Shown here: in pieces, positions 1 to 64,000 of the stretch
How positions within the stretch are numbered: position 1 is the stretch's first letter
Layout of the letters: each line of letters starts with the position of its first letter
NCBI RefSeq assembly: GCF_017348835.2
Contig: NZ_CP071375.1
Source: Escherichia coli
GTDB lineage: Bacteria; Pseudomonadota; Gammaproteobacteria; Enterobacterales; Enterobacteriaceae
Reading direction: 5' to 3' (one strand)
DNA length: 64,000 nt
Notes under the pieces: generated by a model
What the model saw: the letters and a program-made list of their open reading frames with translations, nothing else
What the model was told of the DNA's origin: nothing
Database searches by the model: none
Program-made: the position numbers and the translations under genes

Positions 1-1749
1 TACGCTTAACGGCTCCCACGGTTTGAGAGTCATCCATGCGGTCATTGTCTGCGTTGGCAGATCGGTTATCTTGCCGATGTCTTTGCGTTTGGCGTCAGCG
101 TGGATCAGGGCGTAGCTCAATCCTACATCCAGTATATTGCTGATTTTCCCCTTAATACCGGCATCCAGACCGCTGTAATCCACCGTGCCGCTGTTCTGAT
201 TTTGAATGGTATCGGCATCAATATTGTGCGAGAGGATGGCATCACTCACCCGGTTATAGTAAACGCTGACCTCAAATCCCCAGTCGCGCGTGAAGGCACC
301 ATTCCAGGTTAAATCCACCCCGCGAGCGCGTTCCGGCTTGAGCTGCGGGTTAACAATCGCTATCTGGTTATACGCAGGTTTGGATGTGGTATAGCGTTCT
401 TTCAGCGTCGGAAAGCGTGTGCGGTCATAGTACGAAAGCGCCAGAGTGTCTTCATTGGCAAAGTGGTATTTCCCCATCACCTGCCAGTTAAAAGCTGACT
501 GATTGTTGTCGTCATAATGGGTGATGCTGCCATCTTTCTCATGTTTTTTCGCTTCTACGCTATCGCGCCAGTCATAGCTGATTCCAGCCACGACATCGAC
601 ATTATCGGCAGCAGCCCATTGATATTCACTGGCGAGCGACCAGGTACGATCTTCATAGCGATCGTAAGCGGCGTGCGGCGCACCTTTTTCCCGGTGTACG
701 TCATCTTTCCAGTTAACGGCAAACGACAGCAGATCGTTTTCACGCACATCGGCTGCCAGTTGTAATCCGGCACCGTCGCTGTAATCGGAATAATGGCTGT
801 AGCTGCCTTTTTTATTTTTCAAATCAGCCAGCGAGTTGTACATCATCAGCGTATTTTCAAAGGTGTCGCGATACAGCCGACTTTTCAGGGTAAAACGATC
901 GTTTAGTTGGGTCGTTCCCTGATAATAAAAACTTTCTTTGTCATACTCTGGCCACTGCCAGTAGCGTGATTTTTGACCACTATTTCCGCTGTATGGCGGG
1001 TTATCTTTTTCACCATCCTGCTTAATGTAAGTCAGTGTGTATTCATCGTTTTCACGTGGTGTAAATCCGAGCTTCACAATGCCGCGTTTATCATCAGCCG
1101 ATGAATTAATCATCTTGCCGTGGTTGCCTGCAATATCATTATTTACACCATGCGGCAGGCCGAGAAAATCCTGCTTTAGCTGGCTACCGCTGACTTGCAA
1201 ATACCCCAGATCGCTGCTGGCGGCAAATGAAGCATGCATATCGTAGGCATTGTCCTGGCTACGGCTCCATCCCTGGCGATATCCCAGACTTGCTTCCAGA
1301 GGTTTTGTTGGCTTCTGGGTGGTGATATTAATGGCTCCGCCCATCTGATTAGGCCCCTGAAGCAGCGACGAATACCCTTTGGAAACTTCGACTGCCCCCA
1401 GATTGTTGGTCAGAATCCGCGCCAGATCGAGGTTGCCGTCATAGGGAACATAAATGGGCACACCGTCGAAATAGACCGGCACCTGCCGACTATCAAAGCC
1501 ACGAACTTTTACCTGTTCTTCGTTGCGGCTGCCTGACTTTTGCAGCACCACGCCGGGGACGACACTTAATGCCTGAGCGACATTCTGTTTATCCAGGGCC
1601 TTCATGGTGGGTTGATCGAGAACGGTGGTCGTCGTCGATGATACCGGACTGGACCATACGGTCAGCGAGTCGCTCTCCTGAGCCGCTACGGCCTGCTGGG
1701 TAAAGGCAAGTGATAATGCTGTGCAGAGATAATGTTTTTTGAGTCTCAT
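1..1749 (-). CDS. TonB-dependent outer-membrane receptor (3' end beyond window start)
   Basis: Manual minus-strand translation from ATG at 1747-1749 reads MRLKKHYLCTALSLAFTQQAVAAQESDSLTVWSS... with no stop for 583 codons to position 1. Signal peptide, TonB-box-like DSLTVWS and plug-domain-like motifs (VRGFDSRQVPVYFDGVPI) are present. Absent from ORF track because there is no stop in the window. Confidence 0.75.
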   Translation of the reverse strand, partial: MRLKKHYLCTALSLAFTQQAVAAQESDSLTVWSSPVSSTTTTVLDQPTMKALDKQNVAQALSVVPGVVLQKSGSRNEEQVKVRGFDSRQVPVYFDGVPIYVPYDGNLDLARILTNNLGAVEVSKGYSSLLQGPNQMGGAINITTQKPTKPLEASLGYRQGWSRSQDNAYDMHASFAASSDLGYLQVSGSQLKQDFLGLPHGVNNDIAGNHGKMINSSADDKRGIVKLGFTPRENDEYTLTYIKQDGEKDNPPYSGNSGQKSRYWQWPEYDKESFYYQGTTQLNDRFTLKSRLYRDTFENTLMMYNSLADLKNKKGSYSHYSDYSDGAGLQLAADVRENDLLSFAVNWKDDVHREKGAPHAAYDRYEDRTWSLASEYQWAAADNVDVVAGISYDWRDSVEAKKHEKDGSITHYDDNNQSAFNWQVMGKYHFANEDTLALSYYDRTRFPTLKERYTTSKPAYNQIAIVNPQLKPERARGVDLTWNGAFTRDWGFEVSVYYNRVSDAILSHNIDADTIQNQNSGTVDYSGLDAGIKGKISNILDVGLSYALIHADAKRKDIGKITDLPTQTMTAWMTLKPWEPLSV

Positions 1750-1774
1750 AGAATAAATTCCGTTTAACAAAGAA

Positions 1775-2629
1775 TTAAATAGAGGCTGCGGGTTGCAGAC
1801 TGACTTTAATGTCAGCCGGTGCCGCGTAATAAGGCGCGGAGGTAATAAAGAGGCGAATGCCGCAGTCGAGGTAATTTTTGAGTGTCGTCAGATTAATTCC
1901 GCCGGTCAGAGCCAGCGTGCAGTGGGGAGCCAGCGACGGCGCTATTTGCGCAATTTCAGTTGCCTGTTGCGGACTAAATTTGTCGAGCTGAAGTACGTCT
2001 GGTTGCGCGCGTAACGCGGCGATTGCCTCTTTCGGCGTGTCGGCTTCAACAACAATTTTCTTCTCGGGTGCGTGGCGACGTAACTGATTGATTGCGCCTG
2101 ACCAGTCCTGATTGTCATGAAGAAAATGGCGGTGGTTGGCAAACAATAATATGGTTTCCGCACATCCGGCACGATGAATCAGTCCTCCGGCAGCCAGAAT
2201 TGCCTGCGAGGCCAGTAAGCGGGTGCCCGGAATTGCTTTTCGGGTGCAGGCGATATTGCCATCAGGATAACGTTCACGAAGTAACGCCAGCATTTGAGCG
2301 AGATAATCAGAAACACCGCAACTCCACTCCAGCACATTCTGGACTGCCTTCCATCCCTGATGAAGTGCTGCGGCATTACCCTGCGCACGGATTAGCCGTT
2401 GACCCGCGTTCGCTTGTGAACCGTCGCTGACCGCGTCCTCAATAGTTAATCCCAGCGTAGTTAACATCTTACACGCGATAGAAACGCCGCTGACGCAGCC
2501 GCCCTGACGGAGAAAAAACTCTATATAGCCATGCTGGTGTCCAATATTTAATGCTCTCGTGGTCAGGTCACCGCCCTGGATATCTTCCAGAAGTAACGCA
2601 TCGATTTGTGCCTGAGAAAGGAAAATCAT
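1775..2629 (-). CDS. ModD-like protein (quinolinate/nicotinate-nucleotide phosphoribosyltransferase paralog)
   Basis: 284 aa ORF; N-terminus MIFLSQAQIDALLLEDIQGGDLTTRAL resembles NadC/ModD family; start overlaps upstream gene stop (ATGA). Confidence 0.65.
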   Translation of the reverse strand: MIFLSQAQIDALLLEDIQGGDLTTRALNIGHQHGYIEFFLRQGGCVSGVSIACKMLTTLGLTIEDAVSDGSQANAGQRLIRAQGNAAALHQGWKAVQNVLEWSCGVSDYLAQMLALLRERYPDGNIACTRKAIPGTRLLASQAILAAGGLIHRAGCAETILLFANHRHFLHDNQDWSGAINQLRRHAPEKKIVVEADTPKEAIAALRAQPDVLQLDKFSPQQATEIAQIAPSLAPHCTLALTGGINLTTLKNYLDCGIRLFITSAPYYAAPADIKVSLQPAASI

Positions 2630-3438
2630 CGCAGTGCCTCCTGCGGTACGCTATCCCACCAGATGAGCGCCCAGTCGCGGCTGGCAGGGGCGAGGGCACG
2701 AGCATCTTGTTGTTGATACCAGCGATATAACCGCTCACGCTCATCGTCGTTAAGCGCGCCAAGACTCCAGCTGACGTTCTGCTCAAAACGTTCCCAGGTG
2801 CTGTTATCCTGTTGGCAATTTTGTCCACGGATAAAATCAACGTGGGCATAAATTCCCATCTGATACAGGACGTTGAGCGCAAAGATATAGTTGGGTAATT
2901 CGATCACTTCCCGACCAGCCGCCCGCTGAATGGCTGGAGAGACGAACGAGGTGCTGACCAGATGAGTCGTATAGACGCGAAGCCGTGCCTGATTATTCAG
3001 TTTGCTCATTGCCTGGCGCATATCAGCCACCAGAGTGGAGCGGGAAGCCACGGCAATATCGCAGCGTGGCAGGTCACTCCAGTCCTCTTCCCAGGCGCGC
3101 TGGATCCAGTGGACATTGTCTGCCTTCAGCGCGGCGGCGCGACGGGCGGCAACGTTCAGCATCCCCTGACTGTAATCAACGCCATAAATCGTCGTGAGTT
3201 TGTCAGCCAGCGCCAGCGATACGGTACCCGGTCCGCAGCCCATATCGAATAAGGTCTGAGCGCCTTGCAGGTCAATTTTAGAGATCAGTTGTTGCAGGTA
3301 GCTGTCCGTTGGCGAGGCGCAATTTTCCGCCATTTTCTCCGCCCGTTGATCCCAGTGATCGGGCGTTTTTTCTGTGCGGTGAGCCAGTTTGAGTTGCTGC
3401 AGATAAAGGTCTGCAAAATCAATATCATCAATGAGCAT
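2626..3438 (-). CDS. class I SAM-dependent methyltransferase
   Basis: 270 aa ORF with motif I LFDMGCGPGTVSLALA and downstream acidic motif YGVDYS. Confidence 0.7.
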   Translation of the reverse strand: MLIDDIDFADLYLQQLKLAHRTEKTPDHWDQRAEKMAENCASPTDSYLQQLISKIDLQGAQTLFDMGCGPGTVSLALADKLTTIYGVDYSQGMLNVAARRAAALKADNVHWIQRAWEEDWSDLPRCDIAVASRSTLVADMRQAMSKLNNQARLRVYTTHLVSTSFVSPAIQRAAGREVIELPNYIFALNVLYQMGIYAHVDFIRGQNCQQDNSTWERFEQNVSWSLGALNDDERERLYRWYQQQDARALAPASRDWALIWWDSVPQEALR

Positions 3439-3447
3439 GATTGTTCC

Positions 3448-4206
3448 TTAGCGGCTAATTGCAGAGAGGTGATGATGAATTTGGTCGGCAGAAACCCGAT
3501 ACAGGGCCGCCAGTTTGTTCGTTGTTAACTGTTCGGTCGGTAAGCCTTGTGTTACTCGTCCATCTGGCTCTACCTGGATAATGCTGTCGGCAATGGCGTT
3601 GGCATGGAGCGGATGGTGAGTCGACATTAACATTGTCATGCCGTTATTTTTGAGCTGCGCCAGCGTGTCCAGTAGTTGGATCTGATGACCGAAATCGAGG
3701 CTGGAGTCAGGCTCATCCAGTAACAACAAGCGCGGTTGCTGGACGAGTGCACGGGCGATTAAAGCCAGCTGACGTTCACCGCCGCTAAGCGTATTCCAGC
3801 GTCGTGCCGCCAGATGCAAAATACCCAGCTTTTCCAGTTGCTCCGTGGCTTTCAGGCGTTCTTGCTTACCGGGAACGGAAAAAGCGCCTATGGTGGGGGC
3901 CAGGCCCATCAACACCATATCCAGCAAACTAAAAGCAAAAATACCGTCGTGCGCCTGCGGCACCCAGGCAATAGCCTGCGCGCGCTGGCGATGGCTGAGT
4001 GTCTGCACAGGGAGGCTATCCAGTAAGACCTCGCCTTTTAATAACGGTATAACGCCAAGAATGGAGCGCATGAGTGTGGTTTTGCCGCAACCATTGGCTC
4101 CTAACAGACAACAAATTGTTCCTTGCGACAGGGTGAAGGACACGTCGCGTAGCACCGGATGGCGGGAGTAACCCAGAGACGCATGACGGACGGCAAGCAA
4201 AGTCAC
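3448..4206 (-). CDS. ABC transporter ATP-binding protein (metal-chelate type importer)
   Basis: Walker A GANGCGKTT, ABC signature LSGGERQ, Walker B LLLDEP. ORF track start at 4344 gives an N-terminal extension overlapping the permease; GTG at 4204-4206 overlaps permease stop (GTGA) and is the more likely start. Confidence 0.85.
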   Translation of the reverse strand: MTLLAVRHASLGYSRHPVLRDVSFTLSQGTICCLLGANGCGKTTLMRSILGVIPLLKGEVLLDSLPVQTLSHRQRAQAIAWVPQAHDGIFAFSLLDMVLMGLAPTIGAFSVPGKQERLKATEQLEKLGILHLAARRWNTLSGGERQLALIARALVQQPRLLLLDEPDSSLDFGHQIQLLDTLAQLKNNGMTMLMSTHHPLHANAIADSIIQVEPDGRVTQGLPTEQLTTNKLAALYRVSADQIHHHLSAISR

Positions 4207-5183
4207 TGGCGACCTCCGCGTAACAACAAAAGCAGGAAAAACGGTGCGCCAACAAAAGCGGTCAGAATGCCAAGTGGGATTTCTGTTGTTCCAATGCTGC
4301 GTGCCAGCGTATCGGTAAGCAGGAGCAGAATCGCGCCAGTACACATTGCCATGGGCAACAGCTGCTGATGGTTATGACCGGTCAACAAGCGGGCAATGTG
4401 CGGAACGACCAGGCCGACCCAACCAATTATGCCCGCTATTGCTACCGAACTGGCGGTGATTAGTGTGGCGCAGACAATCAATCCAAAGCGCAGACGCGTC
4501 ACGTTCAGTCCCAGCGAACGGGCTTCGTCGTCGGAAAGCGTGAGTAAATTCATGCGCCAGCGGAGAAAAAACAGGGGCAAGGAGCCTATGAGAATGATCG
4601 GTGCAGCATAACAGAGATCGCGTAAGGTCACGGTAGACAGTCCCCCCAGCAACCAGAAGGTAATTGACGGTAACTGGGTGTAAGGATCGGCCAGCGTTTT
4701 AATTAGCGATATCCCCGCTCCGCACAACGTTCCTAACGCAATGCCTACCAGCACCAGGGTTAAGATCGGATCGTGGCGGGTCACCCGACGCGTAATCAAC
4801 CAGACGCCCGCGACCACCATCAGCCCGCCGCAAAATGCGTACAGCTGGATGTAAACAATGGATAATCCCCACAGAATTGCCGTGCAGGCACCAAGTCCGG
4901 CACCGGCGGAGACGCCTAAAATATCCGGTGAAACTAAGGGATTACGCAATATTCCCTGATAGGTGGTTCCGGCTCCTGCCAGCGCCGCGCCCAGTAACAG
5001 CGCAGCAAGAATACGCGGCACGCGGATTTGCCAGAAGACAATTTGTTCCTGCACAGGAACATTTTCTTGACGAAGAATTAGCGCCAGCAGTTGCTGCATA
5101 TCGAGATGATAAGCCCCACTTACGGCGGCAAAAGTGATACTGATAGCTGCCAGCAGCAAAATACATCCGTTTGCGATTCTCAT
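4203..5183 (-). CDS. FecCD-family ABC permease
   Basis: 326 aa highly hydrophobic ORF with multi-TM pattern typical of FecD/BtuC permeases; start overlaps upstream gene stop. Confidence 0.8.
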   Translation of the reverse strand: MRIANGCILLLAAISITFAAVSGAYHLDMQQLLALILRQENVPVQEQIVFWQIRVPRILAALLLGAALAGAGTTYQGILRNPLVSPDILGVSAGAGLGACTAILWGLSIVYIQLYAFCGGLMVVAGVWLITRRVTRHDPILTLVLVGIALGTLCGAGISLIKTLADPYTQLPSITFWLLGGLSTVTLRDLCYAAPIILIGSLPLFFLRWRMNLLTLSDDEARSLGLNVTRLRFGLIVCATLITASSVAIAGIIGWVGLVVPHIARLLTGHNHQQLLPMAMCTGAILLLLTDTLARSIGTTEIPLGILTAFVGAPFFLLLLLRGGRQ

Positions 5184-6205
5184 TAGCTCGCCACCAATTT
5201 TTGATAGTCGGCGTCACTGAGTGAACAATGCCAGAACAGTTGGGCGTAATGCTGCATGTCACTTTTAAACTGGCGATTGATGGCGGGATCCAGCCAGGCG
5301 TGAAGTCTGCGTAATCCCAGAAGACGGTTGATTCCCGGCGGGGCATCCAGCCAGCCAAAGGGCAAGCCACTTAAAAATAAGATGCGTTGTTCCGCAACGG
5401 CTTTCACGCCCTGCCAGAGAGGATCACGACGAATAAAATCTGCAGTAACGGCCTCCTGAACCAGAATAATATCCGGCTGCCAGCGCAGGAGATTTTCCAT
5501 GGAAACCTGTGTCAGGCCGTGGCGATCGGCTATTTGCGCGACGTTGTGCAAACCTAATAATTCCGCCGCCTCGGTATGCAACGAACCCTGTAAGCCCGTT
5601 TCCAGCCCTTGAGGACCGCGCGCAGCATAAAAGCGGAGGTTAGCGGCGGGTGAGGTGGCGAATGCCTGAGCTTCACCAACGAAGCGGCTGGCGAGATTGG
5701 CTTGTTCTGCGGCGCGATGCTCTTCGCCTAACGTTTTGCCAAGCGTTGTTAACTGTTCTGCTGATTGCTCCAGTTTCCCGTTAAGCAATAACCAGGGTAT
5801 TTGTGTCTGTTCGCTAACCTGCCGTGCCTGGGAGATCCAGGTTTCATCCGTATTGCCGCAATCAACGACCAAATCGGGATGTAACGCCATAAGCCCTTCC
5901 AGCGAGAGTGTGCTGGCGCGCCCGGCGAGTCGTCCCAGCCTGGGTAACTGGCGAATGTGCTCTGACAATGGAATTAATGCCTGACGGGCAAAATCAAAAG
6001 AGGAAAAACCGACCATTTTTTCTGGCGCGACAGCCAGCAATAGCAAATCGGCGGGCGCACCTGCGCTGACGATGCGTGTAATGTTTTGGGCTTCGGGAAG
6101 CGTCAGTGAGGCCCAGAAATTGACTGATTGTGCAAAGGACGGCAGATGATGCAGGAACAATGTTGACGCAAGAATCTGTGTAAACCTCCGTCTGGTTAGT
6201 GACAT
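5183..6205 (-). CDS. periplasmic substrate-binding protein (FecB/BtuF-like), possible Tat-type signal
   Basis: 340 aa ORF; N-terminus MSLTRRRFTQILASTLFLHHLPSFAQ has RR motif followed by hydrophobic stretch and AxA-like cleavage site; first gene of minus-strand operon. Confidence 0.75.
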   Translation of the reverse strand: MSLTRRRFTQILASTLFLHHLPSFAQSVNFWASLTLPEAQNITRIVSAGAPADLLLLAVAPEKMVGFSSFDFARQALIPLSEHIRQLPRLGRLAGRASTLSLEGLMALHPDLVVDCGNTDETWISQARQVSEQTQIPWLLLNGKLEQSAEQLTTLGKTLGEEHRAAEQANLASRFVGEAQAFATSPAANLRFYAARGPQGLETGLQGSLHTEAAELLGLHNVAQIADRHGLTQVSMENLLRWQPDIILVQEAVTADFIRRDPLWQGVKAVAEQRILFLSGLPFGWLDAPPGINRLLGLRRLHAWLDPAINRQFKSDMQHYAQLFWHCSLSDADYQKLVAS

Positions 6206-6480
6206 AAGTTATATCCTGATAATTAAAACCGCTATATATTTACATATATATATCGAAAAAAATCATGTTTGATGTCAAAATTTGTCTAAAGAGACAGAAT
6301 GATTTGCTTGTTGCTTAAATAACACTTTGTTCCACAAGAAAATTGTCAGGGAGAATGGCGGAGTGGCGAAAAATATAAATAGAGGTGTAATGATTAACAA
6401 ATTGATAAAATAAAATTAAAATCTTCTCTGATAAAAGAAAATAAAGGCATAGACCGTAGAATGGGGGGCATTTCGTGGCG

Positions 6481-6523
6481 AAAAAAGAGCAATGCCAATT
6501 TTATGCACATAATGGCATTGCTC
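6481..6523 (-). terminator. rho-independent terminator downstream of treA
   Basis: Inverted repeat gagcaatgcc/ggcattgctc (6487-6496, 6514-6523) followed on minus strand by T-run (6481-6486). Confidence 0.5.
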
Positions 6524-6550
6524 GATATACAGCCTCGATATACAGCAAAG

Positions 6551-8248
6551 TTAAGGCGTAGGTTCCGCCTCTTTTTGTTTTACCGGCTGTGTTGTTGATT
6601 CACTGAGTGGACGCGTCGCCGGAACATTGTCACACGGTTGCTCTTTCGGGCAGATCAAATCCAGCATTTTCAGCGTCACGCCATTGGTCCAGCCAAAGCC
6701 ATCCTGTAATGGATATTCGCCACCGCCGCCCCCCGTTCCGGTGGTGCTGACATCATATTTTTCCACCAGCTTTTTCTCCCGGTCATAGGTGTGCTGAACA
6801 TTGGTCAGGAAGTGCCAGCTAATGTCCATCGCCACCTCTTTTTGCCCGTAGTTTTGTAATCCTTCTGTCGCGACCCACTGTAACGGTGCCCAGCCATTTG
6901 GCGCATCCCATTGTTGCCCACTTTTCACCGACGTGGTGTTCAGGCCGCCGGGTTGCAGCAGATGTGTTTTCGTCGCCGTCGCCATTTTGTTGGCGCGATC
7001 TTTCGCTGCCGCATTGACGTACAGCGGGAACAGGGCGGCAGCGGTTAACTGATTGCGCACTTTATGACTTTTCAGGTCGTAATCGGCATACCAGCCTTGT
7101 TGATCGTTCCACAGGTATTTTTCGATCCCTTTTTGACGGGCATTTGCCAGCGTTTCGTACTGGTTTGCCATCGCGTTATCTCCGGCAACTTTGCTGGCGC
7201 GGGCGAGAATTTTTTCCATTTTAAACATCAGGCTGTTCAGATCGACCGGTACGATGCTGGTGGTGCGTATGGTATTTAACTGCTGCGGATTGTCCATCCA
7301 GCGCGAGCTGAAATCCCAGCCAGACGCAGCGGCAGAGCGCAAGTCGCGGTAAATTTCAGTGGCAGGTCGATTCGGATTGCTTTTGGCGGTGGCAATATCT
7401 TCCACCCATGACTCTGGTCGTGGCGTATCGCGATCGTCCCAGTAGCGGTTGAGAAGGGTACCATCCTGAAGTTTTACAACGCGTTTTTCCTGTTGTCCGG
7501 CTTGCAGGTTTTCAACACCGTCCATCCAGTAAGCATATTCTTTTTGCATTTGCGGCAGGTATTGCTTCAATGCAGCATCGCCTTCATGCTGCGCCAGTAA
7601 CTCTACCATCATGGCAAAGAAGGGCGGCTGCGAGCGGCTTAAATAGTAACTGCGGTTGCCGTTGGGAATATGACCGTAAGTGTCTATTTCATGAGCAAAA
7701 TTGGCCACCATATCCGCGACCTTATCCCAGTGACCGCTTTCGGCAAGTCCTAACATGGTGAAGTAACTGTCCCAGTAATATACCTCGCGAAAACGTCCGC
7801 CTGGCACGACATAAGGTTCCGGCAGCGGTAACAGAGAATCCCATTTTTCGGTGTTTTCGGTAGAACGCGTTAATACCGGCCAAAGTCCGTCAATATGTTC
7901 GCGCAGTGACTGTCCCTCTGGCGGAACATATTTCTCTCCCTCTTTCGGCAGGGTGAAATTGACGTTAACGAAATGGCGCAGATCAAATCCGCTCTGGTTT
8001 TGCTGCATCCGATAATCAGCAAGGATCATCAGCGGATCGCTGTTCGGCACGGCATCGGCAAAGGTTTTTTGGTCCGGAAAAAGCTTGGCGTTTTGCACAT
8101 CATTAAACAGCGGCCCTAATAAAATATCAGGCGGCTGTGGCGTTACCGGTGTTTCTTCTGCCTGCACCGATAGCGCAGCGAAACACAAAAAGATGCAGGC
8201 TGGAATTAACGCCATTTTTTGCGGGCGAGAAGGTGCGGGGGATTTCAT
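6551..8248 (-). CDS. treA: periplasmic trehalase
   Basis: Translation [30 protein letters not shown]... matches TreA throughout; ORF track starts one Met earlier (8251). Confidence 0.95.
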
Positions 8249-8567
8249 CAATCATTCTCCTTAGGCGAAACCGAATAAAACGGTATTCAAGTATCAGAAA
8301 ACCTTAGTTCAGGATCGCACTAGCTGCATGATCGAAATCTCATTCTGCGAACTGTCAGGCATTTTAGAAAAGGGAATTAAAGGGATAAATAACGGCGAAA
8401 TAGAGTGATCAAATAACGTCTGTTTATTAGCCAGCCAGCGGCGTTTGGTTCGCGATTAGCGAAGAAAAATCATCATAAATTGGTGAAAAATATAACAGGT
8501 AGTTAAAAAACATTAGTGCTGAGTAAATTGCCGGATGACATCAGAACGATGCCATCCGAACGGTGGC

Positions 8568-9986
8568 TTAACCCTGACGGTTGAAACGTTGCGTTTTAAC
8601 GTCCAGCGTTAGCTTTTCTTCTGGTTGTATCGCATACAGTTTCTCACCCTGCTGGCAAATCCAGCCAATCCCCAGTTCACGGGCGATCAGGGCGCTGTGG
8701 GATACCGGACTTCCGGCGCTAAGGCAGATACCTTTTACAACCGCCGGATCCAGTTGCAGTACTGTGGAAGGATAAATGTTCTCCGCCAGTAGAATAGTTG
8801 GCGAGTTAAACTGCGGGAGTTCTTCTTTCGTTTGGGTCAGGTGGACCAGGGCGCGATGCAGAAGATCGTCCACATCAATATAGCGAGCTTGTAGATATTC
8901 ATCATCCAGTTGCTGGTATTGCTGGCTAAGTTCTTTAAGAACTTGCTGCCAGGCATATTCTGCCGTGCAATGTTCGTGCTGAAGGAGTTCGCTTGCCGCC
9001 GCCAGCAGTTCCGGATCATCTAACAGTGTATGGTGACCAGAAAAGATTGCGGCAATATCGTCAAGCCCGCTGGCTTCTGCTTTCGCTGTTAACGTCATCA
9101 GATCTAATAACGTGAAGTCAATGGCCTGGCGTAATCGTTCTTGTTCTTCTTCCACGGTCAGGGTTGATTTGGCCTGTACCGTACATAAAACCGGTTGATA
9201 ATAAAAGGCTTTACCCGAAACAGGCGGAACGGGACGCAGAGTAGGTGGAGCAACTTCCTCCGTTTCACCAAAGTTATCTTCAGCCAGCTGACGGAAAGCG
9301 ATCAGTGCCTCTTCAGCTTCTGGCCCTTTCGCAATCAGGCGCAGCGTATCGTTATAGCGAACTTGTAATAACGCAATCTGGTTAATACTCTCCGGTGTGA
9401 CGCATTTGCCGTTTTTCTCCAACAACATATCGGCATTAAATGTCGATAAGGTATAAACCAGCCGGGAGGCTGGACGTACATGCAGGCCGTTACGGTTCTT
9501 TATGACCACCGCCAGAGAACGGGCTTCTTCATCGTACGGAGGACATGTGTCAGAGATTTCAGTGTCGGAGGACGGTAAACCCAGTTGTTCACGTTTGGCT
9601 TCCAGCGCATGCATGGCGTCAAAGATAACTTTGTCGATATCCGCCCCCGAGGCCGCGCTGACCGTTGCTGCCAGTGTACCTTCGACCAACGGCGCAGCAC
9701 ACAAACGTACTTTTGCGGCGATCTCGGGAGCCAGCAATTCCAGCGCAGTTTCAGCACTCAATAATGCGCTACCCATATCCATCATGACCAGCACATGGTC
9801 GGCATCAGCAACAGATTCGATGGCCTCCATCACTTTGACGGCATCGGTACCAATGGGATTTTGTGGATCGTCAATTCCCGCGGCAATGGCGATTTTACAA
9901 CTATCACTCATTAACATCTGACGGGCTAATTCACCGACACCTTCTCCCAGTCGGCTGCTATGTGAAACTATGACCAGGTTTACCAT
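8568..9986 (-). CDS. dhaM: dihydroxyacetone kinase phosphotransferase subunit (PTS EI/HPr/EIIA-like)
   Basis: Translation MVNLVIVSHSSRLGEGVGELARQ... matches DhaM; ORF track start at 9992 adds 2 aa. Confidence 0.93.
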   Translation of the reverse strand: MVNLVIVSHSSRLGEGVGELARQMLMSDSCKIAIAAGIDDPQNPIGTDAVKVMEAIESVADADHVLVMMDMGSALLSAETALELLAPEIAAKVRLCAAPLVEGTLAATVSAASGADIDKVIFDAMHALEAKREQLGLPSSDTEISDTCPPYDEEARSLAVVIKNRNGLHVRPASRLVYTLSTFNADMLLEKNGKCVTPESINQIALLQVRYNDTLRLIAKGPEAEEALIAFRQLAEDNFGETEEVAPPTLRPVPPVSGKAFYYQPVLCTVQAKSTLTVEEEQERLRQAIDFTLLDLMTLTAKAEASGLDDIAAIFSGHHTLLDDPELLAAASELLQHEHCTAEYAWQQVLKELSQQYQQLDDEYLQARYIDVDDLLHRALVHLTQTKEELPQFNSPTILLAENIYPSTVLQLDPAVVKGICLSAGSPVSHSALIARELGIGWICQQGEKLYAIQPEEKLTLDVKTQRFNRQG

Positions 9987-9996
9987 CACCAATTCC

Positions 9997-10629
9997 TTAC
10001 TCTTTTGCGGCTAACGCCAACATTTGCATCATAAACATCACCGAGGTCGCGCCGGGATCCTGGTGACCAATACTGCGTTCACCGAGATAACTGGCGCGGC
10101 CTTTGCGGGCTTGCATCGTAATCGTACTTTGTGCAGCGGATTCGGCGATGCTACTGGCAGCTTCGAGCGCCGCCGGAACAGAGAGATTTTGCTCGCTGGA
10201 CTGACGTAACGATTCCACCACCGGCACCCACACATCACACATGGTTTTATCGCCAGGTTCGGCTTTCCCGCGACTGATTACGCCGTCCGCACCATCGCGG
10301 AACATCTGATAAAGCTCTTCCAGCGTCAGGCTTTGCCGTGCCTGGGTCGCCTGTGCTGCGCGGATAAAGAAGGTGCCGAACAGCGGACCACTGGCACCAC
10401 CGACGCTGGAAAGCAGCGTCATACCGGTATTCTTGAGAATGAAACCGATATCTTTATCTGCGATAGCAGGGAGTTTTTCCACCACTTTGCTAAAGCCTCG
10501 GTTCATATTTAGCCCGTGGTCAGCGTCGCCAATTTCGCGATCCAGTCCGGTAAGATACTCGCTCTCGGTGCTGAAAATATCGCCACAACGAGTGAGCCAG
10601 TTAACAATTTGAGTTCTGCTCAGTGACAT
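9997..10629 (-). CDS. dhaL: dihydroxyacetone kinase ADP-binding subunit
   Basis: MSLSRTQIVNWLTRCGDIF... matches DhaL (210 aa); ORF track entry has 26-aa N-terminal extension. Confidence 0.93.
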   Translation of the reverse strand: MSLSRTQIVNWLTRCGDIFSTESEYLTGLDREIGDADHGLNMNRGFSKVVEKLPAIADKDIGFILKNTGMTLLSSVGGASGPLFGTFFIRAAQATQARQSLTLEELYQMFRDGADGVISRGKAEPGDKTMCDVWVPVVESLRQSSEQNLSVPAALEAASSIAESAAQSTITMQARKGRASYLGERSIGHQDPGATSVMFMMQMLALAAKE

Positions 10630-10639
10630 TGCTTTCTCC

Positions 10640-11710
10640 TTATTTACCCCAGTTAAGGGCCGGGGTGTGGACCGGGGCGTCCCAGAGTGCCAGCGTTTCG
10701 TCATCAACTTTCAGTAAGGTGATTGAGAAACCGGTCATATCCAGTGAGGTGCAGTACGCGCCAATTAAATTACGCTCGATAGTCAATCCCGCTTGCTGGC
10801 AACGTGTGGTCAGGCGGTTATAGACGCCGTACAGCTCAGAAAGTGGAGTTGCGCCAAGATTGTTAACCAGCGCAATCACCCTATCGCCAGACTGGAGCGG
10901 TTGTTTGGTTTGTGGTTCTTCCTGCCAGTTGCCTTGTTGATAATCCCAGAAACGCAAAGTGCGATGGTATGAGCCATTTTCCAGCAGGGTGTCGAACATT
11001 TCATCGACGGTTTGATCAAGGGAAGAGAAGGGGCGGCGGTCAATACCTGGCTCACCATGAATGCCGACGCCAAACTCCATCTCATTGTCCGCCAGGGTAA
11101 AAGAAGGTTTGCCCGCGGCAGGAACGGTACAGGCACCGAGAGCGATACCTATTGAGTGGCCTTGATTATTCAACTTACGCCCCAGTTCCGCACAGGCGTC
11201 CAGTGAGTCGCCACGCTCCGCCGCTGCGCCTACGAGTTTTTCAATTAATACGGTGTTGGCAACGCCGCGTCGCCCGGCGGTATAAAGACTGTCTTTTACT
11301 GCAACGTCGTCATCAATGACCACAGTGGTCACTTTTACGCCGCTATCGTGCAGTAACTCGGTTGCTGTTTCGAAGTTAAGAATATCGCCGGTGTAATTTT
11401 TGATAATCAACAGTACACCTTCGCCGCCATCAACTTGCATGGCGCATTCAAAGATTTTATCGGGCGTCGGTGAGGTGAAAATTTCGCCCGGACAGGCCCC
11501 CGAAAGCATCCCCTGACCGATATAACCACAGTGCATCGGCTCGTGTCCGCTGCCGCCACCCGACAGCAGGGCGACTTTTCCTGTAACGGGGGCATCAGCT
11601 CGGGTGACATACACCGGATCCTGATGCAGTGTCAGCGATGGATGTGCTTTCGCCAGTCCTGCCAGTTGTTCGTCCAGTACGTCTTGCACATCATTGATCA
11701 ATTTTTTCAT
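10640..11710 (-). CDS. dhaK: dihydroxyacetone kinase DHA-binding subunit
   Basis: MKKLINDVQDVLDEQLAGLAKAHPSLTLHQDPVYV... matches DhaK (356 aa); ORF track start 11740 is an extension. Confidence 0.93.
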   Translation of the reverse strand: MKKLINDVQDVLDEQLAGLAKAHPSLTLHQDPVYVTRADAPVTGKVALLSGGGSGHEPMHCGYIGQGMLSGACPGEIFTSPTPDKIFECAMQVDGGEGVLLIIKNYTGDILNFETATELLHDSGVKVTTVVIDDDVAVKDSLYTAGRRGVANTVLIEKLVGAAAERGDSLDACAELGRKLNNQGHSIGIALGACTVPAAGKPSFTLADNEMEFGVGIHGEPGIDRRPFSSLDQTVDEMFDTLLENGSYHRTLRFWDYQQGNWQEEPQTKQPLQSGDRVIALVNNLGATPLSELYGVYNRLTTRCQQAGLTIERNLIGAYCTSLDMTGFSITLLKVDDETLALWDAPVHTPALNWGK

Positions 11711-11937
11711 TATTTTGCTCCAGCAATTACGGTAGGGCATGGATGATGTTCAACGACACGGCGACCACTGACTGCCGATGAATCCATTGTGCATCAGGCA
11801 AGGGAAAAGAAAATTAGCCCAAATTATGTTTCATAGTGAAACATATGCTTTAATGAATGTTCCATATTGAAACTTATACGTGTATTAATACTTAAAATTG
11901 CGAGCCGGAACACCTTTTGTCATAAGGGATGCGGGAT

Positions 11938-13857
11938 ATGAGTGGCGCTTTTAACAACGATGGTCGGGGCATATCTCCCTTAATTGCAACCTCCTGGGAG
12001 AGATGCAATAAACTGATGAAACGGGAGACATGGAACGTACCACATCAGGCCCAGGGCGTGACATTTGCTTCTATTTATCGGCGTAAGAAAGCGATGCTGA
12101 CGCTCGGGCAGGCTGCGCTGGAAGATGCCTGGGAATATATGGCACCGCGAGAGTGTGCGCTGTTTATTCTCGATGAAACCGCCTGCATTCTCAGCCGTAA
12201 TGGCGATCCGCAAACCTTGCAGCAGCTAAGTGCACTGGGATTCCATGACGGCACGTATTGCGCCGAGGGAATTATTGGTACTTGTGCGCTATCGTTAGCG
12301 GCTATCTCTGGTCAGGCCGTGAAAACGATGGCCGATCAACATTTCAAACAGGCACTCTGGAACTGGGCCTTTTGTGCAACGCCGTTGTTTGACAGCAAGG
12401 GCCGATTGACGGGAACAATAGCGCTGGCGTGTCCGGTTGAGCAAACTACCGCAGCTGATTTGCCGTTGACGTTGGCAATCGCCCGCGAGGTCGGTAATTT
12501 ACTGCTGACGGACAGTTTGCTCGCTGAAACTAACCGTCATTTAAATCAACTTAATGCCCTGTTAGAAAGTATGGATGATGGCGTGATTAGCTGGGACGAG
12601 CAGGGTAATTTGCAATTTATTAATGCCCAGGCGGCGCGGGTCTTGCGCCTTGACGCGACGGCAAGTCAGGGACGGGCAATCACTGAACTCTTAACGTTAC
12701 CCGCCGTATTGCAACAAGCAATAAAACAGGCACATCCGCTCAAACACGTAGAAGCAACCTTTGAAAGTCAGCACCAGTTTATTGATGCGGTGATAACCCT
12801 TAAACCGATAATAGAAACGCAGGGAACCAGCTTTATTTTGTTGCTCCATCCTGTGGAACAGATGCGGCAGTTAATGACCAGTCAATTAGGAAAAGTCAGC
12901 CATACCTTCGCTCATATGCCACAGGACGATCCGCAAACCCGCCGCTTGATTCATTTTGGTCGCCAGGCGGCGCGCAGTAGCTTTCCTGTCCTGCTTTGTG
13001 GAGAAGAGGGCGTGGGCAAGGCACTGCTAAGTCAGGCAATTCATAATGAAAGCGAGCGTGCTGCAGGTCCTTATATCGCCGTCAATTGTGAGTTATATGG
13101 TGATGCGGCACTGGCGGAAGAATTTATTGGTGGCGATCGCACGGACAATGAAAATGGCCGTCTGAGTCGGCTGGAACTGGCGCACGGCGGCACGCTGTTT
13201 CTTGAAAAGATTGAATATCTGGCGGTGGAGTTACAGTCTGCTTTGCTTCAGGTTATCAAGCAGGGTGTTATCACGCGACTGGATGCGCGGCGTTTAATAC
13301 CAATTGATGTCAAAGTGATTGCTACAACGACCGCGGACCTCGCAATGCTGGTGGAACAAAATCGTTTTAGTCGCCAGCTGTATTACGCGCTGCATGCATT
13401 TGAAATTACCATCCCGCCTCTGCGTATGCGGCGTGGCAGCATTCCGGCTCTGGTGAATAACAAATTACGCAGTCTTGAAAAACGCTTCTCTACGCGGCTG
13501 AAAATTGATGACGATGCCCTCGCTCGCCTGGTTTCCTGTGCATGGCCTGGCAACGATTTTGAACTTTACAGCGTCATCGAGAATCTTGCTCTGAGTAGTG
13601 ATAATGGGCGCATTCGCGTCAGTGATTTGCCGGAACATCTGTTTACCGAGCAGGCAACAGATGATGTCAGCGCCACACGCCTTTCCACCAGTCTGTCATT
13701 TGCGGAAGTTGAAAAAGAGGCAATTATTAACGCAGCCCAGGTCACAGGCGGTCGCATTCAGGAAATGTCGGCTTTACTTGGAATCGGCCGCACTACACTG
13801 TGGCGGAAAATGAAGCAACATGGCATTGATGCAGGGCAGTTTAAGCGCCGGGTATGA
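11938..13857 (+). CDS. dhaR: sigma-54-type transcriptional activator of dha operon
   Basis: MSGAFNNDGRGISPLIATSWERCNKL... matches DhaR; AAA+ and C-terminal HTH features present. Confidence 0.93.
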   Translation: MSGAFNNDGRGISPLIATSWERCNKLMKRETWNVPHQAQGVTFASIYRRKKAMLTLGQAALEDAWEYMAPRECALFILDETACILSRNGDPQTLQQLSALGFHDGTYCAEGIIGTCALSLAAISGQAVKTMADQHFKQALWNWAFCATPLFDSKGRLTGTIALACPVEQTTAADLPLTLAIAREVGNLLLTDSLLAETNRHLNQLNALLESMDDGVISWDEQGNLQFINAQAARVLRLDATASQGRAITELLTLPAVLQQAIKQAHPLKHVEATFESQHQFIDAVITLKPIIETQGTSFILLLHPVEQMRQLMTSQLGKVSHTFAHMPQDDPQTRRLIHFGRQAARSSFPVLLCGEEGVGKALLSQAIHNESERAAGPYIAVNCELYGDAALAEEFIGGDRTDNENGRLSRLELAHGGTLFLEKIEYLAVELQSALLQVIKQGVITRLDARRLIPIDVKVIATTTADLAMLVEQNRFSRQLYYALHAFEITIPPLRMRRGSIPALVNNKLRSLEKRFSTRLKIDDDALARLVSCAWPGNDFELYSVIENLALSSDNGRIRVSDLPEHLFTEQATDDVSATRLSTSLSFAEVEKEAIINAAQVTGGRIQEMSALLGIGRTTLWRKMKQHGIDAGQFKRRV

Positions 13858-13956
13858 AAGACAGAAACGATTTCTGATACATCAGAGTGATCTATATTTC
13901 ATTCCGGCGCACGCTAACATTTTTCAGCATCGTTTAAGGGCTTGTCTATCCCGCAC

Positions 13957-16842
13957 TTAAAAGCTGAAGCGATATCCTCCGTTGACTTGCTTCTGATCAA
14001 AGAGGTTACCCTGCGTGTAATCCGCTTCGAGGTAGAATGTGTGCTGTTTGTTATACTGTGCACTGACTCCCACGCCGTTATTCCAGCCATTACCTTTGAA
14101 ACTGTACTTCTCCCGGGAGTTGTTCAACAGATATTCTGTATCCCCTGAAAACTCGCGGATAGCGCCAGTCTTCACATACATATTCAGCTGGCTGTTGCCT
14201 GCGGTGATGTCATATCCCAGTATCATACTGGCACGCCCCAGCAGCGATTCGTAGTGATTCAGATGTATATTGAGGCCATTACTCGCCTTCATAGCCATCT
14301 CATTCTGGTGGCTGTATGTGAGCTGGGTTTGCGGCTCTATATAGAACCCATAACCAGTAGGGGTCAGGTTGAATCTCTGCCCGGCTTCCAGGGAGATGCT
14401 CAATCCATTCGCAGTGCCGTTGGCGTTAACGCCGTTGTTCTGACTGTCCCGTACGTGGAAACTATTTTTCTGGCGCGATGCTTTTACAACGAGATCGCTG
14501 TAAAAACCGCTGTGTGCCATGTAACTGGCGTACATTCCCATATAGTCTGAACGTGCGGTACCGTCGCCTCCGCTATAGTCCGGCGATGCATGTGTTGAGC
14601 CAATATACAGACCGACATACAACGGCATTTCATCAGAGAGACGTTTATCCCCACCAAACTGGATACCGCTGTAACCCATGTCAAAGCCGCTCAGTTTGCC
14701 ACTGGCGAAGGAGTCCAGGCTTCCCCCATAACTGCGCAGCCAGATATTACCGTCTTTACTCTGATTTCGCAGGTCACCCATCCGTTGCATCAGCGTACGG
14801 TTTTCAACATAGTTCAATAAGTAACCAACATTGAGATAATTGCCGCCAGCATCTGCGGTCGTGGTGGGTTTAGGTGTGGGCGTGGGGGTAGGCGTAGGAT
14901 CGGGTTCAGGCGTAGGATCGGGGTTGACTATGGGAGGCTGAGCGGGAGCCGGCGTTGGTTCAGGATTTGGAGTCGGCTCCGGAATTGTCCCGGAAGCATA
15001 AAGCTCCCAGTTAGTGCCATTTTTACGCACATCGTACAGATATCCTCCCAACTCAACCTGAGAAGACGCGCTGAACGAGGCCGCGCCGTCAGTGGTTTTT
15101 ACCACTGTCAGAACTTCATTTCCCGTTGTGGCTTCGCTGCCCTGGTTACGGATAGCCAATACATGATTACCAGCACTACTCCCGCTGATATTCAATAAAT
15201 CCCCTTTATTATTAACGCCATTACCCTCGCCAACAACATCAGCACGCATAATAAAGGTACTGTTACCGCTCAGGTTCTCTACGTTTAATGTGGTAAATGT
15301 GCCGGCAGTTGATGCGTGGCTGGCAAAATCGACAGTTGAATGGCTCAGCGCCAGCGTGTCGAGATTAGAATTACTTGTTACGTTCCAGACGCTGTTATTC
15401 ATTGCAACGTCCAGTTTCCCGTCATTGACATTATCGCTAAGGGAGGAACCTGTCCAAGCCGACCCAGGGTGCATATCCAGATTGATTAGCCCACCTTTGG
15501 AGAGAACGCTACCGTTGATAAGCATACGACCCGAAGCGTTGATGCGGCTGGCGGCATAACCATCGTCATGTTGCGTTGCGATGGCCATCTGGTCGGGTGT
15601 ACTCATATCAATGACCAGATCGCTCGTGAGGTCGATCTGGCTGTTGGTCATGGCATAAATCCCCCTGGCTCCTGCCGCGCCGGTGATAGCCAAACTGTCT
15701 CCGGTTATTCTACCGCCGCTGAGCGCCCACAAACCCAGCGCCAGACTGCCATTACGATCAACCGTAATATCGGTATTTTGCATGTTGATAACAGCCGTTG
15801 CCGTCTGGGCCGAGGCACCATAAGAACCGCCGGAAAAGATGCTGTTTCGTTGCGCTGCCGTGCCAGAAAAATTGATTGTCGCGTCTGAACCACTGGCTAC
15901 GAGACCACCGCCCTGCGCGGAAGAAATATGGCTATCTGCACCGATAGTGGTTGTACCACCACGAACTTCGACGCCATTGGCCGCGGCTCCAGTTACATCA
16001 ACAGTGAGTGCATTCGCGCTAACCTGGCCAAAGCTCCAGAGGCCGTGTGCATTATCGCCACTGGTTTTAATGGAACTGTTTGTTCCGAGATCGACAACAG
16101 AGTTTTTCTGTACGTTTATCCCCATGGCGCTGTAACCCTGAACATCGATTGTCAGGTCTGTCGCCGTAAAACGCGCAGCACCATTGGCGTTATTGCCGTT
16201 GAGACCACCGATATAAACACCTGTACTTCCATCGGTCTTGATTTTACTTCCGCTTCCAAGATCGACACTGGTGCCATAGTCATTGATGGTTAGGCCTATA
16301 CCGTTCGAGTTTTCAATGGTGAATTGAGTGGCTGTTAGTGTTGAGCTATGCCCAATAATGATGCCGTCATCGTTACTCTTAATGGTGCTGCCTGTGCCTA
16401 AGTCAGCATGGGTATAGTCACCAATTAAATTAATGCCGATGGCAGAGGTTTGACCAACAACATCTACTGTGAGTCGGTTAGCTGTCAGGGAGCTGTTTTT
16501 GCCCTGAATAATGATTCCTTTTGCATATCCAGAGGCGTCGTTGACATTGACGGTGACATCATTACCCAGGTTGATATTGCCAGGCGTGTTTCCTGCTGGG
16601 GTCATTACACCATAGAGGTTTCCTGATGGATCGGCGGTATCTCCTGTAATTCTGTCACCATCATTAATAGTAATATTGGTGCCATATTGACTTCCTGTAT
16701 CAGCAGCTATCAGCAGGGGGGAAAAGATAATTGCATTCAAACCAATAGCGCCAAATTTTATCAGTTGAATTGAGGGCGAACGGATTTTTAATTCAGCGAG
16801 ACGATCGGCTTTGGTATTCCCATTGTGTTGTTTGATGCCCAT
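13957..16842 (-). CDS. ycgV: AIDA-like autotransporter adhesin
   Basis: 961 aa; Gly/Thr/Asn-rich passenger repeats, Pro/Thr-rich linker PEPTPNPEPTPAPAQPP...TPTPTPTPKP, C-terminal beta-barrel ending ...GYRFSF. Confidence 0.9.
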   Translation of the reverse strand: MGIKQHNGNTKADRLAELKIRSPSIQLIKFGAIGLNAIIFSPLLIAADTGSQYGTNITINDGDRITGDTADPSGNLYGVMTPAGNTPGNINLGNDVTVNVNDASGYAKGIIIQGKNSSLTANRLTVDVVGQTSAIGINLIGDYTHADLGTGSTIKSNDDGIIIGHSSTLTATQFTIENSNGIGLTINDYGTSVDLGSGSKIKTDGSTGVYIGGLNGNNANGAARFTATDLTIDVQGYSAMGINVQKNSVVDLGTNSSIKTSGDNAHGLWSFGQVSANALTVDVTGAAANGVEVRGGTTTIGADSHISSAQGGGLVASGSDATINFSGTAAQRNSIFSGGSYGASAQTATAVINMQNTDITVDRNGSLALGLWALSGGRITGDSLAITGAAGARGIYAMTNSQIDLTSDLVIDMSTPDQMAIATQHDDGYAASRINASGRMLINGSVLSKGGLINLDMHPGSAWTGSSLSDNVNDGKLDVAMNNSVWNVTSNSNLDTLALSHSTVDFASHASTAGTFTTLNVENLSGNSTFIMRADVVGEGNGVNNKGDLLNISGSSAGNHVLAIRNQGSEATTGNEVLTVVKTTDGAASFSASSQVELGGYLYDVRKNGTNWELYASGTIPEPTPNPEPTPAPAQPPIVNPDPTPEPDPTPTPTPTPKPTTTADAGGNYLNVGYLLNYVENRTLMQRMGDLRNQSKDGNIWLRSYGGSLDSFASGKLSGFDMGYSGIQFGGDKRLSDEMPLYVGLYIGSTHASPDYSGGDGTARSDYMGMYASYMAHSGFYSDLVVKASRQKNSFHVRDSQNNGVNANGTANGLSISLEAGQRFNLTPTGYGFYIEPQTQLTYSHQNEMAMKASNGLNIHLNHYESLLGRASMILGYDITAGNSQLNMYVKTGAIREFSGDTEYLLNNSREKYSFKGNGWNNGVGVSAQYNKQHTFYLEADYTQGNLFDQKQVNGGYRFSF

Positions 16843-17012
16843 ACCACTCCTATATAGTACCCAGGCTATGGGTCTATGGATTTTGTCATTTTGTTTAAGT
16901 CAATGAATAATATCCTCTTATCATCATGATATTTGTATGGTGCAATCATGATGAGCTTTGAACCGCCCCGGAAATCCTGGAGACTAAACTCCCTGAGAAA
17001 GAGGTAAACAGG

Positions 17013-17339
17013 ATGACTAAAAATACTCGTTTTTCCCCCGAAGTCCGTCAGCGGGCGATTCGTATGGTTCTGGAAAGTCAGGATGAATATGACTCACAGT
17101 GGGCGGCAATTTGTTCCATTGCCCCAAAGATTGGCTGTACGCCGGAGACTCTGCGTGTCTGGGTTCGCCAGCATGAGCGGGATACCGGGAGTGGTGATGG
17201 TGGACTCACCACCGCTGAACGTCAGCGTCTGAAAGAGCTGGAACGTGAAAATCGTGAACTGCGCCGCAGTAACGATATCCTTCGCCAGGCTTCCGCTTAT
17301 TTTGCGAAGGCGGAGTTCGACCGCCTCTGGAAAAAATAA
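17013..17339 (+). CDS. IS3-family transposase OrfA (HTH/leucine zipper)
   Basis: 108 aa [22 protein letters not shown]... recalled as IS629 OrfA; ends in A-rich slippery run ggaaaaaataa. Confidence 0.88.
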
Positions 17340-18226
17340 TGCCACTGCTGGATAAGCTGCGTGAGCAGTACGGGGTCGGACCGGTATGCAGCGAACTGCA
17401 TATTGCCCCGTCAACGTATTACCATTGTCAGCAACAGCGACATCATCCGGATAAACGCAGTGCCCGTGCGCAGCACGATGACTGGCTGAAGAAAGAGATA
17501 CAGCGCGTATACGATGAAAATCACCAGGTATACGGTGTGCGTAAAGTCTGGCGTCAGTTGTTACGGGAAGGTATCAGAGTGGCCAGATGCACTGTGGCAC
17601 GTCTCATGGCAGTTATGGGACTTGCCGGTGTTCTCCGGGGTAAAAAGGTCCGCACTACCGTCAGCCGGAAAGCCGTTGCCGCATGCGACCGCGTAAACCG
17701 TCAGTTCGTGGCAGAACGTCCAGACCAGTTGTGGGTGGCTGATTTTACCTGGGTAAGCACATGGCAGGGCTTCGTTTATGTGGCGTTCATCATTGATGTG
17801 TTCGCCGGATACATCGTGGGATGGCAGGTCTCATCATCCATGGAAACAACATTCGTGCTGGATGCACTGGAGCAGGCGTTGTGGGCCCGTCGGCCGTCCG
17901 GCACAATCCATCACAGTGATAAAGGTTCTCAGTATGTATCGCTGGCCTACACGCAGCGGCTTAAGGAAGCCGGATTACTGGCATCAACAGGGAGTACTGG
18001 CGACTCGTATGACAACGCGATGGCTGAGAGCATCAATGGTCTTTACAAAGCGGAGGTAATACACCGTAAGAGCTGGAAAAACCGTGCAGAAGTGGAACTG
18101 GCCACACTCACGTGGGTGGACTGGTATAACAATCGACGATTGCTGGAAAGGCTGGGCCATATTCCTCCGGCAGAAGCAGAAAAAGCTTATTATGCTTCCA
18201 TCGGAAATAATGATCTGGCAGCCTGA
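17339..18226 (+). CDS. IS3-family transposase OrfB (DDE catalytic domain), expressed as OrfAB by -1 frameshift
   Basis: 295 aa [15 protein letters not shown]... in -1 frame relative to OrfA; DDE-type motifs (HSDKGSQY, DNAMAES). Confidence 0.88.
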   Translation: MPLLDKLREQYGVGPVCSELHIAPSTYYHCQQQRHHPDKRSARAQHDDWLKKEIQRVYDENHQVYGVRKVWRQLLREGIRVARCTVARLMAVMGLAGVLRGKKVRTTVSRKAVAACDRVNRQFVAERPDQLWVADFTWVSTWQGFVYVAFIIDVFAGYIVGWQVSSSMETTFVLDALEQALWARRPSGTIHHSDKGSQYVSLAYTQRLKEAGLLASTGSTGDSYDNAMAESINGLYKAEVIHRKSWKNRAEVELATLTWVDWYNNRRLLERLGHIPPAEAEKAYYASIGNNDLAA

Positions 18227-18911
18227 GTTCACAGATAAAACACTCTCCAGGAAACCCGGGGCGGTTCACTTCTCTGAGAATAATTCTCTATTACCGGGCA
18301 AAATCAGGAACACAGGAATTAATATATATTTAACATCCCCCTTACAAAGGTGAGTTTATATCGAGTTATTCCCTAAGTTGTCGTTACTTATTCCAATTCG
18401 TTACTATGAATATGGCAAAAATATTACAACAAACAGCGGTTAAAAAATTTGGTGAAGATTTTTGTAATAATCCTAATTAGTTATGGGATTTTCGCTTGAT
18501 GTATCTGCATAACAAAAACAATATGCGCCATTTTTGCATTACTAATAAGAAAAAGCAAAAAACATCGATATTCATTTTTGGTCAATGGGTTTTCTGGCCT
18601 ATCGTTGTTATTGTGCTACTGGTTATCATTTTCATCTTGCCAGGATCGCACGTAATCACGTTATTCGGGGACTTTATCTGCGGGATATTACCCTTCAGGT
18701 AAGTCCTTTTCTCGCCAGCATATTGGAGCGTGATCAATATTGATCAGCTGTGAAGGGGGCTGATGTGTAGTGGAACAAAAACTGACGTTATATCACTGCT
18801 AATGAGATATCCGTCATCTGAACACTTATGTCTTTAATTATTTTGGTGGTCACTGTAGGCAATAAGCACAAAAGTGTAGGATGTTACAAGAATGATTAGG
18901 ACTCGGTGAAA

Positions 18912-18937
18912 TGAAAAATCCACGCAATTGCGTGGAT
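18912..18937 (-). terminator. rho-independent terminator downstream of ychF
   Basis: Hairpin atccacgc-aatt-gcgtggat (18918-18936) followed on minus strand by T-run. Confidence 0.6.
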
Positions 18938-18996
18938 TTTATATACTTTTGCGCTCTTCATGAGATTTAGCGAAACCTCATGAGACAATAAATTAA

Positions 18997-20088
18997 TTAG
19001 ACGTTGAAAAGGAAGTTCATCACATCGCCATCTTTCACGATGTAATCTTTACCTTCTGCACGCATTTTGCCTGCTTCTTTCGCGCCTTGTTCACCTTTGT
19101 AAGTGATGAAATCTTCAAACGAGATGGTTTGTGCACGGATAAAGCCTTTTTCAAAATCAGTATGGATTTTGCCCGCTGCCTGCGGCGCGGTTGCTCCAAC
19201 CGGAATGGTCCATGCACGCACTTCTTTCACCCCAGCGGTGAAGTAAGTTTGCAGGTTCAGCAGCTTATAACCGGCACGGATCACACGGTTCAGGCCCGGC
19301 TCTTCCAGCCCAAGCTCCTGCATAAACTCGTCACGTTCTTCGTCGTCCAGTTCGGCAATGTCTGCTTCAACAGCAGCACAAACCGGAACCACAACAGAAC
19401 CTTCTTTCGCCGCGATTTCACGCACCTGGTCAAGATATGGGTTGTTTTCAAAACCGTCTTCGTTGACGTTGGCGATGTACATTGTTGGTTTCAGCGTCAG
19501 GAAGCTCAGGTAACGAATAGCCGCTTTCTCTTCAGCGCTTAAATCCAGCGCGCGCAGCATACCTGCGTTTTCCAGCTGGGGCAGGCATTTTTCCAGGACC
19601 GCCAGCTCAGCTTTCGCGTCTTTATCGCCACCTTTGGCTTTCTTCTGTACGCGATGAATCGCACGTTCGCAGGTGTCGAGGTCTGCCAGCGCCAGTTCGG
19701 TGTTGATAACTTCAATATCGTCAGCCGGGTTAACTTTGCCGGAAACGTGAATGATGTTGTCATTTTCAAAGCAGCGAACAACGTGACCGATCGCTTCGGT
19801 TTCACGGATGTTAGTCAGGAACTGGTTACCCAGACCTTCGCCTTTCGATGCGCCTTTTACCAGACCGGCGATATCGACAAATTCCATGGTCGTGGGAAGC
19901 GTACGCTGCGGTTTTACGATTTCAGCCAGTTGATCCAGGCGAGGGTCAGGCATTGGTACGACGCCTGTGTTCGGCTCAATGGTGCAGAATGGAAAGTTGG
20001 CCGCTTCAATACCGGCTTTGGTCAGCGCGTTGAACAGGGTAGATTTCCCGACGTTGGGCAAACCGACGATACCGCATTTGAATCCCAT
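18997..20088 (-). CDS. ychF: ribosome-binding ATPase YchF (Obg-family)
   Basis: 363 aa [23 protein letters not shown]... G1 motif and TGS domain; matches YchF. Confidence 0.95.
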
Positions 20089-20204
20089 GATTTAAATCAC
20101 CTTAATATCTTAATAATCAACCTGTTATTGCTAACAGATTGCAGAAATGGAAATAACTTTGCCTATTATACACGGCACTCGGCAAAAATGCCGCAGACAA
20201 CGAC

Positions 20205-20789
20205 TTATTGCGCTTTAAAGGCGTGCAATCGGTTCGTTGCTTTGGTCAAGCCATCTGTAAACCACATTTCAGTACAACGCGCCGCTTCGTCGATGGCTTC
20301 ATCAATTAACTTCTGTTCACTAACAGGCGGTTTGCCTAACACAAAACCGACAACTTTATTTTTATCGCCCGGATGACCGATTCCGATGCGTAAACGGTGA
20401 AAGTTAGGGTTATTACCCAATTTACTGATGATGTCTTTCAGTCCATTGTGACCACCATGGCCACCGCCCAACTTAAATTTGGCGACGCCAGGAGGCAGAT
20501 CCAGTTCGTCGTGGGCCACCAGAATTTCGTCCGGATTAATGCGGAAAAAACTGGCCATCGCCGCAACGGCTTTGCCGCTGAGATTCATAAATGTAGTCGG
20601 GACTAACAGGCGGACATCTTCGCCTCCAAGGGTGACTCGCGAAGTATAACCAAAGAATTTAGCCTCTTCGCGCAGCGGAGCGCGCAAACGCTCTGCCAGT
20701 AAGTCAACGAACCAGGCACCAGCATTATGTCGCGTTGCGGCGTATTCAGCACCGGGGTTCGCCAGGCCGACAATCAATTTAATCGTCAC
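20205..20789 (-). CDS. pth: peptidyl-tRNA hydrolase
   Basis: 194 aa [27 protein letters not shown]... matches Pth. Confidence 0.95.
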
Positions 20790-21066
20790 GTTTTTTTGTC
20801 CTGAGTGTGTACATAACTGGCGCGTAGTTTACTGGTTGCGGCCCCGCTTGACAAAAAACTGCGTATCAAATGCAGATAACGTAATAATTGCCTGAGTGGA
20901 CTATTAGAAAGTCAAGGTGTTCAGGCGTTTATTTGTAAAGTTTTGTTGAAATAAGGGTTGTAATTGTGATCACGCCCGCACATAACCCACAGGGTGTTGT
21001 CTATACTTTACACATAAGGAAGAGGGGTATTCCCTGTTACAACCCAGAAAGTTCCGGAGGTGACAT

Positions 21067-21345
21067 ATGAAACGCAAAAACGCTTCGTTACTCGGTAACG
21101 TGCTCATGGGGTTGGGTCTGGTGGTAATGGTGGTCGGCGTGGGGTATTCAATCCTCAACCAGTTACCACAGTTTAATATGCCCCAGTATTTCGCACATGG
21201 TGCAGTGCTAAGTATTTTCGTCGGTGCCATTCTCTGGCTGGCGGGTGCCCGTGTTGGCGGGCATGAACAGGTGTGCGACCGTTACTGGTGGGTTCGCCAC
21301 TATGACAAACGTTGCCGCCGTAGCGATAATCGCCGTCATAGCTAA
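21067..21345 (+). CDS. ychH: small inner-membrane stress-induced protein YchH
   Basis: 92 aa MKRKNASLLGNVLMGLGLVVMVVGVGYSILNQL... matches YchH. Confidence 0.85.
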   Translation: MKRKNASLLGNVLMGLGLVVMVVGVGYSILNQLPQFNMPQYFAHGAVLSIFVGAILWLAGARVGGHEQVCDRYWWVRHYDKRCRRSDNRRHS

Positions 21346-21399
21346 CAAATAATGCAGTTTGCTGACCAGTCAGTTTGCGCTGACTGGTCAATCTCGTAC

Positions 21400-23079
21400 T
21401 TATAAATCCGCCATCGCCGCGCGACGATTCGGGAAGAACGCGAGGCGTCCCGGGATCGGTTGAATGCCTGCGCGAGCCATAGTGCGCAGTGGCTGGAATT
21501 CCACGTTGCACACGCGCAGTTCACATCCTTCGGGCAGACGCTTCACAAAACGCTGGAACGCATCAAGACCACCAGCATCAAGTACCGGAACGGCATCCCA
21601 CTTCAGAATCACAATCCGTTTGCCTTCAAGACGTGACTCCAGGTCCGTGAACAAGCCTTCAGCGGCAGCAAAAAACAGCGGGCCAATAACGCGCAGAACC
21701 AGGACATCGTCTGGAACATCTACGACTACCGGTGCCAGGCGAGTCATACGTGCGATACGACGCATAAACAGCAGCGATGCCAGCACGATCCCCACGCTGA
21801 TGGCAATAACCATATCAAACAGCACGGTCAGCGACATGCACAGCAGCATGACGATGATGTCATCTTTCGGCGCATGACGCAGCAAGTCGACCACTTTATG
21901 CGCTTCACTCATGTTCCACGCCACCATCAACAGCAGGGCTGCCATAGCGGAAAGCGGCAGCCAGGAGAGCAGCGGTGCCAGTACCAGCAGGGCAAGAATA
22001 ACCAGAATAGAGTGGATCACCGCCGAGATAGGGGAAGTTGCCCCGGCACGGACGTTAGCGGCAGAACGCGCGATGGCAGCTGTAGCGGTAATACCACCAA
22101 AGAACGGAGCGATAATATTCCCCAGTCCCTGGCCAACCAGCTCGCTGTTCGCCTTGTGTTTCGTCCCGGTCATACCATCCAGCACCACGGCGCAGAGCAG
22201 AGATTCGATTGCGCCGAGCATTGCCATTGAGAATGCCGCAGGCAGCAGTGTGCGAATAGAATCCCAGGTTAGCGTGAATTCTGAATTAGGCAGATCCCAC
22301 GGCAGCACCAGTTGCGGCAGCAGTTGCGGAATACCGTTACCCTGAGAACCATCGGCCAGGACGTAGTGGAATTGCGAACCGATGGTAGCAACATGTCCGC
22401 CGAGCAGGTTAACAATCCCCATCACCGCGCAACCAGCCAGCAAGGCCGGAAGGTGACCGGGTAAACGAATGCCCAGACGCGGCCAGAAAACAAGAATACC
22501 TAGCGTCACAATGCCAATGGCAGCATCACCCACATTAATGGTCGGCAGCGCCATAAATAATGCGCCGACTTTTTGTAGATAATGTTCCGGGACATGGGCC
22601 ATTTGCAGACCGAGAAAATCTTTAATCTGCATGGTACCGATGGTGATCCCGATACCCGAGGTGAAACCTAAGGTGACGGAAACCGGAATATACTCAATCA
22701 GGCGACCAAAGCGTGCCAGACCCATCAGAATCAAAAAGATCCCCGACAGCAAGGTCGCAACCAGCAGTCCTGCCAGTCCAAACTGTTGCGACACGGGATA
22801 GAGAATTACCACAAATGCCGCAGTCGGACCGGAAACGCTAAAGCGTGATCCACCCGTCAGAGCAATGACAATCCCCGCAACAGCTGCAGTATATAAACCG
22901 TACTGGGGTGCCACACCACTACCAATAGCCAACGCCATCGCCAGCGGGATAGCAATAATCCCGACGGTTATCCCGGCAATCAGGTCACGGGTAAACCGTG
23001 CGGCAGTATATTTTTCTTTCCAGCAAGCGTCGATCAGAGCGCGGAAAGGCATCACATGTGAGGAAAATATTTTGTTCAC
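21400..23079 (-). CDS. dauA: SulP-family C4-dicarboxylate transporter with STAS domain
   Basis: 559 aa multi-TM protein with C-terminal STAS domain; matches DauA (YchM). Confidence 0.92.
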
Positions 23080-23163
23080 AATAATGTTTCATCCGTGAGC
23101 GCATCATCTGTCAACTAAATGGCAGGTGAAGGAGGCATAGGTCATACAAATGGATATTACAGA

Positions 23164-23188
23164 CAAAAAAACCCGCCGCAGCGGGTCT
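23164..23188 (-). terminator. rho-independent terminator downstream of prs
   Basis: Minus strand reads gacccgctgcggcgggttttttt (GC hairpin plus T-run). Confidence 0.65.
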
Positions 23189-23203
23189 TTGAGCCGGGTT
23201 CGA

Positions 23204-24277
<1,074 letters not shown>

Positions 24278-24301
24278 TCACCGAAACTCAGCTTGCCCGG
24301 C

Positions 24302-25152
24302 TTAAAGCATGGCTCTGTGCAATGGGGAAAGATTAACGCCTTTCGCCACAAAGCCATTGAGCCATTCCGGGGCTTGCTCTAGCACCTGGCGGGCTTCAGA
24401 CTCTGTATCAAATTCAGCAAAGACACAGGCCCCTGTCCCAGTCAGGCGCGACGGGGCGTATTCTAACAGCCAGGAAAGCACCGCATCAACCTCGCGAAAA
24501 CGTTTTCTTGCGATAACCTCGCAATCATTGCTGAATTCACATTTTAGCAACGTTTCTATTGACCTTTTTGGCGTATTGCGCGGGAGTTCAGGATCTTTAA
24601 AAATCACCGGAGTCGGAATACTTACACCAGGGTGCGCCACCAGATACCACTTCTCTGGCGGAGCCACCGGCGTTAGTATTTCACCAACTCCTTCGGCAAA
24701 CGCGGCATGCCCCCGAACAAAGACAGGAACATCTGCGCCCAGCGTCAGCCCCATTTCCGCCAGCTCATCCATGCTTAGTCCGCATTGCCAGAGATGATTT
24801 AACGCCACCAGAACCGTCGCGGCATTGGATGAACCACCGCCGAGACCGCCGCCCATCGGCAAACGCTTGTCAATGCTGATATCCGCACCGCTTCCCGTCG
24901 GAAGACGCCCGCTGTCTGCCGCAGTTTTCATCAATAACCGCGCTGCGCGAACGATCAGGTTATCTTCATGTTCCACGCCTTCAACGGGCGTTAACAGACG
25001 AATATCCCCATCGTCACGAAGCTCAATGCTGATGGTGTCGCCGTAATCAAGAAACTGAAACAGCGTTTGCAGCGTGTGGTAACCATCCGCACGCTGACCG
25101 GTAATGTATAAAAACAGATTAAGTTTTGCCGGAGAGGGCCACTGTGTCCGCA

Positions 25153-25153
<1 letters not shown>
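24302..25153 (-). CDS. ispE: 4-diphosphocytidyl-2-C-methyl-D-erythritol kinase
   Basis: 283 aa [26 protein letters not shown]... GHMP kinase motifs; matches IspE. Confidence 0.95.
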
Positions 25154-25845
<692 letters not shown>

Positions 25846-25989
25846 CTATGTTCAAGTTGTCTTAATTGCCAGAATCTAACGGCTTTCGGCAATTACTCCA
25901 AAAGGGGGCGCTCTCTTTTATTGATCTTACGCATCCTGTATGATGCAAGCAGACTAACCCTATCAACGTTGGTATTATTTCCCGCAGAC

Positions 25990-27246
25990 ATGACCCTTTT
26001 AGCACTCGGTATCAACCATAAAACGGCACCTGTATCGCTGCGAGAACGTGTATCGTTTTCGCCGGATAAGCTCGATCAGGCGCTTGACAGCCTGCTTGCG
26101 CAGCCGATGGTGCAGGGCGGCGTGGTGCTGTCGACGTGCAACCGCACGGAACTTTATCTTAGCGTTGAAGAGCAGGATAACCTGCAAGAGGCGTTAATCC
26201 GCTGGCTTTGCGATTATCACAATCTTAATGAAGAAGATCTGCGTAAAAGCCTCTACTGGCATCAGGATAACGACGCGGTTAGCCATTTAATGCGTGTTGC
26301 CAGCGGCCTGGATTCACTGGTTCTTGGGGAGCCGCAGATCCTCGGTCAGGTTAAAAAAGCGTTTGCCGATTCGCAAAAAGGCCATATGAAGGCCAGCGAA
26401 CTGGAACGCATGTTCCAGAAATCTTTCTCTGTAGCGAAACGCGTTCGCACTGAAACAGATATCGGTGCCAGCGCTGTGTCTGTCGCTTTTGCGGCTTGTA
26501 CGCTGGCGCGGCAGATCTTTGAATCGCTCTCTACGGTCACAGTGTTGCTGGTAGGCGCGGGCGAAACCATCGAGCTGGTAGCGCGTCATCTGCGCGAACA
26601 TAAAGTACAGAAGATGATTATCGCCAACCGCACTCGCGAACGTGCCCAAATTCTGGCAGATGAAGTCGGCGCGGAAGTGATTGCCCTGAGTGATATCGAC
26701 GAACGTCTGCGCGAAGCCGATATCATCATCAGTTCCACCGCCAGCCCGTTACCGATTATCGGGAAAGGCATGGTGGAGCGCGCATTAAAAAGCCGTCGCA
26801 ACCAACCAATGCTGTTGGTGGATATTGCCGTTCCGCGCGATGTTGAGCCGGAAGTTGGCAAACTGGCGAATGCTTATCTTTATAGCGTTGATGATCTGCA
26901 AAGCATCATTTCGCACAACCTGGCGCAGCGTAAAGCCGCAGCGGTTGAGGCGGAAACTATTGTCGCTCAGGAAACCAGCGAATTTATGGCGTGGCTGCGT
27001 GCACAAAGCGCCAGCGAAACCATTCGCGAGTATCGCAGCCAGGCAGAGCAAGTTCGCGATGAGTTAACCGCCAAAGCGTTAGCGGCCCTTGAGCAGGGCG
27101 GCGACGCACAAGCCATTATGCAGGATCTGGCATGGAAACTGACTAACCGCTTGATCCATGCGCCAACGAAATCACTTCAACAGGCCGCCCGTGACGGGGA
27201 TAACGAACGCCTGAATATTCTGCGCGACAGCCTCGGGCTGGAGTAG
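25990..27246 (+). CDS. hemA: glutamyl-tRNA reductase
   Basis: [23 protein letters not shown]... matches HemA (418 aa); ORF track entry starts 66 codons upstream. Confidence 0.93.
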
Positions 27247-27287
27247 CAGTACATCATTTTCTTTTTTTACAGGGTGCATTTACGCCT

Positions 27288-28370
27288 ATGAAGCCTTCTA
27301 TCGTTGCCAAACTGGAAGCCCTGCATGAACGCCATGAAGAAGTTCAGGCGTTGCTGGGTGACGCGCAAACTATCGCCGACCAGGAACGTTTTCGCGCATT
27401 ATCACGCGAATATGCGCAGTTAAGTGATGTTTCGCGCTGTTTTACCGACTGGCAACAGGTTCAGGAAGATATCGAAACCGCACAGATGATGCTCGATGAT
27501 CCTGAAATGCGTGAGATGGCGCAGGATGAACTGCGCGAAGCTAAAGAAAAAAGCGAGCAACTGGAACAGCAATTACAGGTTCTGTTACTGCCAAAAGATC
27601 CTGATGACGAACGTAACGCCTTCCTCGAAGTCCGAGCCGGAACCGGCGGCGACGAAGCGGCGCTGTTCGCGGGCGATCTGTTCCGTATGTATAGCCGTTA
27701 CGCCGAAGCCCGCCGCTGGCGGGTAGAAATCATGAGCGCTAGCGAGGGTGAACATGGTGGTTATAAAGAGATCATCGCCAAAATTAGCGGTGATGGTGTG
27801 TATGGTCGTCTGAAATTTGAATCCGGCGGTCATCGCGTGCAACGTGTTCCTGCTACGGAATCGCAGGGTCGTATTCATACTTCTGCTTGTACCGTTGCGG
27901 TAATGCCAGAACTGCCTGACGCAGAACTGCCGGACATCAACCCAGCAGATTTACGCATTGATACTTTCCGCTCGTCAGGGGCGGGTGGTCAGCACGTTAA
28001 CACCACCGATTCGGCAATTCGTATTACTCACGTGCCGACCGGGATTGTTGTTGAATGTCAGGACGAACGTTCACAACATAAAAACAAAGCTAAAGCACTT
28101 TCTGTTCTCGGTGCTCGCATCCACGCTGCTGAAATGGCAAAACGCCAACAGGCCGAAGCGTCTACCCGTCGTAACCTGCTGGGGAGTGGCGATCGCAGCG
28201 ACCGTAACCGTACTTACAATTTCCCGCAGGGGCGCGTTACCGATCACCGCATCAACCTGACGCTCTACCGCCTGGATGAAGTGATGGAAGGTAAGCTGGA
28301 TATGCTGATTGAACCGATTATCCAGGAACATCAGGCCGACCAACTGGCGGCGTTGTCCGAGCAGGAATAA
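27288..28370 (+). CDS. prfA: peptide chain release factor 1
   Basis: 360 aa with GGQ motif ([14 protein letters not shown]); matches RF1. Confidence 0.96.
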
Positions 28371-29203
28371 TGGAATATCAATACTGGTTACGTGAAGCAA
28401 TAAGCCAACTTCAGGCGAGCGAAAGCCCGCGGCGTGATGCTGAAATCCTGCTGGAGCATGTTACCGGCAGAGGGCGTACTTTTATTCTCGCCTTTGGTGA
28501 AACGCAGCTGACTGACGAACAATGTCAGCAACTTGATGCGCTACTGACACGTCGTCGCGATGGTGAACCCATTGCTCATTTAACCGGGGTGCGAGAATTC
28601 TGGTCGTTGCCGTTATTTGTTTCGCCAGCGACCTTAATTCCGCGCCCGGATACGGAGTGTCTGGTGGAGCAGGCACTGGCGCGGTTGCCTGAACAACCTT
28701 GCCGTATTCTCGATCTCGGGACGGGTACCGGGGCGATTGCGCTTGCGCTGGCTAGCGAGCGCCCGGACTGCGAAATTATCGCTGTAGATCGTATGCCTGA
28801 TGCTGTCTCCCTGGCACAACGTAATGCCCAGCATCTGGCGATCAAAAATATCCACATTCTGCAAAGCGACTGGTTTAGCGCGCTAGCCGGGCAGCAGTTT
28901 GCGATGATTGTCAGCAATCCGCCGTATATTGACGAGCAGGACCCACATCTTCAACAAGGCGATGTCCGCTTTGAGCCGCTCACTGCGCTGGTTGCGGCAG
29001 ACAGTGGAATGGCAGACATCGTGCATATCATCGAACAGTCGCGTAACGCGCTGGTATCCGGCGGCTTTCTGCTTCTGGAACATGGCTGGCAGCAGGGCGA
29101 AGCGGTGCGACAGGCATTTATCCTCGCGGGGTATCATGACGTCGAAACCTGCCGTGACTATGGTGATAACGAGCGCGTAACGCTCGGCCGCTATTATCAA
29201 TGA
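28370..29203 (+). CDS. prmC: release-factor glutamine N5-methyltransferase
   Basis: 277 aa with NPPY motif (VSNPPYI); start overlaps prfA stop. Confidence 0.94.
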   Translation: MEYQYWLREAISQLQASESPRRDAEILLEHVTGRGRTFILAFGETQLTDEQCQQLDALLTRRRDGEPIAHLTGVREFWSLPLFVSPATLIPRPDTECLVEQALARLPEQPCRILDLGTGTGAIALALASERPDCEIIAVDRMPDAVSLAQRNAQHLAIKNIHILQSDWFSALAGQQFAMIVSNPPYIDEQDPHLQQGDVRFEPLTALVAADSGMADIVHIIEQSRNALVSGGFLLLEHGWQQGEAVRQAFILAGYHDVETCRDYGDNERVTLGRYYQ

Positions 29204-29592
29204 CAAGTTTTTCTACACTGCTTAGTGTTCATCTTATTAGTATCGCGCTTTCTGTTGGGCTATTAACCTTACGTTTCTGGCTACGTTATCAGAAGCATCC
29301 ACAGGCATTTGCTCGCTGGACGCGCATTGTGCCGCCGGTTGTCGATACGGTGTTATTGTTAAGCGGCATTGCGTTGATGGCTAAAGCGCACATCCTGCCA
29401 TTTTCCGGGCAGGCACAGTGGCTGACTGAAAAGCTGTTTGGAGTTATCATTTATATCGTTTTGGGTTTTATTGCTCTCGATTATCGTCGTATGCACAGTC
29501 AGCAGGCGCGCATTATTGCCTTCCCGCTGGCGTTGGTGGTGCTGTACATCATCATTAAACTCGCCACCACAAAAGTACCGTTACTGGGGTAA
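29200..29592 (+). CDS. sirB2: inner-membrane protein SirB2 (YchQ)
   Basis: 130 aa hydrophobic protein in conserved position after prmC. Confidence 0.85.
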   Translation: MTSFSTLLSVHLISIALSVGLLTLRFWLRYQKHPQAFARWTRIVPPVVDTVLLLSGIALMAKAHILPFSGQAQWLTEKLFGVIIYIVLGFIALDYRRMHSQQARIIAFPLALVVLYIIIKLATTKVPLLG

Positions 29593-29595
29593 GTC

Positions 29596-30405
29596 ATGAG
29601 ATCGTTAGCTGATTTCGAATTTAATAAAGCGCCATTGTGCGAAGGCATGATCCTGGCTTGCGAAGCAATCCGCCGCGATTTTCCCTCGCAAGATGTTTAC
29701 GACGAACTGGAGCGTCTCGTTAGTCTGGCGAAGGAAGAAATCAGCCAGCTTCTGCCTTTAGAAGAGCAGCTGGAAAAACTGATCGCGCTGTTTTACGGCG
29801 ACTGGGGATTTAAAGCCTCACGCGGCGTTTATCGTCTTTCCGATGCATTATGGCTGGACCAGGTGTTAAAGAATCGACAGGGCAGTGCGGTATCATTAGG
29901 TGCGGTTTTATTATGGGTCGCGAATCGTCTCGATTTGCCGCTGCTGCCGGTGATTTTCCCTACGCAGCTGATATTGCGCATTGAATGTCCGGATGGCGAA
30001 ATTTGGCTGATTAATCCTTTTAACGGTGAATCGTTAAGCGAACATATGCTGGACGTATGGTTAAAGGGAAATATCAGCCCGTCGGCGGAACTGTTTTATG
30101 AAGACCTTGATGAAGCTGATAACATTGAGGTAATCCGCAAATTGCTGGATACACTCAAAGCCTCGTTGATGGAAGAAAATCAGATGGAGCTGGCGTTACG
30201 CACCAGCGAAGCTTTATTACAATTCAACCCGGAAGATCCCTATGAAATTCGCGATCGCGGGTTGATTTATGCGCAACTGGATTGCGAACACGTTGCGTTG
30301 AACGATTTAAGTTATTTCGTTGAACAGTGTCCGGAAGACCCGATCAGCGAAATGATCCGTGCGCAAATAAATAACATCGCGCATAAACATATTGTGCTGC
30401 ATTAA
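29596..30405 (+). CDS. sirB1: SirB1 (YchA) transglutaminase-like/TPR protein
   Basis: 269 aa; conserved position and sequence. Confidence 0.85.
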   Translation: MRSLADFEFNKAPLCEGMILACEAIRRDFPSQDVYDELERLVSLAKEEISQLLPLEEQLEKLIALFYGDWGFKASRGVYRLSDALWLDQVLKNRQGSAVSLGAVLLWVANRLDLPLLPVIFPTQLILRIECPDGEIWLINPFNGESLSEHMLDVWLKGNISPSAELFYEDLDEADNIEVIRKLLDTLKASLMEENQMELALRTSEALLQFNPEDPYEIRDRGLIYAQLDCEHVALNDLSYFVEQCPEDPISEMIRAQINNIAHKHIVLH

Positions 30406-30431
30406 TTAATCGACATTTTACTCAAGATTAA

Positions 30432-31295
<864 letters not shown>

Positions 31296-31315
31296 TCTTT
31301 TTTGCTTGAAAAATA

Positions 31316-31347
31316 AAGTCTTAGCGTTCTGCGTTAAGACTTTTTTC
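31316..31347 (+). terminator. rho-independent terminator after kdsA
   Basis: Hairpin gtcttagcg-ttct-gcgttaagac followed by tttttt. Confidence 0.65.
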
Positions 31348-31360
31348 ATGGGTGCCGGAT

Positions 31361-31895
31361 ACAAAAAAGGCCGCAGGCTGTTACCCTGCGGCCGGTTTCG
31401 GGCGCATATTGCCATCACGGCAGCCTGACGCCCGTTTTCGCCTTACTTCCGGTTACGCCACCAGCCGACAATCGCTGCGGTAATAATTCCCGCCAGGATC
31501 GGTGCTGCCAGGTCGTGCCAGAAAATCATGGCAAACTGCGCGAGCGTCATATAGCCGCCTTGTTGTAATGACAACATTTTGCGGCTATTCTTGAATTGTT
31601 GATGGTTCAAGATTAGCCCCCGTTCTGTTGTCAGGTTTTACCTCTCAACGTGCGGGGGTTTTCTCTTTCCAGCAACCAATGCCACCAGGGATAAAGCCCC
31701 CGCAACATTGCGCCTCACCGGATAACGCCGGCTTGGTGTGGATACTACGACTCAATTCATCTTCACTTCATCCCTGAAATGTTTGCAATGAAGAGTGCAT
31801 TCCGGTTTTTCAACAGCTGTTACAGTCGTTTCATGAGTGCTCTGGATGATGCTTCCAGCTCGGGTTGCCAATATTTACTTGTGGAAGTGATAAAG
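31361..31895 (-). repeat. LDR (long direct repeat) copy 1, ldr/rdl type I toxin-antitoxin unit (~535 bp)
   Basis: About 535-bp unit repeated in tandem (copy 2 begins 31896) with few mismatches; contains 35-aa Ldr ORF. Confidence 0.85.
31443..31550 (-). CDS. ldr: Ldr-family type I toxin peptide (35 aa)
   Basis: Minus-strand translation MTLAQFAMIFWHDLAAPILAGIITAAIVGWWRNRK; too short for ORF track; matches Ldr toxin family. Confidence 0.85.
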   Translation of the reverse strand: MTLAQFAMIFWHDLAAPILAGIITAAIVGWWRNRK

Positions 31896-32190
31896 ACAAA
31901 AATGGCCGCAGGCTGTTACCCCTGCGGCCGGTTTCGGGCGCATATTGCCATCACGGCAGCCTGACGCCCGTTTTCACCTTACTTCCGGTTACGCCACCAG
32001 CCGACAATCGCTGCGGTAATAATTCCCGCCAGGATCGGTGCCGCCAGGTCGTGCCAGAAAGTCATGGCAAACTGCGCGAGCGTCATATAGCCGCCTTGTT
32101 GTAATGACAACATTTTGCGGCTATTCTTGAAGTGTCTGGTTTCAAGATTAGCCCCCGTTCTGTTGTCAGGTTTTACCTCTCAACGTGCGG
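31896..32190 (-). repeat. LDR copy 2, proximal part (interrupted by IS4)
   Basis: Near-identical to 31361-31655; continues after IS4 at 33617. Confidence 0.85.
31979..32086 (-). CDS. ldr: Ldr-family type I toxin peptide (35 aa), copy 2
   Basis: Minus-strand translation MTLAQFAMTFWHDLAAPILAGIITAAIVGWWRNRK (I9T relative to copy 1). Confidence 0.85.
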   Translation of the reverse strand: MTLAQFAMTFWHDLAAPILAGIITAAIVGWWRNRK

Positions 32191-33616
32191 TAATGCCAGT
32201 CAGTTAAGCAACTGACTGGCTCTTTTTCGGGGCTGTGGGGTATTTCCAGGGCCTCTCCTTTACCACTCTCGGGAAGGCCCTTTCCCTTCTTGTCGGTAAT
32301 TTCACAAGTTGTCCCATACTTGCAAGATCGCGCATCAGCTCCGGTATACGTCCCGGTGAAGCGCCCTGCAATGTCATCAGCATTCTCATCACCATTCCGC
32401 ATGATTCTGAGAAGCTCAGTTGATTTGGCCAGTAACCTTTCAGATGTTCCGCCATTTTAATCATCTGATATCTCACCAGATTATAAGCCAGTAAGACACC
32501 CCACAGCTCTTGCTCCACAAGCTCAGGCTTTTTACTTCTCAGCGTCAGCCTGCTCAGTTGCATCGTCTGTTTTATCTCCCTGTATCCCAGTTCGATTTCC
32601 CAGCGATGACTGTACAGATCCGCCATTTCTCCTCCGGGGAAGCGCATGGCGTCCGTCATCGACGTCAGCAGATGGCAGACTTTTCCTTTGCGCGTCACGG
32701 TCAGCAGGCGGGCTGTCACCTCATTTCCCAGTCCCGGCCACTTTTTTCGTGCCTGCGGGCTGGTTTTCAGCTTCACCAGATGATCGCCTTTACCCAGTTT
32801 TCTGATCTCTTCATATTGCGCTCCCTTTCTGAGAGGGATCATCCAGTGGCGGTGTTCTCCCGCCAGGCTCCAGGCATTTAACAATCCCAGTGAGTAATAA
32901 CCTTTATCCATTAACGTCAGAGTGTTATCGCCGGTTTGTTCTATAAGTTGCTCAGCAAGCTCATTTTCGCTGTTCTTCATCGTGCCGAAGGCTGCAGCCG
33001 TCAGCAGATGGCTGGTCAGTTCCATCTGGCAGACCATTTTGACCTGCGGGTAGAGCGCCGGGGTCCCGGCATGTGTCTGGCGAGGGAAGGCTGCATCGTT
33101 CTCTGGTGTATCCGGTGTGCGCCAGAACACACCATCGATGGCCAGCAGGGTCAGGCCGCACCAGTGCGGATGCGGCGTGGCGTTATGCCAGAGCTGCGCT
33201 GTTTTCGTGAACACGCGGCGGACAGCCTCACTTCCCAGGCGCTGGCGGGCCTGAATAACAGCACTGGGGGCAACGAAGGTGCGATTGCCCGGCAGCATGA
33301 TGTCCAGGCGATTCACAATCTGGTGAAGAGGTTCTTTACGCTCAAGCGCCATGCCAACAATACACCAGACCATCATTTCGAGGGGAAGACGGCGCTTGCG
33401 TAGCGTTACAGTACCTGATTCGGCAAGGCAACGAGAGATGAGTTCGGGGTCGAGGTAATCTCCCAGAGAAGTCAGTGGGTTACGCAGAGAATCGTAACGG
33501 GATACCAGATCAAGAGCCTGTCCAATGTGCATAAAAAAATCCGGAAACGAGTGAGCGTTTCCGGATTCTTACACAGCCACTGGATCGGTCAACTGATCCT
33601 TAACTGATCGGCATTA
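32191..33616 (-). mobile_element. IS4-like insertion sequence, copy 1 (1426 bp)
   Basis: 18-bp imperfect terminal inverted repeats taatgccagtcagttaag / cttaactgatcggcatta; single 442-aa transposase; flanked by 12-bp direct repeats ctcaacgtgcgg (32179-32190 and 33617-33628). Confidence 0.9.
32204..33532 (-). CDS. IS4-family transposase (DDE)
   Basis: 442 aa [33 protein letters not shown]...; length and sequence consistent with IS4 transposase. Confidence 0.88.
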
Positions 33617-33795
33617 CTCAACGTGCGGGGGTTTTCTCTTTCCAGCAACCAATGCCACCAGGGATAAAGCCCCCGCAACATTGCGCCTCACCGGATAACG
33701 CCGGCTTGGTGTGGATACTACGTCTCAATTCATCTTCACTTCATCCCTGAAGTGTTTGCAATGAAGAGTACATTCCGGCTTTTCAACAGCTGTTG
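33617..33795 (-). repeat. LDR copy 2, distal part (ldr leader/promoter and rdl region) displaced by IS4
   Basis: Matches 31644-31825 of copy 1 then diverges. Confidence 0.8.
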
Positions 33796-33928
33796 CAGTG
33801 GTTTCGTGCAGGTTGTGGTACAGGCTCGCAATTCTGATTAACGACCTGTCCAGGTAGTATGAAGAAATACAATAAGCAGGAATTTATATTATCTCCCCCG
33901 ATTTCCGTCATCGGAGGAGATATAACTG

Positions 33929-35029
33929 TCAGGCAAATATCGTCATCAAATAGGCGGCAAACAGTGCCAGATGCGCTGCGCCATTGAGCACGTTAGTACG
34001 TCCGGTGGAGAAGGAGATATGGCACAGCACTAAAGAGGCCACCATCACCACCATTTCTGGCGCACCAAGTGCAAACTGCAATTCGTTACCCGTCATAAAG
34101 GCAATTAGCGTGACGACAGGTACGGTAAGCGAAATTGTTGCTAACACTGAACCAAAGAACAGATTCATCGCGCGCTGGACCTGGTTGTTCAACACTGCTT
34201 TTAATGCACCTAAACCTTCCGGCGACAGAATCAACAGTGCCACCAGGAAGCCAGTAAAGGCGACAGGGGCATTCATGCTGTCGAGCAAAGTCTCCAGCGG
34301 GCTGGCGTTCATTTTGGTGACTGCAATAACGGCAATCAGGTGGATAATCAACCAGATAGCATGCCACAGGCTGCTATGGGCAGATGGTTTACCGTGATGC
34401 GGGTCGTCATCATCACTGTCATCTTCGTGCTCGTAGACAAACAAACTTTGATGCGTTTTGGTCTGGATCAGCAAAAATACGCCATACATTGCCGCAGAAA
34501 TTAATGCTACCAGTAACGCCTGACCGGTTGAAAAATTCGCCGCAGGCAGAGCCATTGGAAATACCAGTACGATTATCGCCAGGGGGAACAGCGCAATTAA
34601 ATACTGCTTGATACCAAACAGATTCATATATTGGGTGGCAAACTTACGACCGCCCAACAATAATGAAAAGCCAACCAGCCCACCGGTAACAATCATAATG
34701 ATTGAATAGAGCGTATCACGCATTAGCGTTGGCGCGGCGTCGCCGGTTGCCATTAAAGCTGAAATCAAACTGACTTCAAGAATAACCACTGAAAGGCTAA
34801 GAATAAGCGAACCGTAAGGTTCTCCCAGGCGATGGGCTAATACGTCCGCATGACGGACAACACTAAAGGCGCTACTTAAAATACCAATAAGCGCAAGAAG
34901 ATTGATGGCAATGACCACTGGTAGTGTCTGGCTGCTTCCCCACAGGAACAGCACTACCAGCGCCAGAACCGGGAAAATAAGCGAAGTCTCCTTGTGGCGG
35001 GTTTTTACCGCCTCTTGAGCATTTGACAT
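33929..35029 (-). CDS. chaA: Na+(Ca2+)/H+ antiporter
   Basis: MSNAQEAVKTRHKETSLIFPVLALVVLFLWG... matches ChaA (366 aa); ORF track entry has 29-aa upstream extension. Confidence 0.93.
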   Translation of the reverse strand: MSNAQEAVKTRHKETSLIFPVLALVVLFLWGSSQTLPVVIAINLLALIGILSSAFSVVRHADVLAHRLGEPYGSLILSLSVVILEVSLISALMATGDAAPTLMRDTLYSIIMIVTGGLVGFSLLLGGRKFATQYMNLFGIKQYLIALFPLAIIVLVFPMALPAANFSTGQALLVALISAAMYGVFLLIQTKTHQSLFVYEHEDDSDDDDPHHGKPSAHSSLWHAIWLIIHLIAVIAVTKMNASPLETLLDSMNAPVAFTGFLVALLILSPEGLGALKAVLNNQVQRAMNLFFGSVLATISLTVPVVTLIAFMTGNELQFALGAPEMVVMVASLVLCHISFSTGRTNVLNGAAHLALFAAYLMTIFA

Positions 35030-35298
35030 TATGGTTATCCCTTTGCAGATGAATTTATCGAAAATGTAAAAAATAGGTAGGAAAAATAACAGAAAGTGTC
35101 TGGATATCGGTAACATTTTACGAATTTTTACCCCGCTGTCGATTTTTTACTCATTGGGACATAAAAATAAGTAATACGTTTAGACAATGTTTGTTTTAGC
35201 GTTTCTTAAGAACAGTCTGACATGAAAATTCTCATGTTTTGGCAAGAGTAGATATTGTTGACCACACTTAATGTTCAACTTTGTAAAAGGAGTCAACG

Positions 35299-35529
35299 AT
35301 GCCGTATAAAACGAAAAGCGATCTGCCGGAAAGCGTAAAGCACGTTCTACCGTCTCATGCCCAGGATATCTATAAAGAAGCGTTCAACAGCGCATGGGAT
35401 CAATATAAAGATAAAGAAGATCGGCGTGATGACGCCAGTCGCGAAGAAACCGCGCATAAAGTGGCCTGGGCTGCTGTGAAACATGAATATGCCAAAGGGG
35501 ATGATGATAAATGGCATAAAAAATCGTAA
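35299..35529 (+). CDS. chaB: cation transport regulator ChaB
   Basis: 76 aa MPYKTKSDLPESVKHVLPSHAQDIYKEAFN... matches ChaB. Confidence 0.92.
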   Translation: MPYKTKSDLPESVKHVLPSHAQDIYKEAFNSAWDQYKDKEDRRDDASREETAHKVAWAAVKHEYAKGDDDKWHKKS

Positions 35530-35686
35530 AACCGGTAGCTTAGTTAAAGCTATTCGTGCGGTGTTGCCTTGCAAGTGGTCCGTGGATTGCATATTGTCCC
35601 GTTAGTGGTTTCAAAATGAGCAGTAAAAATGTCCGGAAGACACCAAAAAGTTGTCGCAGGGAAGTATGCAGTGGCGGAGGTGTAAG

Positions 35687-36382
35687 GTGATAACGCGTGA
35701 TTTCTTGATGAATGCCGATTGTAAAACGGCATTTGGTGCCATTGAAGAATCACTCTTATGGTCAGCAGAACAACGGGCGGCTTCGCTGGCGGCGACGCTG
35801 GCTTGTCGACCTGATGAGGGACCAGTGTGGATCTTCGGTTATGGATCGTTGATGTGGAATCCGGCACTGGAGTTTACCGAATCGTGCACCGGTACACTGG
35901 TTGGATGGCATCGCGCGTTTTGCCTGCGCCTGACCGCCGGGCGCGGGACTGCGCACCAGCCGGGACGGATGCTTGCACTGAAAGAGGGCGGACGCACCAC
36001 AGGCGTCGCCTATCGACTGCCTGAAGAGACGCTGGAGCAGGAACTAACCCTGTTGTGGAAGCGAGAGATGATTACCGGCTGTTATCTGCCAACCTGGTGC
36101 CAGCTTGATCTTGATGATGGACGCACAGTAAACGCCATTGTGTTTATTATGGACCCGCGACATCCAGAATATGAATCTGACACTCGCGCTCAGGTCATAG
36201 CGCCGTTGATTGCGGCGGCGAGCGGTCCGCTGGGAACCAACGCACAATACCTGTTTTCACTGGAACAGGAGCTTATCAAACTGGGAATGCAGGACGATGG
36301 GCTGAATGATTTGCTGGTATCGGTAAAAAAACTGCTGGCGGAGAATTATCCGGATGGTGTGTTAAGGCCGGGATTCGCCTGA
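35687..36382 (+). CDS. chaC: glutathione-specific gamma-glutamylcyclotransferase
   Basis: Conserved ChaC sequence from VITRDFLMNADCKTAFG...; start uncertain (ORF track start 35651). Confidence 0.88.
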   Translation: MITRDFLMNADCKTAFGAIEESLLWSAEQRAASLAATLACRPDEGPVWIFGYGSLMWNPALEFTESCTGTLVGWHRAFCLRLTAGRGTAHQPGRMLALKEGGRTTGVAYRLPEETLEQELTLLWKREMITGCYLPTWCQLDLDDGRTVNAIVFIMDPRHPEYESDTRAQVIAPLIAAASGPLGTNAQYLFSLEQELIKLGMQDDGLNDLLVSVKKLLAENYPDGVLRPGFA

Positions 36383-36425
36383 GTAAACTTCCCTCATAGT
36401 GGGGCGTCAGACGCCCCCTCAAACA

Positions 36426-36779
36426 TTAAAATGTGAGCACTTTATCGGCTGACAGCGTCCATTGCGCCAGTTCCACAAGAGCACCGATTTCCACCCCATC
36501 AATAAGAGGAAGTGTGCTAATCCCGCGCCCGTCGGTACAGGTTTTGCACAATTTCACCGGTACATTCTGAGCGGTAAGGATCTCCAGCATTTGCTGAATG
36601 TTGTAGCCTTCCCCTGGTTTTTGCCCGCGCAACCCGGCTGTGACCGCATCAGACATCAGGAACAGACGCAGATCCAGATTGCTCTCCTGCTCTCGTAACG
36701 CAATGGCCAGCCGCAAGCTGTTAAACAAGGATTCGCTCCCGTAAGGTGCGCCATTGGCAACGATCACGATTTTTTGCAT
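36426..36779 (-). CDS. ychN: DsrE/DsrF-like protein YchN
   Basis: 117 aa MQKIVIVANGAPYGSESLFNSLRLAIAL... matches YchN. Confidence 0.9.
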   Translation of the reverse strand: MQKIVIVANGAPYGSESLFNSLRLAIALREQESNLDLRLFLMSDAVTAGLRGQKPGEGYNIQQMLEILTAQNVPVKLCKTCTDGRGISTLPLIDGVEIGALVELAQWTLSADKVLTF

Positions 36780-36796
36780 TATTTACTCCTGTATTC

Positions 36797-36900
<104 letters not shown>

Positions 36901-36901
36901 T

Positions 36902-38359
<1,458 letters not shown>

Positions 38360-39010
38360 TCAGAAAATGCGCTCCTGATGCACCCATACCGCTGCTTCCA
38401 CGCGAGACTTGAGCTTCATTTTCTTCAGCATGTGCTTGACGTGCACTTTTACTGTGCTTTCGGTGATGTCCAGGCGGCGGGCAATCATCTTGTTCGGCAA
38501 ACCCTGGGCAATCAGCTTGAGAATATCGCGCTCGCGTGGGGTTAACTGGTTAACATCGCGCTCAGTCGTGGCACGGTTAGCGCGCAAGCTGGCGGCCAGA
38601 ACAGGCGTTAATGCTTCGCTTAATACCATTTCGCCAGCAGCTGCCTGATGCAATGCTTTCAGCAGATCTTCCGGTTCCATATCTTTTAACAGATAGCCAT
38701 CCGCGCCGCGTTTCAGTGCGGTGACCACATCTTCTTCATGGTTAGAGACGCTGAATACCACAATGCGCCCTGAGAGAGACTTTTCGCGCAGTTTATCCAG
38801 CGTTTCCAGACCGTTCATGCCGGGCATATTGAGATCTAACAGGATCAGATCGGGATCAAGAGATTCCGCCAGTTCAATACCCTGTTCGCCATTACTCGCT
38901 TCGCCAACCACGGTGATATCTGGTGCCATACTGATAAGCTGTTTTACGCCAGTTCGCAACATCGGGTGATCGTCGATCAGCAGGATAGTAGCCGGTTCCT
39001 GATTACTCAT
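38360..39010 (-). CDS. narL: nitrate/nitrite response regulator
   Basis: [31 protein letters not shown]... matches NarL (216 aa); ORF track entry extends into narX. Confidence 0.95.
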
Positions 39011-40799
39011 GGGTATCTCCTTGGACGTCTGTGAAAGTTTTTTCGGGAATAAAGGTGACCACCACTTCGGTGCCACCTGATTCACGACGGCGGACGCGGC
39101 AATCGCCTCGTAAACTTTGCGCACGGTCGCGCATTATTATCATGCCGTAGTGATTGCTGCGGATGGCATTTTCAGGCACGCCGCAGCCGTTATCCTGGAC
39201 GGTCAATTTGACCTGATTATCGTTTTGCGCCACCGTCACCACGACCTCACTCGCTTGCGAATGTTTGAGGGCGTTACTTAATGCCTCACGGGCAATTTGC
39301 AACAAGTGGATTGCCTGATGCGAAGGCACCAGACGAGGCGGCAATTGATAATCCAGCTTCACCGGGAAGCCAAATTTGGCGCTGTACTCTTCGCAACTCG
39401 CCTCCAGCGCCGGACGTAATCCAGGCTCGGTGAGCTGCAAGCGGAATGTGGTGAGCAATTCACGCAACTGCGCCCAGGATGCATTCAGTTCGTTACGGAT
39501 CTGACTTAACAGTTCGCGGCTGCTTTCTGGCAGCGCATCGCCCTGCATCTGTAAACAACTCACCTGCATCTTCATGCAAGAGAGAGATTGGGCAATAGAA
39601 TCATGCAGTTCGCGCGCAATGGTGGCACGCTCTTCCATCACGATCAACTGTTGCTGACGTTCCTGATGCCGATCCAGCGCCAGCGTGGCGGTGAGTTGTT
39701 CAACCAGGGTATCCACCAGTTGTTGTTGATCATGGCTAAGATGACGCCCCTGCGGCAGGGTCGCCAGCAAAATACCGTACTGCGTATGAGAGTCAGCCAG
39801 CCGCCACTTCAGGGTCGTGCCGCGATCACCAACGGGTAATACGCCGCGCGGGCAGAGCTGGCAGCCTTTATCATCACAAGTCATATCTGGCTGGCAGGTA
39901 AACTCCTGATGATTCTCTTCATCATCAGTGTCATACACCCGCAGTTCGATATCACGTAGCAGGGTTAAATTCTGTAAGCCGTTGAGTACAGGTGACAGGC
40001 GTTCACACAGCGGGGCGCGGGAATGCAAACGGCGGTTAGCCTGCCATAAAAAAGAGAGGATCTGATTTTTATGCTCCAGCCCGGCGGTTTTCTCCTGAAC
40101 CCGCTGCTCAAGTACGGCATAACTTTCGGCCAGTTCTGCAGACATATTGTTCAATGCAGTTCCAAGCATCGCCATTTCGTTGCGCCCGCTGATGTTTGCG
40201 CGTTGGGTAAAATCGCGATGGCTGACGGCACTCGCCATTGCCAGCAGTTGCCGCCACGGTTGTAGCAGTCGCGCCCGCAACCAGATAATAGTGAACACCA
40301 GTAAAAGTGCCATAAATACCGCCATTACCCGATGGACCAGTACCACTGTCTCAATGCGCATTTCCGTGGTGCGGTCAAAACCAGATACCAGCTGATCAAG
40401 CCCGGCAACAAACTGGCTGACATCCGCTGACACCGTTTCTCGGTTTTGTGCACGCATCAGCGCAGGGATCAGTTCATTACGCCAGTAATCTTGTAAACCC
40501 TGTAATTGCGCCAGTTGTCCGTCTCGTTCTGCTGCTCGAGTCAACTCGGCGCTAAATGCCGTTTGTTCCATCTCTTTAATTAAGGGCTTGTCTTTCTCGC
40601 TTAATGGCACTGCTGCCAACAGACGGTAACTTTGCATGCGCAGCGATCCCGCTTTGTTGATCGCATGGGCACTGCCCTGAACGCCTTGCACCAGCCAGCC
40701 AGAAACCGCCATCCCTGCCAGTCCAATAGCAGTAGAAAGCAACACAATAAGCGCAACCTGATTAACCAGGGTGAGCGGAGAGAGACAACGTTTAAGCAT
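39003..40799 (-). CDS. narX: nitrate/nitrite sensor histidine kinase
   Basis: 598 aa; HAMP, H-box ([11 protein letters not shown]) and ATPase motifs; matches NarX. Confidence 0.95.
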
Positions 40800-40914
40800 G
40801 TAAACCTCTTCCTTCTGGCTTTAAATGAGCAATAACCTTAATGAATGTGACGATACATTCTGGAATGGCAGTATTCTCGGCTATTGGCTGAAGTATACCC
40901 ATACCCGGAAAGAG

Positions 40915-40921
40915 TTACTCC
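40915..40921 (+). promoter_or_regulatory. candidate NarL heptamer (TACTCCT) in narX-narK intergenic region
   Basis: Sequence tactcct fits TACYYMT consensus; position relative to narK promoter plausible but not established. Confidence 0.3.
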
Positions 40922-41064
40922 TTATTTGCCGTGTGGTTAGTCGCTTTACATCGGTAAGGGTAGGGATTCTACAGCACCGTGAAAAATCTCATAATTTTTA
41001 TGAAATCACTGTACTCACTATGGGTAGTGATAAATATCAATGATAGATAAAGTTATCTTATCGT

Positions 41065-41078
41065 TTGATTTACATCAA
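41065..41078 (+). promoter_or_regulatory. FNR binding site upstream of narK
   Basis: Perfect TTGAT-N4-ATCAA palindrome (ttgatttacatcaa) about 60 bp upstream of narK start. Confidence 0.8.
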
Positions 41079-41137
41079 ATTGCCTTTAGCTACAGACACT
41101 AAGGTGGCAGACATCGAAACGAGTATCAGAGGTGTCT

Positions 41138-42529
41138 ATGAGTCACTCATCCGCCCCCGAAAGGGCTACTGGAGCTGTCATTACAGATTGGCGACCGGAA
41201 GATCCTGCGTTCTGGCAACAACGCGGTCAACGTATTGCCAGCCGCAACCTGTGGATTTCCGTTCCCTGTCTGCTGCTGGCGTTTTGCGTATGGATGTTGT
41301 TCAGCGCTGTTGCGGTGAACTTACCGAAAGTCGGTTTTAATTTTACGACCGATCAGCTATTTATGTTGACTGCGCTGCCTTCGGTTTCTGGCGCGTTATT
41401 ACGTGTTCCATACTCCTTTATGGTTCCTATCTTCGGTGGTCGTCGCTGGACGGCGTTCAGCACCGGTATTCTGATTATTCCTTGCGTCTGGCTGGGTTTT
41501 GCCGTGCAGGATACCTCCACGCCTTATAGCGTCTTCATCATCATCTCTCTGCTGTGCGGCTTTGCTGGCGCGAACTTCGCATCCAGTATGGCAAACATCA
41601 GCTTCTTCTTTCCGAAACAGAAGCAGGGTGGCGCGCTGGGTCTGAATGGTGGTCTGGGCAACATGGGCGTCAGCGTCATGCAGTTGGTTGCTCCGCTGGT
41701 GGTATCACTGTCGATTTTCGCAGTATTTGGTAGCCAGGGCGTCAAACAGCCGGATGGGACTGAGCTGTATCTGGCGAATGCGTCCTGGATATGGGTGCCG
41801 TTCCTTGCCATCTTCACCATTGCGGCGTGGTTTGGCATGAACGATCTTGCTACCTCGAAAGCCTCCATCAAGGAGCAGTTGCCGGTACTCAAACGGGGTC
41901 ATCTGTGGATTATGAGCCTGCTGTATCTGGCAACCTTCGGCTCCTTTATCGGCTTCTCCGCGGGCTTTGCGATGCTGTCAAAAACGCAGTTCCCGGATGT
42001 TCAGATTCTGCAATACGCTTTCTTCGGGCCGTTTATTGGTGCGCTGGCGCGTTCTGCAGGTGGTGCATTATCTGACCGTCTGGGCGGAACTCGTGTCACG
42101 CTGGTGAACTTTATTCTGATGGCGATTTTCAGCGGCCTGCTGTTCCTGACCTTACCGACTGACGGGCAGGGCGGAAGCTTCATGGCGTTCTTCGCGGTCT
42201 TCCTGGCGCTGTTCCTGACAGCTGGGCTGGGTAGTGGTTCCACTTTCCAGATGATTTCAGTGATCTTCCGTAAACTGACAATGGATCGCGTGAAAGCAGA
42301 AGGGGGTTCTGACGAACGTGCGATGCGTGAAGCGGCAACCGACACGGCGGCGGCGCTGGGTTTCATCTCTGCGATTGGCGCGATTGGTGGCTTCTTTATC
42401 CCGAAAGCGTTTGGTAGCTCGCTGGCATTAACGGGTTCGCCAGTCGGCGCAATGAAGGTATTTTTGATTTTCTATATCGCCTGCGTAGTGATTACCTGGG
42501 CGGTATATGGTCGGCATTCTAAAAAATAA
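41138..42529 (+). CDS. narK: nitrate/nitrite antiporter (MFS)
   Basis: MSHSSAPERATGAVITDWRPEDPAFWQQ... matches NarK (463 aa). Confidence 0.95.
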   Translation: MSHSSAPERATGAVITDWRPEDPAFWQQRGQRIASRNLWISVPCLLLAFCVWMLFSAVAVNLPKVGFNFTTDQLFMLTALPSVSGALLRVPYSFMVPIFGGRRWTAFSTGILIIPCVWLGFAVQDTSTPYSVFIIISLLCGFAGANFASSMANISFFFPKQKQGGALGLNGGLGNMGVSVMQLVAPLVVSLSIFAVFGSQGVKQPDGTELYLANASWIWVPFLAIFTIAAWFGMNDLATSKASIKEQLPVLKRGHLWIMSLLYLATFGSFIGFSAGFAMLSKTQFPDVQILQYAFFGPFIGALARSAGGALSDRLGGTRVTLVNFILMAIFSGLLFLTLPTDGQGGSFMAFFAVFLALFLTAGLGSGSTFQMISVIFRKLTMDRVKAEGGSDERAMREAATDTAAALGFISAIGAIGGFFIPKAFGSSLALTGSPVGAMKVFLIFYIACVVITWAVYGRHSKK

Positions 42530-42653
42530 ATCTTAATATTTGATTATCCTTTGCGCGGCATGATGTCGCGCTTTTTTTATGCGTCATTTAGTTACAACAT
42601 ACTAACGTTATATGGTTTATTTCGCCGGATTTAATTAAGAGCCATTAATACGT

Positions 42654-42683
42654 TACCCATGGGGAATACTCCTTAATACCCAT
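42654..42683 (+). promoter_or_regulatory. NarL heptamer cluster upstream of narG
   Basis: tacccat (42654-42660), tactcct (42667-42673), tacccat (42677-42683), all fitting TACYYMT, about 200 bp upstream of the narG FNR site. Confidence 0.65.
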
Positions 42684-42816
42684 TTGCATAAAAATCTTAA
42701 TAGTTTAAATAACTACAGGTATAAAACATCTTAATTTACAGCATGTTATGCTGTAACTGTTAATTATCCTAAAGGGGTATCTTAGGAATTTACTTTATTT
42801 TTCATCCCCATCACTC

Positions 42817-42830
42817 TTGATCGTTATCAA
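42817..42830 (+). promoter_or_regulatory. FNR binding site of narG promoter
   Basis: Perfect TTGAT-N4-ATCAA (ttgatcgttatcaa) about 90 bp upstream of narG ATG. Confidence 0.85.
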
Positions 42831-42921
42831 TTCCCACGCTGTTTCAGAGCGTTACCTTGCCCTTAAACATTAGCAATGTCGATTTATCAGAGGGCCGACA
42901 GGCTCCCACAGGAGAAAACCG

Positions 42922-45900
42922 ATGAGTAAATTCCTGGACCGGTTTCGCTACTTCAAACAGAAGGGTGAAACCTTTGCCGATGGGCATGGCCAGCTTCTCA
43001 ATACCAACCGTGACTGGGAGGATGGATATCGCCAGCGTTGGCAGCATGACAAAATCGTCCGCTCTACCCACGGGGTAAACTGCACCGGCTCCTGCAGCTG
43101 GAAAATCTACGTCAAAAACGGTCTGGTCACCTGGGAAACCCAGCAGACTGACTACCCGCGTACCCGTCCGGATCTGCCAAACCATGAACCTCGCGGCTGC
43201 CCGCGCGGTGCCAGCTACTCCTGGTATCTTTACAGTGCCAACCGCCTGAAATACCCGATGATGCGCAAACGCCTGATGAAAATGTGGCGTGAAGCGAAGG
43301 CGCTGCATAGCGATCCGGTTGAGGCATGGGCTTCTATCATTGAAGACGCCGATAAAGCGAAAAGCTTTAAGCAGGCGCGTGGACGCGGTGGTTTTGTTCG
43401 TTCTTCCTGGCAGGAGGTGAACGAACTGATCGCCGCATCTAACGTTTACACCATCAAAAACTACGGCCCGGACCGTGTTGCTGGTTTCTCGCCAATTCCG
43501 GCAATGTCGATGGTTTCTTACGCATCGGGTGCACGCTATCTCTCGCTGATTGGCGGTACTTGCTTAAGCTTCTACGACTGGTACTGCGACCTGCCTCCTG
43601 CGTCTCCGCAAACCTGGGGCGAGCAAACTGACGTACCGGAATCTGCTGACTGGTACAACTCCAGCTACATCATCGCCTGGGGTTCAAACGTGCCGCAGAC
43701 GCGTACCCCGGATGCTCACTTCTTTACTGAAGTGCGTTACAAAGGCACCAAAACTGTTGCCGTCACACCAGACTACGCTGAAATCGCCAAACTGTGCGAT
43801 CTGTGGCTGGCACCGAAACAGGGCACCGATGCGGCAATGGCGCTGGCGATGGGCCACGTAATGCTGCGTGAATTCCACCTCGACAACCCAAGCCAGTATT
43901 TCACCGACTATGTGCGTCGCTACACCGACATGCCGATGCTGGTGATGCTGGAAGAACGCGACGGTTACTACGCTGCAGGTCGTATGCTGCGCGCTGCTGA
44001 TCTGGTTGATGCGCTGGGCCAGGAAAACAATCCGGAATGGAAAACTGTCGCCTTTAATACCAATGGCGAAATGGTTGCGCCGAACGGTTCTATTGGCTTC
44101 CGCTGGGGCGAGAAGGGCAAATGGAATCTTGAGCAGCGCGACGGCAAAACTGGCGAAGAAACCGAGCTGCAACTGAGCCTGCTGGGTAGCCAGGATGAGA
44201 TCGCTGAGGTAGGCTTCCCGTACTTTGGTGGCGACGGCACGGAACACTTCAACAAAGTGGAACTGGAAAACGTGCTGCTGCACAAACTGCCGGTGAAACG
44301 CCTGCAACTGGCTGATGGCAGCACCGCCTTGGTGACCACCGTTTATGATCTGACGCTGGCAAACTACGGTCTGGAACGTGGCCTGAACGACGTTAACTGT
44401 GCAACCAGCTATGACGATGTGAAAGCTTATACCCCGGCCTGGGCCGAGCAGATTACCGGCGTTTCTCGCAGCCAGATTATTCGCATCGCCCGTGAATTTG
44501 CCGATAACGCTGATAAAACGCACGGTCGTTCGATGATTATCGTCGGTGCGGGGCTGAACCACTGGTATCACCTCGATATGAACTATCGTGGTCTGATCAA
44601 CATGCTGATTTTCTGCGGCTGTGTCGGTCAGAGCGGGGGCGGCTGGGCGCACTATGTAGGTCAGGAAAAACTGCGTCCGCAAACCGGCTGGCAGCCGCTG
44701 GCGTTTGCCCTTGACTGGCAGCGTCCGGCGCGTCACATGAACAGCACTTCTTATTTCTATAACCACTCCAGCCAGTGGCGTTATGAAACCGTCACGGCGG
44801 AAGAGTTGCTGTCACCGATGGCGGATAAATCCCGTTATACCGGACACCTGATCGACTTTAACGTCCGTGCGGAACGCATGGGCTGGCTGCCGTCTGCACC
44901 GCAGTTAGGCACTAACCCGCTGACTATCGCTGGCGAAGCGGAAAAAGCCGGGATGAATCCGGTGGACTATACGGTGAAATCCCTGAAAGAGGGTTCCATC
45001 CGTTTTGCGGCAGAACAACCAGAAAACGGTAAAAACCACCCGCGCAACCTGTTCATCTGGCGTTCTAACCTGCTCGGTTCTTCCGGTAAAGGTCATGAGT
45101 TTATGCTCAAGTACCTGCTGGGGACGGAGCACGGTATCCAGGGTAAAGATCTGGGGCAGCAGGGCGGCGTGAAGCCGGAAGAAGTGGACTGGCAGGACAA
45201 TGGTCTGGAAGGCAAGCTGGATCTGGTGGTTACGCTGGACTTCCGTCTGTCGAGCACCTGTCTCTATTCCGACATCATTTTGCCGACGGCGACCTGGTAC
45301 GAAAAAGACGACATGAATACTTCGGATATGCATCCGTTTATTCACCCGCTGTCTGCGGCAGTCGATCCGGCCTGGGAAGCGAAAAGCGACTGGGAAATCT
45401 ACAAAGCCATCGCGAAGAAATTCTCCGAAGTGTGCGTCGGCCATCTGGGTAAAGAAACCGACATCGTCACGCTGCCTATCCAGCACGACTCTGCCGCTGA
45501 ACTGGCGCAGCCGCTGGATGTGAAAGACTGGAAAAAAGGCGAATGCGACCTGATCCCAGGCAAAACTGCACCGCACATTATGGTCGTAGAGCGCGATTAT
45601 CCGGCAACTTACGAACGCTTTACCTCTATCGGCCCGCTGATGGAGAAAATCGGTAACGGCGGTAAAGGGATTGCCTGGAACACCCAGAGCGAGATGGATC
45701 TGCTGCGTAAGCTCAACTACACCAAAGCGGAAGGTCCGGCGAAAGGCCAGCCGATGCTGAACACCGCAATTGATGCGGCAGAGATGATCCTGACACTGGC
45801 ACCGGAAACCAACGGTCAGGTAGCCGTGAAAGCCTGGGCTGCCCTGAGCGAATTTACCGGTCGTGACCATACGCATCTGGCGCTGAATAAAGAAGACGAG

Positions 45901-46665
45901 AAGATCCGCTTCCGCGATATTCAGGCACAGCCGCGCAAAATTATCTCCAGCCCGACCTGGTCTGGTCTGGAAGATGAACATGTTTCTTACAACGCCGGTT
46001 ACACCAACGTTCACGAGCTGATCCCATGGCGTACGCTCTCTGGTCGTCAGCAACTGTATCAGGATCACCAGTGGATGCGTGATTTCGGTGAAAGCCTGCT
46101 GGTTTATCGTCCGCCGATCGACACCCGTTCGGTGAAAGAAGTGATAGGCCAGAAATCCAACGGCAACCCGGAAAAAGCGCTCAACTTCCTGACGCCGCAC
46201 CAGAAGTGGGGTATCCACTCCACCTACAGCGACAACCTGCTGATGCTGACTTTAGGTCGCGGTGGGCCGGTGGTCTGGTTGAGTGAAGCCGATGCCAAAG
46301 ATCTGGGTATCGCCGATAACGACTGGATTGAAGTATTCAACAGCAACGGTGCTCTGACTGCCCGTGCGGTTGTCAGCCAGCGTGTTCCGGCAGGGATGAC
46401 CATGATGTACCACGCGCAGGAACGTATCGTTAACCTGCCTGGTTCGGAAATTACCCAACAGCGTGGTGGTATCCATAACTCGGTCACCCGTATCACGCCG
46501 AAACCGACGCATATGATCGGCGGCTATGCCCATCTGGCATACGGCTTTAACTACTACGGCACCGTAGGTTCTAACCGCGATGAGTTTGTTGTAGTGCGTA
46601 AGATGAAGAACATTGACTGGTTAGATGGCGAAGGCAATGACCAGGTACAGGAGAGCGTAAAATGA
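42922..46665 (+). CDS. narG: respiratory nitrate reductase A alpha subunit
   Basis: 1247 aa; N-terminal FeS motif HGVNCTGSCSWKIY; matches NarG. Confidence 0.97.
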   Translation: MSKFLDRFRYFKQKGETFADGHGQLLNTNRDWEDGYRQRWQHDKIVRSTHGVNCTGSCSWKIYVKNGLVTWETQQTDYPRTRPDLPNHEPRGCPRGASYSWYLYSANRLKYPMMRKRLMKMWREAKALHSDPVEAWASIIEDADKAKSFKQARGRGGFVRSSWQEVNELIAASNVYTIKNYGPDRVAGFSPIPAMSMVSYASGARYLSLIGGTCLSFYDWYCDLPPASPQTWGEQTDVPESADWYNSSYIIAWGSNVPQTRTPDAHFFTEVRYKGTKTVAVTPDYAEIAKLCDLWLAPKQGTDAAMALAMGHVMLREFHLDNPSQYFTDYVRRYTDMPMLVMLEERDGYYAAGRMLRAADLVDALGQENNPEWKTVAFNTNGEMVAPNGSIGFRWGEKGKWNLEQRDGKTGEETELQLSLLGSQDEIAEVGFPYFGGDGTEHFNKVELENVLLHKLPVKRLQLADGSTALVTTVYDLTLANYGLERGLNDVNCATSYDDVKAYTPAWAEQITGVSRSQIIRIAREFADNADKTHGRSMIIVGAGLNHWYHLDMNYRGLINMLIFCGCVGQSGGGWAHYVGQEKLRPQTGWQPLAFALDWQRPARHMNSTSYFYNHSSQWRYETVTAEELLSPMADKSRYTGHLIDFNVRAERMGWLPSAPQLGTNPLTIAGEAEKAGMNPVDYTVKSLKEGSIRFAAEQPENGKNHPRNLFIWRSNLLGSSGKGHEFMLKYLLGTEHGIQGKDLGQQGGVKPEEVDWQDNGLEGKLDLVVTLDFRLSSTCLYSDIILPTATWYEKDDMNTSDMHPFIHPLSAAVDPAWEAKSDWEIYKAIAKKFSEVCVGHLGKETDIVTLPIQHDSAAELAQPLDVKDWKKGECDLIPGKTAPHIMVVERDYPATYERFTSIGPLMEKIGNGGKGIAWNTQSEMDLLRKLNYTKAEGPAKGQPMLNTAIDAAEMILTLAPETNGQVAVKAWAALSEFTGRDHTHLALNKEDEKIRFRDIQAQPRKIISSPTWSGLEDEHVSYNAGYTNVHELIPWRTLSGRQQLYQDHQWMRDFGESLLVYRPPIDTRSVKEVIGQKSNGNPEKALNFLTPHQKWGIHSTYSDNLLMLTLGRGGPVVWLSEADAKDLGIADNDWIEVFNSNGALTARAVVSQRVPAGMTMMYHAQERIVNLPGSEITQQRGGIHNSVTRITPKPTHMIGGYAHLAYGFNYYGTVGSNRDEFVVVRKMKNIDWLDGEGNDQVQESVK

Positions 46666-48200
46666 AAATTCGTTCACAAGTCGGCATGGTGCTGAATCTC
46701 GATAAGTGCATCGGCTGCCACACCTGTTCAGTTACCTGTAAAAACGTCTGGACCAGCCGTGAAGGCGTGGAATACGCGTGGTTCAACAACGTGGAAACCA
46801 AGCCGGGCCAGGGCTTCCCGACTGACTGGGAAAACCAGGAAAAATACAAAGGCGGCTGGATCCGTAAAATCAACGGCAAACTGCAGCCGCGCATGGGTAA
46901 CCGTGCCATGCTGCTGGGTAAAATCTTCGCTAACCCGCATCTGCCGGGGATCGACGATTATTACGAGCCGTTCGATTTTGACTATCAGAACCTGCATACC
47001 GCGCCGGAAGGCAGCAAATCACAGCCGATTGCCCGTCCGCGTTCGCTGATTACCGGGGAACGGATGGCGAAAATCGAAAAAGGGCCGAACTGGGAAGATG
47101 ACCTGGGCGGTGAGTTTGACAAGCTGGCGAAAGACAAGAACTTCGACAACATCCAGAAGGCGATGTATAGCCAGTTCGAAAACACCTTCATGATGTATTT
47201 GCCGCGCCTGTGCGAACACTGCCTGAACCCGGCATGTGTGGCGACCTGCCCGAGCGGTGCGATTTACAAGCGTGAAGAAGATGGCATCGTCCTGATCGAC
47301 CAGGATAAATGCCGTGGCTGGCGTATGTGCATCACCGGATGCCCGTACAAAAAAATCTACTTCAACTGGAAGAGCGGTAAGTCTGAGAAGTGCATCTTCT
47401 GCTATCCGCGTATTGAAGCGGGTCAGCCGACCGTGTGCTCAGAAACCTGTGTCGGTCGTATCCGTTATCTTGGCGTGCTGCTGTACGATGCCGACGCGAT
47501 TGAACGTGCAGCCAGCACCGAGAACGAGAAAGATCTCTACCAGCGTCAGCTGGAGGTGTTCCTCGATCCGAACGATCCGAAAGTCATCGAGCAGGCGATT
47601 AAAGACGGTATTCCGCTGAGCGTTATTGAAGCTGCACAGCAGTCGCCGGTTTATAAAATGGCAATGGAATGGAAACTGGCGCTGCCGCTGCATCCAGAAT
47701 ATCGCACACTGCCGATGGTCTGGTACGTGCCGCCTCTGTCTCCGATTCAGTCTGCAGCAGACGCGGGTGAGCTGGGTAGCAACGGCATTCTGCCAGACGT
47801 CGAAAGCCTGCGTATTCCGGTACAGTATCTGGCGAATCTGCTGACCGCCGGTGATACCAAACCGGTACTGCGCGCGCTGAAACGTATGCTGGCGATGCGT
47901 CATTACAAACGTGCTGAAACCGTTGACGGTAAAGTTGATACCCGTGCGCTGGAAGAGGTCGGTCTGACCGAAGCCCAGGCACAGGAGATGTACCGTTATC
48001 TGGCGATTGCTAACTACGAAGATCGCTTTGTGGTGCCGAGTAGTCATCGTGAACTGGCACGGGAAGCCTTCCCGGAGAAAAATGGCTGCGGCTTTACCTT
48101 TGGTGATGGCTGCCACGGTTCAGATACCAAATTCAATCTGTTCAACAGCCGTCGTATCGATGCCATCGATGTGACCAGCAAAACGGAGCCGCATCCATGA
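46662..48200 (+). CDS. narH: nitrate reductase A beta subunit
   Basis: 512 aa with multiple Cys clusters (CIGCHTCSVTC...); matches NarH. Confidence 0.97.
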   Translation: MKIRSQVGMVLNLDKCIGCHTCSVTCKNVWTSREGVEYAWFNNVETKPGQGFPTDWENQEKYKGGWIRKINGKLQPRMGNRAMLLGKIFANPHLPGIDDYYEPFDFDYQNLHTAPEGSKSQPIARPRSLITGERMAKIEKGPNWEDDLGGEFDKLAKDKNFDNIQKAMYSQFENTFMMYLPRLCEHCLNPACVATCPSGAIYKREEDGIVLIDQDKCRGWRMCITGCPYKKIYFNWKSGKSEKCIFCYPRIEAGQPTVCSETCVGRIRYLGVLLYDADAIERAASTENEKDLYQRQLEVFLDPNDPKVIEQAIKDGIPLSVIEAAQQSPVYKMAMEWKLALPLHPEYRTLPMVWYVPPLSPIQSAADAGELGSNGILPDVESLRIPVQYLANLLTAGDTKPVLRALKRMLAMRHYKRAETVDGKVDTRALEEVGLTEAQAQEMYRYLAIANYEDRFVVPSSHRELAREAFPEKNGCGFTFGDGCHGSDTKFNLFNSRRIDAIDVTSKTEPHP

Positions 48201-48907
48201 TCGAACTCGTGATTGTATCGCGTCTCCTTGAATATCCGGATGCTGCCTTATGGCAGCATCAACAAGAGATGTTTGAGGCGATTGCCGCGTCGAAAAATCT
48301 GCCAAAAGAGGATGCCCATGCGCTGGGCATTTTCCTGCGCGATTTAACGACGATGGATCCGCTCGATGCCCAGGCGCAGTACAGCGAACTGTTCGACCGT
48401 GGCCGCGCCACGTCACTGTTGCTGTTTGAACATGTGCACGGCGAATCCCGCGACCGCGGCCAGGCGATGGTGGACCTGCTGGCGCAGTACGAGCAGCACG
48501 GCTTGCAGTTAAACAGCCGCGAATTGCCGGATCATCTGCCGCTGTATCTGGAGTACCTGTCGCAGCTGCCGCAAAGCGAAGCCGTGGAAGGTTTGAAAGA
48601 TATCGCGCCGATTCTGGCATTGCTGAGCGCGCGTCTGCAACAGCGTGAAAGCCGTTATGCCGTGCTGTTTGATCTGCTGCTGAAATTGGCCAATACCGCT
48701 ATCGACAGCGACAAAGTGGCGGAAAAAATTGCCGACGAAGCGCGCGATGATACGCCGCAGGCGCTGGATGCTGTCTGGGAAGAAGAGCAGGTTAAATTCT
48801 TTGCTGACAAAGGCTGCGGTGATTCAGCAATCACTGCTCATCAGCGTCGCTTTGCCGGTGCCGTCGCGCCGCAATATCTGAATATCACCACCGGAGGACA
48901 GCACTAA
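48197..48907 (+). CDS. narJ: nitrate reductase assembly chaperone
   Basis: 236 aa [27 protein letters not shown]...; matches NarJ. Confidence 0.95.
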
Positions 48908-49584
48908 TGCAATTCCTGAATATGTTCTTCTTTGATATCTACCCGTACATAGCCGGGGCGGTCTTCCTGATTGGTAGCTGGCTGCGTTATGACTACGGGC
49001 AGTACACCTGGCGCGCGGCGTCCAGCCAGATGCTGGATCGCAAAGGGATGAACCTGGCGTCGAACCTGTTCCATATCGGTATTCTGGGGATTTTTGTCGG
49101 TCACTTCTTCGGTATGTTGACGCCGCACTGGATGTATGAAGCCTGGCTGCCGATTGAAGTGAAACAGAAAATGGCGATGTTTGCTGGTGGTGCCAGCGGC
49201 GTGCTGTGTCTGATTGGCGGCGTGCTATTGCTCAAACGCCGCCTGTATAGCCCGCGCGTGCGTGCAACCACTACCGGAGCGGATATCCTGATCCTGTCGC
49301 TGCTCGTTATCCAGTGCGCGCTGGGCCTGCTGACCATTCCATTCTCCGCTCAGCATATGGACGGTAGCGAGATGATGAAACTGGTTGGCTGGGCGCAGTC
49401 GGTGGTGACCTTCCACGGTGGCGCTTCTCAACACCTCGATGGTGTGGCGTTTATCTTCCGTCTGCACCTGGTGCTGGGGATGACGTTATTCCTGCTGTTC
49501 CCATTCTCGCGTCTGGTACACATCTGGAGCGTACCGGTGGAGTATCTGACACGTAAGTACCAGCTGGTGCGCGCTCGTCACTAA
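48907..49584 (+). CDS. narI: nitrate reductase A gamma subunit (cytochrome b)
   Basis: 225 aa membrane protein; matches NarI. Confidence 0.95.
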
Positions 49585-49605
49585 GCGAATTTTAGTTCAC
49601 ATAGA

Positions 49606-49628
49606 CCCTGCTTCGGCGGGGTTTTTTT
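49606..49628 (+). terminator. rho-independent terminator after narI
   Basis: ccctgcttcggcgggg hairpin followed by ttttttt. Confidence 0.7.
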
Positions 49629-49644
49629 ATGGGCACGGTGCGGG

Positions 49645-49705
49645 GTGAGTTGTCGGATGCGCTTCGCTTATCCGACCTACAGGGGAGGATATTGTAGGTC
49701 CGGTA
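49645..49705. repeat. REP/BIME-like palindromic element
   Basis: gtcggatgcgcttcgcttatccgacctaca ... tgtaggtccgg resembles REP palindromic units. Confidence 0.5.
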
Positions 49706-49766
49706 AACGTGGTGCCATCGGGCAAAATTAGCTCGGAGTAACAGGTTTTGATTATTTCAGGAAGCG

Positions 49767-49945
49767 ATGGTGGTGGGGGAAGGATTACTCAGCGCTGCGC
49801 GCTTCGCCCTTCGGGTCGTTGCCTGCGGCAACGCTCTCTCGCTGGCGCTCGAGTCGAACCTTGGTCGAAGCTTCTCGTCCTTCCCCGCTTGGGCAGAATA
49901 TTAATTTACGGATTCGCTTGAGAGTTCAGGTACTTTTGAAAGTGA
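49767..49945 (-). repeat. tyrT-distal repeat unit (about 179 bp) carrying a copy of the tRNA-Tyr 3' end
   Basis: tggtggtgggggaaggatt at 49767 repeats the tRNA 3' end found at 49946; spacing 179 bp; corresponds to the repeat family downstream of tyrT (rtT/tpr region). Confidence 0.6.
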
Positions 49946-50030
<85 letters not shown>

Positions 50031-50064
50031 AGGGGTAATTCAAATTTCGAGGTAATGCTTGAGA

Positions 50065-50149
<85 letters not shown>

Positions 50150-50192
50150 ACGGGGTAATGCTTTTTACTGGCCTGCTCCCTTATCGGGAAGC

Positions 50193-50235
50193 GGGGCGCA
50201 TCATATCAAATGACGCGCCGCTGTAAAGTGTTACG
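50193..50235 (-). promoter_or_regulatory. tyrT promoter (-35 TTTACA, -10 TATGAT, GC-rich discriminator)
   Basis: Minus strand reads TTTACAgcggcgcgtcatttgaTATGATgcgccccgcttccc with 16-bp spacer, about 41 nt upstream of mature tRNA 5' end. Confidence 0.8.
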
Positions 50236-50308
50236 TTGAGAAAAATGAACTGGTTGCGTAATTTTCATCCGTAACGGATTAAAGGTAACCAGTTATTTTT
50301 GCTGGCGA

Positions 50309-51151
50309 TTAAAGAATAATCGTCCGATTACCGTAAACAAAGACGCGCTGCGCCAGTACTTTGTAGAGCGCGCGACTTAAGACGTTTTTCTCGACGTCAC
50401 GACCTGCGCGCATCATATCTTCAGCTGTGTAGGTATGATCGACATGAATAACGTCCTGCATGATGATTGGGCCTTCGTCCAGATTGTCATTCACATAGTG
50501 AGCGGTTGCGCCAATAATCTTCACGCCACGTTCATAGGCCTGGTGATAAGGACGTGCGCCGATAAACGCTGGCAGGAAGGAATGGTGAATATTGATGATC
50601 TTATTCGGGAAGCGTGACACAAATTCCGGTGTTAATACCCGCATATACTTCGCCAGCACCACGTAGTCAGGTTGATAAGCATCAATGGCATCCGCCATCT
50701 TTTGATCGTGCTCGTTGCGGCTTAACCCTTCATGGCTTACCAGCTCAAACGGAATATTAAAACGCTCAACCAGAGAACGCAAAGTATCGTGGTTACCAAT
50801 AACTGCCGCGATTTCGACATCCAGGCCGCCGTAATTGGCTTTCATCAACAAATCGCCAAGGCAATGAGCCTCTTTAGTGACCAGAATCACTATCCGGCGA
50901 CGACCGGCAGGATTCAGCTCACGCACGGAGCCTTCTGGCAATGCGCTATCGAGATCCGCCAGCAGGGTGGAATCATTAAAAATCCCTTCCAGTTCCGTGC
51001 GCATAAAAAAGCGCCCGGTACGGTGATCAACAAATTCATTGTTCTGTACGATATTTAACTCGTGCTTGTAGCAAATATTGGTAATACGTGCGATCAGACC
51101 TTTTTGGTCCGGACAAATAGTACGCAGAACTTTACGTTGGAGTGAATGCAT
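50309..51151 (-). CDS. purU: formyltetrahydrofolate deformylase
   Basis: 280 aa MHSLQRKVLRTICPDQKGLIARITNICYKHELNIV...; matches PurU. Confidence 0.95.
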   Translation of the reverse strand: MHSLQRKVLRTICPDQKGLIARITNICYKHELNIVQNNEFVDHRTGRFFMRTELEGIFNDSTLLADLDSALPEGSVRELNPAGRRRIVILVTKEAHCLGDLLMKANYGGLDVEIAAVIGNHDTLRSLVERFNIPFELVSHEGLSRNEHDQKMADAIDAYQPDYVVLAKYMRVLTPEFVSRFPNKIINIHHSFLPAFIGARPYHQAYERGVKIIGATAHYVNDNLDEGPIIMQDVIHVDHTYTAEDMMRAGRDVEKNVLSRALYKVLAQRVFVYGNRTIIL

Positions 51152-51200
51152 TGCTGGAAAAACCTTGTTGAGAGTGTTTGCTAAACCGTACCGTCAACCA

Positions 51201-51659
51201 TTATTGGCCGCAGCACTTTTTAAATTTTTTACCTGAACCACAAGGGCAGGGATCGTTGCGGCCAAACTGCGGACGTGTACCGTCAATATAGTACCATTGA
51301 CCGTTTTCTTTCAAAAATCGCGAACGTTCAATTATTGCACCTGTTTTGCCACCTTCGGTAAATCGCGCAACAAAACTAACAAATCCGATATTGTCGGCGT
51401 CCTGCCAACAATGTTCAAATACGGTCAATCCCAACCATTCAGTATGCGCAAATCCGGCAATCAATTCGGCACGTAACGCCGCTGCTCCACAAGATGGATG
51501 CCAGGTCTTTATTAAATAATCTGCGTCTTGCATCACAAAAGCGCAGTAACGCGAACGCATGAGATGTTCTGGATCAGGTGCAACCTTTTCACCAGACACA
51601 TAAGGGTGGCAACATAGGCTATACTCGACAGCACTACCACAGGGACAAAGCTGAGACAC
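51201..51659 (-). CDS. ychJ: SEC-C motif protein YchJ
   Basis: Conserved YchJ sequence from [19 protein letters not shown]...; C-terminal [14 protein letters not shown]; start inferred (GTG) within ORF track entry. Confidence 0.85.
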
Positions 51660-51771
51660 AAATAATCTCCCTGGAAACAATAACGGCGTATTAACCGCCT
51701 GAGTAGCACTATGTTAACCGAGCAGTAGCGATGTGGCTACGATTGCATTCCAGGGGAATCTTGCGGGAATA

Positions 51772-52677
51772 ATGAGAAAGATAAAAATAGGGCTGGCGCT
51801 GGGATCTGGCGCGGCGAGAGGTTGGTCGCATATTGGCGTTATTAATGCGCTAAAAAAAGTGGGTATTGAAATTGATATCGTTGCAGGATGTTCAATTGGT
51901 TCGCTGGTGGGCGCGGCCTATGCATGCGATCGATTATCTGCGCTGGAAGATTGGGTAACCTCTTTCAGTTATTGGGATGTTTTACGCCTGATGGATCTCT
52001 CCTGGCAGCGCGGTGGGTTACTGCGCGGCGAGCGTGTCTTCAATCAATACCGCGAAATAATGCCGGAAACAGAGATCGAAAATTGTTCCCGTCGCTTCGC
52101 GGCTGTTGCCACCAATTTAAGTACGGGGCGTGAATTATGGTTTACTGAAGGCGATCTCCATCTTGCTATTCGCGCATCATGCAGTATTCCAGGACTCATG
52201 GCACCCGTTGCGCATAACGGCTACTGGCTGGTTGATGGGGCAGTCGTTAACCCAATTCCTATTTCGCTCACGCGTGCATTGGGTGCTGATATTGTGATAG
52301 CGGTCGACCTGCAGCACGATGCTCATTTGATGCAACAAGATTTGCTCTCCTTTAATGTCAGTGAAGAAAATAGCGAGAATGGTGATTCTCTGCCGTGGCA
52401 TGCGCGTCTGAAAGAAAGGTTAGGCAGCATAACGACACGTCGGGCGGTGACAGCACCAACGGCAACAGAGATTATGACCACTTCTATCCAGGTGCTGGAG
52501 AACCGCCTTAAAAGGAACCGCATGGCAGGTGATCCGCCCGATATTCTGATTCAACCTGTTTGCCCGCAAATATCTACGCTTGATTTCCATCGCGCGCACG
52601 CTGCCATTGCGGCCGGACAGCTGGCAGTGGAAAAGAAAATGGACGAACTTTTGCCGTTGGTACGCACCAACATTTGA
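51772..52677 (+). CDS. rssA: patatin-like phospholipase RssA
   Basis: MRKIKIGLALGSGAARGWSHIGVINALKK... with GxSxG (GCSIGS); ORF track start 51733 is an extension. Confidence 0.9.
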   Translation: MRKIKIGLALGSGAARGWSHIGVINALKKVGIEIDIVAGCSIGSLVGAAYACDRLSALEDWVTSFSYWDVLRLMDLSWQRGGLLRGERVFNQYREIMPETEIENCSRRFAAVATNLSTGRELWFTEGDLHLAIRASCSIPGLMAPVAHNGYWLVDGAVVNPIPISLTRALGADIVIAVDLQHDAHLMQQDLLSFNVSEENSENGDSLPWHARLKERLGSITTRRAVTAPTATEIMTTSIQVLENRLKRNRMAGDPPDILIQPVCPQISTLDFHRAHAAIAAGQLAVEKKMDELLPLVRTNI

Positions 52678-52768
52678 CCAGAATTTTTATCTACACTTAA
52701 GTTAATTCTGACAGGCGCAGGTGGCAATAGCATGCCACTATTGAGTAAAGCCAGTCAGGGGAGAGAAC

Positions 52769-53782
52769 ATGACGCAGCCATTGGTCGGAAAACAGATTCT
52801 CATTGTTGAAGATGAGCAGGTATTTCGCTCGCTTCTGGATTCGTGGTTTTCCTCATTGGGAGCGACAACGGTACTGGCGGCTGATGGGGTGGATGCCCTT
52901 GAGTTGCTGGGAGGTTTCACTCCAGACCTGATGATATGTGATATCGCGATGCCACGAATGAACGGGCTTAAACTGCTGGAACATATACGCAACAGAGGTG
53001 ATCAGACACCGGTTCTGGTGATATCTGCCACCGAAAATATGGCAGATATTGCCAAAGCGTTACGTCTGGGCGTTGAAGATGTTTTGCTGAAACCAGTTAA
53101 AGATCTGAATCGCTTGCGCGAGATGGTTTTTGCCTGTCTCTATCCCAGCATGTTTAATTCGCGCGTTGAGGAAGAGGAAAGGCTTTTTCGCGACTGGGAT
53201 GCAATGGTTGATAACCCTGCCGCAGCGGCGAAATTATTACAGGAACTACAACCGCCGGTTCAGCAGGTGATTTCCCATTGCCGGGTTAATTACCGTCAAT
53301 TGGTTGCCGCGGACAAACCCGGCCTGGTGCTTGATATTGCCGCACTTTCGGAAAACGATCTGGCATTTTATTGCCTTGATGTAACCCGAGCTGGACATAA
53401 TGGCGTACTTGCTGCCTTGTTATTACGCGCATTGTTTAACGGATTATTACAGGAACAGCTTGCACACCAAAATCAACGGTTGCCAGAGTTGGGCGCGTTA
53501 TTGAAGCAGGTAAACCATTTACTCCGTCAGGCCAATCTGCCGGGGCAGTTTCCGCTATTAGTTGGCTATTATCATCGCGAACTGAAAAATCTCATTCTGG
53601 TTTCTGCGGGTCTGAATGCGACGTTAAATACCGGCGAACACCAGGTGCAAATCAGTAATGGTGTTCCGTTAGGCACTTTAGGTAACGCTTATTTGAATCA
53701 ATTGAGCCAGCGATGCGATGCCTGGCAATGCCAAATATGGGGAACCGGTGGTCGACTGCGCTTGATGTTGTCTGCAGAATGA
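52769..53782 (+). CDS. rssB: RpoS-degradation adaptor response regulator
   Basis: 337 aa; receiver domain (ILIVEDEQ...DIAMPRMNG) plus PP2C-like domain; matches RssB. Confidence 0.95.
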   Translation: MTQPLVGKQILIVEDEQVFRSLLDSWFSSLGATTVLAADGVDALELLGGFTPDLMICDIAMPRMNGLKLLEHIRNRGDQTPVLVISATENMADIAKALRLGVEDVLLKPVKDLNRLREMVFACLYPSMFNSRVEEEERLFRDWDAMVDNPAAAAKLLQELQPPVQQVISHCRVNYRQLVAADKPGLVLDIAALSENDLAFYCLDVTRAGHNGVLAALLLRALFNGLLQEQLAHQNQRLPELGALLKQVNHLLRQANLPGQFPLLVGYYHRELKNLILVSAGLNATLNTGEHQVQISNGVPLGTLGNAYLNQLSQRCDAWQCQIWGTGGRLRLMLSAE

Positions 53783-53983
53783 GCAAACGATAACGCGGGC
53801 TAAATTTGCATTACCTGCTAATGTCGGCTGGTGGTACTATCGTCGCCATTCGTATAAGTAATTGTCTTAATTATGCTAACTCGCCTCCTTTTCAGAACTT
53901 AGCCCCTTCGGGGTGCTGATATACTGGGATGCGATACAGAAATATGAACACGTTCAAAACACGAACAGTCCAGGAGAATTTAA

Positions 53984-54892
53984 ATGGCTGCCATTAATAC
54001 GAAAGTCAAAAAAGCCGTTATCCCCGTTGCGGGATTAGGAACCAGGATGTTGCCGGCGACGAAAGCCATCCCGAAAGAGATGCTGCCACTTGTCGATAAG
54101 CCATTAATTCAATACGTCGTGAATGAATGTATTGCGGCTGGCATTACTGAAATTGTGCTGGTTACACACTCATCTAAAAACTCTATTGAAAACCACTTTG
54201 ATACCAGTTTTGAACTGGAAGCAATGCTGGAAAAACGTGTAAAACGTCAACTGCTTGATGAAGTGCAGTCTATTTGTCCGCCGCACGTAACTATTATGCA
54301 AGTTCGTCAGGGGCTGGCGAAAGGCCTGGGACACGCGGTATTGTGTGCTCACCCGGTAGTGGGTGATGAACCTGTGGCTGTTATTTTGCCTGACGTTATT
54401 CTGGATGAATATGAATCCGATTTGTCACAGGATAACCTGGCAGAGATGATCCGCCGCTTTGATGAAACGGGTCATAGCCAGATCATGGTTGAACCGGTTG
54501 CTGATGTGACCGCATATGGCGTTGTGGATTGCAAAGGCGTTGAATTAGCGCCGGGTGAAAGCGTACCGATGGTTGGCGTGGTTGAAAAACCAAAAGCGGA
54601 TGTTGCGCCGTCTAATCTCGCTATTGTGGGTCGTTACGTACTTAGCGCGGATATTTGGCCGTTGCTGGCAAAAACCCCTCCGGGAGCTGGTGATGAAATT
54701 CAGCTCACCGACGCAATTGATATGCTGATCGAAAAAGAAACGGTTGAAGCCTATCATATGAAAGGGAAGAGCCATGACTGCGGTAATAAATTAGGTTACA
54801 TGCAGGCCTTCGTTGAATACGGTATTCGTCATAACACCCTTGGCACGGAATTTAAAGCCTGGCTTGAAGAAGAGATGGGCATTAAGAAGTAA
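53984..54892 (+). CDS. galU: UTP-glucose-1-phosphate uridylyltransferase
   Basis: 302 aa [35 protein letters not shown]...; matches GalU. Confidence 0.96.
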
Positions 54893-54916
54893 CATCCGTA
54901 TCGGTGTTATCCACGA

Positions 54917-54947
54917 AACGGCGTTGAGCAATCGACGCCGTTTTTTT
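54917..54947 (+). terminator. rho-independent terminator after galU
   Basis: aaacggcgttgagcaatcgacgccgttttttt. Confidence 0.7.
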
Positions 54948-54984
54948 ATAGCTTATTCTTATTAAATTGTCTTAAACCGGACAA

Positions 54985-55012
54985 TAAAAAATCCCGCCGA
55001 TGGCGGGATTTT
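54985..55012 (-). terminator. rho-independent terminator after hns (potentially bidirectional)
   Basis: aaaaaatcccgccgatggcgggatttta: GC hairpin with A-run on one side and T-run on the other. Confidence 0.7.
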
Positions 55013-55035
55013 AAGCAAGTGCAATCTACAAAAGA

Positions 55036-55449
55036 TTATTGCTTGATCAGGAAATCGTCGAGGGATTTACCTTGCTCATCCATTGCTTTTTTGATTACAG
55101 CTGGAGTACGGCCCTGGCCAGTCCAGGTTTTAGTTTCGCCGTTTTCGTCAACGTAGCTATATTTTGCCGGACGCTGAGCACGTTTAGCTTTGGTGCCAGA
55201 TTTAACGGCGGCAAGGCTATTCAGCAGCTCGTTCGGGTCAATACCGTCAGCGATCAGCATTTCGCGATATTGCTGCAGTTTACGAGTGCGCTCTTCAACT
55301 TCAGCAGCAGCCGCGCTTTCTTCTTCGCGACGTTCGTTAACAACAACTTCTAATTTTTCCAGCATTTCTTCCAGCGTTTCAAGTGTACATTCTCTTGCCT
55401 GCGCACGAAGAGTACGGATGTTGTTCAGAATTTTAAGTGCTTCGCTCAT
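55036..55449 (-). CDS. hns: nucleoid-associated protein H-NS
   Basis: 137 aa [41 protein letters not shown]...; matches H-NS. Confidence 0.97.
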
Positions 55450-56052
55450 TGTAGTAATCTCAAACTTATATTGGGGTGGTTTGTTGAGGTAATAATAGAG
55501 CCTTAAATTCAGTTGTGCAATAGCCAGGAATGTAAGGAATTCAAAATTGTTCTTTATTTTGTGCCGCCAATAAATATCTTTTCATAAAATTAGCCAGAAA
55601 AGACGCGGCATATAGCCCTATTTGTACCGATGATTTCGCAGCACGTGAGGTTAAAACTTCCTGATTCATGTCACATTTTATGGGGAGATTATCGTAGGCT
55701 GACGACCTTTCAGTCTTCTGTATTAGTCGTGTTTACGAGAATTCCCTATTAAGCGAATGATGAAAAGTAGAACAGTCGCAATAAGAGCAGGGACTTAGTA
55801 TTGCACTATCTCCTGGAGGTCAACAGAGGGCTATTACTTGCGCAACAGGTTAAAGATTGTGAATAGTTACCAGCAGTCATTTACCCGCTTATAACAAGCG
55901 AGGCAGTTGTAATGATAGCTCAGAAGGATTATGCAAGGCTTCGTAAGGGAGAACGCATATACCACTTCTGTGCATACTGTTGAGCTGAAAAACTGACGAA
56001 TTATGATAAACTCCAGCCAACTTTATTTCATATCATTGAGGGCCTGTGGCTG

Positions 56053-56670
56053 ATGGCACAGCTATATTTCTACTATTCCGCAATGAATGCGGGTAAGTCT
56101 ACAGCATTGTTGCAATCTTCATACAATTACCAGGAACGCGGCATGCGCACTGTCGTATATACGGCAGAAATTGATGATCGCTTTGGTGCCGGGAAAGTCA
56201 GTTCGCGTATAGGTTTGTCATCGCCTGCAAAATTATTTAACCAAAATTCATCATTATTTGATGAGATTCGTGCGGAACATGAACAGCAGGCAATTCATTG
56301 CGTACTGGTTGATGAATGCCAGTTTTTAACCAGACAACAAGTATATGAATTATCGGAGGTTGTCGATCAACTCGATATACCCGTACTTTGTTATGGTTTA
56401 CGTACCGATTTTCGAGGTGAATTATTTATTGGCAGCCAATACTTACTGGCATGGTCCGACAAACTGGTTGAATTAAAAACCATCTGTTTTTGTGGCCGTA
56501 AAGCAAGCATGGTGCTGCGTCTTGATCAAGCAGGCAGACCTTATAACGAAGGTGAGCAGGTGGTTATTGGTGGTAATGAACGATACGTTTCTGTATGCCG
56601 TAAACACTATAAAGAGGCGTTACAAGTCGGCTCATTAACGGCTATTCAGGAAAGGCATCGCCACGACTAA
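56053..56670 (+). CDS. tdk: thymidine kinase
   Basis: 205 aa [30 protein letters not shown]...; matches Tdk. Confidence 0.95.
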
Positions 56671-56684
56671 TAAGAATTTCTTTA

Positions 56685-56727
56685 CTGACAGGGTGAGCAG
56701 GGCACTTTTATCCTGTCAGTTCGTTTT
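56685..56727 (+). terminator. candidate terminator after tdk
   Basis: Inverted repeat ctgacagg ... cctgtcag with 19-nt loop followed by ttcgtttt. Confidence 0.4.
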
Positions 56728-56941
56728 ACGCACTTCTTCCGGGCTATACACCCTTCTCGGCAGTTTTTTAACGCCGCTATACGCCTCACAGGGCTCTTAA
56801 GCACCGACGTTGACTTGTGACCTGTAAAGTACAGTATCCTGTGTTTAGGCGTTATACATCGTCGCAAATATGATGAAGGCTAATGCTGTCGGTTTATGGA
56901 AAAGTTGCTTTGGGTAAACAAAAAAACGGCCCCAGAAGGGG

Positions 56942-58367
56942 TAATGCCAGTCAGTTAAGCAACTGACTGGCTCTTTTTCGGGGCTGTGGGGTATTTCCAG
57001 GGCCTCTCCTTTACCACTCTCGGGAAGGCCCTTTCCCTTCTTGTCGGTAATTTCACAAGTTGTCCCATACTTGCAAGATCGCGCATCAGCTCCGGTATAC
57101 GTCCCGGTGAAGCGCCCTGCAATGTCATCAGCATTCTCATCACCATTCCGCATGATTCTGAGAAGCTCAGTTGATTTGGCCAGTAACCTTTCAGATGTTC
57201 CGCCATTTTAATCATCTGATATCTCACCAGATTATAAGCCAGTAAGACACCCCACAGCTCTTGCTCCACAAGCTCAGGCTTTTTACTTCTCAGCGTCAGC
57301 CTGCTCAGTTGCATCGTCTGTTTTATCTCCCTGTATCCCAGTTCGATTTCCCAGCGATGACTGTACAGATCCGCCATTTCTCCTCCGGGGAAGCGCATGG
57401 CGTCCGTCATCGACGTCAGCAGATGGCAGACTTTTCCTTTGCGCGTCACGGTCAGCAGGCGGGCTGTCACCTCATTTCCCAGTCCCGGCCACTTTTTTCG
57501 TGCCTGCGGGCTGGTTTTCAGCTTCACCAGATGATCGCCTTTACCCAGTTTTCTGATCTCTTCATATTGCGCTCCCTTTCTGAGAGGGATCATCCAGTGG
57601 CGGTGTTCTCCCGCCAGGCTCCAGGCATTTAACAATCCCAGTGAGTAATAACCTTTATCCATTAACGTCAGAGTGTTATCGCCGGTTTGTTCTATAAGTT
57701 GCTCAGCAAGCTCATTTTCGCTGTTCTTCATCGTGCCGAAGGCTGCAGCCGTCAGCAGATGGCTGGTCAGTTCCATCTGGCAGACCATTTTGACCTGCGG
57801 GTAGAGCGCCGGGGTCCCGGCATGTGTCTGGCGAGGGAAGGCTGCATCGTTCTCTGGTGTATCCGGTGTGCGCCAGAACACACCATCGATGGCCAGCAGG
57901 GTCAGGCCGCACCAGTGCGGATGCGGCGTGGCGTTATGCCAGAGCTGCGCTGTTTTCGTGAACACGCGGCGGACAGCCTCACTTCCCAGGCGCTGGCGGG
58001 CCTGAATAACAGCACTGGGGGCAACGAAGGTGCGATTGCCCGGCAGCATGATGTCCAGGCGATTCACAATCTGGTGAAGAGGTTCTTTACGCTCAAGCGC
58101 CATGCCAACAATACACCAGACCATCATTTCGAGGGGAAGACGGCGCTTGCGTAGCGTTACAGTACCTGATTCGGCAAGGCAACGAGAGATGAGTTCGGGG
58201 TCGAGGTAATCTCCCAGAGAAGTCAGTGGGTTACGCAGAGAATCGTAACGGGATACCAGATCAAGAGCCTGTCCAATGTGCATAAAAAAATCCGGAAACG
58301 AGTGAGCGTTTCCGGATTCTTACACAGCCACTGGATCGGTCAACTGATCCTTAACTGATCGGCATTA
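56942..58367 (-). mobile_element. IS4-like insertion sequence, copy 2 (1426 bp)
   Basis: Same terminal repeats and identical transposase ORF as copy 1; flanked by 12-bp direct repeats ccccagaagggg (56930-56941 and 58368-58379). Confidence 0.9.
56955..58283 (-). CDS. IS4-family transposase (DDE)
   Basis: 442 aa, identical in the ORF track to the 32204-33532 protein. Confidence 0.88.
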
Positions 58368-58408
58368 CCCCAGAAGGGGCCGTTTATGTTGCCAGACAGC
58401 GCTACTGA

Positions 58409-61084
58409 TTAAGCGGATTTTTTCGCTTTTTTCTCAGCTTTAGCCGGAGCGGCTTCTTTTTTCGCTGCAGTTTCACCTTCTACATAATCACGACCGTAGT
58501 AGGTATCCAGCAGAATCTGTTTCAGCTCGGAGATCAGCGGGTAACGCGGGTTAGCGCCGGTGCACTGGTCATCGAATGCATCTTCAGACAGTTTATCCAC
58601 GTTCGCCAGGAAGTCTGCTTCCTGAACGCCAGCTTCACGGATAGATTTCGGAATACCCAGTTCAGCCTTCAGCGTTTCCAGCCATGCCAGCAGTTTCTCG
58701 ATCTTAGCAGCAGTACGGTCGCCCGGTGCGCTCAGACCCAGGTGGTCGGCAATTTCAGCATAACGACGGCGAGCCTGCGGACGGTCATACTGGCTGAATG
58801 CAGTCTGCTTGGTCGGGTTGTCGTTCGCATTGTAGCGAATAACGTTACAAATCAGCAGGGCGTTTGCCAGACCGTGCGGAATATGGAACTGGGAACCCAG
58901 TTTGTGCGCCATTGAGTGACATACACCCAGGAAGGCGTTCGCAAACGCGATACCCGCGATAGTCGCTGCACTGTGAACACGTTCACGCGCTACCGGATTT
59001 TTAGACCCTTCGTGGTAGGACGCTGGCAGATATTCTTTCAGCAGTTTCAGTGCCTGCAGAGCCTGACCATCAGAGAACTCAGATGCCAGTACAGAAACAT
59101 AAGCTTCCATGGCGTGAGTTACTGCGTCCAGACCACCGAAAGCACACAGGGACTTCGGCATGTCCATAACCAGGTTGGCGTCGACAATCGCCATATCCGG
59201 GGTCAGTGCATAGTCCGCCAGCGGGTATTTCTGACCAGTAGCGTCGTCAGTTACAACCGCAAACGGAGTGACTTCAGAACCTGTACCAGAAGTGGTGGTG
59301 ACAGCGATCATTTTCGCTTTCACGCCCATTTTCGGGAACTTGTAGATACGTTTACGGATATCCATAAAGCGCAGCGCCAGCTCTTCGAAGTGAGTTTCCG
59401 GATGTTCGTACATAACCCACATGATCTTCGCGGCGTCCATCGGGGAACCACCACCCAGCGCGATAATCACGTCTGGTTTGAAGGAGTTTGCCAGTTCTGC
59501 ACCTTTACGAACGATGCTCAGGGTCGGGTCCGCTTCTACTTCGAAGAAGACTTCAGTTTCAACGCCTGCTGCTTTCAGTACGGAAGTGATCTGATCAGCA
59601 TAACCATTGTTGAACAGGAAGCGGTCAGTCACGATGAGCGCACGTTTGTGGCCATCAGTAATCACTTCATCCAGCGCGATTGGCAGGGAGCCACGGCGGA
59701 AGTAGATAGATTTCGGAAGTTTGTGCCACAACATGTTTTCAGCTCGCTTAGCAACGGTTTTCTTGTTGATCAGGTGTTTCGGACCAACGTTTTCAGAGAT
59801 GGAGTTACCACCCCAGGAACCACAACCCAGAGTCAGGGAAGGTGCGAGTTTGAAGTTATACAGGTCACCGATACCACCCTGAGAAGCCGGGGTGTTAATC
59901 AGGATACGAGCCGTTTTCATTTTCTGACCGAAGTAAGAAACGCGAGCCGGTTGGTTATCCTGGTCAGTGTACAGGCAAGAGGTATGACCGATACCACCCA
60001 TAGCAACCAGTTTCTCTGCTTTTTCTACCGCGTCTTCGAAATCTTTAGCGCGGTACATTGCCAGAGTCGGGGACAGTTTTTCATGTGCGAACGGTTCGCT
60101 TTCATCAACAACGGTCACTTCACCGATCAGAATCTTGGTGTTTTCTGGTACAGAGAAGCCTGCCAGTTCAGCAATTTTATAGGCTGGCTGACCAACGATA
60201 GCCGCGTTCAGCGCACCGTTTTTCAGGATAACGTCCTGAACAGCTTTCAGCTCTTTACCCTGCAACAGATAGCCGCCGTGGGTTGCGAAACGTTCACGTA
60301 CTGCGTCATAAACAGAGTCAACAACAACAACGGACTGTTCAGAAGCACAGATTACGCCGTTGTCGAAGGTTTTGGACATCAGTACAGATGCAACTGCACG
60401 TTTGATATCAGCAGTTTCATCAATAACAACTGGAGTGTTACCCGCGCCTACACCGATAGCTGGTTTACCGGAGCTGTATGCGGCTTTAACCATGCCCGGA
60501 CCACCAGTCGCGAGGATCAGGTTGATGTCTGGGTGGTGCATCAGTGCGTTAGAAAGTTCAACAGAAGGTTGATCGATCCAGCCGATCAGATCTTTCGGAG
60601 CACCGGCAGCGATAGCAGCCTGCAGAACGATATCAGCCGCTTTGTTGGTGGCATCTTTTGCACGCGGGTGCGGGGAGAAGATAATGGCGTTACGGGTCTT
60701 CAGACTGATCAGCGATTTGAAGATAGCAGTTGAAGTCGGGTTAGTGGTCGGAACGATACCGCAAATAATACCGATTGGTTCAGCGATAGTGATGGTACCA
60801 AAAGTGTCGTCTTCAGACAGAACACCACAGGTTTTTTCATCTTTATAGGCGTTGTAGATATATTCAGAAGCAAAGTGGTTTTTGATCACTTTATCTTCGA
60901 CGATACCCATGCCGGATTCGGCAACGGCCATTTTCGCGAGTGGGATTCGAGCATCTGCAGCAGCCAGAGCGGCGGCGCGGAAGATTTTGTCTACTTGCTC
61001 TTGAGTGAAACTGGCATATTCACGCTGGGCTTTTTTTACACGCTCTACGAGTGCGTTAAGTTCAGCGACATTAGTAACAGCCAT
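58409..61084 (-). CDS. adhE: bifunctional acetaldehyde-CoA/alcohol dehydrogenase
   Basis: 891 aa [42 protein letters not shown]...; matches AdhE. Confidence 0.97.
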
Positions 61085-61560
61085 AATGCTCTCCTGATAA
61101 TGTTAAACTTTTTTAGTAAATCATCTGCTCGAATACGAGAGTATAGTCAGTGCGATGATGATTTGCTTAACCGATGAAAATCAAAAGCTTACTCGCGCTC
61201 ACACTCACTGTGATTTACTAAAAGAGTTTAAACATTAGAGTTATTATCTCTAATGCGTCACTTCCAGGTGGCGTAAGCAAGATTACTCACTTCTGGGTAC
61301 TGATTGCGTGATCCAAATCAAATTTTTGCAAAGCTGACACCTTTCAGCATCGCTTTTCGCCATTATAGCTAACAGTTAATAAATTGTAGTATGATTTGGT
61401 GGCTACATTAGCATGTTTTGCACAACTAGATAACAATAACGAATGATAGCAATTTTAAGTAGTTAGGAGGTGAAAAATGCTGTCAAAAGGCGTATTGTCA
61501 GCGCGTCTTTTCAACCTTATTTATGGCTAACATTATCCGGCTTTTGCTTCGGAGCTAACC

Positions 61561-62208
61561 GTGATTCAGACCCTTTTTGATTTTCCCGTTTACTTCAAAT
61601 TTTTCATCGGGTTATTTGCGCTGGTCAACCCGGTAGGGATTATTCCCGTCTTTATCAGCATGACCAGTTATCAGACAGCGGCAGCGCGAAACAAAACTAA
61701 CCTTACAGCCAACCTGTCTGTGGCCATTATCTTGTGGATCTCGCTTTTTCTCGGCGACACGATTCTACAACTTTTTGGTATATCAATTGATTCGTTCCGT
61801 ATCGCCGGGGGCATCCTGGTGGTGACGATAGCGATGTCGATGATCAGCGGCAAGCTTGGAGAGGATAAACAGAACAAGCAAGAAAAATCAGAAACCGCGG
61901 TACGTGAAAGCATTGGTGTGGTGCCACTGGCGTTGCCGTTGATGGCGGGGCCAGGGGCGATCAGTTCTACCATCGTCTGGGGTACGCGTTATCACAGCAT
62001 TAGCTATCTGTTTGGTTTCTTTGTGGCTATTGCATTGTTCGCTTTATGTTGTTGGGGATTGTTCCGCATGGCACCGTGGCTGGTACGGGTTTTACGCCAG
62101 ACCGGCATCAACGTGATTACGCGTATTATGGGGCTATTGTTGATGGCACTGGGGATTGAATTTATCGTTACTGGTATTAAGGGGATTTTCCCCGGCCTGC
62201 TTAATTAA
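61561..62208 (+). CDS. ychE: MarC-family inner-membrane protein
   Basis: 215 aa; GTG start; matches YchE. Confidence 0.9.
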   Translation: MIQTLFDFPVYFKFFIGLFALVNPVGIIPVFISMTSYQTAAARNKTNLTANLSVAIILWISLFLGDTILQLFGISIDSFRIAGGILVVTIAMSMISGKLGEDKQNKQEKSETAVRESIGVVPLALPLMAGPGAISSTIVWGTRYHSISYLFGFFVAIALFALCCWGLFRMAPWLVRVLRQTGINVITRIMGLLLMALGIEFIVTGIKGIFPGLLN

Positions 62209-62221
62209 TTCCTTTCAAATG

Positions 62222-62252
62222 AAACGGAGCTGCCATGCTCCGTTTACTTTGT
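62222..62252 (+). terminator. rho-independent terminator after ychE
   Basis: aaacggagc-tgccat-gctccgttt followed by T-rich tract. Confidence 0.65.
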
Positions 62253-62945
62253 CATTATTTTTACTTTGTTCCTGCGCAGTTATCAAAAGCAAAAGGAATA
62301 GGTAAAAATATTCTTCTCAAATTACAGTTAGTTATAAGGATTTCCTTAACTGCTTCTCTTCACCATCATGTTAATTTCGCCACATCATAATCCTGGGCTT
62401 GCTGAAGAATAATTGAAATGATATTAGTAATTCCACTGCCTTTGGTAGAGGAAAGTGCTAAATAATAATCAATTGTTAAATTATTGTGCATTTCACTACC
62501 GGAACTGTAATCAGAAAAGATAGACATGCTTAACCAATCTCTATTTGATTGAATTGAAAGATGTTTGTTAAGACATGGATGCAAGCTATAGATTCTGATA
62601 CGGTCAATAAAAGAGAATTGCTTAACAATTTTGCAAAATGTATTGGCGAGTAAGAAGCGCATTTGGTACTTTCCGGGCAACCGCCAGGCGATTCTTTATT
62701 GGTAATGAGAATAATTAACAATTAAAGAGCGTCGCGAAAGAATAATGTGTCTCGACAGGGGAGACACAGTACGAATCGACATAAGGTGATCGTCTGAATC
62801 ACCAGAATAAATAAAGTCGGTGATAGCAATCCGTAACGATAAAGTAACCTGACAGCAGAAAGTCTCCGAGCCTGTGCAGGGTCCCATTCCGGGATTACAC
62901 ATGCTGGTTAATACCAGTAATTATAATGAGGGAGTCCAAAAAACA

Positions 62946-64000
62946 ATGACCAACATCACCAAGAGAAGTTTAGTAGCAGCTGGCGTTCTGGCTGCGCTAA
63001 TGGCAGGGAATGTAGCGCTGGCAGCTGATGTACCCGCAGGCGTCACACTGGCGGAAAAACAAACGCTGGTACGTAACAATGGTTCAGAAGTTCAGTCATT
63101 AGATCCGCACAAAATTGAAGGTGTTCCGGAGTCTAATATCAGCCGAGACCTGTTTGAAGGCTTACTGGTCAGCGATCTTGACGGCCATCCGGCACCTGGC
63201 GTCGCTGAATCCTGGGATAATAAAGACGCGAAAGTCTGGACCTTCCATTTGCGTAAAGATGCGAAATGGTCTGATGGCACGCCAGTCACAGCACAAGACT
63301 TTGTGTATAGCTGGCAACGTTCTGTTGATCCGAACACTGCTTCTCCGTATGCCAGTTATCTGCAATATGGGCATATCGCCGGTATTGATGAAATTCTTGA
63401 AGGGAAAAAACCGATTACCGATCTCGGCGTGAAAGCTATTGATGATCACACATTAGAAGTCACCTTAAGTGAACCTGTTCCGTACTTCTATAAATTACTT
63501 GTTCACCCATCAACTTCACCGGTGCCAAAAGCCGCTATCGAGAAATTCGGCGAAAAATGGACCCAGCCTGGTAATATCGTCACCAACGGTGCCTATACCT
63601 TAAAAGATTGGGTCGTAAACGAACGAATCGTTCTTGAACGCAGCCCGACCTACTGGAACAACGCGAAAACCGTTATTAACCAGGTAACCTATTTGCCTAT
63701 TGCTTCTGAAGTTACCGATGTCAACCGCTACCGTAGTGGTGAAATCGACATGACGTATAACAATATGCCGATCGAATTGTTCCAGAAGCTGAAAAAAGAG
63801 ATCCCGGACGAAGTTCACGTTGATCCATACCTGTGCACTTACTATTACGAAATTAACAACCAGAAACCGCCATTCAACGATGTGCGTGTGCGTACCGCAC
63901 TGAAACTAGGTATGGACCGCGATATCATTGTTAATAAAGTGAAAGCGCAGGGCGACATGCCCGCCTATGGTTACACTCCACCGTATACTGATGGCGCAAA
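62946..64000 (+). CDS. oppA: oligopeptide ABC transporter periplasmic binding protein (5' part; continues beyond window)
   Basis: Manual translation from ATG 62946 MTNITKRSLVAAGVLAALMAGNVALAADVPAGVTLAEKQTLVRNNGSEVQSLDPHKIEGVPESN... matches OppA; no stop within window. Confidence 0.95.
   Translation, partial: MTNITKRSLVAAGVLAALMAGNVALAADVPAGVTLAEKQTLVRNNGSEVQSLDPHKIEGVPESNISRDLFEGLLVSDLDGHPAPGVAESWDNKDAKVWTFHLRKDAKWSDGTPVTAQDFVYSWQRSVDPNTASPYASYLQYGHIAGIDEILEGKKPITDLGVKAIDDHTLEVTLSEPVPYFYKLLVHPSTSPVPKAAIEKFGEKWTQPGNIVTNGAYTLKDWVVNERIVLERSPTYWNNAKTVINQVTYLPIASEVTDVNRYRSGEIDMTYNNMPIELFQKLKKEIPDEVHVDPYLCTYYYEINNQKPPFNDVRVRTALKLGMDRDIIVNKVKAQGDMPAYGYTPPYTDGA

Follow-up and report, generated by a model that had tools for sequence, protein, structure and literature searches.

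The stretch of Escherichia coli DNA analysed here (64,000 nucleotides, called the window in what follows) carries an insertion sequence between the autotransporter adhesin gene ycgV and ychF. PGAP annotates the local gene order as dhaR, ycgV (minus strand), an IS3 family transposase (plus strand), ychF (minus strand) and pth (minus strand), and the host DNA around the element comprises the following features:

13957-16842, minus strand: ycgV, autotransporter adhesin gene, intact, 961 aa.
16843-16958, minus strand: ycgV upstream DNA still attached to the gene, 116 bp, i.e., 116 of the 126 bp of the YbdO EMSA probe.
16956-16958, no strand: left copy of the target-site duplication, CTT, with a single CTT in the empty site of relatives.
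18269-18271, no strand: right copy of the target-site duplication, CTT, with a single CTT in the empty site of relatives.
18313-18612, minus strand: region equivalent to the promoter island of K-12, located via the K-12 alignment, starting 42 bp past the right end of the element.
18997-20088, minus strand: ychF, with its 3' end facing the element.

The start of ycgV at position 16842 on the minus strand, as given in a preliminary description of this DNA, was borne out by our analysis. The insertion point is 116 bp upstream of the ycgV ATG and the transposase genes are oriented away from ycgV; the earlier placement of the element in the ycgV-ychF spacer stands. However, this AT-rich spacer (35.9% GC) is located 3' of ychF, which is encoded on the minus strand, and the earlier wording of an AT-rich region "upstream of ychF" holds only for the plus strand.

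When searched with a 2.5-kb query around the element, the locus was found with 100% identity and in one piece in E. coli PE164 (NZ_CP114128.1), and window coordinates correspond to coordinates of the PE164 record minus 2,216,842. PE164 is an O108:H9 hybrid aEPEC/ExPEC strain whose genome was obtained by Unicycler hybrid assembly of short and long reads (PMC12233904); the strain was isolated in Nanjing from a piglet that had bloody diarrhoea. None of the terms insertion sequence, IS629, transposase or ycgV occurs in the PE164 genome paper (PMC12233904).

The IS629-type element itself spans 1310 bp (positions 16959-18268), begins with TGAACCGCCCCGG, finishes with CCGGGGCGGTTCA, and is composed as follows:

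16959-16983, plus strand: left terminal inverted repeat (IRL), TGAACCGCCCCGGAAATCCTGGAGA; 25 nt, complementarity with the right arm 88%.
17013-17339, plus strand: orfA, 108 aa, helix-turn-helix DNA-binding protein (Pfam HTH_Tnp_1, E 2.9e-12).
17339-18226, plus strand: orfB, 295 aa, DDE transposase catalytic domain, -1 frame (Pfam rve, E 1.7e-26).
18244-18268, plus strand: right terminal inverted repeat (IRR), ending in TCTCCAGGAAACCCGGGGCGGTTCA.

Flank and element meet at GATGAGCTT followed by TGAACCGCC on the left and at GGCGGTTCA followed by CTTCTCTGAG on the right. The preliminary description had proposed a 1310-bp IS3-family element of the IS629 type with exactly these ends, and boundaries, domains and inverted repeats all agree with it. 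It had also called both reading frames intact: internal stops are absent from orfA and orfB, and the lengths of the open reading frames are equal in all six copies compared (this element and five others). Neither of the two kinds of damage that it had singled out to look for, disrupted inverted repeats or a frameshifted orfB, was found, since the terminal repeats match at 22 of 25 positions (TGAACC.../...GGTTCA) and orfB is full-length. Further copies of the element were not found within the 64-kb window.

Both the overall layout and the details of the two proteins are those of the IS3 family. The length falls within the range of about 1.2-1.55 kb, the inverted repeats are of the TG...CA type, orfA (HTH) and orfB (rve) overlap in frames 0 and -1, and the target-site duplication (CTT) is as short as is usual in the family (3-4 bp). 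OrfB, which also matches HTH_21 (Pfam), contains the catalytic triad D135, D194 and E230 with D-58-D-35-E spacing, i.e., a DD(35)E motif, and the K/R expected at E+7 is a lysine here. A slippery motif and a downstream RNA structure for the production of OrfAB are likewise predicted from the sequence. At the level of IS629, the lengths of OrfA (108 aa) and OrfB (about 295-296 aa) fit together with the one-base overlap of the TAATG/TGATG type; in this copy, the orfA stop codon TAA (17337-17339) overlaps the orfB ATG (17339-17341) by one base (TAATG). The PGAP annotation on the plus strand reads "IS3 family transposase, programmed frameshift" plus "AL1L pseudoknot". The kind of element is thus already known: this is an ordinary intact IS629 copy and not novel in kind, with exact matches to OrfA, OrfB and OrfAB already present on many contigs in a public protein collection, where the OrfA protein is found identically on 483 contigs.

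Production of the fused transposase would depend on a frameshift signal that was examined in some detail with respect to the following features:

17294-17410, plus strand: ALIL (apical loop-internal loop) frameshift-stimulating pseudoknot (Rfam RF01497, 120.3 bits).
17300-17303, plus strand: U_UU.U tetramer, candidate -1 shift site, in frame-0 codons TAT (17298-17300) and TTT (17301-17303).
17309-17325, plus strand: ALIL stem-loop 1, 17 nt, GGCGG-AGUUCGA-CCGCC.
17329-17341, plus strand: A-rich window ggaaaaaataatg with the A6 run (17331-17336), the orfA stop TAA and the orfB ATG; contains A_AA.A.
17371-17410, plus strand: ALIL stem-loop 2 (Rfam ALIL match).

The ALIL match covers model positions 1-117 of 117, far above the gathering score of 50 for RF01497, and the same pseudoknot feature is annotated by PGAP. 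A plain thermodynamic fold also yields both stems. Six pairs, one of them G-U, can form between the loop of stem-loop 1 (17315-17320) and the internal loop of stem-loop 2 (17376-17381), and this predicted pairing is the defining apical loop-internal loop contact.

Where ribosomes would slip relative to this structure is suggested by several lines of evidence. The orfB frame is open from position 17273, and the gap from the U_UU.U tetramer to the downstream ALIL stem 1 is 5 nt, while a stimulatory structure should begin 4-10 nt after the shift motif (PMC4066793). In contrast, ALIL stem 1 is located upstream of the A6 run, which has no stem at stimulatory spacing. Of the tetramers that IS1/IS3-family elements use, U_UU.U furthermore belongs to the three most prone to shifting and ranks above A_AA.A (PMC4066793), and in the Rfam ALIL consensus UAUUUUG is conserved but the A-run is not. 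For exactly this element, the NCBI "IS3 family transposase" is a 404-aa fusion with the junction ...ASAYF/CEGG..., of which AYF/CEGG corresponds to the upstream U_UU.U site. In a collection of 15 billion proteins, only an OrfAB with the U_UU.U junction is present and the version joined at the A6 run (...LWKK/IMPLL...) is absent, and we therefore rejected the A6 run as the annotated shift site. Based on ALIL geometry, the NCBI fusion protein and the motif data, U_UU.U at 17300-17303 is probably the programmed -1 site, and the A6 run with A_AA.A near the orfA stop could be at most a minor secondary one. The predicted frameshift signal is intact whichever site is used. The preliminary description was therefore right that the A-rich string at 17329-17341 is preserved along with an intact predicted signal, but that string is probably not where the shift occurs, given the upstream position of ALIL stem 1 and the fusion junction at U_UU.U. 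This corrects a common shortcut, i.e., that the A-run at the orfA/orfB overlap of IS629-type elements is the frameshift site, which it probably is not.

The ALIL pseudoknot was defined in IS3411, an IS629 isoform, by Mazauric et al. 2008, according to passages in PMC5009743 and PMC4066793. Like IS3411, the PE164 element has a full-length Rfam ALIL with a 17-nt stem-loop 1 located 5 nt past a shift-prone tetramer, and it differs by the one G-U pair of its kissing interaction. When 20 IS3-family elements were ordered by the size of their stimulatory structures, ranging from 17 to 131 nt, IS3411 came first (PMC4066793), which we read as its structure being the smallest. None of IS3411, IS629 and IS1203 is named in the supplements to PMC4066793.

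The preliminary description had called for an alignment to IS629 and IS1203, which we ran on annotated copies. All compared copies are 1310 bp long and align without gaps, except for those of pCP301. The closest relatives are the copy on pO103 (NC_013354.1, O103:H2 strain 12009) with 7 differences and that of the O26 strain RM8426 with 11. These O26/O103 copies are 99.2-99.5% identical to the PE164 copy and agree with it in the lengths of the open reading frames, the inverted repeats and the ALIL; they differ only by point differences (0-2 aa in OrfA, 2-3 aa in OrfB) and in that the insertion site in PE164 is new. The orfA stop is TAA in PE164 and pO103 and TGA in the O26, O157 and other copies.

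All other types are considerably more distant. The O157:H7 copy, named "IS1203 family" by PGAP where the PE164 copy is only labelled "IS3 family", carries 52 substitutions (96.0% identity). It corresponds to the O157 IS1203/IS1203v elements, to which the PE164 copy is equal in length, organisation, terminal 13 bp and 3-bp duplications while 2 aa differ in OrfA and 9 in OrfB. A third type, found in JNEC-KY204 and UTME-3, shows 51-53 differences. The Shigella flexneri pCP301 copies annotated "IS629 ORF1/ORF2" (IS629 sub-type II, with a shortened ORF2 annotation) share family, group and architecture with the PE164 copy and differ at 54-60 positions plus one gap, i.e., at 95.1-95.6% identity in end-to-end alignment. 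With 7-11 differences for the O26/O103 copies, both the Shigella IS629 prototype type and the O157 "IS1203" type were ruled out as the type of the PE164 copy.

In ISfinder, isoforms share at least 90% nucleotide identity, here over the full 1310 bp, and the PE164 copy lies within this range of the IS629-named annotated copies of pCP301 (95.1-95.6%). Three IS629 sub-types that differ by 4-5% have been described, namely I (IS1203-like, O157), II (Shigella-like, O55) and III (O26-like) (Rump et al. 2011, PMC3271280). On sequence comparison, the PE164 copy is an IS629 isoform of the O26/O103 type and fits sub-type III, as assigned via annotated copies and the description in PMC3271280 and not via the prototypes X51586 (IS629), U06468 (IS1203) and M19532 (IS3411). 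The proposed IS629-type identity was thus confirmed, with the copy belonging to a third isoform beside the two named for alignment.

To reconstruct the empty site, we removed the element and one CTT from the locus and used the resulting 800-nt sequence as a query. The pig strain F2_81 agrees with this reconstruction at all 800 nt (100% identity), and in 4,088 of the 5,426 complete E. coli genomes the site runs through without interruption. The filled site, in contrast, is present in PE164 only (1 of 5,426); three other genomes reach 80% coverage in the filled-site search, but only by virtue of an IS629-type element inside ycgV. The flanks in PE164 and F2_81 are collinear with 99.96-99.97% identity over 30.5 kb, and the two flank alignments against F2_81 overlap by exactly 3 bases, CTT. 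A match of 3 bp alone has a chance of 1/64. Nevertheless, the single CTT in the empty site of F2_81 and the 4,088 genomes together with the CTT overlap of the flanks mark this sequence as a true target-site duplication, in line with the flanking repeat that the preliminary description had noted and that is found at 16956-16958 and 18269-18271 but only once in F2_81. Three other copies in other strains likewise carry 3-bp duplications. The PE164 chromosome contains a second, 100% identical copy at 1,854,261 and about 32 matching places for the element, compared with 26-27 in F2_81. We conclude that the insertion is genuine and recent and, among complete genomes, confined to this strain, as judged from the empty site in relatives, the identity of the flanks and the identical second copy. 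Its recency had been proposed before and fits well with a single filled genome in 5,426 and a near-identical relative in which the site is empty. That the copy is likely still active, as also suggested earlier, is a reasonable reading of its intactness and of the identical copies.

How the element would have moved can be outlined from knowledge of the IS3 family, applied to the anatomy established here. One mRNA would be translated into both orfA and orfB, and a minority of ribosomes would slip by -1, most likely at U_UU.U (17300-17303) and stimulated by the ALIL, to give a 404-aa OrfAB DDE transposase. OrfAB would then bind the TG...CA inverted repeats and drive copy-out-paste-in transposition through a circular intermediate with 3-bp duplications, i.e., it would join one end to the other to form a circle with abutted ends that would integrate by a 3-bp staggered cut. 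In the IS3 family, OrfA by itself acts as a DNA-binding protein that tempers activity. IS1203/IS1203v of O157:H7 is the isoform that has been studied experimentally, and its OrfAB arises by a -1 frameshift. Excision of this isoform varies with the level of OrfAB and is increased by the IS-excision enhancer (bioRxiv 10.1101/2023.06.07.543989; PMC9397093). The identical copy elsewhere in the PE164 genome lends indirect support to a copy-out-paste-in origin of the insertion.

We are highly confident that the locus contains a complete and undamaged IS629 copy of the O26/O103 isoform that recently transposed into the ycgV-ychF spacer and duplicated CTT. Precise excision of IS629/IS1203v promoted by the IS-excision enhancer IEE is documented (bioRxiv 10.1101/2023.06.07.543989; PMC9397093) and would restore one CTT, which makes it conceivable that the site was occupied ancestrally and that the relatives lost the element by precise excision, e.g., through IEE. 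However, the site is empty in 4,088 genomes across the species and filled in just one, the identical copy elsewhere in PE164 fits a recent copy-out-paste-in event, and gain is strongly favoured by parsimony; we consider an ancestral element highly improbable. The same low probability applies to an artefact in which the assembler misplaced a repeat. About 32 near-identical and hard-to-place matches in a Unicycler hybrid assembly would provide the opportunity for such an error, but a misjoin would not yield base-exact junctions at which 3 bp that are single in the empty site are perfectly duplicated, and the flanks are otherwise collinear with F2_81. As a recent transposition, the insertion provides a clean strain-private marker for typing of the PE164 lineage in the style of IS-printing, and the 32 versus 26-27 matching places point to a probable ongoing expansion of the IS629 isoform of the O26/O103 type in a porcine O108:H9 lineage.

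The insertion point also bears on the regulation of ycgV. A 126-bp "ycgV promoter" fragment binds the repressor YbdO by EMSA in work on an APEC strain (PMC11681634), and the primers for this probe map to 16843-16968 of the empty site with the distal primer site split by the element. The 116 bp that are retained contain a 10-bp perfect inverted repeat (16921-16930 / 16945-16954). Further upstream, the K-12 ycgV spacer holds one of 78 "promoter islands" (U00096.2 1255333, 301 bp; PMC3661553 Table 1), a class that is reported to be H-NS-bound and largely silent (PMC3661553); the 777-bp offset of K-12 coordinates used to map it was verified on a sigma-54 motif. In a consensus promoter scan of the minus strand, sigma-70-like sites were absent both from the 116 bp that stayed with ycgV and from the left end of the element in the outward direction. 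Across 16700-19100, our promoter/terminator scan returned one plus-strand promoter-like site, which is fewer than in shuffled sequences, and weak terminator-like hairpins.

The 116 bp nearest to the ycgV start have stayed with the gene, and the remaining AT-rich upstream region has been moved 1.3 kb away. Judged by these positions, most of the putative upstream regulatory DNA of ycgV, including the promoter island counterpart, is now cut off from the gene, and the altered promoter context that had been suggested for ycgV is a reasonable reading of what the insertion could do. Unchanged or reduced expression of ycgV are the most likely outcomes, and activation seems less likely than silencing or a neutral effect.

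A functionally significant insertion could either activate a cryptic YcgV adhesin, by cutting off the island or through an outward promoter, or abolish ycgV transcription by parting the gene from its true promoter. Its position, with 116 bp to the ycgV ATG on one side and 42 bp to the counterpart of the K-12 island on the other, would suit such an effect, as would a peak for sigma-32 holoenzyme detected by SELEX within the distal ycgV spacer (PMC5493296) and the binding of the proximal 126-bp fragment by YbdO, which represses ycgV in the APEC strain (PMC11681634). However, the consensus scan detected no promoter-like site at the left end of the element reading toward ycgV, the PE164 paper (PMC12233904) mentions neither ycgV nor IS elements, and outright inactivation of ycgV by IS629-type elements in several lineages suggests a gene that is dispensable rather than selected for activation, so that we regard functional significance as unlikely. 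Even less probable, though worth spelling out, is a scenario in which uncoupling from the promoter island with retention of the YbdO-binding 116 bp would change surface expression of YcgV and contribute to the adhesion/biofilm phenotype of PE164, reversibly so if this strain carries the IS-excision enhancer. The significance of the insertion is limited to that of a strain marker and a possible regulatory variant of ycgV.

Independent IS629-type insertions interrupt ycgV itself in O157:H7 F3113, JNEC-KY204 and UTME-3 and, as it appears, in two O145:H28 strains as well, and these repeated events in other lineages suggest that ycgV is readily lost. An orientation bias of such insertions within ycgV was considered and rejected as a search artefact, with pieces joined only on one strand. 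In PE164, the insertion point falls between the proximal fragment bound by YbdO and the promoter island, which makes PE164 and F2_81 a natural pair for locating the transcription start of ycgV.

The DNA upstream of ycgV contains a perfect inverted repeat with 10-bp arms, TCATCATGAT-N14-ATCATGATGA, at positions 16921-16930 and 16945-16954. This repeat ends 1 bp short of the CTT target, and the element has inserted close beside it. The alignment with K-12 shows that the repeat is also kept there, and it is located within the YbdO-binding probe, the 126-bp ycgV promoter fragment (PMC11681634). It may represent an operator.

Among the copies of the element that we compared (PE164, pO103, O26, O157, JNEC-KY204, and UTME-3), the only variation within the overlap of orfA and orfB concerns the orfA stop codon (17337-17339): orfA terminates with TAA in PE164 and pO103, and with TGA in O26, O157, JNEC-KY204, and UTME-3. 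In other strains, IS629-type insertions lie inside the ycgV coding sequence itself, with coordinates given on the respective ycgV locus:

L002 1504-2813, O157:H7 F3113, 3-bp duplication cta
L003 1501-2810, JNEC-KY204, 3-bp duplication ggc
L004 1502-2811, UTME-3, 3-bp duplication gat

These insertions occupy three different positions and are independent events, and ycgV appears to be interrupted by an IS also in two O145:H28 strains, H20 and H21. A seemingly common orientation of the IS629-type insertions in ycgV was an artefact of how the search joined pieces.

A break in the alignment with K-12 at ca. 18646-18710 revealed that the ycgV-ychF spacer is about 63 bp longer in PE164, and this extra DNA is bordered by direct repeats of 12 nt that match each other imperfectly (TCTTGCCAGGAT / TCTCGCCAGCAT). 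Both this indel and the promoter-island counterpart (18313-18612, minus strand) are overlapped by an unannotated reading frame:

18496-18702, plus strand, ORF of 68 aa in the ycgV-ychF spacer

Its product would include a strongly hydrophobic segment, IFIFGQWVFWPIVVIVLLVIIFILPG, though the ORF is probably not a gene.

Elsewhere in the window, two IS4-type transposase genes are found, the second of them in the PGAP annotation of PE164 and the first accompanied by rdlD matches:

31599-31664 and 32134-32194, rdlD matches
32204-33532, minus strand, IS4 transposase gene between the Ldr/Rdl toxin-antitoxin repeat and chaA
56955-58283, minus strand, IS4-family transposase gene between tdk and adhE

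The related pig strain F2_81 lacks the IS4 near chaA, as seen from an alignment gap spanning 31833-33616, and has one Ldr toxin gene near chaA compared to two in PE164. Immediately beyond the region common to F2_81 and the window, cvrA of F2_81 (1-262 of its locus, L005) carries a truncated annotation, "partial in the middle of a contig", which may reflect a further strain-specific IS insertion.

Follow-up and report, generated by a model that had tools for sequence, protein, structure and literature searches.

Positions 18269-18996 of the window, by which we mean the whole stretch of 64,000 nucleotides of Escherichia coli DNA that was analyzed (contig NZ_CP071375.1 of assembly GCF_017348835.2), are best explained as a non-coding intergenic spacer, and the open reading frame (ORF) of 68 codons within it as a by-product that is not under selection and most likely has no functional product. 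We assign this reading a probability of roughly 0.8. The spacer is a mosaic that consists of AT-rich DNA known to be bound by H-NS in strain K-12, a relic of an IS6-family transposase gene and the terminator of ychF, and that in the present strain additionally contains IS629. Under this explanation, the first piece, a segment of 30% G+C, would belong to the type of DNA associated with horizontal acquisition; its counterpart in K-12, located upstream of the cryptic autotransporter gene ycgV, has been documented as a 'promoter island' to which H-NS binds and which is silent in transcription. The second piece is what is left, on the minus strand, of a transposase gene of the IS6/IS26 family (~157 bp), and the third is the intrinsic terminator of ychF. 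The ORF would then have arisen as a by-product spanning the junction between the AT-rich segment and the relic, with a Lys/Asn-rich N-terminus that represents translated A-rich DNA and a hydrophobic tail that is read from the T-rich strand opposite the transposase relic. Transcription of the ORF, if any, would be expected to be repressed by H-NS.

The interval corresponds to three quarters of the E. coli intergenic spacer between ycgV and ychF, on the side of ychF, and contains the distal upstream region of ycgV. It matches this spacer at 95-100% identity in 4726 of the 5426 complete E. coli genomes, and no feature predicted by PGAP lies under the spacer among the matches listed. The autotransporter adhesin gene ycgV (13957-16842, minus strand) was recognized as an ORF of 961 amino acids and from the PGAP annotation of strain PE164 and of K-12; it is a pseudogene in several strains. 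The right-hand neighbor, ychF (18997-20088, minus strand), also served as the positive control for purifying selection. The spacer is split by an IS3-family element of 1310 bp (16959-18268, plus strand), the breakpoints of which were derived from the alignment to uninterrupted spacers and from the sequence, and which, judging from its length and end sequences, we take to be IS629. The insertion site is 116 bp upstream of the ycgV ATG, so that ycgV is separated from the rest of the spacer, and the element is flanked by a CTT target duplication (16956-16958 and 18269-18271). It encodes orfA and orfB (17013-17339 and 17339-18226), with an ALIL frameshift pseudoknot detected by the Rfam scan at 17294-17410 (120 bits), and its transposase is denoted 'IS3 family transposase' by PGAP. 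The arrangement of ycgV, IS element and spacer in strain PE164 is identical. The initial annotation, made from the sequence of the window, described a very AT-rich island of about 730 bp between IS629 and ychF, and this description holds: the G+C content of the interval is 35.9%, compared to ~50-55% in the flanking genes, its left border (18269) is the right end of the IS, with the CTT duplication included, and on the right it is bounded by the stop codon of ychF.

The AT-rich DNA has a G+C content of 30-39% overall, with a trough of 30% at 18300-18600. Alignment with K-12 places the orthologue of promoter island 1255333_301 (Table 1 of PMC3661553) at 18313-18612, a segment of ~30% G+C that takes in 186 bp of upstream sequence together with the first 114 bp of the ORF itself. 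In K-12, this island is located between ycgV and ychF and is assigned to H-NS class 'A', that is, H-NS binding was found in all compiled ChIP studies (PMC3661553). Panyukov and Ozoline list the island as associated with foreign genes, and promoter islands bind RNA polymerase but give essentially no full-length RNA (PMC3661553). Additionally, a genomic SELEX peak has been mapped between ycgV and ychF, at 1255834, and YbdO binds the proximal 126-bp fragment upstream of ycgV. To place the island, we used gene coordinates of U00096.2, which are consistent with the K-12 spacer of 768 bp seen in the alignment.

H-NS binding and promoter-island status of the present segment are thus predictions carried over by alignment from the literature on the K-12 orthologue. 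Outside a 75-bp indel, the present DNA is orthologous, and 97-98% identical, to that of K-12, the strain in which the H-NS-silenced promoter islands of Shavkunov, Panyukov and Ozoline were described, and it resembles these islands in its high A+T content, in its variable presence from strain to strain and in its location upstream of an adhesin gene that was acquired horizontally, the ORF region being lost together with ycgV. The differences are that IS629 separates the present segment from ycgV, unlike in K-12 island 1255333_301; that the present allele retains the 75 bp missing from the K-12 allele; and that a simple scan for the sigma-70 consensus shows no dense promoter signals (under the strict consensus, 0 sites vs 3.1 expected in shuffled sequences), although the published definition of the islands employed a different algorithm, PlatProm. 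A phage search for the AT-rich DNA gave no match. A plasmid origin was considered and rejected: the matches labeled 'plasmid' are pieces of E. coli chromosomes, with the exception of the IS6 match described below.

The second piece of the spacer (18588-18744, minus strand, ~157 bp) is a decayed internal fragment of a transposase gene of the IS6/IS26 family, as indicated by blastn and tblastn. It corresponds to about residues 135-194 of the 234 residues of the transposase, contains a frameshift and small deletions, and retains the INxDxAP and NNVIxCDxGKxK segments. The nucleotide match covers a core of 66 nt, of which 55 (83%) are identical to IS6 tnp genes carried by plasmids of Serratia and Pantoea (71 bits; E=4e-9 in a search of 7.3 Gb), and falls within annotated IS6 transposase CDSs. 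At the protein level, 17 of 31 residues are identical in the region of residues 164-194 (QIKSPNNVITCDPGKMKMITSSTITTIGQKT in the relic vs QIKYRNNVIECDHGKLKRIISATLGFKSMKT in the transposase), preceded by a weaker piece (11 of 25 residues identical, residues 135-159) that is in another frame but directly adjacent on the upstream side and colinear, and in which INIDHAP of the relic is aligned with INTDKAP of the transposase (residues 135-141). The transposase segments INTDKAP and NNVIECDHGKLK bear two residues of the DDE triad, its second D and its E. Because the Pfam and NCBIfam HMMs gave no match to this segment and the protein-mode tblastn matches were marginal (E about 9 per match), the assignment to the IS6 family is based on the E-value of the nucleotide match and on colinearity. 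The segment is a relic rather than an element: given the lack of an HMM match, the frameshift and the absence from the interval of an IS26-type terminal repeat (GGCACTGTTGCAAA-like), only a fragment is preserved. Thus, the likeness to IS6/IS26 transposase genes consists in the 83% identical core and in the colinear translated similarity over residues ~135-194, whereas, unlike IS6/IS26 elements, the relic is short (~157 bp), frameshifted, altered at key residues by E to T and H to P changes, and devoid of terminal inverted repeats.

The third piece contains the intrinsic terminator of ychF (18915-18940, minus strand), located 57 nt past the ychF stop codon. It is a hairpin with an 11-bp stem, a GC core and T-runs on both strands (minus-strand tail, UUUUUCAUUU), with computed folding energies of -15.5 kcal/mol on the minus strand and -17.5 kcal/mol on the plus strand (z about -4.8 and -4.9, respectively); judged from the sequence, the terminator is bidirectional in form. 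The last ~100 bp of the spacer, including the hairpin, are also conserved in E. coli genomes from which both ycgV and the ORF are missing.

The ORF extends on the plus strand from TTG 18496 (68 codons) or ATG 18499 (67 codons) to TAA 18700-18702, in agreement with the frame of 68 amino acids reported in the initial annotation, and the strongly hydrophobic C-terminal half noted there is borne out by a Kyte-Doolittle 19-residue mean that peaks at 2.96 (residues ~31-53), behind a basic NKKKQK stretch. Residues 1-22 are polar or basic (MYLHNKNNMRHFCITNKKKQKT), and, at 67 or 68 residues, the predicted product has the form of a small hydrophobic single-pass peptide. The bias in DNA composition suffices to explain this form. 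The ORF straddles the junction between island and relic, with residues 1 to ~30 derived from the 30%-GC island and residues from ~31 onward located opposite the relic, where the plus strand is 40% T; T occupies 49% of the second codon positions of the ORF, and the tail is hydrophobic because T at this position encodes Ile, Leu, Val or Phe. The length of the ORF is no more than expected by chance, given that 31% of Markov-1 random sequences with matched length and composition hold an ORF of at least 68 codons. The strength of the Shine-Dalgarno (SD) sequence, GGGA located 10 nt upstream of the ATG, is unremarkable: its anti-SD pairing energy is -4.0 kcal/mol, compared to an average of -4.7 for the first ATGs of ORFs with 200 or more codons, and values of -3.0 or stronger are attained by 38% of all ATGs. 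The possibility that the ORF is a remnant of a larger gene on the plus strand was rejected, as no frame on this strand was similar to anything.

To follow the ORF within the species, the spacer was aligned from 20 complete genomes that were picked at even steps down the similarity ranking, regardless of the state of the ORF. Of these genomes, 19 have an open frame, which occurs in three C-terminal forms of 67, 84 and 59 codons. The 84-codon form results from replacement of TAA with CAA, such that the same frame reads on to ...AYWSVINIDQL, whereas the 59-codon form results from the in-frame deletion, in the K-12 and B types, of a 75-bp segment with GCCAG direct repeats at its ends (18641-18715). 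In the remaining genome, that of strain XJ34, a TGG to TGA change at 18588 cuts the ORF to 29 codons. Altogether, the 67 codons show 15 nonsynonymous changes, 7 synonymous changes and 1 nonsense change in the 20 genomes; because 3.8% of single-base changes create a stop, ~0.9 nonsense changes are expected, vs the 1 observed among 23. The ratio of nonsynonymous to synonymous changes is no different from neutral (P=0.12-0.32, from the counts in 12 genomes, 13 and 7, respectively).

The estimates of diversity in the same 20 genomes lead to the same picture. For the ORF, pN=0.030 and pS=0.055 (pN/pS 0.54), and the diversity of the flanking non-coding DNA is 0.035-0.038, whereas the last 381 nt of ychF yield pN=0.0003 and pS=0.071 (pN/pS 0.004). 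Thus, pN of the ORF is about 100-fold that of ychF and about equal to the diversity of the non-coding flanks, and purifying selection on the ORF protein was not detected in this sample of 20 genomes and ~22 substitutions. Indels of 1-2 bp number 0 inside the ORF vs 6 in the flanks (P=0.13). The frame is open in most E. coli lineages, but only at divergences of at most 6%, at which neutral retention is expected; the probability that 20 random substitutions create no stop is ~0.46. Some alleles of the ORF in the protein collection are frameshifted, one such allele occurring on 11 contigs, and others carry premature stops, an IS1 insertion or a deletion of 5 residues. The entire ORF region is missing from 1309 of the 5426 complete genomes (~24%); in strain HH45, ycgV and the spacer are deleted from ~16909 to ~18881, and in some other genomes, the region was removed by IS1-associated deletions. 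The evolution of the ORF is neutral-like, without upkeep by selection.

No homologues of the ORF outside Escherichia and Shigella were found among 5.8e9 clustered proteins, where the only matches were variants of the same ORF, and a profile search of 1.84e9 representatives likewise recovered only such variants. Exact peptide patterns, which diverged non-coding orthologues would escape, matched only two K-12-type contaminant contigs in 100,044 species-representative genomes. Hence, neither orthologues beyond the species nor a constant length of the ORF were observed. In the initial annotation, conservation of the reading frame in related strains had been named as a check of the ORF; the frame does stay open in 19 of the 20 E. 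coli genomes, but this conservation extends neither to the C-terminus nor beyond Escherichia and Shigella. Searches against protein families yielded no Pfam matches, only noise in NCBIfam (E of 0.46 or worse), nothing in PADLOC apart from a noise match of the 84-residue form (E=0.25), and only weak matches typical of transmembrane segments in PHROGs. In the Rfam scan of 16500-19500 (E<=1), no antitoxin or sRNA family was detected and the ALIL pseudoknot was the only match above threshold. Below the threshold, two 'Leu_leader' matches corresponded to the terminator hairpin and one CrcZ match was noise. The minus strand of 18269-18905 contains no promoter-like or terminator-like site, with the proviso that a consensus scan would not exclude an RNA.

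The ORF is present in a single copy per genome (median of 1 place) and on more than 1000 contigs, and the exact peptide has been deposited many times as a 'hypothetical protein' or 'membrane protein' (e.g., ECH74115_1683 and CBG34079.1). The peptide string was not found in the full texts searched. In the portions of the supplements of ribosome-profiling, smORF and 3'-end-mapping studies that were accessible (Stringer 2021, Fesenko 2024, Hücker 2017, Neuhaus 2017, Adams 2021), neither the peptide nor the locus was found, and the accessible supplements of the Cappable-seq study of transcription start sites (Ettwiller 2016) yielded no K-12 coordinates for the locus; for both, absence from partial supplements is weak evidence.

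Several observations count against the chance-ORF reading. The frame is open in nearly all sampled genomes and free of the small indels found in the flanks, although with P=0.13; the K-12 deletion is in frame, and the stop-loss form continues in the same frame. The pN/pS ratio is below 1, and weak constraint is compatible with a sample of ~22 substitutions. The SD-like GGGA is of moderate strength, and the downstream hairpin could end a plus-strand transcript. Finally, many submitter pipelines of GenBank call the ORF a 'hypothetical' or 'membrane' protein.

An alternative reading is that the ORF is a genuine young gene, restricted to E. coli, that would have emerged de novo across the junction and would encode a small inner-membrane protein expressed only once silencing by H-NS is relieved. 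Such a gene would account for the frame that is open in 19 of 20 genomes and on more than 1000 contigs; for the NKKKQK stretch that makes the N-terminus positive-inside, with an ideal transmembrane segment behind it; for the moderate SD together with the hairpin and T-run downstream on the plus strand; and for the pN/pS of 0.54, with mostly conservative V/I/L changes in the hydrophobic segment. However, V/I/L exchanges are the default outcome of G/A transitions in T-rich codons, pN is that of the non-coding flanks and exceeds that of ychF by about two orders of magnitude, nonsense changes are as frequent as neutrality predicts, conservation does not extend to the C-terminus, ~24% of the genomes lack the region or have it deleted, no relatives were found, and the published material searched, some of it accessible only in part, contained no evidence of expression. 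We therefore regard a young gene of this kind as unlikely, and a weakly constrained proto-gene as quite unlikely; the more specific version, in which the ORF is a very young, E. coli-specific proto-gene for an inner-membrane peptide that is silenced by H-NS and still near neutral, appears improbable. The overprinted or antisense ORFs and proto-genes of E. coli (EHEC overlapping-gene literature; reviews, PMC12315717) offer a further comparison: the present ORF is likewise lineage-restricted, partly antisense to a CDS (in this case, a dead one) and called a 'hypothetical protein' by some pipelines, but those candidates were proposed from RNA-seq and Ribo-seq signals, none of which were found for this ORF.

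The initial annotation compared the ORF to a small membrane protein or a type I toxin-like peptide, while allowing that it could equally be a chance ORF. With neutral-like diversity and no homologues, it is the chance reading that is favored, and the membrane-protein and toxin readings are not. A type I toxin-like membrane peptide, the translation of which would be checked by an antisense or nearby small RNA, would fit a small, hydrophobic, intergenic peptide in a region that, according to the literature, is transcriptionally repressed in K-12, and the ORF shares with the E. coli type I toxins (Hok, Ldr, Ibs, TisB, ShoB, ZorO and DinQ) the basic N-terminus and one hydrophobic helix. Unlike these toxins, it resembled no toxin family in Pfam, NCBIfam or PADLOC at the level of sequence or profile, and no antitoxin RNA was found: there was no antitoxin or sRNA family in Rfam, where the sub-threshold matches were to the terminator hairpin, and the scan of the minus strand in and next to the ORF showed neither promoter-like nor terminator-like sites. 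Furthermore, the ORF is single-copy and evolves in a neutral-like manner, and its toxin-like part is the least conserved one, the C-terminal 20-25 residues being replaced or deleted in whole phylogroups. Most type I toxins are shorter than 67-84 residues, and the ORF exceeds them in length. Taken together, these features make a toxin extremely improbable. A different possibility is that the ORF is irrelevant and that the segment is conserved at the DNA level as a cis-regulatory module for ycgV, providing distal H-NS nucleation or bridging and, possibly, sites for other regulators. The promoter-island and H-NS data on K-12 (PMC3661553), the genomic SELEX peak, the binding of YbdO to the proximal ycgV upstream fragment, and the co-occurrence of the segment with ycgV, including their joint loss, are all compatible with such a role. 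Nevertheless, the diversity of the segment (0.035-0.038) is lower than that of synonymous sites in ychF (0.071) but not strikingly so, the segment tolerates IS629, IS1 insertions and the 75-bp deletion, and ycgV itself is a pseudogene in several strains. We consider the chances of a cis-regulatory role to be about even; it is compatible with, and largely contained in, the explanation of the interval as a non-coding spacer with a chance ORF, and from that explanation we infer the absence of ORF function.

The AT-rich island has already been published, and the ORF has already been deposited as a hypothetical protein, whereas two details, both minor, are new, namely, the IS6 relic and the derivation of the hydrophobic tail from its antisense strand. 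Two points were not part of the initial annotation: the identity of the interval with the known ycgV-ychF spacer, H-NS-bound in K-12, and the antisense relationship of the tail to an IS6-family relic. Recognition of the spacer prevents a false label of 'membrane protein' or 'toxin' at a locus for which many submitter pipelines call a hypothetical protein, and the relic explains why the predicted product looks like a membrane peptide, as the frame is read from T-rich DNA antisense to a decayed transposase gene. Should translation be shown, the ORF would become a small case of de novo gene birth, and, if it is indeed a proto-gene, this birth would be datable and would have occurred by overprinting of an IS relic, and three natural C-terminal alleles would be available for comparison. 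More broadly, the locus may serve to illustrate the way in which AT-rich xenogeneic DNA gives rise to hydrophobic pseudo-ORFs.

The spacer between ycgV (autotransporter adhesin gene; 13957-16842, minus strand) and ychF is interrupted by an IS629 element that, together with its CTT target duplications, occupies window positions 16956-18271, 116 bp upstream of the ycgV start. A 126-bp 'ycgV promoter' fragment was bound by YbdO when used as an EMSA probe (PMC11681634); the IS629 insertion point falls within this probe, whose forward primer spans it. Owing to the insertion, the distal upstream DNA bound by H-NS is probably no longer coupled to ycgV. An identical insertion is present in strain PE164, which matches the window at 100%. 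The ycgV gene itself is often decayed among strains: in three of the eight additionally sampled strains (L024, L026, and L027) PGAP reports an internal stop and classes the gene as a pseudogene, in NT1N28 it is truncated at the N-terminus by IS1, and in HH45 only small fragments of it remain.

Two contigs, one from an 'Actinomycetes bacterium' MAG (L017; JAEWQO010000123.1) and the other, 400 bp long and of low coverage, from the Streptomyces sp. DH24 assembly (L018; NZ_JARVKW010000136.1), are 99.6-99.8% identical to the ycgV-ychF-pth DNA of E. coli K-12 and almost certainly represent laboratory E. coli contamination of these public assemblies. Several spacer-matching PLSDB 'plasmid' records (matches H105, H106, and H109) are 4.8-4.9 Mb long and are E. 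coli chromosomes filed under plasmids; other 'plasmids' in PLSDB, of 90-310 kb, contain this chromosomal spacer as well and may either have been misassembled or be pieces of a chromosome.

Two sub-threshold Rfam matches to 'Leu_leader', one per strand, were obtained at 18825-18982 (31 bits vs the gathering score of 50). An attenuator at this location was rejected, these matches being accounted for by the hairpin and T-runs of the ychF terminator.

The 75-bp segment at 18641-18715, deleted in K-12/B-type strains, has the 5-bp direct repeat GCCAG on both sides, which suggests slippage or microhomology as the route of its loss. In 23AR0303 (L016 1-1800, aligned to window 1194-1927 and 18711-19007), an IS1 junction fuses the equivalent of window ~1927, in the TonB-dependent receptor/ModD region, directly to ~18711. 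By implication, about 17 kb has been lost here through IS1-mediated deletion, including dha/ycgV and most of the small hydrophobic ORF (18496-18702, plus strand). Ecol_542 (L006 1-2600), which lacks ycgV, carries a tyrosine integrase gene and ISEc24 directly past the ychF terminator, and the site downstream of ychF thus seems to be a recurrent point of insertion and replacement.

Follow-up and report, generated by a model that had tools for sequence, protein, structure and literature searches.

Two outcomes are conceivable when an insertion sequence enters the leader of a type I toxin gene: the toxin may be set free from its antisense regulator, or it may be shut off. This question is raised by a stretch of 64,000 nucleotides of Escherichia coli DNA (contig NZ_CP071375.1; the whole stretch analysed is called the window here), in which the interval between kdsA and chaA (flanking genes taken from the ORF list and annotation) holds two LDR units of ~535 bp apiece and a copy of IS4. 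A preliminary description of this DNA, made from the letters and their open reading frames, had proposed that IS4 uncouples the second toxin copy from its native promoter and from its antisense regulator, leaving its expression to read-through from IS4, if any. Overproduction of the related toxin LdrD is toxic and is counteracted by RdlD (PMC4147584).

The kdsA-chaA array and its IS4 copy

Repeat analysis returned direct repeats with a period of 535/536 bp and 98-100% identity, and the kdsA-chaA region is the known E. coli LDR array, composed of Ldr toxin/Rdl antisense type I toxin-antitoxin repeats. K-12 carries LDR-A, B and C (ldrABC/rdlABC) at kdsA-chaA in addition to LDR-D, according to the passage of PMC4147584 that cites Kawano et al. 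2002. The window resembles the K-12 LDR-A/B/C array in its locus, the ~535-bp repeat, the 35-aa Ldr, an rdl gene 48 nt before the ATG, the -10 box, the leader and the terminators, and differs from it in having two units instead of three, with a chaA-proximal unit that is a B/C hybrid split by IS4 in its Rdl terminator. When IS4 and one copy of the duplication were subtracted, unit 2 aligned as an LDR unit near-identical to K-12 LDR-B/C. Both 35-aa toxin ORFs were located on the minus strand, one reading FAMIFWHD and the other FAMTFWHD as first described, and the two peptides are one residue apart (I/T). An ACT/ATT codon difference and further SNPs tell the two genes apart. Compared with the K-12 peptides, copy 1 is LdrA-like save for S29G and copy 2 equals LdrB. 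The ldr-2 peptide covered positions 1-35 of the 35 in the Pfam model Ldr_toxin (PF13940; E = 3.3e-26), and no NCBIfam model matched the 35-aa Ldr peptides.

The terminal inverted repeats of the inserted element are imperfect, agreeing at 16 of the first 18 positions, and its transposase scored 305.4 bits against NF033592 transpos_IS4_1 (cutoff 115); in PE164, PGAP labels it 'IS4-like element IS4 family transposase'. Like the K-12 IS4 that founded the IS4 family (ISfinder IS4), it comprises 1426 bp with terminal repeats of ~18 bp and a single 442-aa DDE transposase, and its 12-bp duplication falls within the 11-13 bp of the surveyed IS4 copies. Nothing in its structure differs from the K-12 IS4, and only the chromosomal location is new. 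The element shares 99% identity with the ravA-kup copy, which is widespread, and the two IS4 copies of the window show 0 differences from each other. Both parts of the rdl-2::IS4 arrangement are known elements; it is an insertion allele that arose naturally and no new kind of system. An assembly or collapse artefact could mimic such an allele in a region this rich in repeats, as misassembly is typical of tandem repeats and multicopy IS elements; against this, the 12-bp duplication is perfect, the length of IS4 is exact, and complete genomes sequenced independently show the identical architecture, making an artefact extremely improbable. PE164 and the window have 2 base differences over 8.6 kb.

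Table 1. Coordinates in the window of the LDR units, the IS4 copies and associated features.
Feature	Position	Strand	Basis
LDR unit 1, intact, closest to K-12 LDR-A	31361..31895	-	direct-repeat families D2-D4; alignment to K-12 LDR-A/B/C
ldr-1 intrinsic terminator, hairpin then T-run	31369..31393	-	terminator scan
ldr-1 CDS, 35 aa (...FAMIFWHD...), peptide MTLAQFAMIFWHDLAAPILAGIITAAIVGWWRNRK	31443..31550	-	ORF list; PGAP in PE164: Ldr family toxin
rdl-1, complete	31599..31664	+	Rfam RF01813 rdlD, 83.6 bits (gathering score 50), model 1-66; folds as long hairpin and U-run
ldr-1 -10 box TAGTAT (31742-31747), inferred TSS 31734, 5' UTR 184 nt	31734..31747	-	aligned ldrD TSS; -10 match
LDR unit 2, ORF-proximal part: terminator, ldr-2 ORF, 104-nt leader remnant	31896..32190	-	repeats; alignment
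ldr-2 intrinsic terminator	31904..31929	-	terminator scan
ldr-2 CDS, 35 aa (...FAMTFWHD...), intact, promoterless	31979..32086	-	ORF list; Pfam PF13940
rdl-2 promoter-like site TTGTAA-17-TATTCT, retained, identical upstream of rdl-1	32099..32127	+	custom scan, 8/12; position relative to Rfam match and K-12 rdl start
rdl-2, 3'-truncated, 57/66 nt left	32134..32190	+	Rfam RF01813, 55.1 bits, unpaired lower-stem positions flagged
Target-site duplication CTCAACGTGCGG, 12 bp, left copy	32179..32190	.	sequence comparison
IS4, complete, 1426 bp, transposase co-oriented with ldr	32191..33616	-	boundaries; repeats; duplication; transposase match
Inward hairpin, 11 bp, and UCUUUUU, IS4 right end	32195..32228	+	terminator scan; fold of 32134-32230
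IS4 transposase CDS, 442 aa	32204..33532	-	ORF list; NF033592
Inward hairpin, 14-bp stem, and U7, directly before transposase ATG, IS4 left end	33535..33570	-	inverted repeat I4; fold
IS4 transposase promoter-like site TTGACC-16-AAGAAT, with TG	33565..33592	-	promoter scan
Target-site duplication CTCAACGTGCGG, right copy	33617..33628	.	sequence comparison
LDR unit 2, promoter-proximal part: orphan ldr-2 promoter, first 91 nt of leader	33617..33830	-	repeat D1 (offset 1973); alignment; leader ORF analysis
Second IS4 copy, tdk-adhE interval, in bidirectional terminator hairpin, duplication CCCCAGAAGGGG	56942..58367	-	sequence comparison

The ldr-2 promoter and the remainder of rdl-2

The one retrievable mapped LDR transcription start site (TSS) is that of K-12 ldrD, at 3700272, 185 nt 5' of the ATG (PMC7967276 supplement), which we moved by homology from LDR-D to the LDR-A/B/C-type units. 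Aligned to the window, this TSS falls at 31734 in unit 1 and at ~33707 in unit 2, the latter beyond IS4 as seen from the ldr-2 ORF. By this homology the ldr-1 promoter, a ~184-nt leader and the ORF are contiguous. That contiguity is broken in unit 2, a disrupted LDR member in which the 1426 bp of IS4 follow leader position +91: the orphan promoter (-10 at 33715-33720), the TSS and the first 91 nt of the leader lie on the chaA side of the element, and the last 104 nt of the leader, the ORF and the terminator lie on the kdsA side. The leader base adjoining IS4 is 104 nt before the A of the ldr-2 ATG and IS4 itself begins at -105, in agreement with the 105 bp of the preliminary description, which had likewise recognized the 12-bp duplication and placed IS4 within the ldr leader and rdl region. 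More precisely, IS4 interrupts the ldr-2 5' leader and, on the other strand, the rdl-2 gene within the 3' half of the terminator stem; only the 3' arm of that stem and the U-run are lost from rdl-2. The chaA-side leader fragment holds the leader ORF starts GTG(+17) and ATG(+27); the leader ORF candidates for ldrX (GTG +17, ATG +27, TTG +125) were not consistently conserved across LDR-A, B, C and D. The Rfam model 'sok' matched the ldr-1 leader weakly (27 bits; gathering score 59), and we set this match aside as chance or, at most, distant resemblance.

Unit 2 would be functionally intact if a working or second ldr promoter lay between IS4 and the ATG, and an 'ldrD short' RNA reported in rnc mutants (PMC7373196) conceivably arises from such an internal start. 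According to the authors of that report, the short RNA could be an alternative transcript or could derive from the full-length transcript by degradation; moreover, the mapped ldrD TSS lies past the insertion point, and promoter scans of the minus strand from IS4 to the ldr-2 ATG (32087-32190) gave no sigma-70-like match of at least 8/12. The preliminary description had named an ldr promoter in this stretch as the finding that would overturn it; because the aligned TSS is beyond IS4 and the stretch has no such sigma-70-like match, no promoter of this kind was found, and we regard an intact unit 2 as very unlikely.

The first base of rdl-2 lies 48 nt 5' of the ldr-2 ATG, and the gene points away from the ORF, as annotated for K-12 rdlA/B/C; the overlap of Rdl with ldr lies in the 5' UTR and excludes the RBS (PMC4147584). 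On the ORF side of IS4 there remain the rdl-2 promoter and 57 of the 66 nt of Rdl-2, a truncated gene that still exceeds the gathering score of its Rfam model and whose lower stem is broken exactly at the IS4 junction. The remnant leader of ldr-2 keeps all of the retained Rdl-pairing region together with the predicted start-codon structure. Rdl-1 and Rdl-2 are 100% identical over 50 nt, and Rdl-1 could act in trans on an ldr-2 transcript. The proposed uncoupling was therefore upheld for the native promoter, whose TSS at 33707 is past IS4, and not for the antisense regulator, given the retained portion of rdl-2 and its promoter, the IS4 hairpin with UCUUUUU that follows it, and the identity of Rdl-1.

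Expected expression of ldr-2

Both ends of IS4 carry inward hairpins that fit the sequence pattern of an intrinsic terminator, with a GC-rich stem and then a U-run, and the right-end hairpin begins 5 nt inside the element. We predict from these features that, after transposition of IS4 into the top of the rdl-2 terminator hairpin, transcription of rdl-2 would enter IS4 by 5 nt and meet the 11-bp hairpin and its U-run, giving a chimeric sRNA of ~95 nt. At the other end of the element, transcripts from the orphan ldr-2 promoter are predicted to stop at the 14-bp hairpin and U7 before the transposase ATG. Having lost its promoter, ldr-2 would be essentially silent, reached at most by weak read-through out of the IS4 transposase gene, which has the same direction. 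Such read-through into ldr-2 is possible because the right-end hairpin, when folded on the minus strand, is followed by AUUACCGCACG instead of a U-run, and it remains the only visible candidate route to ldr-2 transcription. Any ldr-2 transcript would keep the Rdl target and a structured translation-initiation region, and would be bindable by Rdl-1 in trans and by the chimeric Rdl-2.

If the insertion had released ldr-2 from promoter and antisense control alike, the result would be an unregulated, read-through-driven toxin, potentially harmful or under the control of IS4. The transposase does point in the same direction as ldr-2, the hairpin past its stop lacks a U-run on that strand, and the leader ORFs starting from +17 and +27 have been removed, all of which would suit such a toxin. 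We nevertheless consider it unlikely, since the rdl-2 promoter and 57/66 nt of Rdl-2 still adjoin the ORF, Rdl-1 has the identical 50 nt, and the remnant leader retains its pairing region and start-codon structure. The allele is, furthermore, present in at least four other wild isolates and in either orientation, one of them with the transposase pointing away from ldr, which argues that the locus tolerates the insertion whatever the read-through.

Because the promoter is separated, the rdl-2 promoter and most of Rdl-2 are retained, a candidate replacement terminator is at hand and Rdl-1 is identical over 50 nt, the most likely state of ldr-2 is that of a silenced copy that lacks a promoter and is still open to targeting by antisense RNA. 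From the inferred silence and the retained antisense targeting, it is probable that IS4, lying in the Rdl terminator of unit 2, has left ldr-2 near-silent and antisense-targetable, and that the insertion is a near-neutral knockout of a redundant toxin copy and not a deregulation. The rdl-2::IS4 allele would then show in nature how a single insertion, placed where the two genes of a divergent type I pair overlap, disables the toxin and keeps the antitoxin cover, which would explain the survival of such alleles. Pedersen and Gerdes reportedly described, in 1999, chromosomal hok/sok loci of K-12 that are inactivated by IS elements (IS150, IS186). Those loci are similar in that a chromosomal type I toxin-antitoxin copy is disabled by an IS and the toxin ORF is intact, and they differ in toxin family and in IS; in addition, here the IS lies within the antitoxin RNA gene, upstream of the toxin ORF.

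Terminator-like DNA as a target of IS4

IS4 was found at the same nucleotide, with the same duplication, in PE164, RM8082 and SW07164 in the orientation of the window and in PF9285 in the opposite one. Between the lineages with this insertion the IS4 sequences are 13-15 SNPs apart, and in a comparison of the flanks K-12, which has no insertion, was nearer to RM8082 than the window was. The same site in four other genomes, one of them reversed, therefore points to at least two, and probably three, independent insertion events. Recombination or gene conversion between IS4 copies could inflate this count, leaving the opposite-orientation case unaffected. Two groups of candidate cases were discarded. 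IS4 copies near ldrD in many genomes (matches H6-H21) were considered as LDR-D insertions, and in H8, the sole case inspected, IS4 is in bcsG, 1.4 kb off. Two SCPM-O-B genomes were considered as carriers of the same allele, and in SCPM-O-B-9504, the one mapped, IS150 is in the unit 1 leader with IS4 nested within IS150.

The target consensus of IS4 is AAAN20TTT, and Mayaux is said to have described in 1984 an IS4 insertion in the pheST attenuator. Among 113 IS4 flanks from other genera, 81 had TTTT at +13..+26, compared with 5% in the background, and the targets rebuilt from complete IS4 copies were terminators with an A-run, a hairpin and a T-run, most of them symmetric. A target matrix built from these 113 flanks and applied to 122,202 positions placed the tdk-adhE site 1st; the rdl sites came 19th and 20th, within the top 0.02% for the window. 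This in silico analysis shows a preference of IS4 for terminator-like DNA (a GC hairpin and then a T-run), where the duplicated 12 bp are those of the hairpin top. Because the Rdl terminator fits this preference, it is a recurrent IS4 target, predictable from sequence. Some elements of the IS4 subgroup have been credited with 'spectacular' conservation in their target arms (PMC2266710); an explicit statement that IS4 targets terminators was not found in the literature searched, and the older IS4 literature may differ.

Recurrence at one exact site might instead reflect positive selection, for instance for loss of a toxin copy, for an altered Rdl dose or for altered chaA-side transcription. The number of independent events at a single nucleotide position would accord with selection, as would the disruption by IS150 of another LDR unit's leader in two SCPM-O-B genomes (junction mapped in SCPM-O-B-9504). 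However, IS4 flanks from unrelated genera alone predict the site at its high rank and in exact register, the allele is rare (4 of 5426 complete genomes), IS4 is found in both orientations, and more than one unit of the array has been struck; selection in place of a hot spot therefore seems quite improbable.

A further reading, which we offer tentatively and with somewhat less than even confidence, is that IS4 is specialized as a 'terminator hunter' and makes good the damage it does, entering the tops of terminator hairpins and supplying its own inward terminators. Its inward hairpin and U-run structures lie within ~40-85 bp of both ends, and therefore host transcripts would still stop just inside the element in either orientation. 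Were this so, the antitoxin at the rdl site would have become a chimeric Rdl::IS4 sRNA, with the toxin silenced. More broadly, the findings favour the view that intrinsic terminators are the sites to which IS4 homes, which would help in reading IS4 positions in Escherichia and Shigella and in forecasting landing sites. IS1397/ISKpn1 and ISRm22 insert in REP sequences, which are extragenic palindromes (PMC1525189). As with those elements, the transposase of IS4 appears to pick small intergenic hairpin-forming sequences, limiting host damage, whereas the IS4 targets are terminator-like, with a GC hairpin between A and T runs, and are not REP sequences.

The kdsA-chaA locus and its split LDR unit

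The locus at window positions 30441-35116, in the order kdsA (plus strand), two LDR repeats and chaA (minus strand), corresponds to ldrA-rdlA-ldrB-rdlB-ldrC-rdlC of E. coli K-12. Repeat analysis of the window revealed a direct repeat with a 535/536-bp period and 98-100% identity, comprising an intact unit on the kdsA side (ldr-1/rdl-1) and a unit split by IS4 on the chaA side (ldr-2/rdl-2). The Pfam Ldr_toxin model covers the ldr-2 peptide end to end (E = 3.3e-26). The terminal inverted repeats of IS4 match at 16 of the first 18 positions, and a perfect 12-bp duplication, CTCAACGTGCGG, borders the element on both sides (32179-32190 and 33617-33628). What the preliminary description had read from the sequence, namely the tandem repeats, the Ldr ORFs, and IS4 with its duplication, was thus correct in every detail.

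Features of the split LDR locus and of the second IS4 copy (window positions)
Feature	Position	Strand	Remarks
ldr-1	31443-31550	minus	35-aa ORF, …FAMIFWHD…
rdl-1	31599-31664	plus	Rfam rdlD RF01813, 83.6 bits, full model
ldr-2	31979-32086	minus	35-aa ORF, …FAMTFWHD…
rdl-2	from 32134	plus	RF01813, 55.1 bits; lower-stem pairs broken exactly at IS4 start
IS4	32191-33616	minus (transposase)	complete, 1426 bp
IS4 transposase	32204-33532	minus	442 aa; NF033592, 305 bits (cutoff 115)
Inward-facing hairpin + U-run	32195-32228	plus	IS4 end
Inward-facing hairpin + U-run	33535-33570	minus	IS4 end
Second IS4	56942-58367		between tdk and adhE; 0/1426 differences from first copy

In silico excision of IS4 and one duplication copy gave a near-K-12 LDR unit, with an ORF side close to K-12 LDR-B and a chaA side close to LDR-C; unit 2 resembles a B/C recombinant. 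Strains differ in how many LDR units they carry between kdsA and chaA: the window shares with PE164 and RM8082 an array of two, and K-12, SW07164, and PF9285 have three (window 31361-33830; comparison loci L003, L008, L009). PE164 (E. coli, pig, China) shows 2 differences from the window in 8.6 kb, and its PGAP annotation includes the Ldr ORFs and the IS4 transposase, with rdl absent.

Position of IS4 relative to rdl-2 and the ldr-2 promoter

In the K-12 annotation, every rdl begins 48 nt upstream of the ATG of its ldr and reads away from the toxin ORF; together with the break of the Rfam stem at IS4, this places the insertion inside the rdl-2 gene, which loses the 3' arm of its terminator stem and the U-run. 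The K-12 ldrD transcription start site is 3700272, 185 nt upstream of the ATG (supplement table, PMC7967276). Aligning LDR-D with the window units transferred this site to 31734 in unit 1 and 33707 in unit 2, and a conserved -10 box lies 8 nt upstream of it (TAGTAT in the window, TAGAAT in LDR-D). IS4 is therefore located at +91 of the 183-nt ldr-2 leader, leaving the promoter and leader nt +1 to +91 on the chaA side, and leader nt +80 to +183 (104 nt including the duplication) with the ldr-2 ORF on the kdsA side. The earlier proposal that ldr-2 is severed from its native promoter was borne out by the transferred start on the far side of the element.

Rdl overlaps the ldr 5' UTR, not the RBS, and a leader ORF, ldrX, has been proposed to couple translation (reviews PMC4147584, PMC8167048). 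Leader ORFs from GTG at +17 and ATG at +27 are cut off from ldr-2 by IS4, and one from TTG at +125, which stops on the ldr start codon, is kept with it; these candidates are unevenly conserved among LDR copies. The ldr-1 leader (31548-31701, minus strand) gave a weak match to Rfam 'sok' (RF01794; 27 bits vs. a gathering score of 59; E = 0.005), which is probably due to chance. The ldr/rdl systems are regarded in the literature as hok/sok-like.

Predicted effects on ldr-2 and rdl-2 transcripts

We inferred the consequences for both genes from sequence and folding. Neither a promoter scan nor a looser custom scan detected a sigma-70-like site on the minus strand in the interval from IS4 to the ldr-2 ATG, and the first 500 bp of IS4 held only one weak 8/12 promoter match, deep within the transposase ORF; ldr-2 thus appears to be promoterless. 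The sole visible route of transcription to ldr-2 would be read-through of the co-oriented transposase gene, which is possible because the terminal IS4 hairpin on that strand is followed by AUUACCGCACG, with no U-run.

A promoter-like site for rdl-2 (TTGTAA-17-TATTCT; 32099-32127) is retained, and an identical copy precedes rdl-1. Five nt into IS4, rdl-2 transcription would meet an 11-bp hairpin (32195-32220) followed by UCUUUUU, which was flagged as terminator-like by the scan and appears in the MFE fold beside the preserved upper Rdl hairpin; the predicted product is a chimeric Rdl-2::IS4 RNA of ~95 nt. Transcripts from the orphan ldr-2 promoter entering IS4 would meet a 14-bp hairpin with U7 just before the transposase ATG. 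At this left end, the hairpin shares sequence with the predicted promoter and the 5' UTR of the transposase, and that promoter (33592-33565) would initiate inside the hairpin, an overlap that is the usual shield of a transposase against outside transcription. Transcription entering IS4 from either side should therefore halt within ~40-85 nt, and with terminator-like hairpins at both ends the element could substitute for the terminators that its insertion destroys.

The suggestion that ldr-2 has also lost its antisense regulator did not hold, as rdl-2 keeps its promoter-like site and 57 of 66 nt, and Rdl-1 shares a 50-nt stretch with Rdl-2 at 100% identity. Both the Rdl-matching target and the structure predicted around the start codon survive in the remnant ldr-2 leader. 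The missing promoter, the retained rdl-2, the IS4-end hairpins, and the identical Rdl-1 together point to ldr-2 as a silenced toxin copy that would still be under antitoxin cover.

Target preference and recurrence of IS4

The IS4 target consensus is AAAN20TTT. In 1984, Mayaux reportedly described IS4 inserted into the pheST attenuator. The other IS4 copy of the window occupies the top of a hairpin, AAAAAAACGG-CCCCAGAAGGGG-CCGTTT, that forms the bidirectional tdk-adhE terminator, and its 12-bp duplication is CCCCAGAAGGGG; CTCAAAGGGGGG then GTATTTTTC, the target of the widespread ravA-kup copy, is similar. Scanning IS4 left ends in one genome per species yielded 120 loci from many genera (L010-L129). 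A T-run 3-10 nt past the duplication (TTTT at +13 to +26) was present in 81 of 113 flanks, compared with 5% of background positions, and T frequency reached 80-85% at +17 to +19. Targets reconstructed from 10 complete copies consist of an A-run, a GC hairpin, and a T-run, the duplicated bases lying at the top of the hairpin, and nearly all copies in Kosakonia, Budvicia, Aeromonas, Silvania, Dryocola, Photorhabdus, and others occupy terminator-like sites. A 24-nt matrix built from foreign flanks and run on the IS4-free window predicted both insertion sites in exact register, placing the tdk-adhE site 1st among 122,202 positions and the rdl pair 19th and 20th. The insertion in rdl is thus explained by the quality of the Rdl terminator as a target for IS4. 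Striking conservation of target arms has been noted for the IS4 subgroup (PMC2266710).

Of the 5426 complete E. coli genomes searched, three (PE164, RM8082, and SW07164) share the IS4/rdl junctions of the window. In PF9285 (L006, 2571-3996), IS4 occupies the identical nucleotide with an identical duplication in the opposite orientation, here within the second of three LDR units, an insertion that arose independently. The IS4 copies are 13-15 SNPs apart between lineages (window/PE164, RM8082/SW07164, and PF9285), and the flanks of RM8082 differ by 2 SNPs from K-12, which lacks the insertion, vs. 12 from the window. These distances indicate that one rdl position was hit independently at least twice, and probably three times.

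Both the toxin-antitoxin system and the IS are textbook elements, and chromosomal type I loci inactivated by IS elements are known from hok/sok in K-12; the split ldr-2/rdl-2 is a new, undescribed allele of known elements. Modestly new are the exact placement of IS4 in the Rdl terminator, the repeated insertion at one nucleotide, and the paired inward-facing hairpins that could replace lost terminators.

Other insertions were seen in or near LDR units. In SCPM-O-B-9504 (L007, ~1922-4804), unit 1 is disrupted by IS150 at ~+14 to +19 of the ldr leader, with IS4 nested within the IS150; the matches in the sister strain SCPM-O-B-7615 showed the same pattern. About 16 genomes (H6-H21) were listed with IS4 beside a split bcsG. 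In the one inspected, ECKH-505 (H8; L002, 2006-3431), the coding region of bcsG (cellulose phosphoethanolamine transferase) is broken by IS4 at a site 1.4 kb away from ldrD, and the 13-bp duplication there is CAGATGATTGGGG.

Follow-up and report, generated by a model that had tools for sequence, protein, structure and literature searches.

Two directly oriented IS4 copies around the chaA to tdk core block of Escherichia coli PE164

Two direct copies of an insertion sequence are a substrate for RecA-dependent deletion or duplication. In mutation-accumulation lines of E. coli, deletions between direct IS copies occurred at 4.5e-5 per genome per generation, transposition was biased to proximal sites and excision was rare; a pair of IS5A copies about 35 kb apart gave repeated deletion of 30 host genes (PMC5009759). 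In the K-12 lines of that work IS4 seldom transposed and no IS4-IS4 deletion was found, K-12 being single-copy for IS4 (PMC5009759). Of 110 large rearrangements recorded in the long-term evolution experiment, the majority involved IS elements (PMC4173774).

Here we describe a pair of IS4 copies in a 64,000-nt stretch of the chromosome of E. coli PE164, a pig aEPEC/ExPEC strain; this stretch is referred to as the window. As in the experiments with IS1, IS5, IS2 and IS150, two direct homologous copies lie around chromosomal genes, at a distance for which deletions are documented. The differences are that PE164 shows the substrate without the product, that neither PMC5009759 nor PMC4173774 reports an event of this kind for IS4, the element concerned, and that the enclosed block is conserved core (hns, galU, rssB) and not a prophage or a dispensable operon. 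The IS4 pair around these core genes is a real but routine situation, already annotated, with no sign of recombination between the copies.

The element itself closely resembles the IS4 of K-12 (insG). Both are 1,426 bp long, with inverted repeats matching at 16 of 18 positions, a single 442-residue transposase (Nterm_IS4 and DDE_Tnp_1 domains, YREK motif) and target duplications of 11–14 bp. They differ at about 15 nt, in copy number (one in K-12, about six in PE164) and in their insertion sites.

The IS4 copies and the block between them

A repeat search of the window gave an exact repeat of 1,429 nt with an offset of 24,751 (32189–33617 and 56940–58368), for which a chance origin is impossible. 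Trimmed to the IS4 ends TAATGCC...GGCATTA, it leaves two copies of 1,426 bp each, and the outer limits given in a preliminary description of this DNA (32191 and 58367) are exact. The features are as follows.

31384–32190: LDR array left of copy 1, consisting of unit A and the left part of unit B
31443–31550, minus strand, and 31599–31664, plus strand: ldr and rdl of LDR unit A (Ldr annotation, Rfam)
31979–32086, minus strand: ldr of LDR unit B, an annotated Ldr toxin
32134–32194, plus strand: second rdl antitoxin RNA gene, cut at 32190/32191 by copy 1 inside the terminator stem
32179–32190: left target duplication of copy 1, CTCAACGTGCGG, 12 bp
32191–33616, minus strand: IS4 copy 1, 1,426 bp, inserted between kdsA and chaA in the second unit of the LDR (ldr/rdl) array; annotated 'IS4-like element IS4 family transposase' in RefSeq
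32191–32208: terminal inverted repeat of copy 1 distal to the transposase start, TAATGCCAGTCAGTTAAG
32204–33532, minus strand: transposase ORF of copy 1, 442 aa (ORF, NCBIfam, Pfam, YREK motif)
33599–33616: terminal inverted repeat of copy 1 proximal to the transposase start, from comparison of the ends
33617–33628: right target duplication of copy 1, CTCAACGTGCGG, 12 bp
33617–56941: block between the copies, 23,325 bp (RefSeq annotation, Rfam), containing the rest of LDR unit B, chaA, chaB, chaC, ychN, ychO, narL, narX, narK, narGHJI, RtT, two tRNA-Tyr genes of tyrT/tyrV type, purU, ychJ, rssA, rssB, galU, hns and tdk
56930–56941: left target duplication of copy 2, CCCCAGAAGGGG, 12 bp
56942–58367, minus strand: IS4 copy 2, 1,426 bp, in the tdk/adhE intergenic terminator hairpin
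56955–58283, minus strand: transposase ORF of copy 2, 442 aa
58368–58379: right target duplication of copy 2, CCCCAGAAGGGG, 12 bp

Judged by their sequence, both elements are classical E. coli IS4 (IS4 family, IS4 subgroup). They are 98.9% identical over the full 1–1426 to the insG-annotated IS4 of the K-12 derivatives DH1, BW25113 and BL21, and in ISfinder elements with about 95% nucleotide identity or more are treated as the same IS. An IS4 is expected to measure about 1.4 kb, with imperfect inverted repeats of about 18 bp at its ends and a target duplication near one helical turn (about 10–13 bp), and the window copies agree with this at 1,426 bp and 12 bp; the inverted repeats compared are TAATGCCAGTCAGTTAAG and TAATGCCGATCAGTTAAG. 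The transposase scores 305 bits against the NCBIfam IS4 transposase model NF033592 (cut-off 115) and matches the Pfam domains DDE_Tnp_1 (1.9e-31) and Nterm_IS4 (1.6e-32). It carries at residue 307 the Y(2)R(3)E(6)K signature by which the IS4 family is defined (PMC2266710). Copy 1 also has a promoter-like sequence, TTGACC-16-AAGAAT, on the minus strand at 33592–33565.

The preliminary description had called the two copies identical, with identical transposase genes on the same strand, and had proposed their alignment as a check. In the window this is so: the copies align at 100% identity over 1,426 bp, and the two ORFs, both on the minus strand, have equal translations. The RefSeq record NZ_CP114128.1 (assembly GCF_021390295.2), also of PE164, qualifies it. 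This version retains both copies, each already annotated as IS4. Over the 64,000 positions it has 4 differences from the window, and three (window positions 32851, 33466 and 57711) fall within the IS4 copies; at least three of four random differences would land there with a probability of 3.4e-4. In RefSeq the copies are therefore 3 nt apart, and the transposase of copy 1 has the changes L23M and R228S. The identity is at least 99.8% in either version, and since most of the version differences sit in the IS4 copies, exact identity is a statement at the level of assembly and polishing. The PE164 genome was assembled by Unicycler from Illumina data (PMC12233904).

The PE164 chromosome has about six IS4 copies, a count that the same description had advised, and three of them are identical to one another, which suggests that they may have been active recently. 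Both ORFs are intact in the window.

The block was described as running from chaA to tdk. Its 23,325 bp are indeed core genes, the RtT and both tRNA-Tyr genes being matched by Rfam as well, but copy 1 does not adjoin chaA, its place being an rdl terminator within the LDR array. The gene order of the block is unchanged in strains RM8082, SW07164, SCPM-O-B-9504 and F2_81, and of 5,426 complete genomes 5,422 contain rssB-galU-hns. Loss of the block would probably be pleiotropic, an inference which fits that distribution.

Insertion sites and target duplications

Each copy has its own matched pair of 12-bp duplications, as had been noted; the two pairs differ from each other, and the flanks outside them are unrelated (21–32% identity). 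Neither copy has exchanged flanks, because the duplications remain matched, and the gene order is as in other E. coli, in agreement with the claim that the copies have not yet recombined. Each site is moreover occupied alone in other strains. These observations support a separate insertion of each copy, as had been proposed; the target was in each case a terminator-like hairpin.

Copy 1 lies in a tandem Ldr/Rdl type I toxin-antitoxin array. Such an array was recognised by a 35-aa Ldr ORF, a cis-encoded rdl antisense RNA and tandem units of roughly 530 bp, and here there are two annotated Ldr toxins, two rdlD matches in Rfam and a period of 536 nt, the direct repeats being 98% identical. A more distant repeat relates 31644–31902 to 33617–33875 (85% identity). 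The insertion point of copy 1 lies 104 nt before the start codon of the second ldr. It cuts off the 3' end of the second rdl gene, which scores 55.1 bits against Rfam RF01813 (rdlD), compared with 83.6 bits for the intact rdl at 31599–31664. The rdl::IS4 junction is found in only three of 5,426 complete genomes. The other two, RM8082 and SW07164, share the position, duplication and orientation of PE164, and their IS4 differs from the PE164 copy by about 1%. The recurrence in three lineages about 1% apart could be due partly to descent or recombination as opposed to three independent hits.

Copy 2 lies 271 nt after the tdk stop codon and 41 nt after the adhE stop codon, at the top of the bidirectional terminator that the two genes share. 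Across E. coli this hairpin is found in four states: empty, with an intact IS4, with an old deleted IS4, and with an unrelated IS4-family remnant. The exact empty site, AAAAAAACGGCCCCAGAAGGGGCCGTTTATG, is present in O55:H7 genomes, whose flanks are 99.3–99.8% identical to the window. IS4-type elements occupy the site in more than 1,100 genomes. One of these, a B2-lineage copy, has the same left junction, an internal deletion of 270 nt and 97.7% identity, so that occupation of the site goes back a long time. Strain F2_81 has the PE164 insertion at adhE base for base, and has no IS4 on the rdl side; its block differs from that of PE164 by 2 mismatches in 22,742 nt.

RM8082 and SW07164 have no IS4 proper at adhE and carry a different element there, annotated as an IS4-family pseudogene and called insZ in K-12. 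It occupies the same hairpin in the same orientation, 1 bp from the IS4 insertion point, with 97% identity to the IS4 end across the terminal 34 nt. It differs in being 989 nt long and frameshifted, with 31% amino acid identity to the IS4 transposase over residues 23–243, and as a recombination partner for IS4 it has hardly any homology.

From eleven distinct IS4 sites a consensus was obtained, AAAA-CGS-[11-14 bp duplicated]-SCG-TTT, the duplication being 12 bp at both window copies and 11–14 bp at the nine others. On average 7.7 of 13 positions in these sites obey dyad symmetry. Random positions give 3.25 +/- 1.6, and in 20,000 resamples a mean as high as that of the IS4 sites never occurred. 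Because the eleven sites share one consensus they are hot spots; the rdl site is the least canonical, with the right arm alone fitting. The bamD terminator carries IS4 in one orientation in one strain and in the other orientation in a second, both times with an identical 14-bp duplication, proof that sites are re-used independently. This recalls IS186 (GGGG(N6/N7)CCCC; PMC5009759), which also strongly prefers a short dyad-symmetric target, with recurrent hits at one nucleotide, and the palindromic target preference of REP-targeting IS elements (PMC1525189). Compared with IS186, the IS4 consensus resembles intrinsic terminators, and the transposase family and duplication length differ.

Origin of the pair

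On the basis of these observations, it is very probable that these are two of the roughly six IS4 copies in PE164, each placed by its own transposition, which happen to form direct repeats around a core block. The DDE transposase of IS4 would have made a staggered cut in the target, repaired into a 12-bp duplication. Copy 1 would have entered the 3' arm of the second rdl terminator, between kdsA and chaA, and copy 2 the top of the bidirectional tdk/adhE terminator, both sites being of the type that IS4 appears to prefer, a palindromic hairpin resembling a terminator, with an A-run on one side and a T-run on the other. The adhE-side copy would have been in place before PE164 and F2_81 diverged. 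For the copy at rdl there are two possibilities: either it arrived later, perhaps by a local hop from its neighbour 23 kb away, or F2_81 has lost it along with one of its LDR units.

It is improbable, though more credible than the other alternatives, that both copies are old orthologous residents, inherited or imported with their flanks, and that their identity comes from gene conversion among the IS4 copies of the genome, or from short-read polishing in which repeat copies are averaged, and not from recent transposition. The frequent occupation of the adhE site, the diverged B2 copy with its shared left junction and the rdl insertion common to three lineages are what this explanation leads one to expect. 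The same is true of the concentration of the version differences inside the IS4 copies, as within-repeat bases are unstable between versions of this Illumina-based Unicycler assembly (PMC12233904). It fits poorly, however, with the precisely empty adhE site between the nearly identical flanks of O55:H7, or with F2_81, where a nearly identical block has no rdl copy. The rdl elements of RM8082 and SW07164, too, are about 1% away from that of PE164, while three PE164 copies are identical, and the two orientations at the bamD hairpin also argue against it.

An assembly artefact, in which one or both copies were misplaced when repeats were bridged, is very unlikely. The genome is a short-read Unicycler assembly (PMC12233904) and its two versions disagree inside the repeats; nevertheless, both copies are retained in RefSeq, there are clean 12-bp duplications at both junctions of each, F2_81, an independent assembly, has the adhE insertion without a single base changed, and the same rdl insertion occurs in RM8082 and SW07164.

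Least likely of all, and rejected here as it was in the preliminary description, is that the whole 26.2-kb IS4-block-IS4 unit is a composite transposon, now or on its arrival. Direct IS copies expose one left and one right end to the outside, as in Tn9, so mobilisation of such a unit is mechanistically possible in principle, and as in the Tn9 type (IS1) two identical direct copies flank a segment; but the outer flanks, CTCAACGTGCGG on the left and CCCCAGAAGGGG on the right, share no duplication, each IS4 having its own matched 12-bp pair, and the cargo is native syntenic core whose order and position do not vary among the strains inspected, whether or not they have IS4, with rssB-galU-hns near-universal as noted above and no second location known. 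The 'plasmid' records that contain rssB-galU-hns are all large non-mobilizable replicons, and the one inspected has long stretches syntenic with the chromosome.

Consequences for the block and for IS4

The two copies chance to share one orientation, and so constitute direct repeats of 1.4 kb with 23.3 kb of core genes between them. Near-identical direct repeats of well over 200 bp on one replicon are what unequal exchange requires, and here they are 1,426 bp long, on the same strand, 23.3 kb apart, and 100% (window) or 99.8% (RefSeq) identical. By textbook inference, the chaA-tdk pair would be a substrate for RecA-dependent deletion or amplification: unequal exchange could delete the block, leaving one hybrid IS4, or duplicate it in tandem. 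Deletion would remove hns, galU, rssB, narXL/narGHJI and two tRNA-Tyr genes, and would therefore probably be selected against. Neither the predicted deletion junction kdsA/ldr-IS4-adhE nor the predicted duplication junction tdk-IS4-chaA occurs in any of 5,426 complete genomes, a search that is nearly powerless, because rdl::IS4 is present in three genomes only and is combined with an intact adhE IS4 in PE164 alone.

We also consider, as an unlikely possibility, that IS4 specifically seeks palindromes resembling intrinsic terminators (A-run, GC hairpin, T-run), inserts at the hairpin top in either orientation and replaces the terminator it destroys, so that core sites recur. One IS4 end has an inward-facing terminator-like hairpin (32195–32220 in copy 1; 11 pairs, then TCTTTTTC), overlapping the distal inverted repeat, and there is possibly a second at the other end. 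If this were true, copy 1 would turn rdl into a chimeric rdl-IS4 RNA ending about 30–40 nt inside IS4, and read-through from adhE would be stopped again at the IS4 hairpin that lies shortly before the transposase start. Suitable terminators being few and fixed, rdl, adhE and bamD would thus be hit repeatedly in unrelated lineages, and core segments bracketed by IS4, such as chaA-tdk, would be a recurrent and predictable polymorphism and not a one-off.

Structure and identity of the IS4 pair

By repeat search and direct comparison, a stretch of 1,429 nt recurs in the window without a mismatch, 24,751 nt further on. When trimmed to the ends TAATGCC...GGCATTA, it corresponds to two copies of IS4:

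32191-33616, IS4 copy 1, 1,426 bp
56942-58367, IS4 copy 2, 1,426 bp

The trimmed ends match exactly the outer coordinates 32191-58367 proposed in the preliminary description. Between the copies lie 23,325 bp, which brings the complete unit of IS4, intervening block and IS4 to 26,177 bp. Both elements have a single ORF of 442 aa on the minus strand, with no difference between the two in the window sequence. Copy 1 is bordered on left and right by CTCAACGTGCGG and copy 2 by CCCCAGAAGGGG, so that each has its own target duplication (TSD), as had been described; the flanks beyond both TSDs are unrelated sequence. According to the RefSeq annotation, the block contains chaA, chaB, chaC, ychN, ychO, narL, narX, narK, narGHJI, RtT, two tRNA-Tyr genes, purU, ychJ, rssA, rssB, galU, hns and tdk, and the gene list given previously is correct. 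An origin as a composite transposon is excluded: the outer duplication is not shared, the cargo is native syntenic core, and there is no copy of it elsewhere.

By every sequence feature tested, the element is IS4. Full-length identity to the insG IS4 of K-12 derivatives is 98.9%, and the two terminal inverted repeats agree in 16 of their 18 positions. The transposase scores 305 bits against NCBIfam NF033592 (cut-off 115), contains the Pfam domains Nterm_IS4 and DDE_Tnp_1, and has at residue 307 the Y(2)R(3)E(6)K signature, which is a hallmark of the family (PMC2266710). RefSeq labels both elements "IS4-like element IS4 family transposase". There are six IS4 places in strain PE164, from which the window comes, and three of them were located (rdl, adhE and bamD-raiA). 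Among the 5,426 complete E. coli genomes surveyed, about half have at least one IS4 (median 1, maximum 32). The element is thus known and already annotated, and the type of arrangement is also known; there is no evidence of actual rearrangement.

The porcine strain PE164, serotype O108:H9, is an aEPEC/ExPEC hybrid whose genome was assembled with Unicycler; the paper describing the strain makes no mention of IS elements (PMC12233904). The window was compared with the other version of the PE164 chromosome, RefSeq record NZ_CP114128.1 (2216843-2280842). Four positions differ in 64 kb, namely 9920, 32851, 33466 and 57711. The first lies in dhaM, which has Q23 and is intact in the window, as against an internal stop and a pseudogene in NZ_CP114128.1. 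The other three fall within the two IS4 copies, which make up 4.5% of the window (P = 3.4e-4 for at least three of four random differences landing there). This clustering points to repeat-related uncertainty, arising in assembly or polishing. The previous statement that the two copies are identical therefore holds for the window sequence but not for the RefSeq record, in which they are 3 nt apart and the copy 1 transposase carries L23M and R228S. In whichever version, the copies are at least 99.8% identical, and their value as a recombination substrate is unaffected by the disagreement. Base calls within IS elements in hybrid assemblies should not be over-interpreted. Misassembly of the copies themselves is unlikely, all four junctions being clean and each insertion being present in independent assemblies.

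Two further regions of the window may be mentioned here:

17013-18226, IS3-family element with programmed frameshift, between ycgV and ychF; it contains an Rfam ALIL pseudoknot at 17294-17410 (120 bits)
1-6205, adjoining treA: TonB-dependent receptor, ModD, SAM-dependent methyltransferase and FecCD-type iron ABC transporter

Judged by K-12 gene order, the latter cluster looks like an accessory island for iron uptake and not like K-12-type core.

Insertion sites and target preference

Copy 1 lies in the interval between kdsA and chaA, inside an array of long direct repeats (LDRs) encoding ldr toxins and rdl antitoxin RNAs:

31384-32190 and 33617-33880, ldr/rdl type I toxin-antitoxin array, 536-nt period, two Ldr toxins
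31599-31664, intact rdlD-type antitoxin RNA (Rfam, 83.6 bits)
32134-32194, second rdlD-type RNA, running into the IS4 end (Rfam, 55.1 bits)

The pair had been said to bracket chaA to tdk. This is right for the contents of the block, but copy 1 is within the array and does not adjoin chaA. Its location and the version-dependent identity of the copies are the only corrections; the IS4 pair is otherwise confirmed and the earlier reading supported. IS4 entered at 32190/32191, within the 3' arm of the terminator stem of the second rdl; the start codon of the second ldr is 104 nt downstream of this point. No ldr promoter came out of a simple promoter scan.

Copy 2 lies in the tdk/adhE intergenic region, 41 nt past the adhE stop codon, where it occupies the top of the hairpin AAAAAAACGG-CCCCAGAAGGGG-CCGTTT. 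Four states of this hairpin were seen across E. coli:

Precisely empty, as in O55:H7
Intact IS4, estimated from match rankings at roughly 40 to 125 genomes
Older IS4 (97.7% identity) that has lost 270 nt internally, as in ATCC 25922
Remnant, 989 nt long, of another IS4-family element, in RM8082 (27248-28236 of the extracted locus) and at the equivalent site of SW07164

Intact and internally deleted IS4 together occupy the site in 1,132 genomes. The 989-nt remnant, which we take to be the K-12 pseudogene insZ, is inserted 1 bp from the IS4 insertion point in the same hairpin. It has 31% amino acid identity to the IS4 transposase, and shares with IS4 only the terminal 34 nt of one end, which are 97% identical.

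The third located copy of PE164, between bamD and raiA, is identical to the window IS4 and is likewise at the top of a hairpin, AAAACGG-CAGCCCTTGAGCTG-CCGTTTTTTT, with a 14-bp duplication. In strain 2021CK-00607 the same terminator hairpin carries IS4 with the same 14-bp duplication but in the opposite orientation (PE164 3001-4426 and 2021CK-00607 301-1726 of the extracted loci), and this is clearly one target that has been re-used independently.

Eleven distinct IS4 target sites were reconstructed from thirteen insertions in ten genomes. They are strongly dyad-symmetric, with a mean of 7.7 of 13 symmetric positions complementary, compared to 3.25 +/- 1.6 for positions drawn at random from the window; the observed mean was not attained in any of 20,000 resamples. 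The consensus consists of AAAA-C-G-S, a duplicated core of 11-14 bp, and S-C-G-TTT. It agrees with the AAA-N20-TTT rule which was reportedly formulated in work of the 1980s, when IS4 is said to have been found in galT and in the pheST attenuator. As the comparison shows, IS4 in E. coli returns to a limited number of terminator hairpins. Because such hairpins are re-used, a common IS4 site is poor evidence of shared descent.

The ends of the element have hairpins of their own. The end facing rdl and tdk has an 11-pair hairpin followed, reading inward, by TCTTTTTC, while the opposite end has a promoter-like TTGACC-16-AAGAAT:

32195-32220 and 56946-56971, terminator-like hairpin that faces inward, in or beside one of the terminal repeats
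about 33530-33565 and 58281-58316, minus strand, 12-pair hairpin and T-run after the promoter-like sequence and directly before the transposase ATG, identified by eye

The 12-pair hairpin is missing from the automated scan, probably an effect of greedy stem extension, which would have consumed the T-run. It may be that IS4 terminates transcripts coming in from the genes whose terminators it has split. The end hairpins could in this way shield the element from outside transcription and also replace the split terminators.

History of the two insertions

F2_81, a pig isolate from Australia, is nearly identical to PE164 in the block, with 2 mismatches over the 22,742 nt compared. It has an identical IS4 at adhE, and the adhE copy is therefore older than the split between PE164 and F2_81. 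In the ldr/rdl region it has a single LDR unit, with no IS4. The presence of the adhE copy alone in F2_81, together with the separate TSD of each copy, bears out the earlier view that the two are separate insertions.

The rdl copy would have been either gained after the split, or lost from F2_81 through recombination between LDR units. PE164 exceeds F2_81 by one LDR unit of 536 nt and by the 1,438 nt of IS4 and its duplication, and both histories fit. If the rdl copy came later, a local hop from the copy 23 kb away is plausible, because a bias of IS transposition toward proximal sites has been reported (PMC5009759). The copies are separate insertions under either history.

IS4 is found at the identical rdl nucleotide with the same TSD in only three of the 5,426 genomes: PE164, RM8082 and SW07164. 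Their blocks are ~1% divergent, and their rdl-site IS4 alleles are also ~1% apart. This recurrence counts, alongside the bamD hairpin, as visible re-use of a target. It could be argued that the two window copies are orthologous insertions of old date which gene conversion or polishing has made alike. We regard this as improbable, and if true it would leave the structural conclusion unchanged.

These relatives also vary within the block. The tyrT-type locus differs in copy number, with two tRNA-Tyr and one RtT in PE164 (window 49768-50149), three and two in RM8082 (19775-20454 of the extracted locus), and two and three in strain SCPM-O-B-9504 (10614-11349 of the extracted locus). Two block genes are annotated as pseudogenes: narG of F2_81, which has an internal stop (15041-18784 of the extracted locus), and narK of RM8082, which is frameshifted (11024-12414 of the extracted locus).

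Recombination between the copies

Exchange between direct IS copies would delete the interval and leave a single hybrid IS. Deletions by direct-IS recombination in E. coli have been put at ~4.5e-5 events per genome per generation overall, and the documented cases include an IS5 pair ~35 kb apart (PMC5009759). In the long-term evolution experiment, IS elements were involved in most large rearrangements (PMC4173774). Since such events are documented, the deletion mechanism suggested in the preliminary description is a textbook one.

Two synthetic junctions were searched for in the 5,426 complete genomes. The deletion junction (IS4 joined to 600 nt of the left flank of copy 1 and 600 nt of the right flank of copy 2) was found in one place in none of them, and the same was true of the tandem-duplication junction tdk-IS4-chaA. 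The substrate pair is unique to PE164, and this absence therefore says little about the rate. SCPM-O-B-9504 has a second, independent direct IS4 pair around chaA-tdk, consisting of an IS4 at adhE and an IS4 nested in IS150 within the LDR array (28667-31476 of the extracted locus), and it too is unrecombined.

The genes rssB-galU-hns are kept in 5,422 of the 5,426 genomes, in agreement with deletion being disfavoured. No block gene is known to be essential in K-12, so that a strain with the block deleted would probably be viable but sick.

Transfer of the block to plasmids by IS4 was considered and rejected: all 20 PLSDB records with rssB-galU-hns are typed as non-mobilizable. The records range from ~34 kb to chromosome size, and the one inspected contains ~40 kb of syntenic chromosome. 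In p1RM9154-C1 (NZ_CP031350.1, 187 kb, from an O145 strain), labelled as a circular plasmid, core chromosome in syntenic order extends over more than 40 kb, from ldr and chaA by way of hns, adhE, opp and tonB as far as ompW, with a phage integrase at the end. It is either a mis-binned piece of chromosome or a large excised segment.

The pair is of little importance outside PE164. Within this strain, the 23-kb segment, with hns, galU, rssB, the nitrate respiration genes and two tRNA-Tyr genes, may be lost or amplified at the low frequency usual for IS-flanked DNA, and this would become relevant if PE164 is passaged or if colony variants (mucoid, rough or RpoS-altered) arise.

Follow-up and report, generated by a model that had tools for sequence, protein, structure and literature searches.

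The window analysed here, a stretch of 64,000 nucleotides from Escherichia coli (contig NZ_CP071375.1 of assembly GCF_017348835.2), carries the convergent genes tdk, for thymidine kinase, and adhE, and between them an intact copy of the insertion sequence IS4 (Table 1). This copy is 100% identical to a second one in the window (32191-33616) and differs by 15 mismatches from IS4/insG of K-12 (NC_000913.3 4502090-4503515). Its features are those of the IS4 subgroup: it is nearly identical to the reference IS4 and its length falls within about 1.4-1.65 kb; both inverted repeats carry the -AATR ends of the subgroup (PMC2266710, Table 1 therein); a single unframeshifted gene encodes a DDE transposase with the DDE_Tnp_1 and IS4 N-terminal domains (PF01609 and PF13006, Pfam domains read from homologues of 95-99% identity); and the duplication on either side is exact and 12 bp long, the subgroup having 10-13 bp (PMC2266710). 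The identical gene of strain PE164 bears the PGAP name 'IS4-like element IS4 family transposase', and a search of 56-59 kb against Rfam gave no match. The insertion is a real feature, of a kind already known.

Table 1. Features of the tdk-adhE region, in window coordinates.
Feature	Position	Strand	Remarks
tdk (thymidine kinase), convergent with adhE	56053..56670	+	ORF; RefSeq annotation of the identical PE164 region
tdk terminator region, 61 nt	56674..56734	+	identical to K-12 Term-seq entry 1294198(+)
Distal remnant of the adhE terminator: lower 3' stem half and U-tract (CCGTTTTTTT, adhE strand)	56920..56929	-	
Target-site duplication, tdk-side copy, CCCCAGAAGGGG	56930..56941	.	hairpin top and loop
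IS4, intact, 1426 bp	56942..58367	-	transposase co-directional with adhE
Terminal inverted repeat, transposase-distal end, TAATGCCAGTCAGTTAAG	56942..56959	.	
IS4 distal-end hairpin, 11-bp stem, 4-nt loop, and TCTTTTT	56946..56978	+	top scanner match
IS4 transposase ORF (InsG, 442 aa)	56955..58283	-	ORF list
IS4 5' hairpin (AAGAAUCCGGAAACG / CGUUUCCGGAUU) and U7 directly before the transposase AUG	58284..58321	-	predicted terminator
Promoter-like site: TTGACC, 16-nt spacer, TG, AAGAAT	58316..58343	-	consensus match only
Terminal inverted repeat, transposase-proximal end, CTTAACTGATCGGCATTA	58350..58367	.	
Target-site duplication, adhE-side copy, CCCCAGAAGGGG	58368..58379	.	exact direct repeat
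Proximal remnant of the adhE terminator: lower 5' stem half (AAACGG, adhE strand)	58380..58385	-	
adhE, 891 aa	58409..61084	-	stop codon 23 nt from hairpin

The initial annotation had taken the target of this insertion to be the intrinsic-terminator hairpin of adhE, split by the element, and both natural alleles and folding agree. Removal of IS4 and one repeat restores AAAAAAACGGCCCCAGAAGGGGCCGTTT, the natural empty site of the O157:H7 strain Wll001 reads gggtaaacaaaaaaacggccccagaaggggccgtttatgttgcc, and 2200 of 5426 complete E. coli genomes have the uninterrupted allele, which is the same as the reconstruction; BL21 belongs to an empty-site lineage. A reconstructed site unable to form the hairpin would have contradicted the initial annotation, and this outcome did not arise. 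The empty site folds into a stem of 10 pairs (7 of them G-C) closed by a 4-nt loop, for which the calculated energy without flanking sequence is approximately -19.5 kcal/mol, and TTTTTTT follows on the adhE strand; in its 66-nt context the fold has a z-score of -4.1, with none of 200 shuffles folding as well. The pre-insertion site is, in short, a G+C-rich hairpin followed by a U-tract 23 nt past the adhE stop codon, as expected of an intrinsic terminator. In the empty allele, a consensus terminator scanner calls a terminator on the minus strand; in the window it makes no minus-strand call between 56000 and 59000. The element had also been placed exactly in the loop of this hairpin; the split stands, but the duplication comprises the loop together with the four uppermost stem pairs. 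Insertion would have copied this hairpin top to both sides of the element, and the native adhE terminator is destroyed because its lower stem halves and U-tract now lie 1.4 kb apart. Each junction retains a mini-hairpin of 5 pairs (-9.5 kcal/mol), without a U-tract on the adhE side.

The same 12 bp have been occupied repeatedly. IS4 lies at the adhE terminator in the orientation of the window in 111 genomes and in the opposite orientation in 190, the duplication having been verified for the latter in strain H1827/12, and a distant relative, ISZ (insZ), holds the site in 1885 genomes including K-12. Decayed or deleted IS4 copies are found there in B2 strains such as NC101 and ATCC 11775, the deleted B2 type amounting to about 1040 genomes, an approximate figure obtained by subtraction; a direct query returned 1501, an overcount because IS4 copies at other loci with a coverage of exactly 80% were included. 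Overall, an IS4-type element lies behind adhE in about 59% of E. coli genomes. The two orientations of IS4, together with ISZ, rule out a single ancient insertion inherited vertically.

The target preference of IS4 was derived from non-redundant flanks of the element in E. coli, Kosakonia, Photorhabdus and metagenomes, 65 on the left and 36 on the right; all belong to surviving insertions, so that selection contributes in part to the pattern. Their consensus reads A-tract, SSS, a duplicated and often palindromic 12-bp core, SSS, T-tract. In the left arm A occurs at 52-86% over positions -21 to -16, with a peak of 86% at -18, and in the right arm T occurs at 81-86% over +16 to +18 and at 64-67% over +19 to +20; within the core, C predominates at -12 and -9 and G at -4 and -1, at 57-86%. 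The adhE site was left out when a PWM was trained on these flanks; applied to the IS-free window (122,178 positions), this PWM ranks the adhE terminator first and second, in the exact register, with 24.3 and 23.4 bits, the mean being -16 (sd 7.1). The next predicted target in the window is the galU/hns terminator, and the pheST attenuator terminator is the second-best PWM site within 6.5 kb. Because both the flank consensus and the PWM single out the adhE terminator, the placement of IS4 is not coincidental.

We consider it highly probable that IS4 at adhE is an ordinary intact copy residing in a preferred target, and that the hairpins of the element largely replace the terminator it interrupted; the literature counted in support of this explanation includes De Palmenaer et al. 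According to this model, IS4 would make cuts staggered by 12 bp and centred on the dyad of the site, preferring an A-tract, three G/C positions, a G+C-rich and often palindromic 12-bp core, three further G/C positions and a T-tract, a layout shared with intrinsic terminators that act in both directions. With the sequence AAAAAAA-CGG-CCCCAGAAGGGG-CCG-TTT, the adhE terminator would be a near-perfect match and, as such, a recurrent hotspot. The native adhE hairpin does not itself qualify as a bidirectional terminator that also serves tdk: its plus-strand tail is only TTTATGTT, for which the scanner makes no call, and tdk has a terminator of its own.

Folding indicates that the question of whether other IS4 sites centre on hairpins, raised by the initial annotation, has a positive answer: in 9 of the 11 sites that can be fully reconstructed a hairpin is centred on the duplication. 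Such folds, and a complementarity within sites above that expected from the consensus alone, would also fit the idea that IS4 recognises a DNA structure, either an extruded cruciform or a single-stranded hairpin, rather than a double-stranded consensus, and that terminators are hit as palindromes. In this regard, the outer four bases at each end are perfectly complementary in 16% of duplications, compared with 4.5% for halves exchanged among sites and 0.4% for the window background. We nonetheless regard structure recognition as unlikely. IS4 also uses clearly non-palindromic sites, namely that of K-12 insG (ATCTTGGTTCTG; off consensus, with a PWM score of 11 bits), that of the first IS4 copy in the window (CTCAACGTGCGG; off consensus, at only 5-8 bits) and several in Kosakonia. 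The strongest signal, moreover, lies in the fixed A/T-arm positions, as expected of a symmetric transposase dimer acting on a bendable duplex, and the excess of palindromy may be a by-product, since sequences fitting both arms come, within genomes, mainly from real terminators.

Transcripts of adhE had been expected to enter the 3' end of IS4; the transposase ORF lies, however, on the minus strand, as does adhE, and entry is at the 5' end. There, 47-84 nt inside IS4, the adhE strand encodes a hairpin of 12-15 bp (about -22 kcal/mol; -22.4) followed by U7, and in an extended fold the transposase AUG is paired as well. The hairpin, U-run and AUG are conserved in relatives at 67-86% amino acid identity, with compensatory substitutions that were judged from per-sequence folds and inspection, as indels in loops and bulges shift the column register; these relatives also occupy A-tract/palindrome/T-tract sites. 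The simple terminator scanner makes no call at the IS4 5' hairpin, for which folding energies and analogy provide the support; in our reading, it is missed because A/U pairing lengthens the stem into the U-run. The promoter-like site, whose -10 overlaps the 5' arm of this hairpin, is a candidate transposase promoter.

The analogy is drawn from K-12, where ISZ occupies the same site and where a strong Term-seq 3' end, 1295324(-), falls at the hairpin and U-run of ISZ downstream of adhE with 50,000-100,000 reads in all three conditions, the curated set holding no minus-strand 3' end between the adhE stop codon and the ISZ hairpin (PMC7815308, supplementary file 1). Its position, strand and abundance point to 1295324(-) as the 3' end of adhE in K-12. 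In the strain of the window, we infer that adhE RNA ends at the IS4 5' hairpin: transcripts would continue for about 50 nt into IS4 and mostly stop at the hairpin and U7 just 5' of the transposase AUG, which would give adhE a 3' UTR of roughly 125 nt, compared with about 50 nt without the element.

At the other end of IS4, the distal-end hairpin folds at -19.9 kcal/mol and faces inward, as a terminator of transcription coming from the direction of tdk. It coincides with a K-12 Term-seq 3' end, 4502127(+), which corresponds to IS4 position 38 and window position 56979 (PMC7815308, supplementary file 1). Both ends of the element have an inward-facing hairpin followed by a U-run, and this second terminator, together with the first, would allow IS4 largely to restore the lost termination and to shield its transposase from host read-through. 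The tdk side had likewise been thought to suffer read-through. The effect is marginal, however, because tdk has its own terminator with an in vivo 3' end in K-12: it is 100% conserved and lies about 200 bp upstream of the insertion, with a scanner match at 56697-56716 and the K-12 Term-seq 3' end corresponding to window position 56724, about 54 nt past the tdk stop codon. Plus-strand transcripts reading beyond it would also meet the distal-end hairpin and T-run of IS4, itself a 3' end in vivo in K-12.

The initial annotation was right in that adhE has lost its terminator, but read-through is predicted to halt at the IS4 5' hairpin. The alternative, in which adhE transcription goes unterminated and extends deep into IS4, or across it in the direction of tdk, altering the fate of adhE mRNA, driving transposase expression and producing RNA antisense to tdk, appears quite improbable to us. 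The mini-hairpin left at the adhE-side junction and the silence of the scanner on the minus strand would be in line with it, and some leakage into the co-directional transposase gene is indeed likely, intrinsic terminators being rarely 100% efficient. Far read-through past the IS4 5' hairpin is nonetheless unlikely in view of the energy of that hairpin and its U7 on the adhE strand, of the compensatory changes that preserve it in relatives and of the strong ISZ-hairpin end as the sole curated minus-strand 3' end downstream of adhE in K-12; the corrected orientation of IS4 also speaks against it.

It is very improbable, finally, that IS4 inserts widely and that only harmless insertions, for instance in terminators between convergent genes, persist: although all flanks analysed come from extant copies and an insertion into an intergenic terminator of this kind would plausibly cost little, survivorship leaves unexplained both the nucleotide-exact phasing (A peak at -18, T peak at +18, duplication always centred on the dyad) and the re-use of an identical 12 bp by IS4 in both orientations and by ISZ, and work from 1979-84 reportedly found IS4, under selection, at a single galT site and in the pheST attenuator.

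Beyond this locus, we tentatively propose that elements of the IS4 subgroup may home to sites resembling bidirectional terminators, destroy the hairpin and supply inward-facing terminators at both ends. If true, such a replacement would restore 3'-end formation of the flanking genes and insulate the transposase; insertions would be nearly neutral, which would explain why about 59% of genomes tolerate an element behind the highly expressed adhE, and terminator replacement by IS4-type elements would neatly illustrate how a transposon can lower its cost to the host. The target consensus of IS4 goes back to the 1980s; we found no earlier statement that links it to functional IS-borne terminators as an adaptation reducing the cost of insertion.

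The importance for the locus itself is low, as the insertion is annotated in RefSeq and most E. coli have an interrupted hairpin, among them K-12, in which adhE expression has been studied for decades. In constructs and models derived from K-12, the 'adhE terminator' is in all likelihood an IS-borne hairpin about 120 nt past the stop codon, and the native hairpin goes unused. As a hotspot of IS4 and ISZ, the tdk-adhE spacer has several alleles (empty, IS4 in two orientations, deleted IS4, ISZ), which offer a useful lineage marker and are a source of assembly breaks. In addition, the preference of IS4 is captured by a simple matrix, with which terminators at risk can be predicted.

Among known systems, IS4 (insG) of K-12 is the same element, with the same inverted repeats, 442-aa transposase and 12-bp duplication, and differs only in location, lying in the yjgZ-nanX intergenic region rather than at the adhE terminator. 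The ISZ/insZ pseudogene between tdk and adhE of K-12 is the experimentally characterised analogue, by Term-seq, of IS4 at adhE: it interrupts the same terminator hairpin about the same dyad, its transposase is co-directional with adhE and a hairpin and U-run directly precede the ATG. It is nevertheless a separate, decayed element of about 988 bp, listed as the non-transposing 'ISZ, IS4-like' (PMC5009759), with a protein about 31% identical to InsG. Its DNA resembles IS4 only in the last 34 bp, and its duplication is of 10 bp (CCCAGAAGGG) instead of 12 bp.

A precedent for insertion into a terminator is the IS4 copy that Mayaux et al. reportedly described in Gene in 1984 in the pheST attenuator terminator, with the target consensus AAA-N20-TTT, to which the K-12 insG site also conforms; this insertion is said to have abolished the attenuator and raised downstream expression. 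Both there and at adhE, IS4 lies in an intrinsic-terminator hairpin between A and T runs. The adhE hairpin, however, is a 3'-end terminator between convergent genes, and for that reason no downstream gene is derepressed. Within the IS4 family, IS231A, according to what Hallet is said to have reported in 1994, targets GGG(N)5CCC with A/T-rich bent flanks. The target of IS186, likewise of the IS231 subgroup, is the palindrome GGGG(N6/N7)CCCC (PMC5009759). These elements share with IS4 the symmetric G+C palindrome and a duplicated core centred on the dyad, but have other core sequences and duplication lengths. In the IS4 consensus, A and T tracts in fixed phase come in addition, and it is owing to these that it coincides with terminators.

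Specific insertion into extragenic palindromes is also known for IS1397, ISKpn1, IS621, ISPpu9/10 and ISRm22, the last a member of the IS4 family (PMC1525189). Palindromic targets are common to these elements and IS4, but theirs are REP repeats and not unique terminators, and some rely on other transposase chemistries. With respect to the protection of the transposase, the genes of IS10 and IS50 are guarded from outside transcription by fold-back inhibition. In these elements, a structure formed only in transcripts started outside blocks transposase expression, and the counterpart in IS4 would be the -10-like hexamer overlapping the 5' arm of its hairpin and the AUG paired in the extended fold. 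What distinguishes the IS4 and ISZ structures from a purely translational block is the additional U-run, and the ISZ 5' and IS4 distal-end hairpins behave as terminators in vivo.

Our analysis identifies the element lying between tdk and adhE as IS4 itself, every defining feature tested being present in it. It is 100% identical to copy 1, the other IS4 of the window, and differs from K-12 IS4/insG at 15 positions. Pfam domains PF01609 and PF13006 are found on close homologues of its ORF, and strain PE164, which matches both junctions at 100%, carries an identical gene named 'IS4-like element IS4 family transposase' by PGAP. The gene order, galU-hns-tdk-IS-adhE, lies in the species E. coli, with ldr/rdl repeats 25 kb upstream.

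Features of the tdk-adhE insertion and of other loci in the window
Feature	Position	Strand	Description
IS4 copy 2	56942-58367		1426 bp; terminal inverted repeats TAATGCCAGTCAGTTAAG and CTTAACTGATCGGCATTA
IS4 transposase ORF	56955-58283	minus	single ORF, 442 aa
Target duplication	56930-41 and 58368-79		exact 12-bp direct repeats CCCCAGAAGGGG
adhE	58409-61084	minus
IS4 5' hairpin	58321-58284	adhE strand	AAGAAUCCGGAAACG-CUCACU-CGUUUCCGGAUU, then U7, then AUG
IS4 distal-end hairpin	56946-56978		top terminator-like match of the scanner
Promoter-like site	58343-58316		consensus match only
IS4 copy 1	32191-33616		duplication CTCAACGTGCGG; within locus 31599-33628
rdlD (Rfam), intact	31599-31664
rdlD (Rfam), truncated	32134-32194
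Ldr toxin ORF	31979-32113	minus	intact
Candidate IS4 landing sites	54982-55017, 49596-49631, 18910-18945, 61004-61039		next-best matrix matches, 16-19 bits
ALIL pseudoknot (Rfam)	17294-17410		frameshift element of IS3-family insertion sequences
RtT RNA (Rfam)	49768-50149		adjoins two tRNA genes (tyrTV region)

Removal of the IS and one repeat from the window yields ...GGGTAAACAAAAAAACGGCCCCAGAAGGGGCCGTTTATGTTGCC, which is the natural sequence of O157:H7 Wll001. This empty site folds into a hairpin of 10 pairs with a 4-nt loop (-19.5 kcal/mol); in its 66-nt context the fold has z = -4.1, and 0 of 200 shuffles fold as well. Seven T follow on the adhE strand, the adhE stop codon lies 23 nt before the hairpin, and a consensus scanner predicts a terminator on the minus strand of the empty allele and none at the hairpin position in the window. 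These results bear out the initial annotation as to the IS boundaries, the 12-bp repeat, the reconstructed hairpin and its nature as the predicted intrinsic terminator of adhE. The insertion had also been placed exactly in the loop: it is indeed centred there, but the duplicated part takes in the four uppermost stem pairs as well as the loop. Each junction thus retains a weak mini-hairpin of -9.5 kcal/mol, lacking a U-tract on the adhE side, and the lower stem halves and U7 now lie 1.4 kb apart.

The split terminator is the majority state in E. coli. Among 5426 complete genomes (80% coverage criterion), the site is uninterrupted in 2200, whereas 1885, K-12 MG1655 included, carry ISZ (the insZ pseudogene), 111 an intact IS4 junction in the orientation of the window and 190 an IS4 in the opposite one; by subtraction, about 1040 remain, mostly with a B2-type allele (NC101, type strain ATCC 11775) whose IS4 is 97-99% identical and lacks positions 174-443. 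The same 12-bp repeat borders both sides of the opposite-orientation IS4 (1426 bp) in H1827/12; ISZ, with a duplication of 10 bp (CCCAGAAGGG), is centred on this dyad too. Two IS4 orientations together with ISZ imply at least three independent events at this hairpin, contradicting a single ancient insertion.

As for ISZ itself, the K-12 copy (2802-3789 of locus L001) is 97% identical to IS4 over its last 34 bp, the transposase-proximal end; elsewhere in the element no DNA similarity to IS4 is detectable, and protein identity is about 31%. Selection conserving the ends, or conversion between ISZ and IS4, could possibly account for this likeness. Near nanM, O157:H7 N8B7-2 has another ISZ-like remnant, truncated and about 92% identical to K-12 ISZ (L005, 2526-3290); its right end is deleted and its left flank, aaggtccctcagaaacac, resembles that of the adhE site, a hint that ISZ may share the target preference of IS4.

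Since adhE and the transposase gene are both on the minus strand, adhE read-through would enter IS4 at its transposase-proximal end, and not at the 3' end as had been proposed. There it would meet the IS4 5' hairpin (-22.4 kcal/mol; an extended fold pairs the AUG too). The hairpin, U-run and AUG are retained in IS4 relatives of 67-86% amino acid identity (Pantoea, Pectobacterium, metagenomes), with compensatory changes from AAACG/CGUUU to AAAUG/CAUUU, GGAAA/UUUCC to GGGAA/UUCCC and AAUCC/GGAUU to GAUCC/GGAUC. The hairpin that ISZ carries in the same place is unrelated in sequence: ACGGCUUCC-ACAACA-GGGAGCCGU-UUUCUU-AUG (-16.5 kcal/mol). In this regard, the curated K-12 Term-seq 3' ends (Adams et al., 2021; PMC7815308, supplementary file 1) include a minus-strand end at 1295324 that is strong under every one of the three growth conditions (51,499 to 100,225 reads). 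It coincides with the U-run of the ISZ hairpin; the adhE stop is 122 nt upstream, the insZ ATG follows 2 nt later, and the interval back to adhE contains no other curated end. In the same data, a plus-strand end at 4502127 corresponds to position 38 of K-12 IS4, directly after GCCAGTCAGTTAAGCAACTGACTGGCTCTTTTT, the distal-end hairpin. The K-12 ends at both hairpins thus indicate that IS4-type elements carry inward-facing terminators.

We infer that adhE transcription in K-12 ends at the ISZ-borne terminator, the RNA with its 3' end at 1295324 being presumably an adhE transcript. By analogy, adhE RNA in the window strain would end near 58284-58287, with a predicted 3' UTR of about 125 nt, as against about 50 nt. 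Extensive run-through of adhE transcripts into IS4, as initially envisaged, is possible for a minor fraction, but the hairpin and U7 before the ATG argue against it as the main fate. The -10 of the promoter-like consensus match overlaps the 5' arm of this hairpin, which suggests that the transcript of IS4 itself would start inside the hairpin and so escape it. The predicted effect on tdk is not upheld: tdk has a K-12 3' end of its own, 1294198(+), located in a hairpin/T-run 54 nt beyond its stop codon, and this 61-nt sequence is identical in the window (56674-56734), so that tdk is independent of the split hairpin.

Centring on a hairpin is a property of IS4 and not a peculiarity of the adhE locus. 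Flanks were drawn from species-representative genomes (Kosakonia oryziphila with 16 copies at contig ends, Photorhabdus with one), metagenome contigs and E. coli loci fetched earlier, and near-duplicates were collapsed to 65 left and 36 right flanks, a sample of surviving insertions. Their pattern is strong and symmetric: A reaches 52-86% at -21 to -16 (maximum 86% at -18), G/C occupies -15 to -13 and +13 to +15, within the 12-bp duplicated core, -12, -10 and -9 are C and -4 and -1 are G, and T reaches 81-86% over +16 to +18, then 64-67% over +19 to +20. Palindromic duplications are common (for example CTGCAAATGCAG, GGCCAGATGGCC and CGACAAACGTCG), with the outer four bases perfectly complementary in 16%, versus 4.5% of half-swapped controls and 0.4% of background. 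The check on other sites that had been suggested proves positive, as a hairpin is centred on the duplication in 9 of the 11 sites having both flanks and a clean duplication. A position weight matrix built from these flanks, the adhE site and copy 1 left out, gives its two highest scores in the IS-free window (122,178 positions) to the two strands of the adhE terminator, both in the precise register that the insertion occupies (24.3 and 23.4 bits; mean -16, sd 7.1). On a 6.5 kb sequence, its second-best site is the pheST attenuator terminator, and the K-12 insG site reads AAA-N20-TTT. In 1984, Mayaux et al. reportedly obtained target data agreeing with both.

Structure-specific recognition of cruciforms by IS4 would fit palindromic targets and is conceivable, but some sites are plainly not palindromes, and these, like the A/T arms at fixed positions, speak against it. 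Survivorship alone cannot explain the pattern, leaving unaccounted for both its nucleotide-exact phasing and the recurrent occupation of one and the same 12 bp. The IS4 relatives of 67-86% identity are also placed in A-tract/palindrome/T-tract sites.

Several further loci deserve mention. The next-best matrix matches in the window are candidate landing sites, among them the galU-hns hairpin (AAAAAATCCCGCCGATGGCGGGATTTT). Copy 1, a poor consensus match (5-8 bits) common to only 3 of the 5426 genomes, lies in an ldr/rdl type I toxin-antitoxin repeat and interrupts an rdl antitoxin sRNA gene within the arm of its 3' terminator, with GGG-TTTT after the duplication and the Ldr ORF intact beside it. 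Kosakonia oryziphila REICA_142 has at least 16 IS4 ends at contig ends, which marks an expansion of IS4 beyond Escherichia; in almost all right flanks the 12-bp core is followed by 2-4 nt and a T-run. Nine of 20 two-ended metagenome copies lack a duplication (L026, L042, L061, L072, L080, L090, L095, L116, L135; L116 apparently has the same duplication with a 2-bp shift), and each of their flanks, taken singly, looks like half of a terminator site. The mismatch between the flanks stems either from genome rearrangement through IS4-IS4 recombination or from contigs that are chimeric across the repeat. A 265-bp contig of Methylobacterium mesophilicum NBRC 15688 (NZ_BPQU01000128.1) joins an IS4 end to the exact K-12 insG flank (ATCTTGGTTCTGgtgtttgtaacaaac...) and probably stems from E. 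coli K-12 DNA contaminating the assembly. The ALIL pseudoknot points to another IS near 17.3 kb.

Taken together, the finding is already known, since the element is IS4, its target behaviour is published, public genomes carry an annotation of the tdk-adhE insertion locus and the equivalent ISZ insertion has always been present in K-12. We consider it possible, at no more than moderate probability, that IS4-type elements combine terminator-seeking with built-in replacement terminators, the one idea perhaps not explicitly stated before. The behaviour described here fits the published target specificity of IS4, IS186 and IS231A, De Palmenaer et al. being cited on IS4 target choice and IS186, an IS4 relative, using the palindromic target GGGG(N6/N7)CCCC (PMC5009759), and it recalls the way in which IS10 and IS50 classically shield their transposase genes from outside transcription.

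Follow-up and report, generated by a model that had tools for sequence, protein, structure and literature searches.

Does the AT-rich DNA between ychE and oppA of Escherichia coli encode a small protein on the strand opposite to oppA? The question is raised by a minus-strand open reading frame (ORF) that had been reported, from sequence inspection, in a 64,000-nucleotide stretch of E. coli DNA (hereafter the window; all positions are counted from its first nucleotide). The list of ORFs in the window contains exactly this frame at 62366-62680: it encodes 104 aa, starts with TTG and ends with TGA. An in-frame ATG at 62662 yields a 98-aa version. The original prediction held the frame to be most likely non-coding, and our analysis bears this judgment out, as the frame is unconserved, carries nonsense alleles and lacks a coding pattern of substitutions. 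We consider it very probable that the 104-codon frame is a fortuitous ORF in the AT-rich cis-regulatory DNA of oppABCDF, the function of which is exerted on the other strand.

The ORF lies inside the 737-bp spacer between ychE and oppA (Table 1). Over 62150-63000, identity to almost every one of 5,426 complete E. coli genomes was 95-99%. For comparison across genera, we collected 80 loci from about 30 Enterobacteriaceae genera with YchE as the anchor; 78 spacers entered the alignment, and all cross-genus counts given below refer to 71 genomes of other genera. The spacer measured 664-878 bp in every Enterobacteriaceae genus sampled. The region had been called unusually long; it is indeed long, but E. 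coli is not alone in this, and the long spacer is therefore ancestral rather than the product of an insertion in E. coli. The part of the spacer that precedes the palindrome listed in Table 1 (62209-62368) was poorly conserved between genera. Just 5' of ychE, both the K-12 annotation (b4771) and PGAP have a 17-codon ORF, ychT (MLSKGVLSARLFNLIYG), which presumably serves ychE as a leader or small protein.

Table 1. Features of the ychE-oppA region, in window coordinates. Values for conserved islands are from the alignment of 78 spacers unless stated otherwise.
Feature	Position	Strand	Details
adhE	58409-61084	-	
ychT	61477-61530	+	
ychE	61561-62208	+	stop at 62208
Terminator-like hairpin	62222-62245	+	just past the ychE stop; from the consensus scan only
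ORF under study	62366-62680	-	
Palindrome TGTTA-N6-CCACA (TCACA in most genera)	62369-62384		centre about -58.5 from P1; CRP/FNR-family-like
Conserved island, P1 -66 to -7	62369-62428		0.65-0.92 by 20-nt bin
oppA P1 core promoter	62399-62427	+	-35 TTGCTG (62399-62404), 17-bp spacer, extended -10 TGaTATTAG (62419-62427)
IS2 insertion	62427		K-12 W3110
oppA P1 transcription start	A62435	+	three concordant anchors from PMC9988348
oppA 5' leader from P1	62435-62945	+	511 nt
Conserved island, P1 +15 to +54	62449-62488	+	GTGCTAAATAATAATCAATTGTTAAATT...; identity to E. coli 0.79-0.84 across 71 other-genus genomes
IS5 insertion	62458-62461		MG1655 reference; CTAA duplicated
ISSen4 insertion	about 62592-62598		NCTC122
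oppA P2 promoter region	62609-62672	+	conserved upstream block 62609-62642; -35 TTGGCG (62643-62648); extended -10 TGgTACTTT (62664-62672)
Conserved island, P2 -71 to -8	62609-62672		about 0.9 (0.88-0.91), falling to about 0.6 after 62648
oppA P2 start	62679-62680	+	Kim et al. 2012, 62679; Carrier et al. +246, 62680
RNase E processing site	62775	+	+341 of the leader
MicF pairing site	62806-62827	+	AATAAATAAAGTCGGTGATAGC; complementary to the MicF 5' end per oligo EM2982; conservation 0.91
Conserved island, MicF site	62806-62827		0.91
Conserved island, oppA translation initiation region			conserved block
oppA	ATG at 62946	+	

The base composition of the ORF agrees with the AT-richness that had been noted. 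GC content ranged from 31 to 37% across the ORF region and was 33% in the ORF overall, and GC at third codon positions was 32%; the 32 long ORFs of the window averaged 54% at these positions, with a minimum of 45%. The codon-adaptation score of the ORF (0.64) was at the low end of the range of the window genes, yet inside it. The further description of the frame as low-complexity did not hold: residue entropy was 3.99 bits, as compared with 3.95 +/- 0.13 bits for 98-aa segments of real proteins encoded in the window. We then asked how readily such a frame arises by chance. When the spacer was shuffled 2000 times with its dinucleotides preserved, 2.9% of the shuffles contained an ORF of 104 aa or more; so did 22% of 76 orthologous ychE-oppA spacers, where it occupied other frames, strands or positions. 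The length of the frame by itself therefore does not argue for a gene.

The frame has nevertheless entered the databases. In strain PE164, which is 100% identical to the window over 62150-63000, PGAP annotates the 98-aa version as a hypothetical protein (WP_072169490.1), and the same version carries the identifiers WP_001211521.1 and WP_001211524.1 elsewhere in RefSeq E. coli. In other RefSeq E. coli genomes, PGAP calls only a 53-aa piece (WP_000051910.1) or nothing at all. The call was made in about two thirds of a spread sample of E. coli genomes, and not consistently: two loci with an intact frame had no call, and one intact locus had the 53-aa call only. The curated reference of K-12 MG1655 has no gene at this position, even though it includes ychT, a small gene of the ribosome-profiling era. 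The ORF had been described as unassigned, which is correct for the MG1655 reference but not for the many RefSeq E. coli genomes that carry a hypothetical-protein call. A 98-aa copy with 92% identity is labelled Enterobacter hormaechei and resides on a 4.8-Mb contig. A genuine E. hormaechei locus is without such a frame, and the record with the copy probably stems from an E. coli assembly that was mislabelled or contaminated.

Conservation of the frame in related genomes had been proposed as the check on its coding status, and the outcome spoke against a gene. The frame was intact in none of the 71 genomes of other Enterobacteriaceae genera and in none of six other Escherichia loci. Escherichia sp. 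MOD1-EC7003, E. whittamii and three divergent loci all had stops, and most of them also had frameshifts. In no more than 9-10 of the 71 other-genus genomes was the length of the orthologous segment divisible by three. Within E. coli sensu stricto, the frame was intact in 9 of 11 sequences examined, and nonsense alleles were found in O157:H7 (S42*) and in strain AVS0744 (W49*). The 11 E. coli sequences had 13 polymorphic sites, distributed 4/5/4 over the three codon positions; five of these polymorphisms were synonymous and eight were non-synonymous, including the two nonsense changes. Between genera, identity by codon position was 0.608/0.593/0.610 in the ORF, that is, without codon periodicity. 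The corresponding values from the same genomes were 0.844/0.959/0.461 for ychE and 0.838/0.917/0.506 for oppA.

Searches at the protein level covered 5.8 billion clustered proteins (word-indexed) and 1.84 billion representatives (exhaustive), and returned only variants of the Escherichia/Shigella type and truncations of them (39 clusters; 22 representatives). No match to the ORF product was found in Pfam and NCBIfam at E<=10. Matches in tblastn reached E~1e-17 in Citrobacter and others (80 loci), but were rejected as protein conservation, because the matches were split between frames, contained stops, fell on the promoter blocks and showed no codon periodicity. What tblastn picks up in other genera is these conserved promoter blocks in translation. 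As for signals of expression, a weak Shine-Dalgarno-like GGAAAG is located 6 nt upstream of ATG 62662, and a consensus scan of the minus strand upstream of the ORF detected no promoter-like site; scans of this type prove nothing in either direction. The same kind of scan identified a hairpin at 62768-62746 that is terminator-like on the minus strand, directly before the start of the ORF. On the plus strand, this hairpin (TGTGTCTC-GACAGGG-GAGACACA, 62746-62768) corresponds to P1 +312 to +334, just 5' of the RNase E site (+341), and its conservation is moderate (0.67). The long oppA leader also contains GcvB target sites.

What the ORF overlaps is the control region of oppA with its P1 and P2 promoters and long leader, which is already known and is not a new gene. 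Primer extension confirmed two oppA starts, P1 (+1) and P2 (+246), the former being stronger, and the leader was reported to be processed by RNase E at +341 and to pair with MicF at +372 to +393 (Carrier, Lalaouna and Masse 2023, PMC9988348). We placed these positions in the window by means of the published oligonucleotides. EM4528, which served for the T7 template of the '+341' RNA, begins at ATCGACATAAGG, corresponding to 62775 and thus to a +1 at 62435. The reverse oligo of the P1 promoter fusion, EM5064, ends at 62435. The complement of the MicF 5' end, at 62806-62827, is exactly +372 to +393. Independently, a genome-wide dataset of start sites has an oppA start with a 267-nt 5' UTR at NC_000913.2 1298939 (+), and the promoter sequence was listed upstream of it (Kim et al. 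2012, PMC3415461); this start maps to 62679. At P2, the elements are TTGGCG-18-TACTTT with TGg before the -10. The sigma-70 elements of both promoters were nearly invariant across the 78 genomes and had the correct spacing to each start, and in the 5' half of the spacer, conservation per 20-nt bin peaked at the P1 core (0.92). The region had been expected to hold the oppA promoter and 5' leader, and the mapped P1 (62435) and P2 (62679/62680) are indeed both inside the footprint of the ORF.

The ychE-oppA spacer is listed as bound by H-NS and as having an oppABCDF promoter (Shimada et al. 2014, PMC3946193). For FNR, Myers et al. 2013 reported a ChIP-seq peak with its centre at 1298775, or about 62515 in the window, and they classed oppA as Fur-repressed. 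In addition, a passage of PMC9825163 that cites Ribo-RET data describes an out-of-frame alternative ORF of seven codons starting inside the 5' end of oppA.

We then analyzed how conservation is distributed under the ORF. In the 78-spacer alignment, it took the form of discrete islands that coincide with promoter elements (Table 1). Between them, in the middle of the ORF (62489-62608, about 120 bp), identity was about 30%, which is the random level. The palindrome at 62369-62384 was nearly invariant in the 78 sequences, and it is here, on the 5' side, that conservation between genera sets in abruptly. Judged by its sequence, it resembles a site of the CRP/FNR family; the match to the motif has two mismatches and is not significant alone, given 29 such matches in the window and 26.6 expected. 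In the block at 62449-62488, it appears to be the primary sequence that is conserved, and an operator or some other DNA-level element is the probable explanation. TGTTAA/TTAACA motifs occur both in this block and in the one at 62609-62642 (P2 -71 to -38), and the two blocks may be operator sites. The blocks have the look of DNA-level, primary-sequence elements because RNAalifold yielded an empty consensus structure for P1 +1 to +266, both for the whole stretch and for the blocks. A hairpin at about +21 to +56, formed in E. coli only, was discarded, as the other genera gave it no support in RNAalifold. The invariant blocks upstream of P1, at P1 +15 to +54 and upstream of P2 could guide work on oppA transcription.

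Insertion sequences have entered the same segment. Three independent insertion points lie within 62427-62598 (about 170 bp), and each of them interrupts the ORF. The two K-12 insertions, IS2 and IS5, separate or destroy P1. A contiguous match to the segment was absent in about 87 of 5,423 genomes, which suggests more IS events here.

The original prediction had also allowed for a small gene or sRNA in the spacer. No conserved small ORF was found on either strand of the spacer, and no conserved RNA structure was found; the only RNAs on record from the region appear to be plus-strand derivatives of the oppA leader itself. A plus-strand upstream ORF in the leader (62561-62653, 30 aa) was dismissed, as none of the 71 other-genus genomes had its start codon conserved. 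A permissive Rfam scan of 61000-64000 gave a single match, to the plant mir-399 model (E=0.61; 19 bits against a gathering threshold of 57), which we regard as chance. In Salmonella, the oppA 5' UTR gives rise to a MicF sponge, OppX-L, -M and -S (Matera et al. 2022, as described in PMC9988348). The window has the orthologous, conserved leader and MicF pairing site, with 0.91 identity across genera for the latter; by contrast with Salmonella, no stable leader fragment was detected in E. coli by Carrier et al. (PMC9988348), and the scanned stretch is without a credible Rfam match. Should the 3' end of OppX-L be located shortly after the MicF site, this 410-nt RNA could reach back to P1 and would then span the ORF in antisense. 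Papers citing Raghavan, Groisman and Ochman 2011 mention an Hfq-dependent 'ychE-oppA' RNA of E. coli without an intrinsic terminator. This candidate comes from the same intergenic region, the Hfq-dependence and the lack of a terminator reported for it would fit a fragment of the oppA leader, and it involves no claim of coding.

Three other readings of the frame have to be weighed against a fortuitous ORF. It could be a young gene, born de novo in E. coli sensu stricto, antisense to the oppA leader and translated from ATG 62662. Its intactness in 9 of 11 E. coli sequences, its annotation by PGAP, the weak Shine-Dalgarno-like GGAAAG before the ATG and a length reached in just 2.9% of shuffles would all fit such a gene. 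We nevertheless hold this to be very unlikely: E. coli itself has segregating nonsense alleles, its closest sister lineages have the frame broken up, the polymorphic sites show no preference for a codon position and most of them are non-synonymous, and IS insertions are tolerated. In addition, the scan found no minus-strand promoter upstream but a terminator-like hairpin in front of the frame, the PGAP calls contradict one another (98 aa, 53 aa or none), and equally long ORFs occur elsewhere in 22% of the orthologous spacers. Were it true, a gene translated at a low level and polymorphic for presence would offer a snapshot of de novo gene birth inside conserved regulatory DNA.

AT-rich DNA bound by H-NS carries spurious promoters, and we counted this in favour of a non-coding antisense RNA, transcribed from the minus strand (for example, from an H-NS-silenced promoter) and modulating the leader or promoter of oppA P1, to which the ORF would be incidental. 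The spacer is H-NS-bound (PMC3946193), and a sigma-70-like match, TGCACA-17-TATTAT, is present inside the ORF at 62490 to 62462 on the minus strand; promoter-like matches were, however, not in excess of those in shuffles (4 versus 2.6 +/- 1.6). With no credible Rfam match and no conserved structure, with a minus-strand start here unreported in the accessible literature, and with conservation fully accounted for by plus-strand promoter elements, we see very little chance that such an RNA explains the locus. The frame might finally be the decayed remnant of an AT-rich gene that the E. coli lineage acquired horizontally, by insertion between ychE and oppA. This idea is refuted by the near-equal length of the spacer (664-878 bp) and the alignable blocks in every genus sampled, which mean that nothing was inserted; nor did the frame have a homologue elsewhere among the 1.84 billion representatives. 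The low GC content (31-37%), the binding of the spacer by H-NS and the restriction of the ORF to E. coli/Shigella could point to foreign origin; even so, the probability of this reading is close to nil.

A fortuitous ORF in oppABCDF control DNA thus remains by far the best explanation, and we infer that no protein is made from the frame. The ORF runs antisense to the palindrome upstream of P1, the P1 core and start, the leader from +1 to about +246 (of 511 nt) and the P2 promoter, and its first codon coincides with the P2 start (62679/62680). On this explanation, the conservation under the ORF would reflect selection on promoter and operator DNA and on elements of the leader, not on a protein, and the hypothetical-protein calls of PGAP would be ab initio over-predictions. 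Spurious ab initio calls in AT-rich, H-NS-bound DNA are likewise lineage-restricted, devoid of domains, homologues and a coding pattern of substitutions, and annotated inconsistently even among near-identical genomes. Unlike typical calls of this kind, the present ORF overlaps strongly conserved promoter blocks, which can mimic protein conservation in tblastn. The biological weight of the result is small, as the oppA control region has already been characterised. It matters for annotation hygiene: a hypothetical protein is called inconsistently in thousands of RefSeq E. coli genomes and is better not propagated.

Finally, we compared the window with the K-12 region in which oppA P1, P2 and the long 5' UTR were described (Igarashi et al. 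1997; PMC9988348). It is the same locus, and one SNP is all that separates the published primers from the window sequence. The differences are not substantial: the window strain departs from K-12 in the P1 -10 element and in the absence of the K-12 IS insertions. At 62427, the site of this G/T SNP, the window strain has TATTAG, as do other genera, and K-12 has TATTAT (seen in EM5064 and in a K-12 locus), which is nearer to the consensus. This SNP may alter the strength of P1 between strains.
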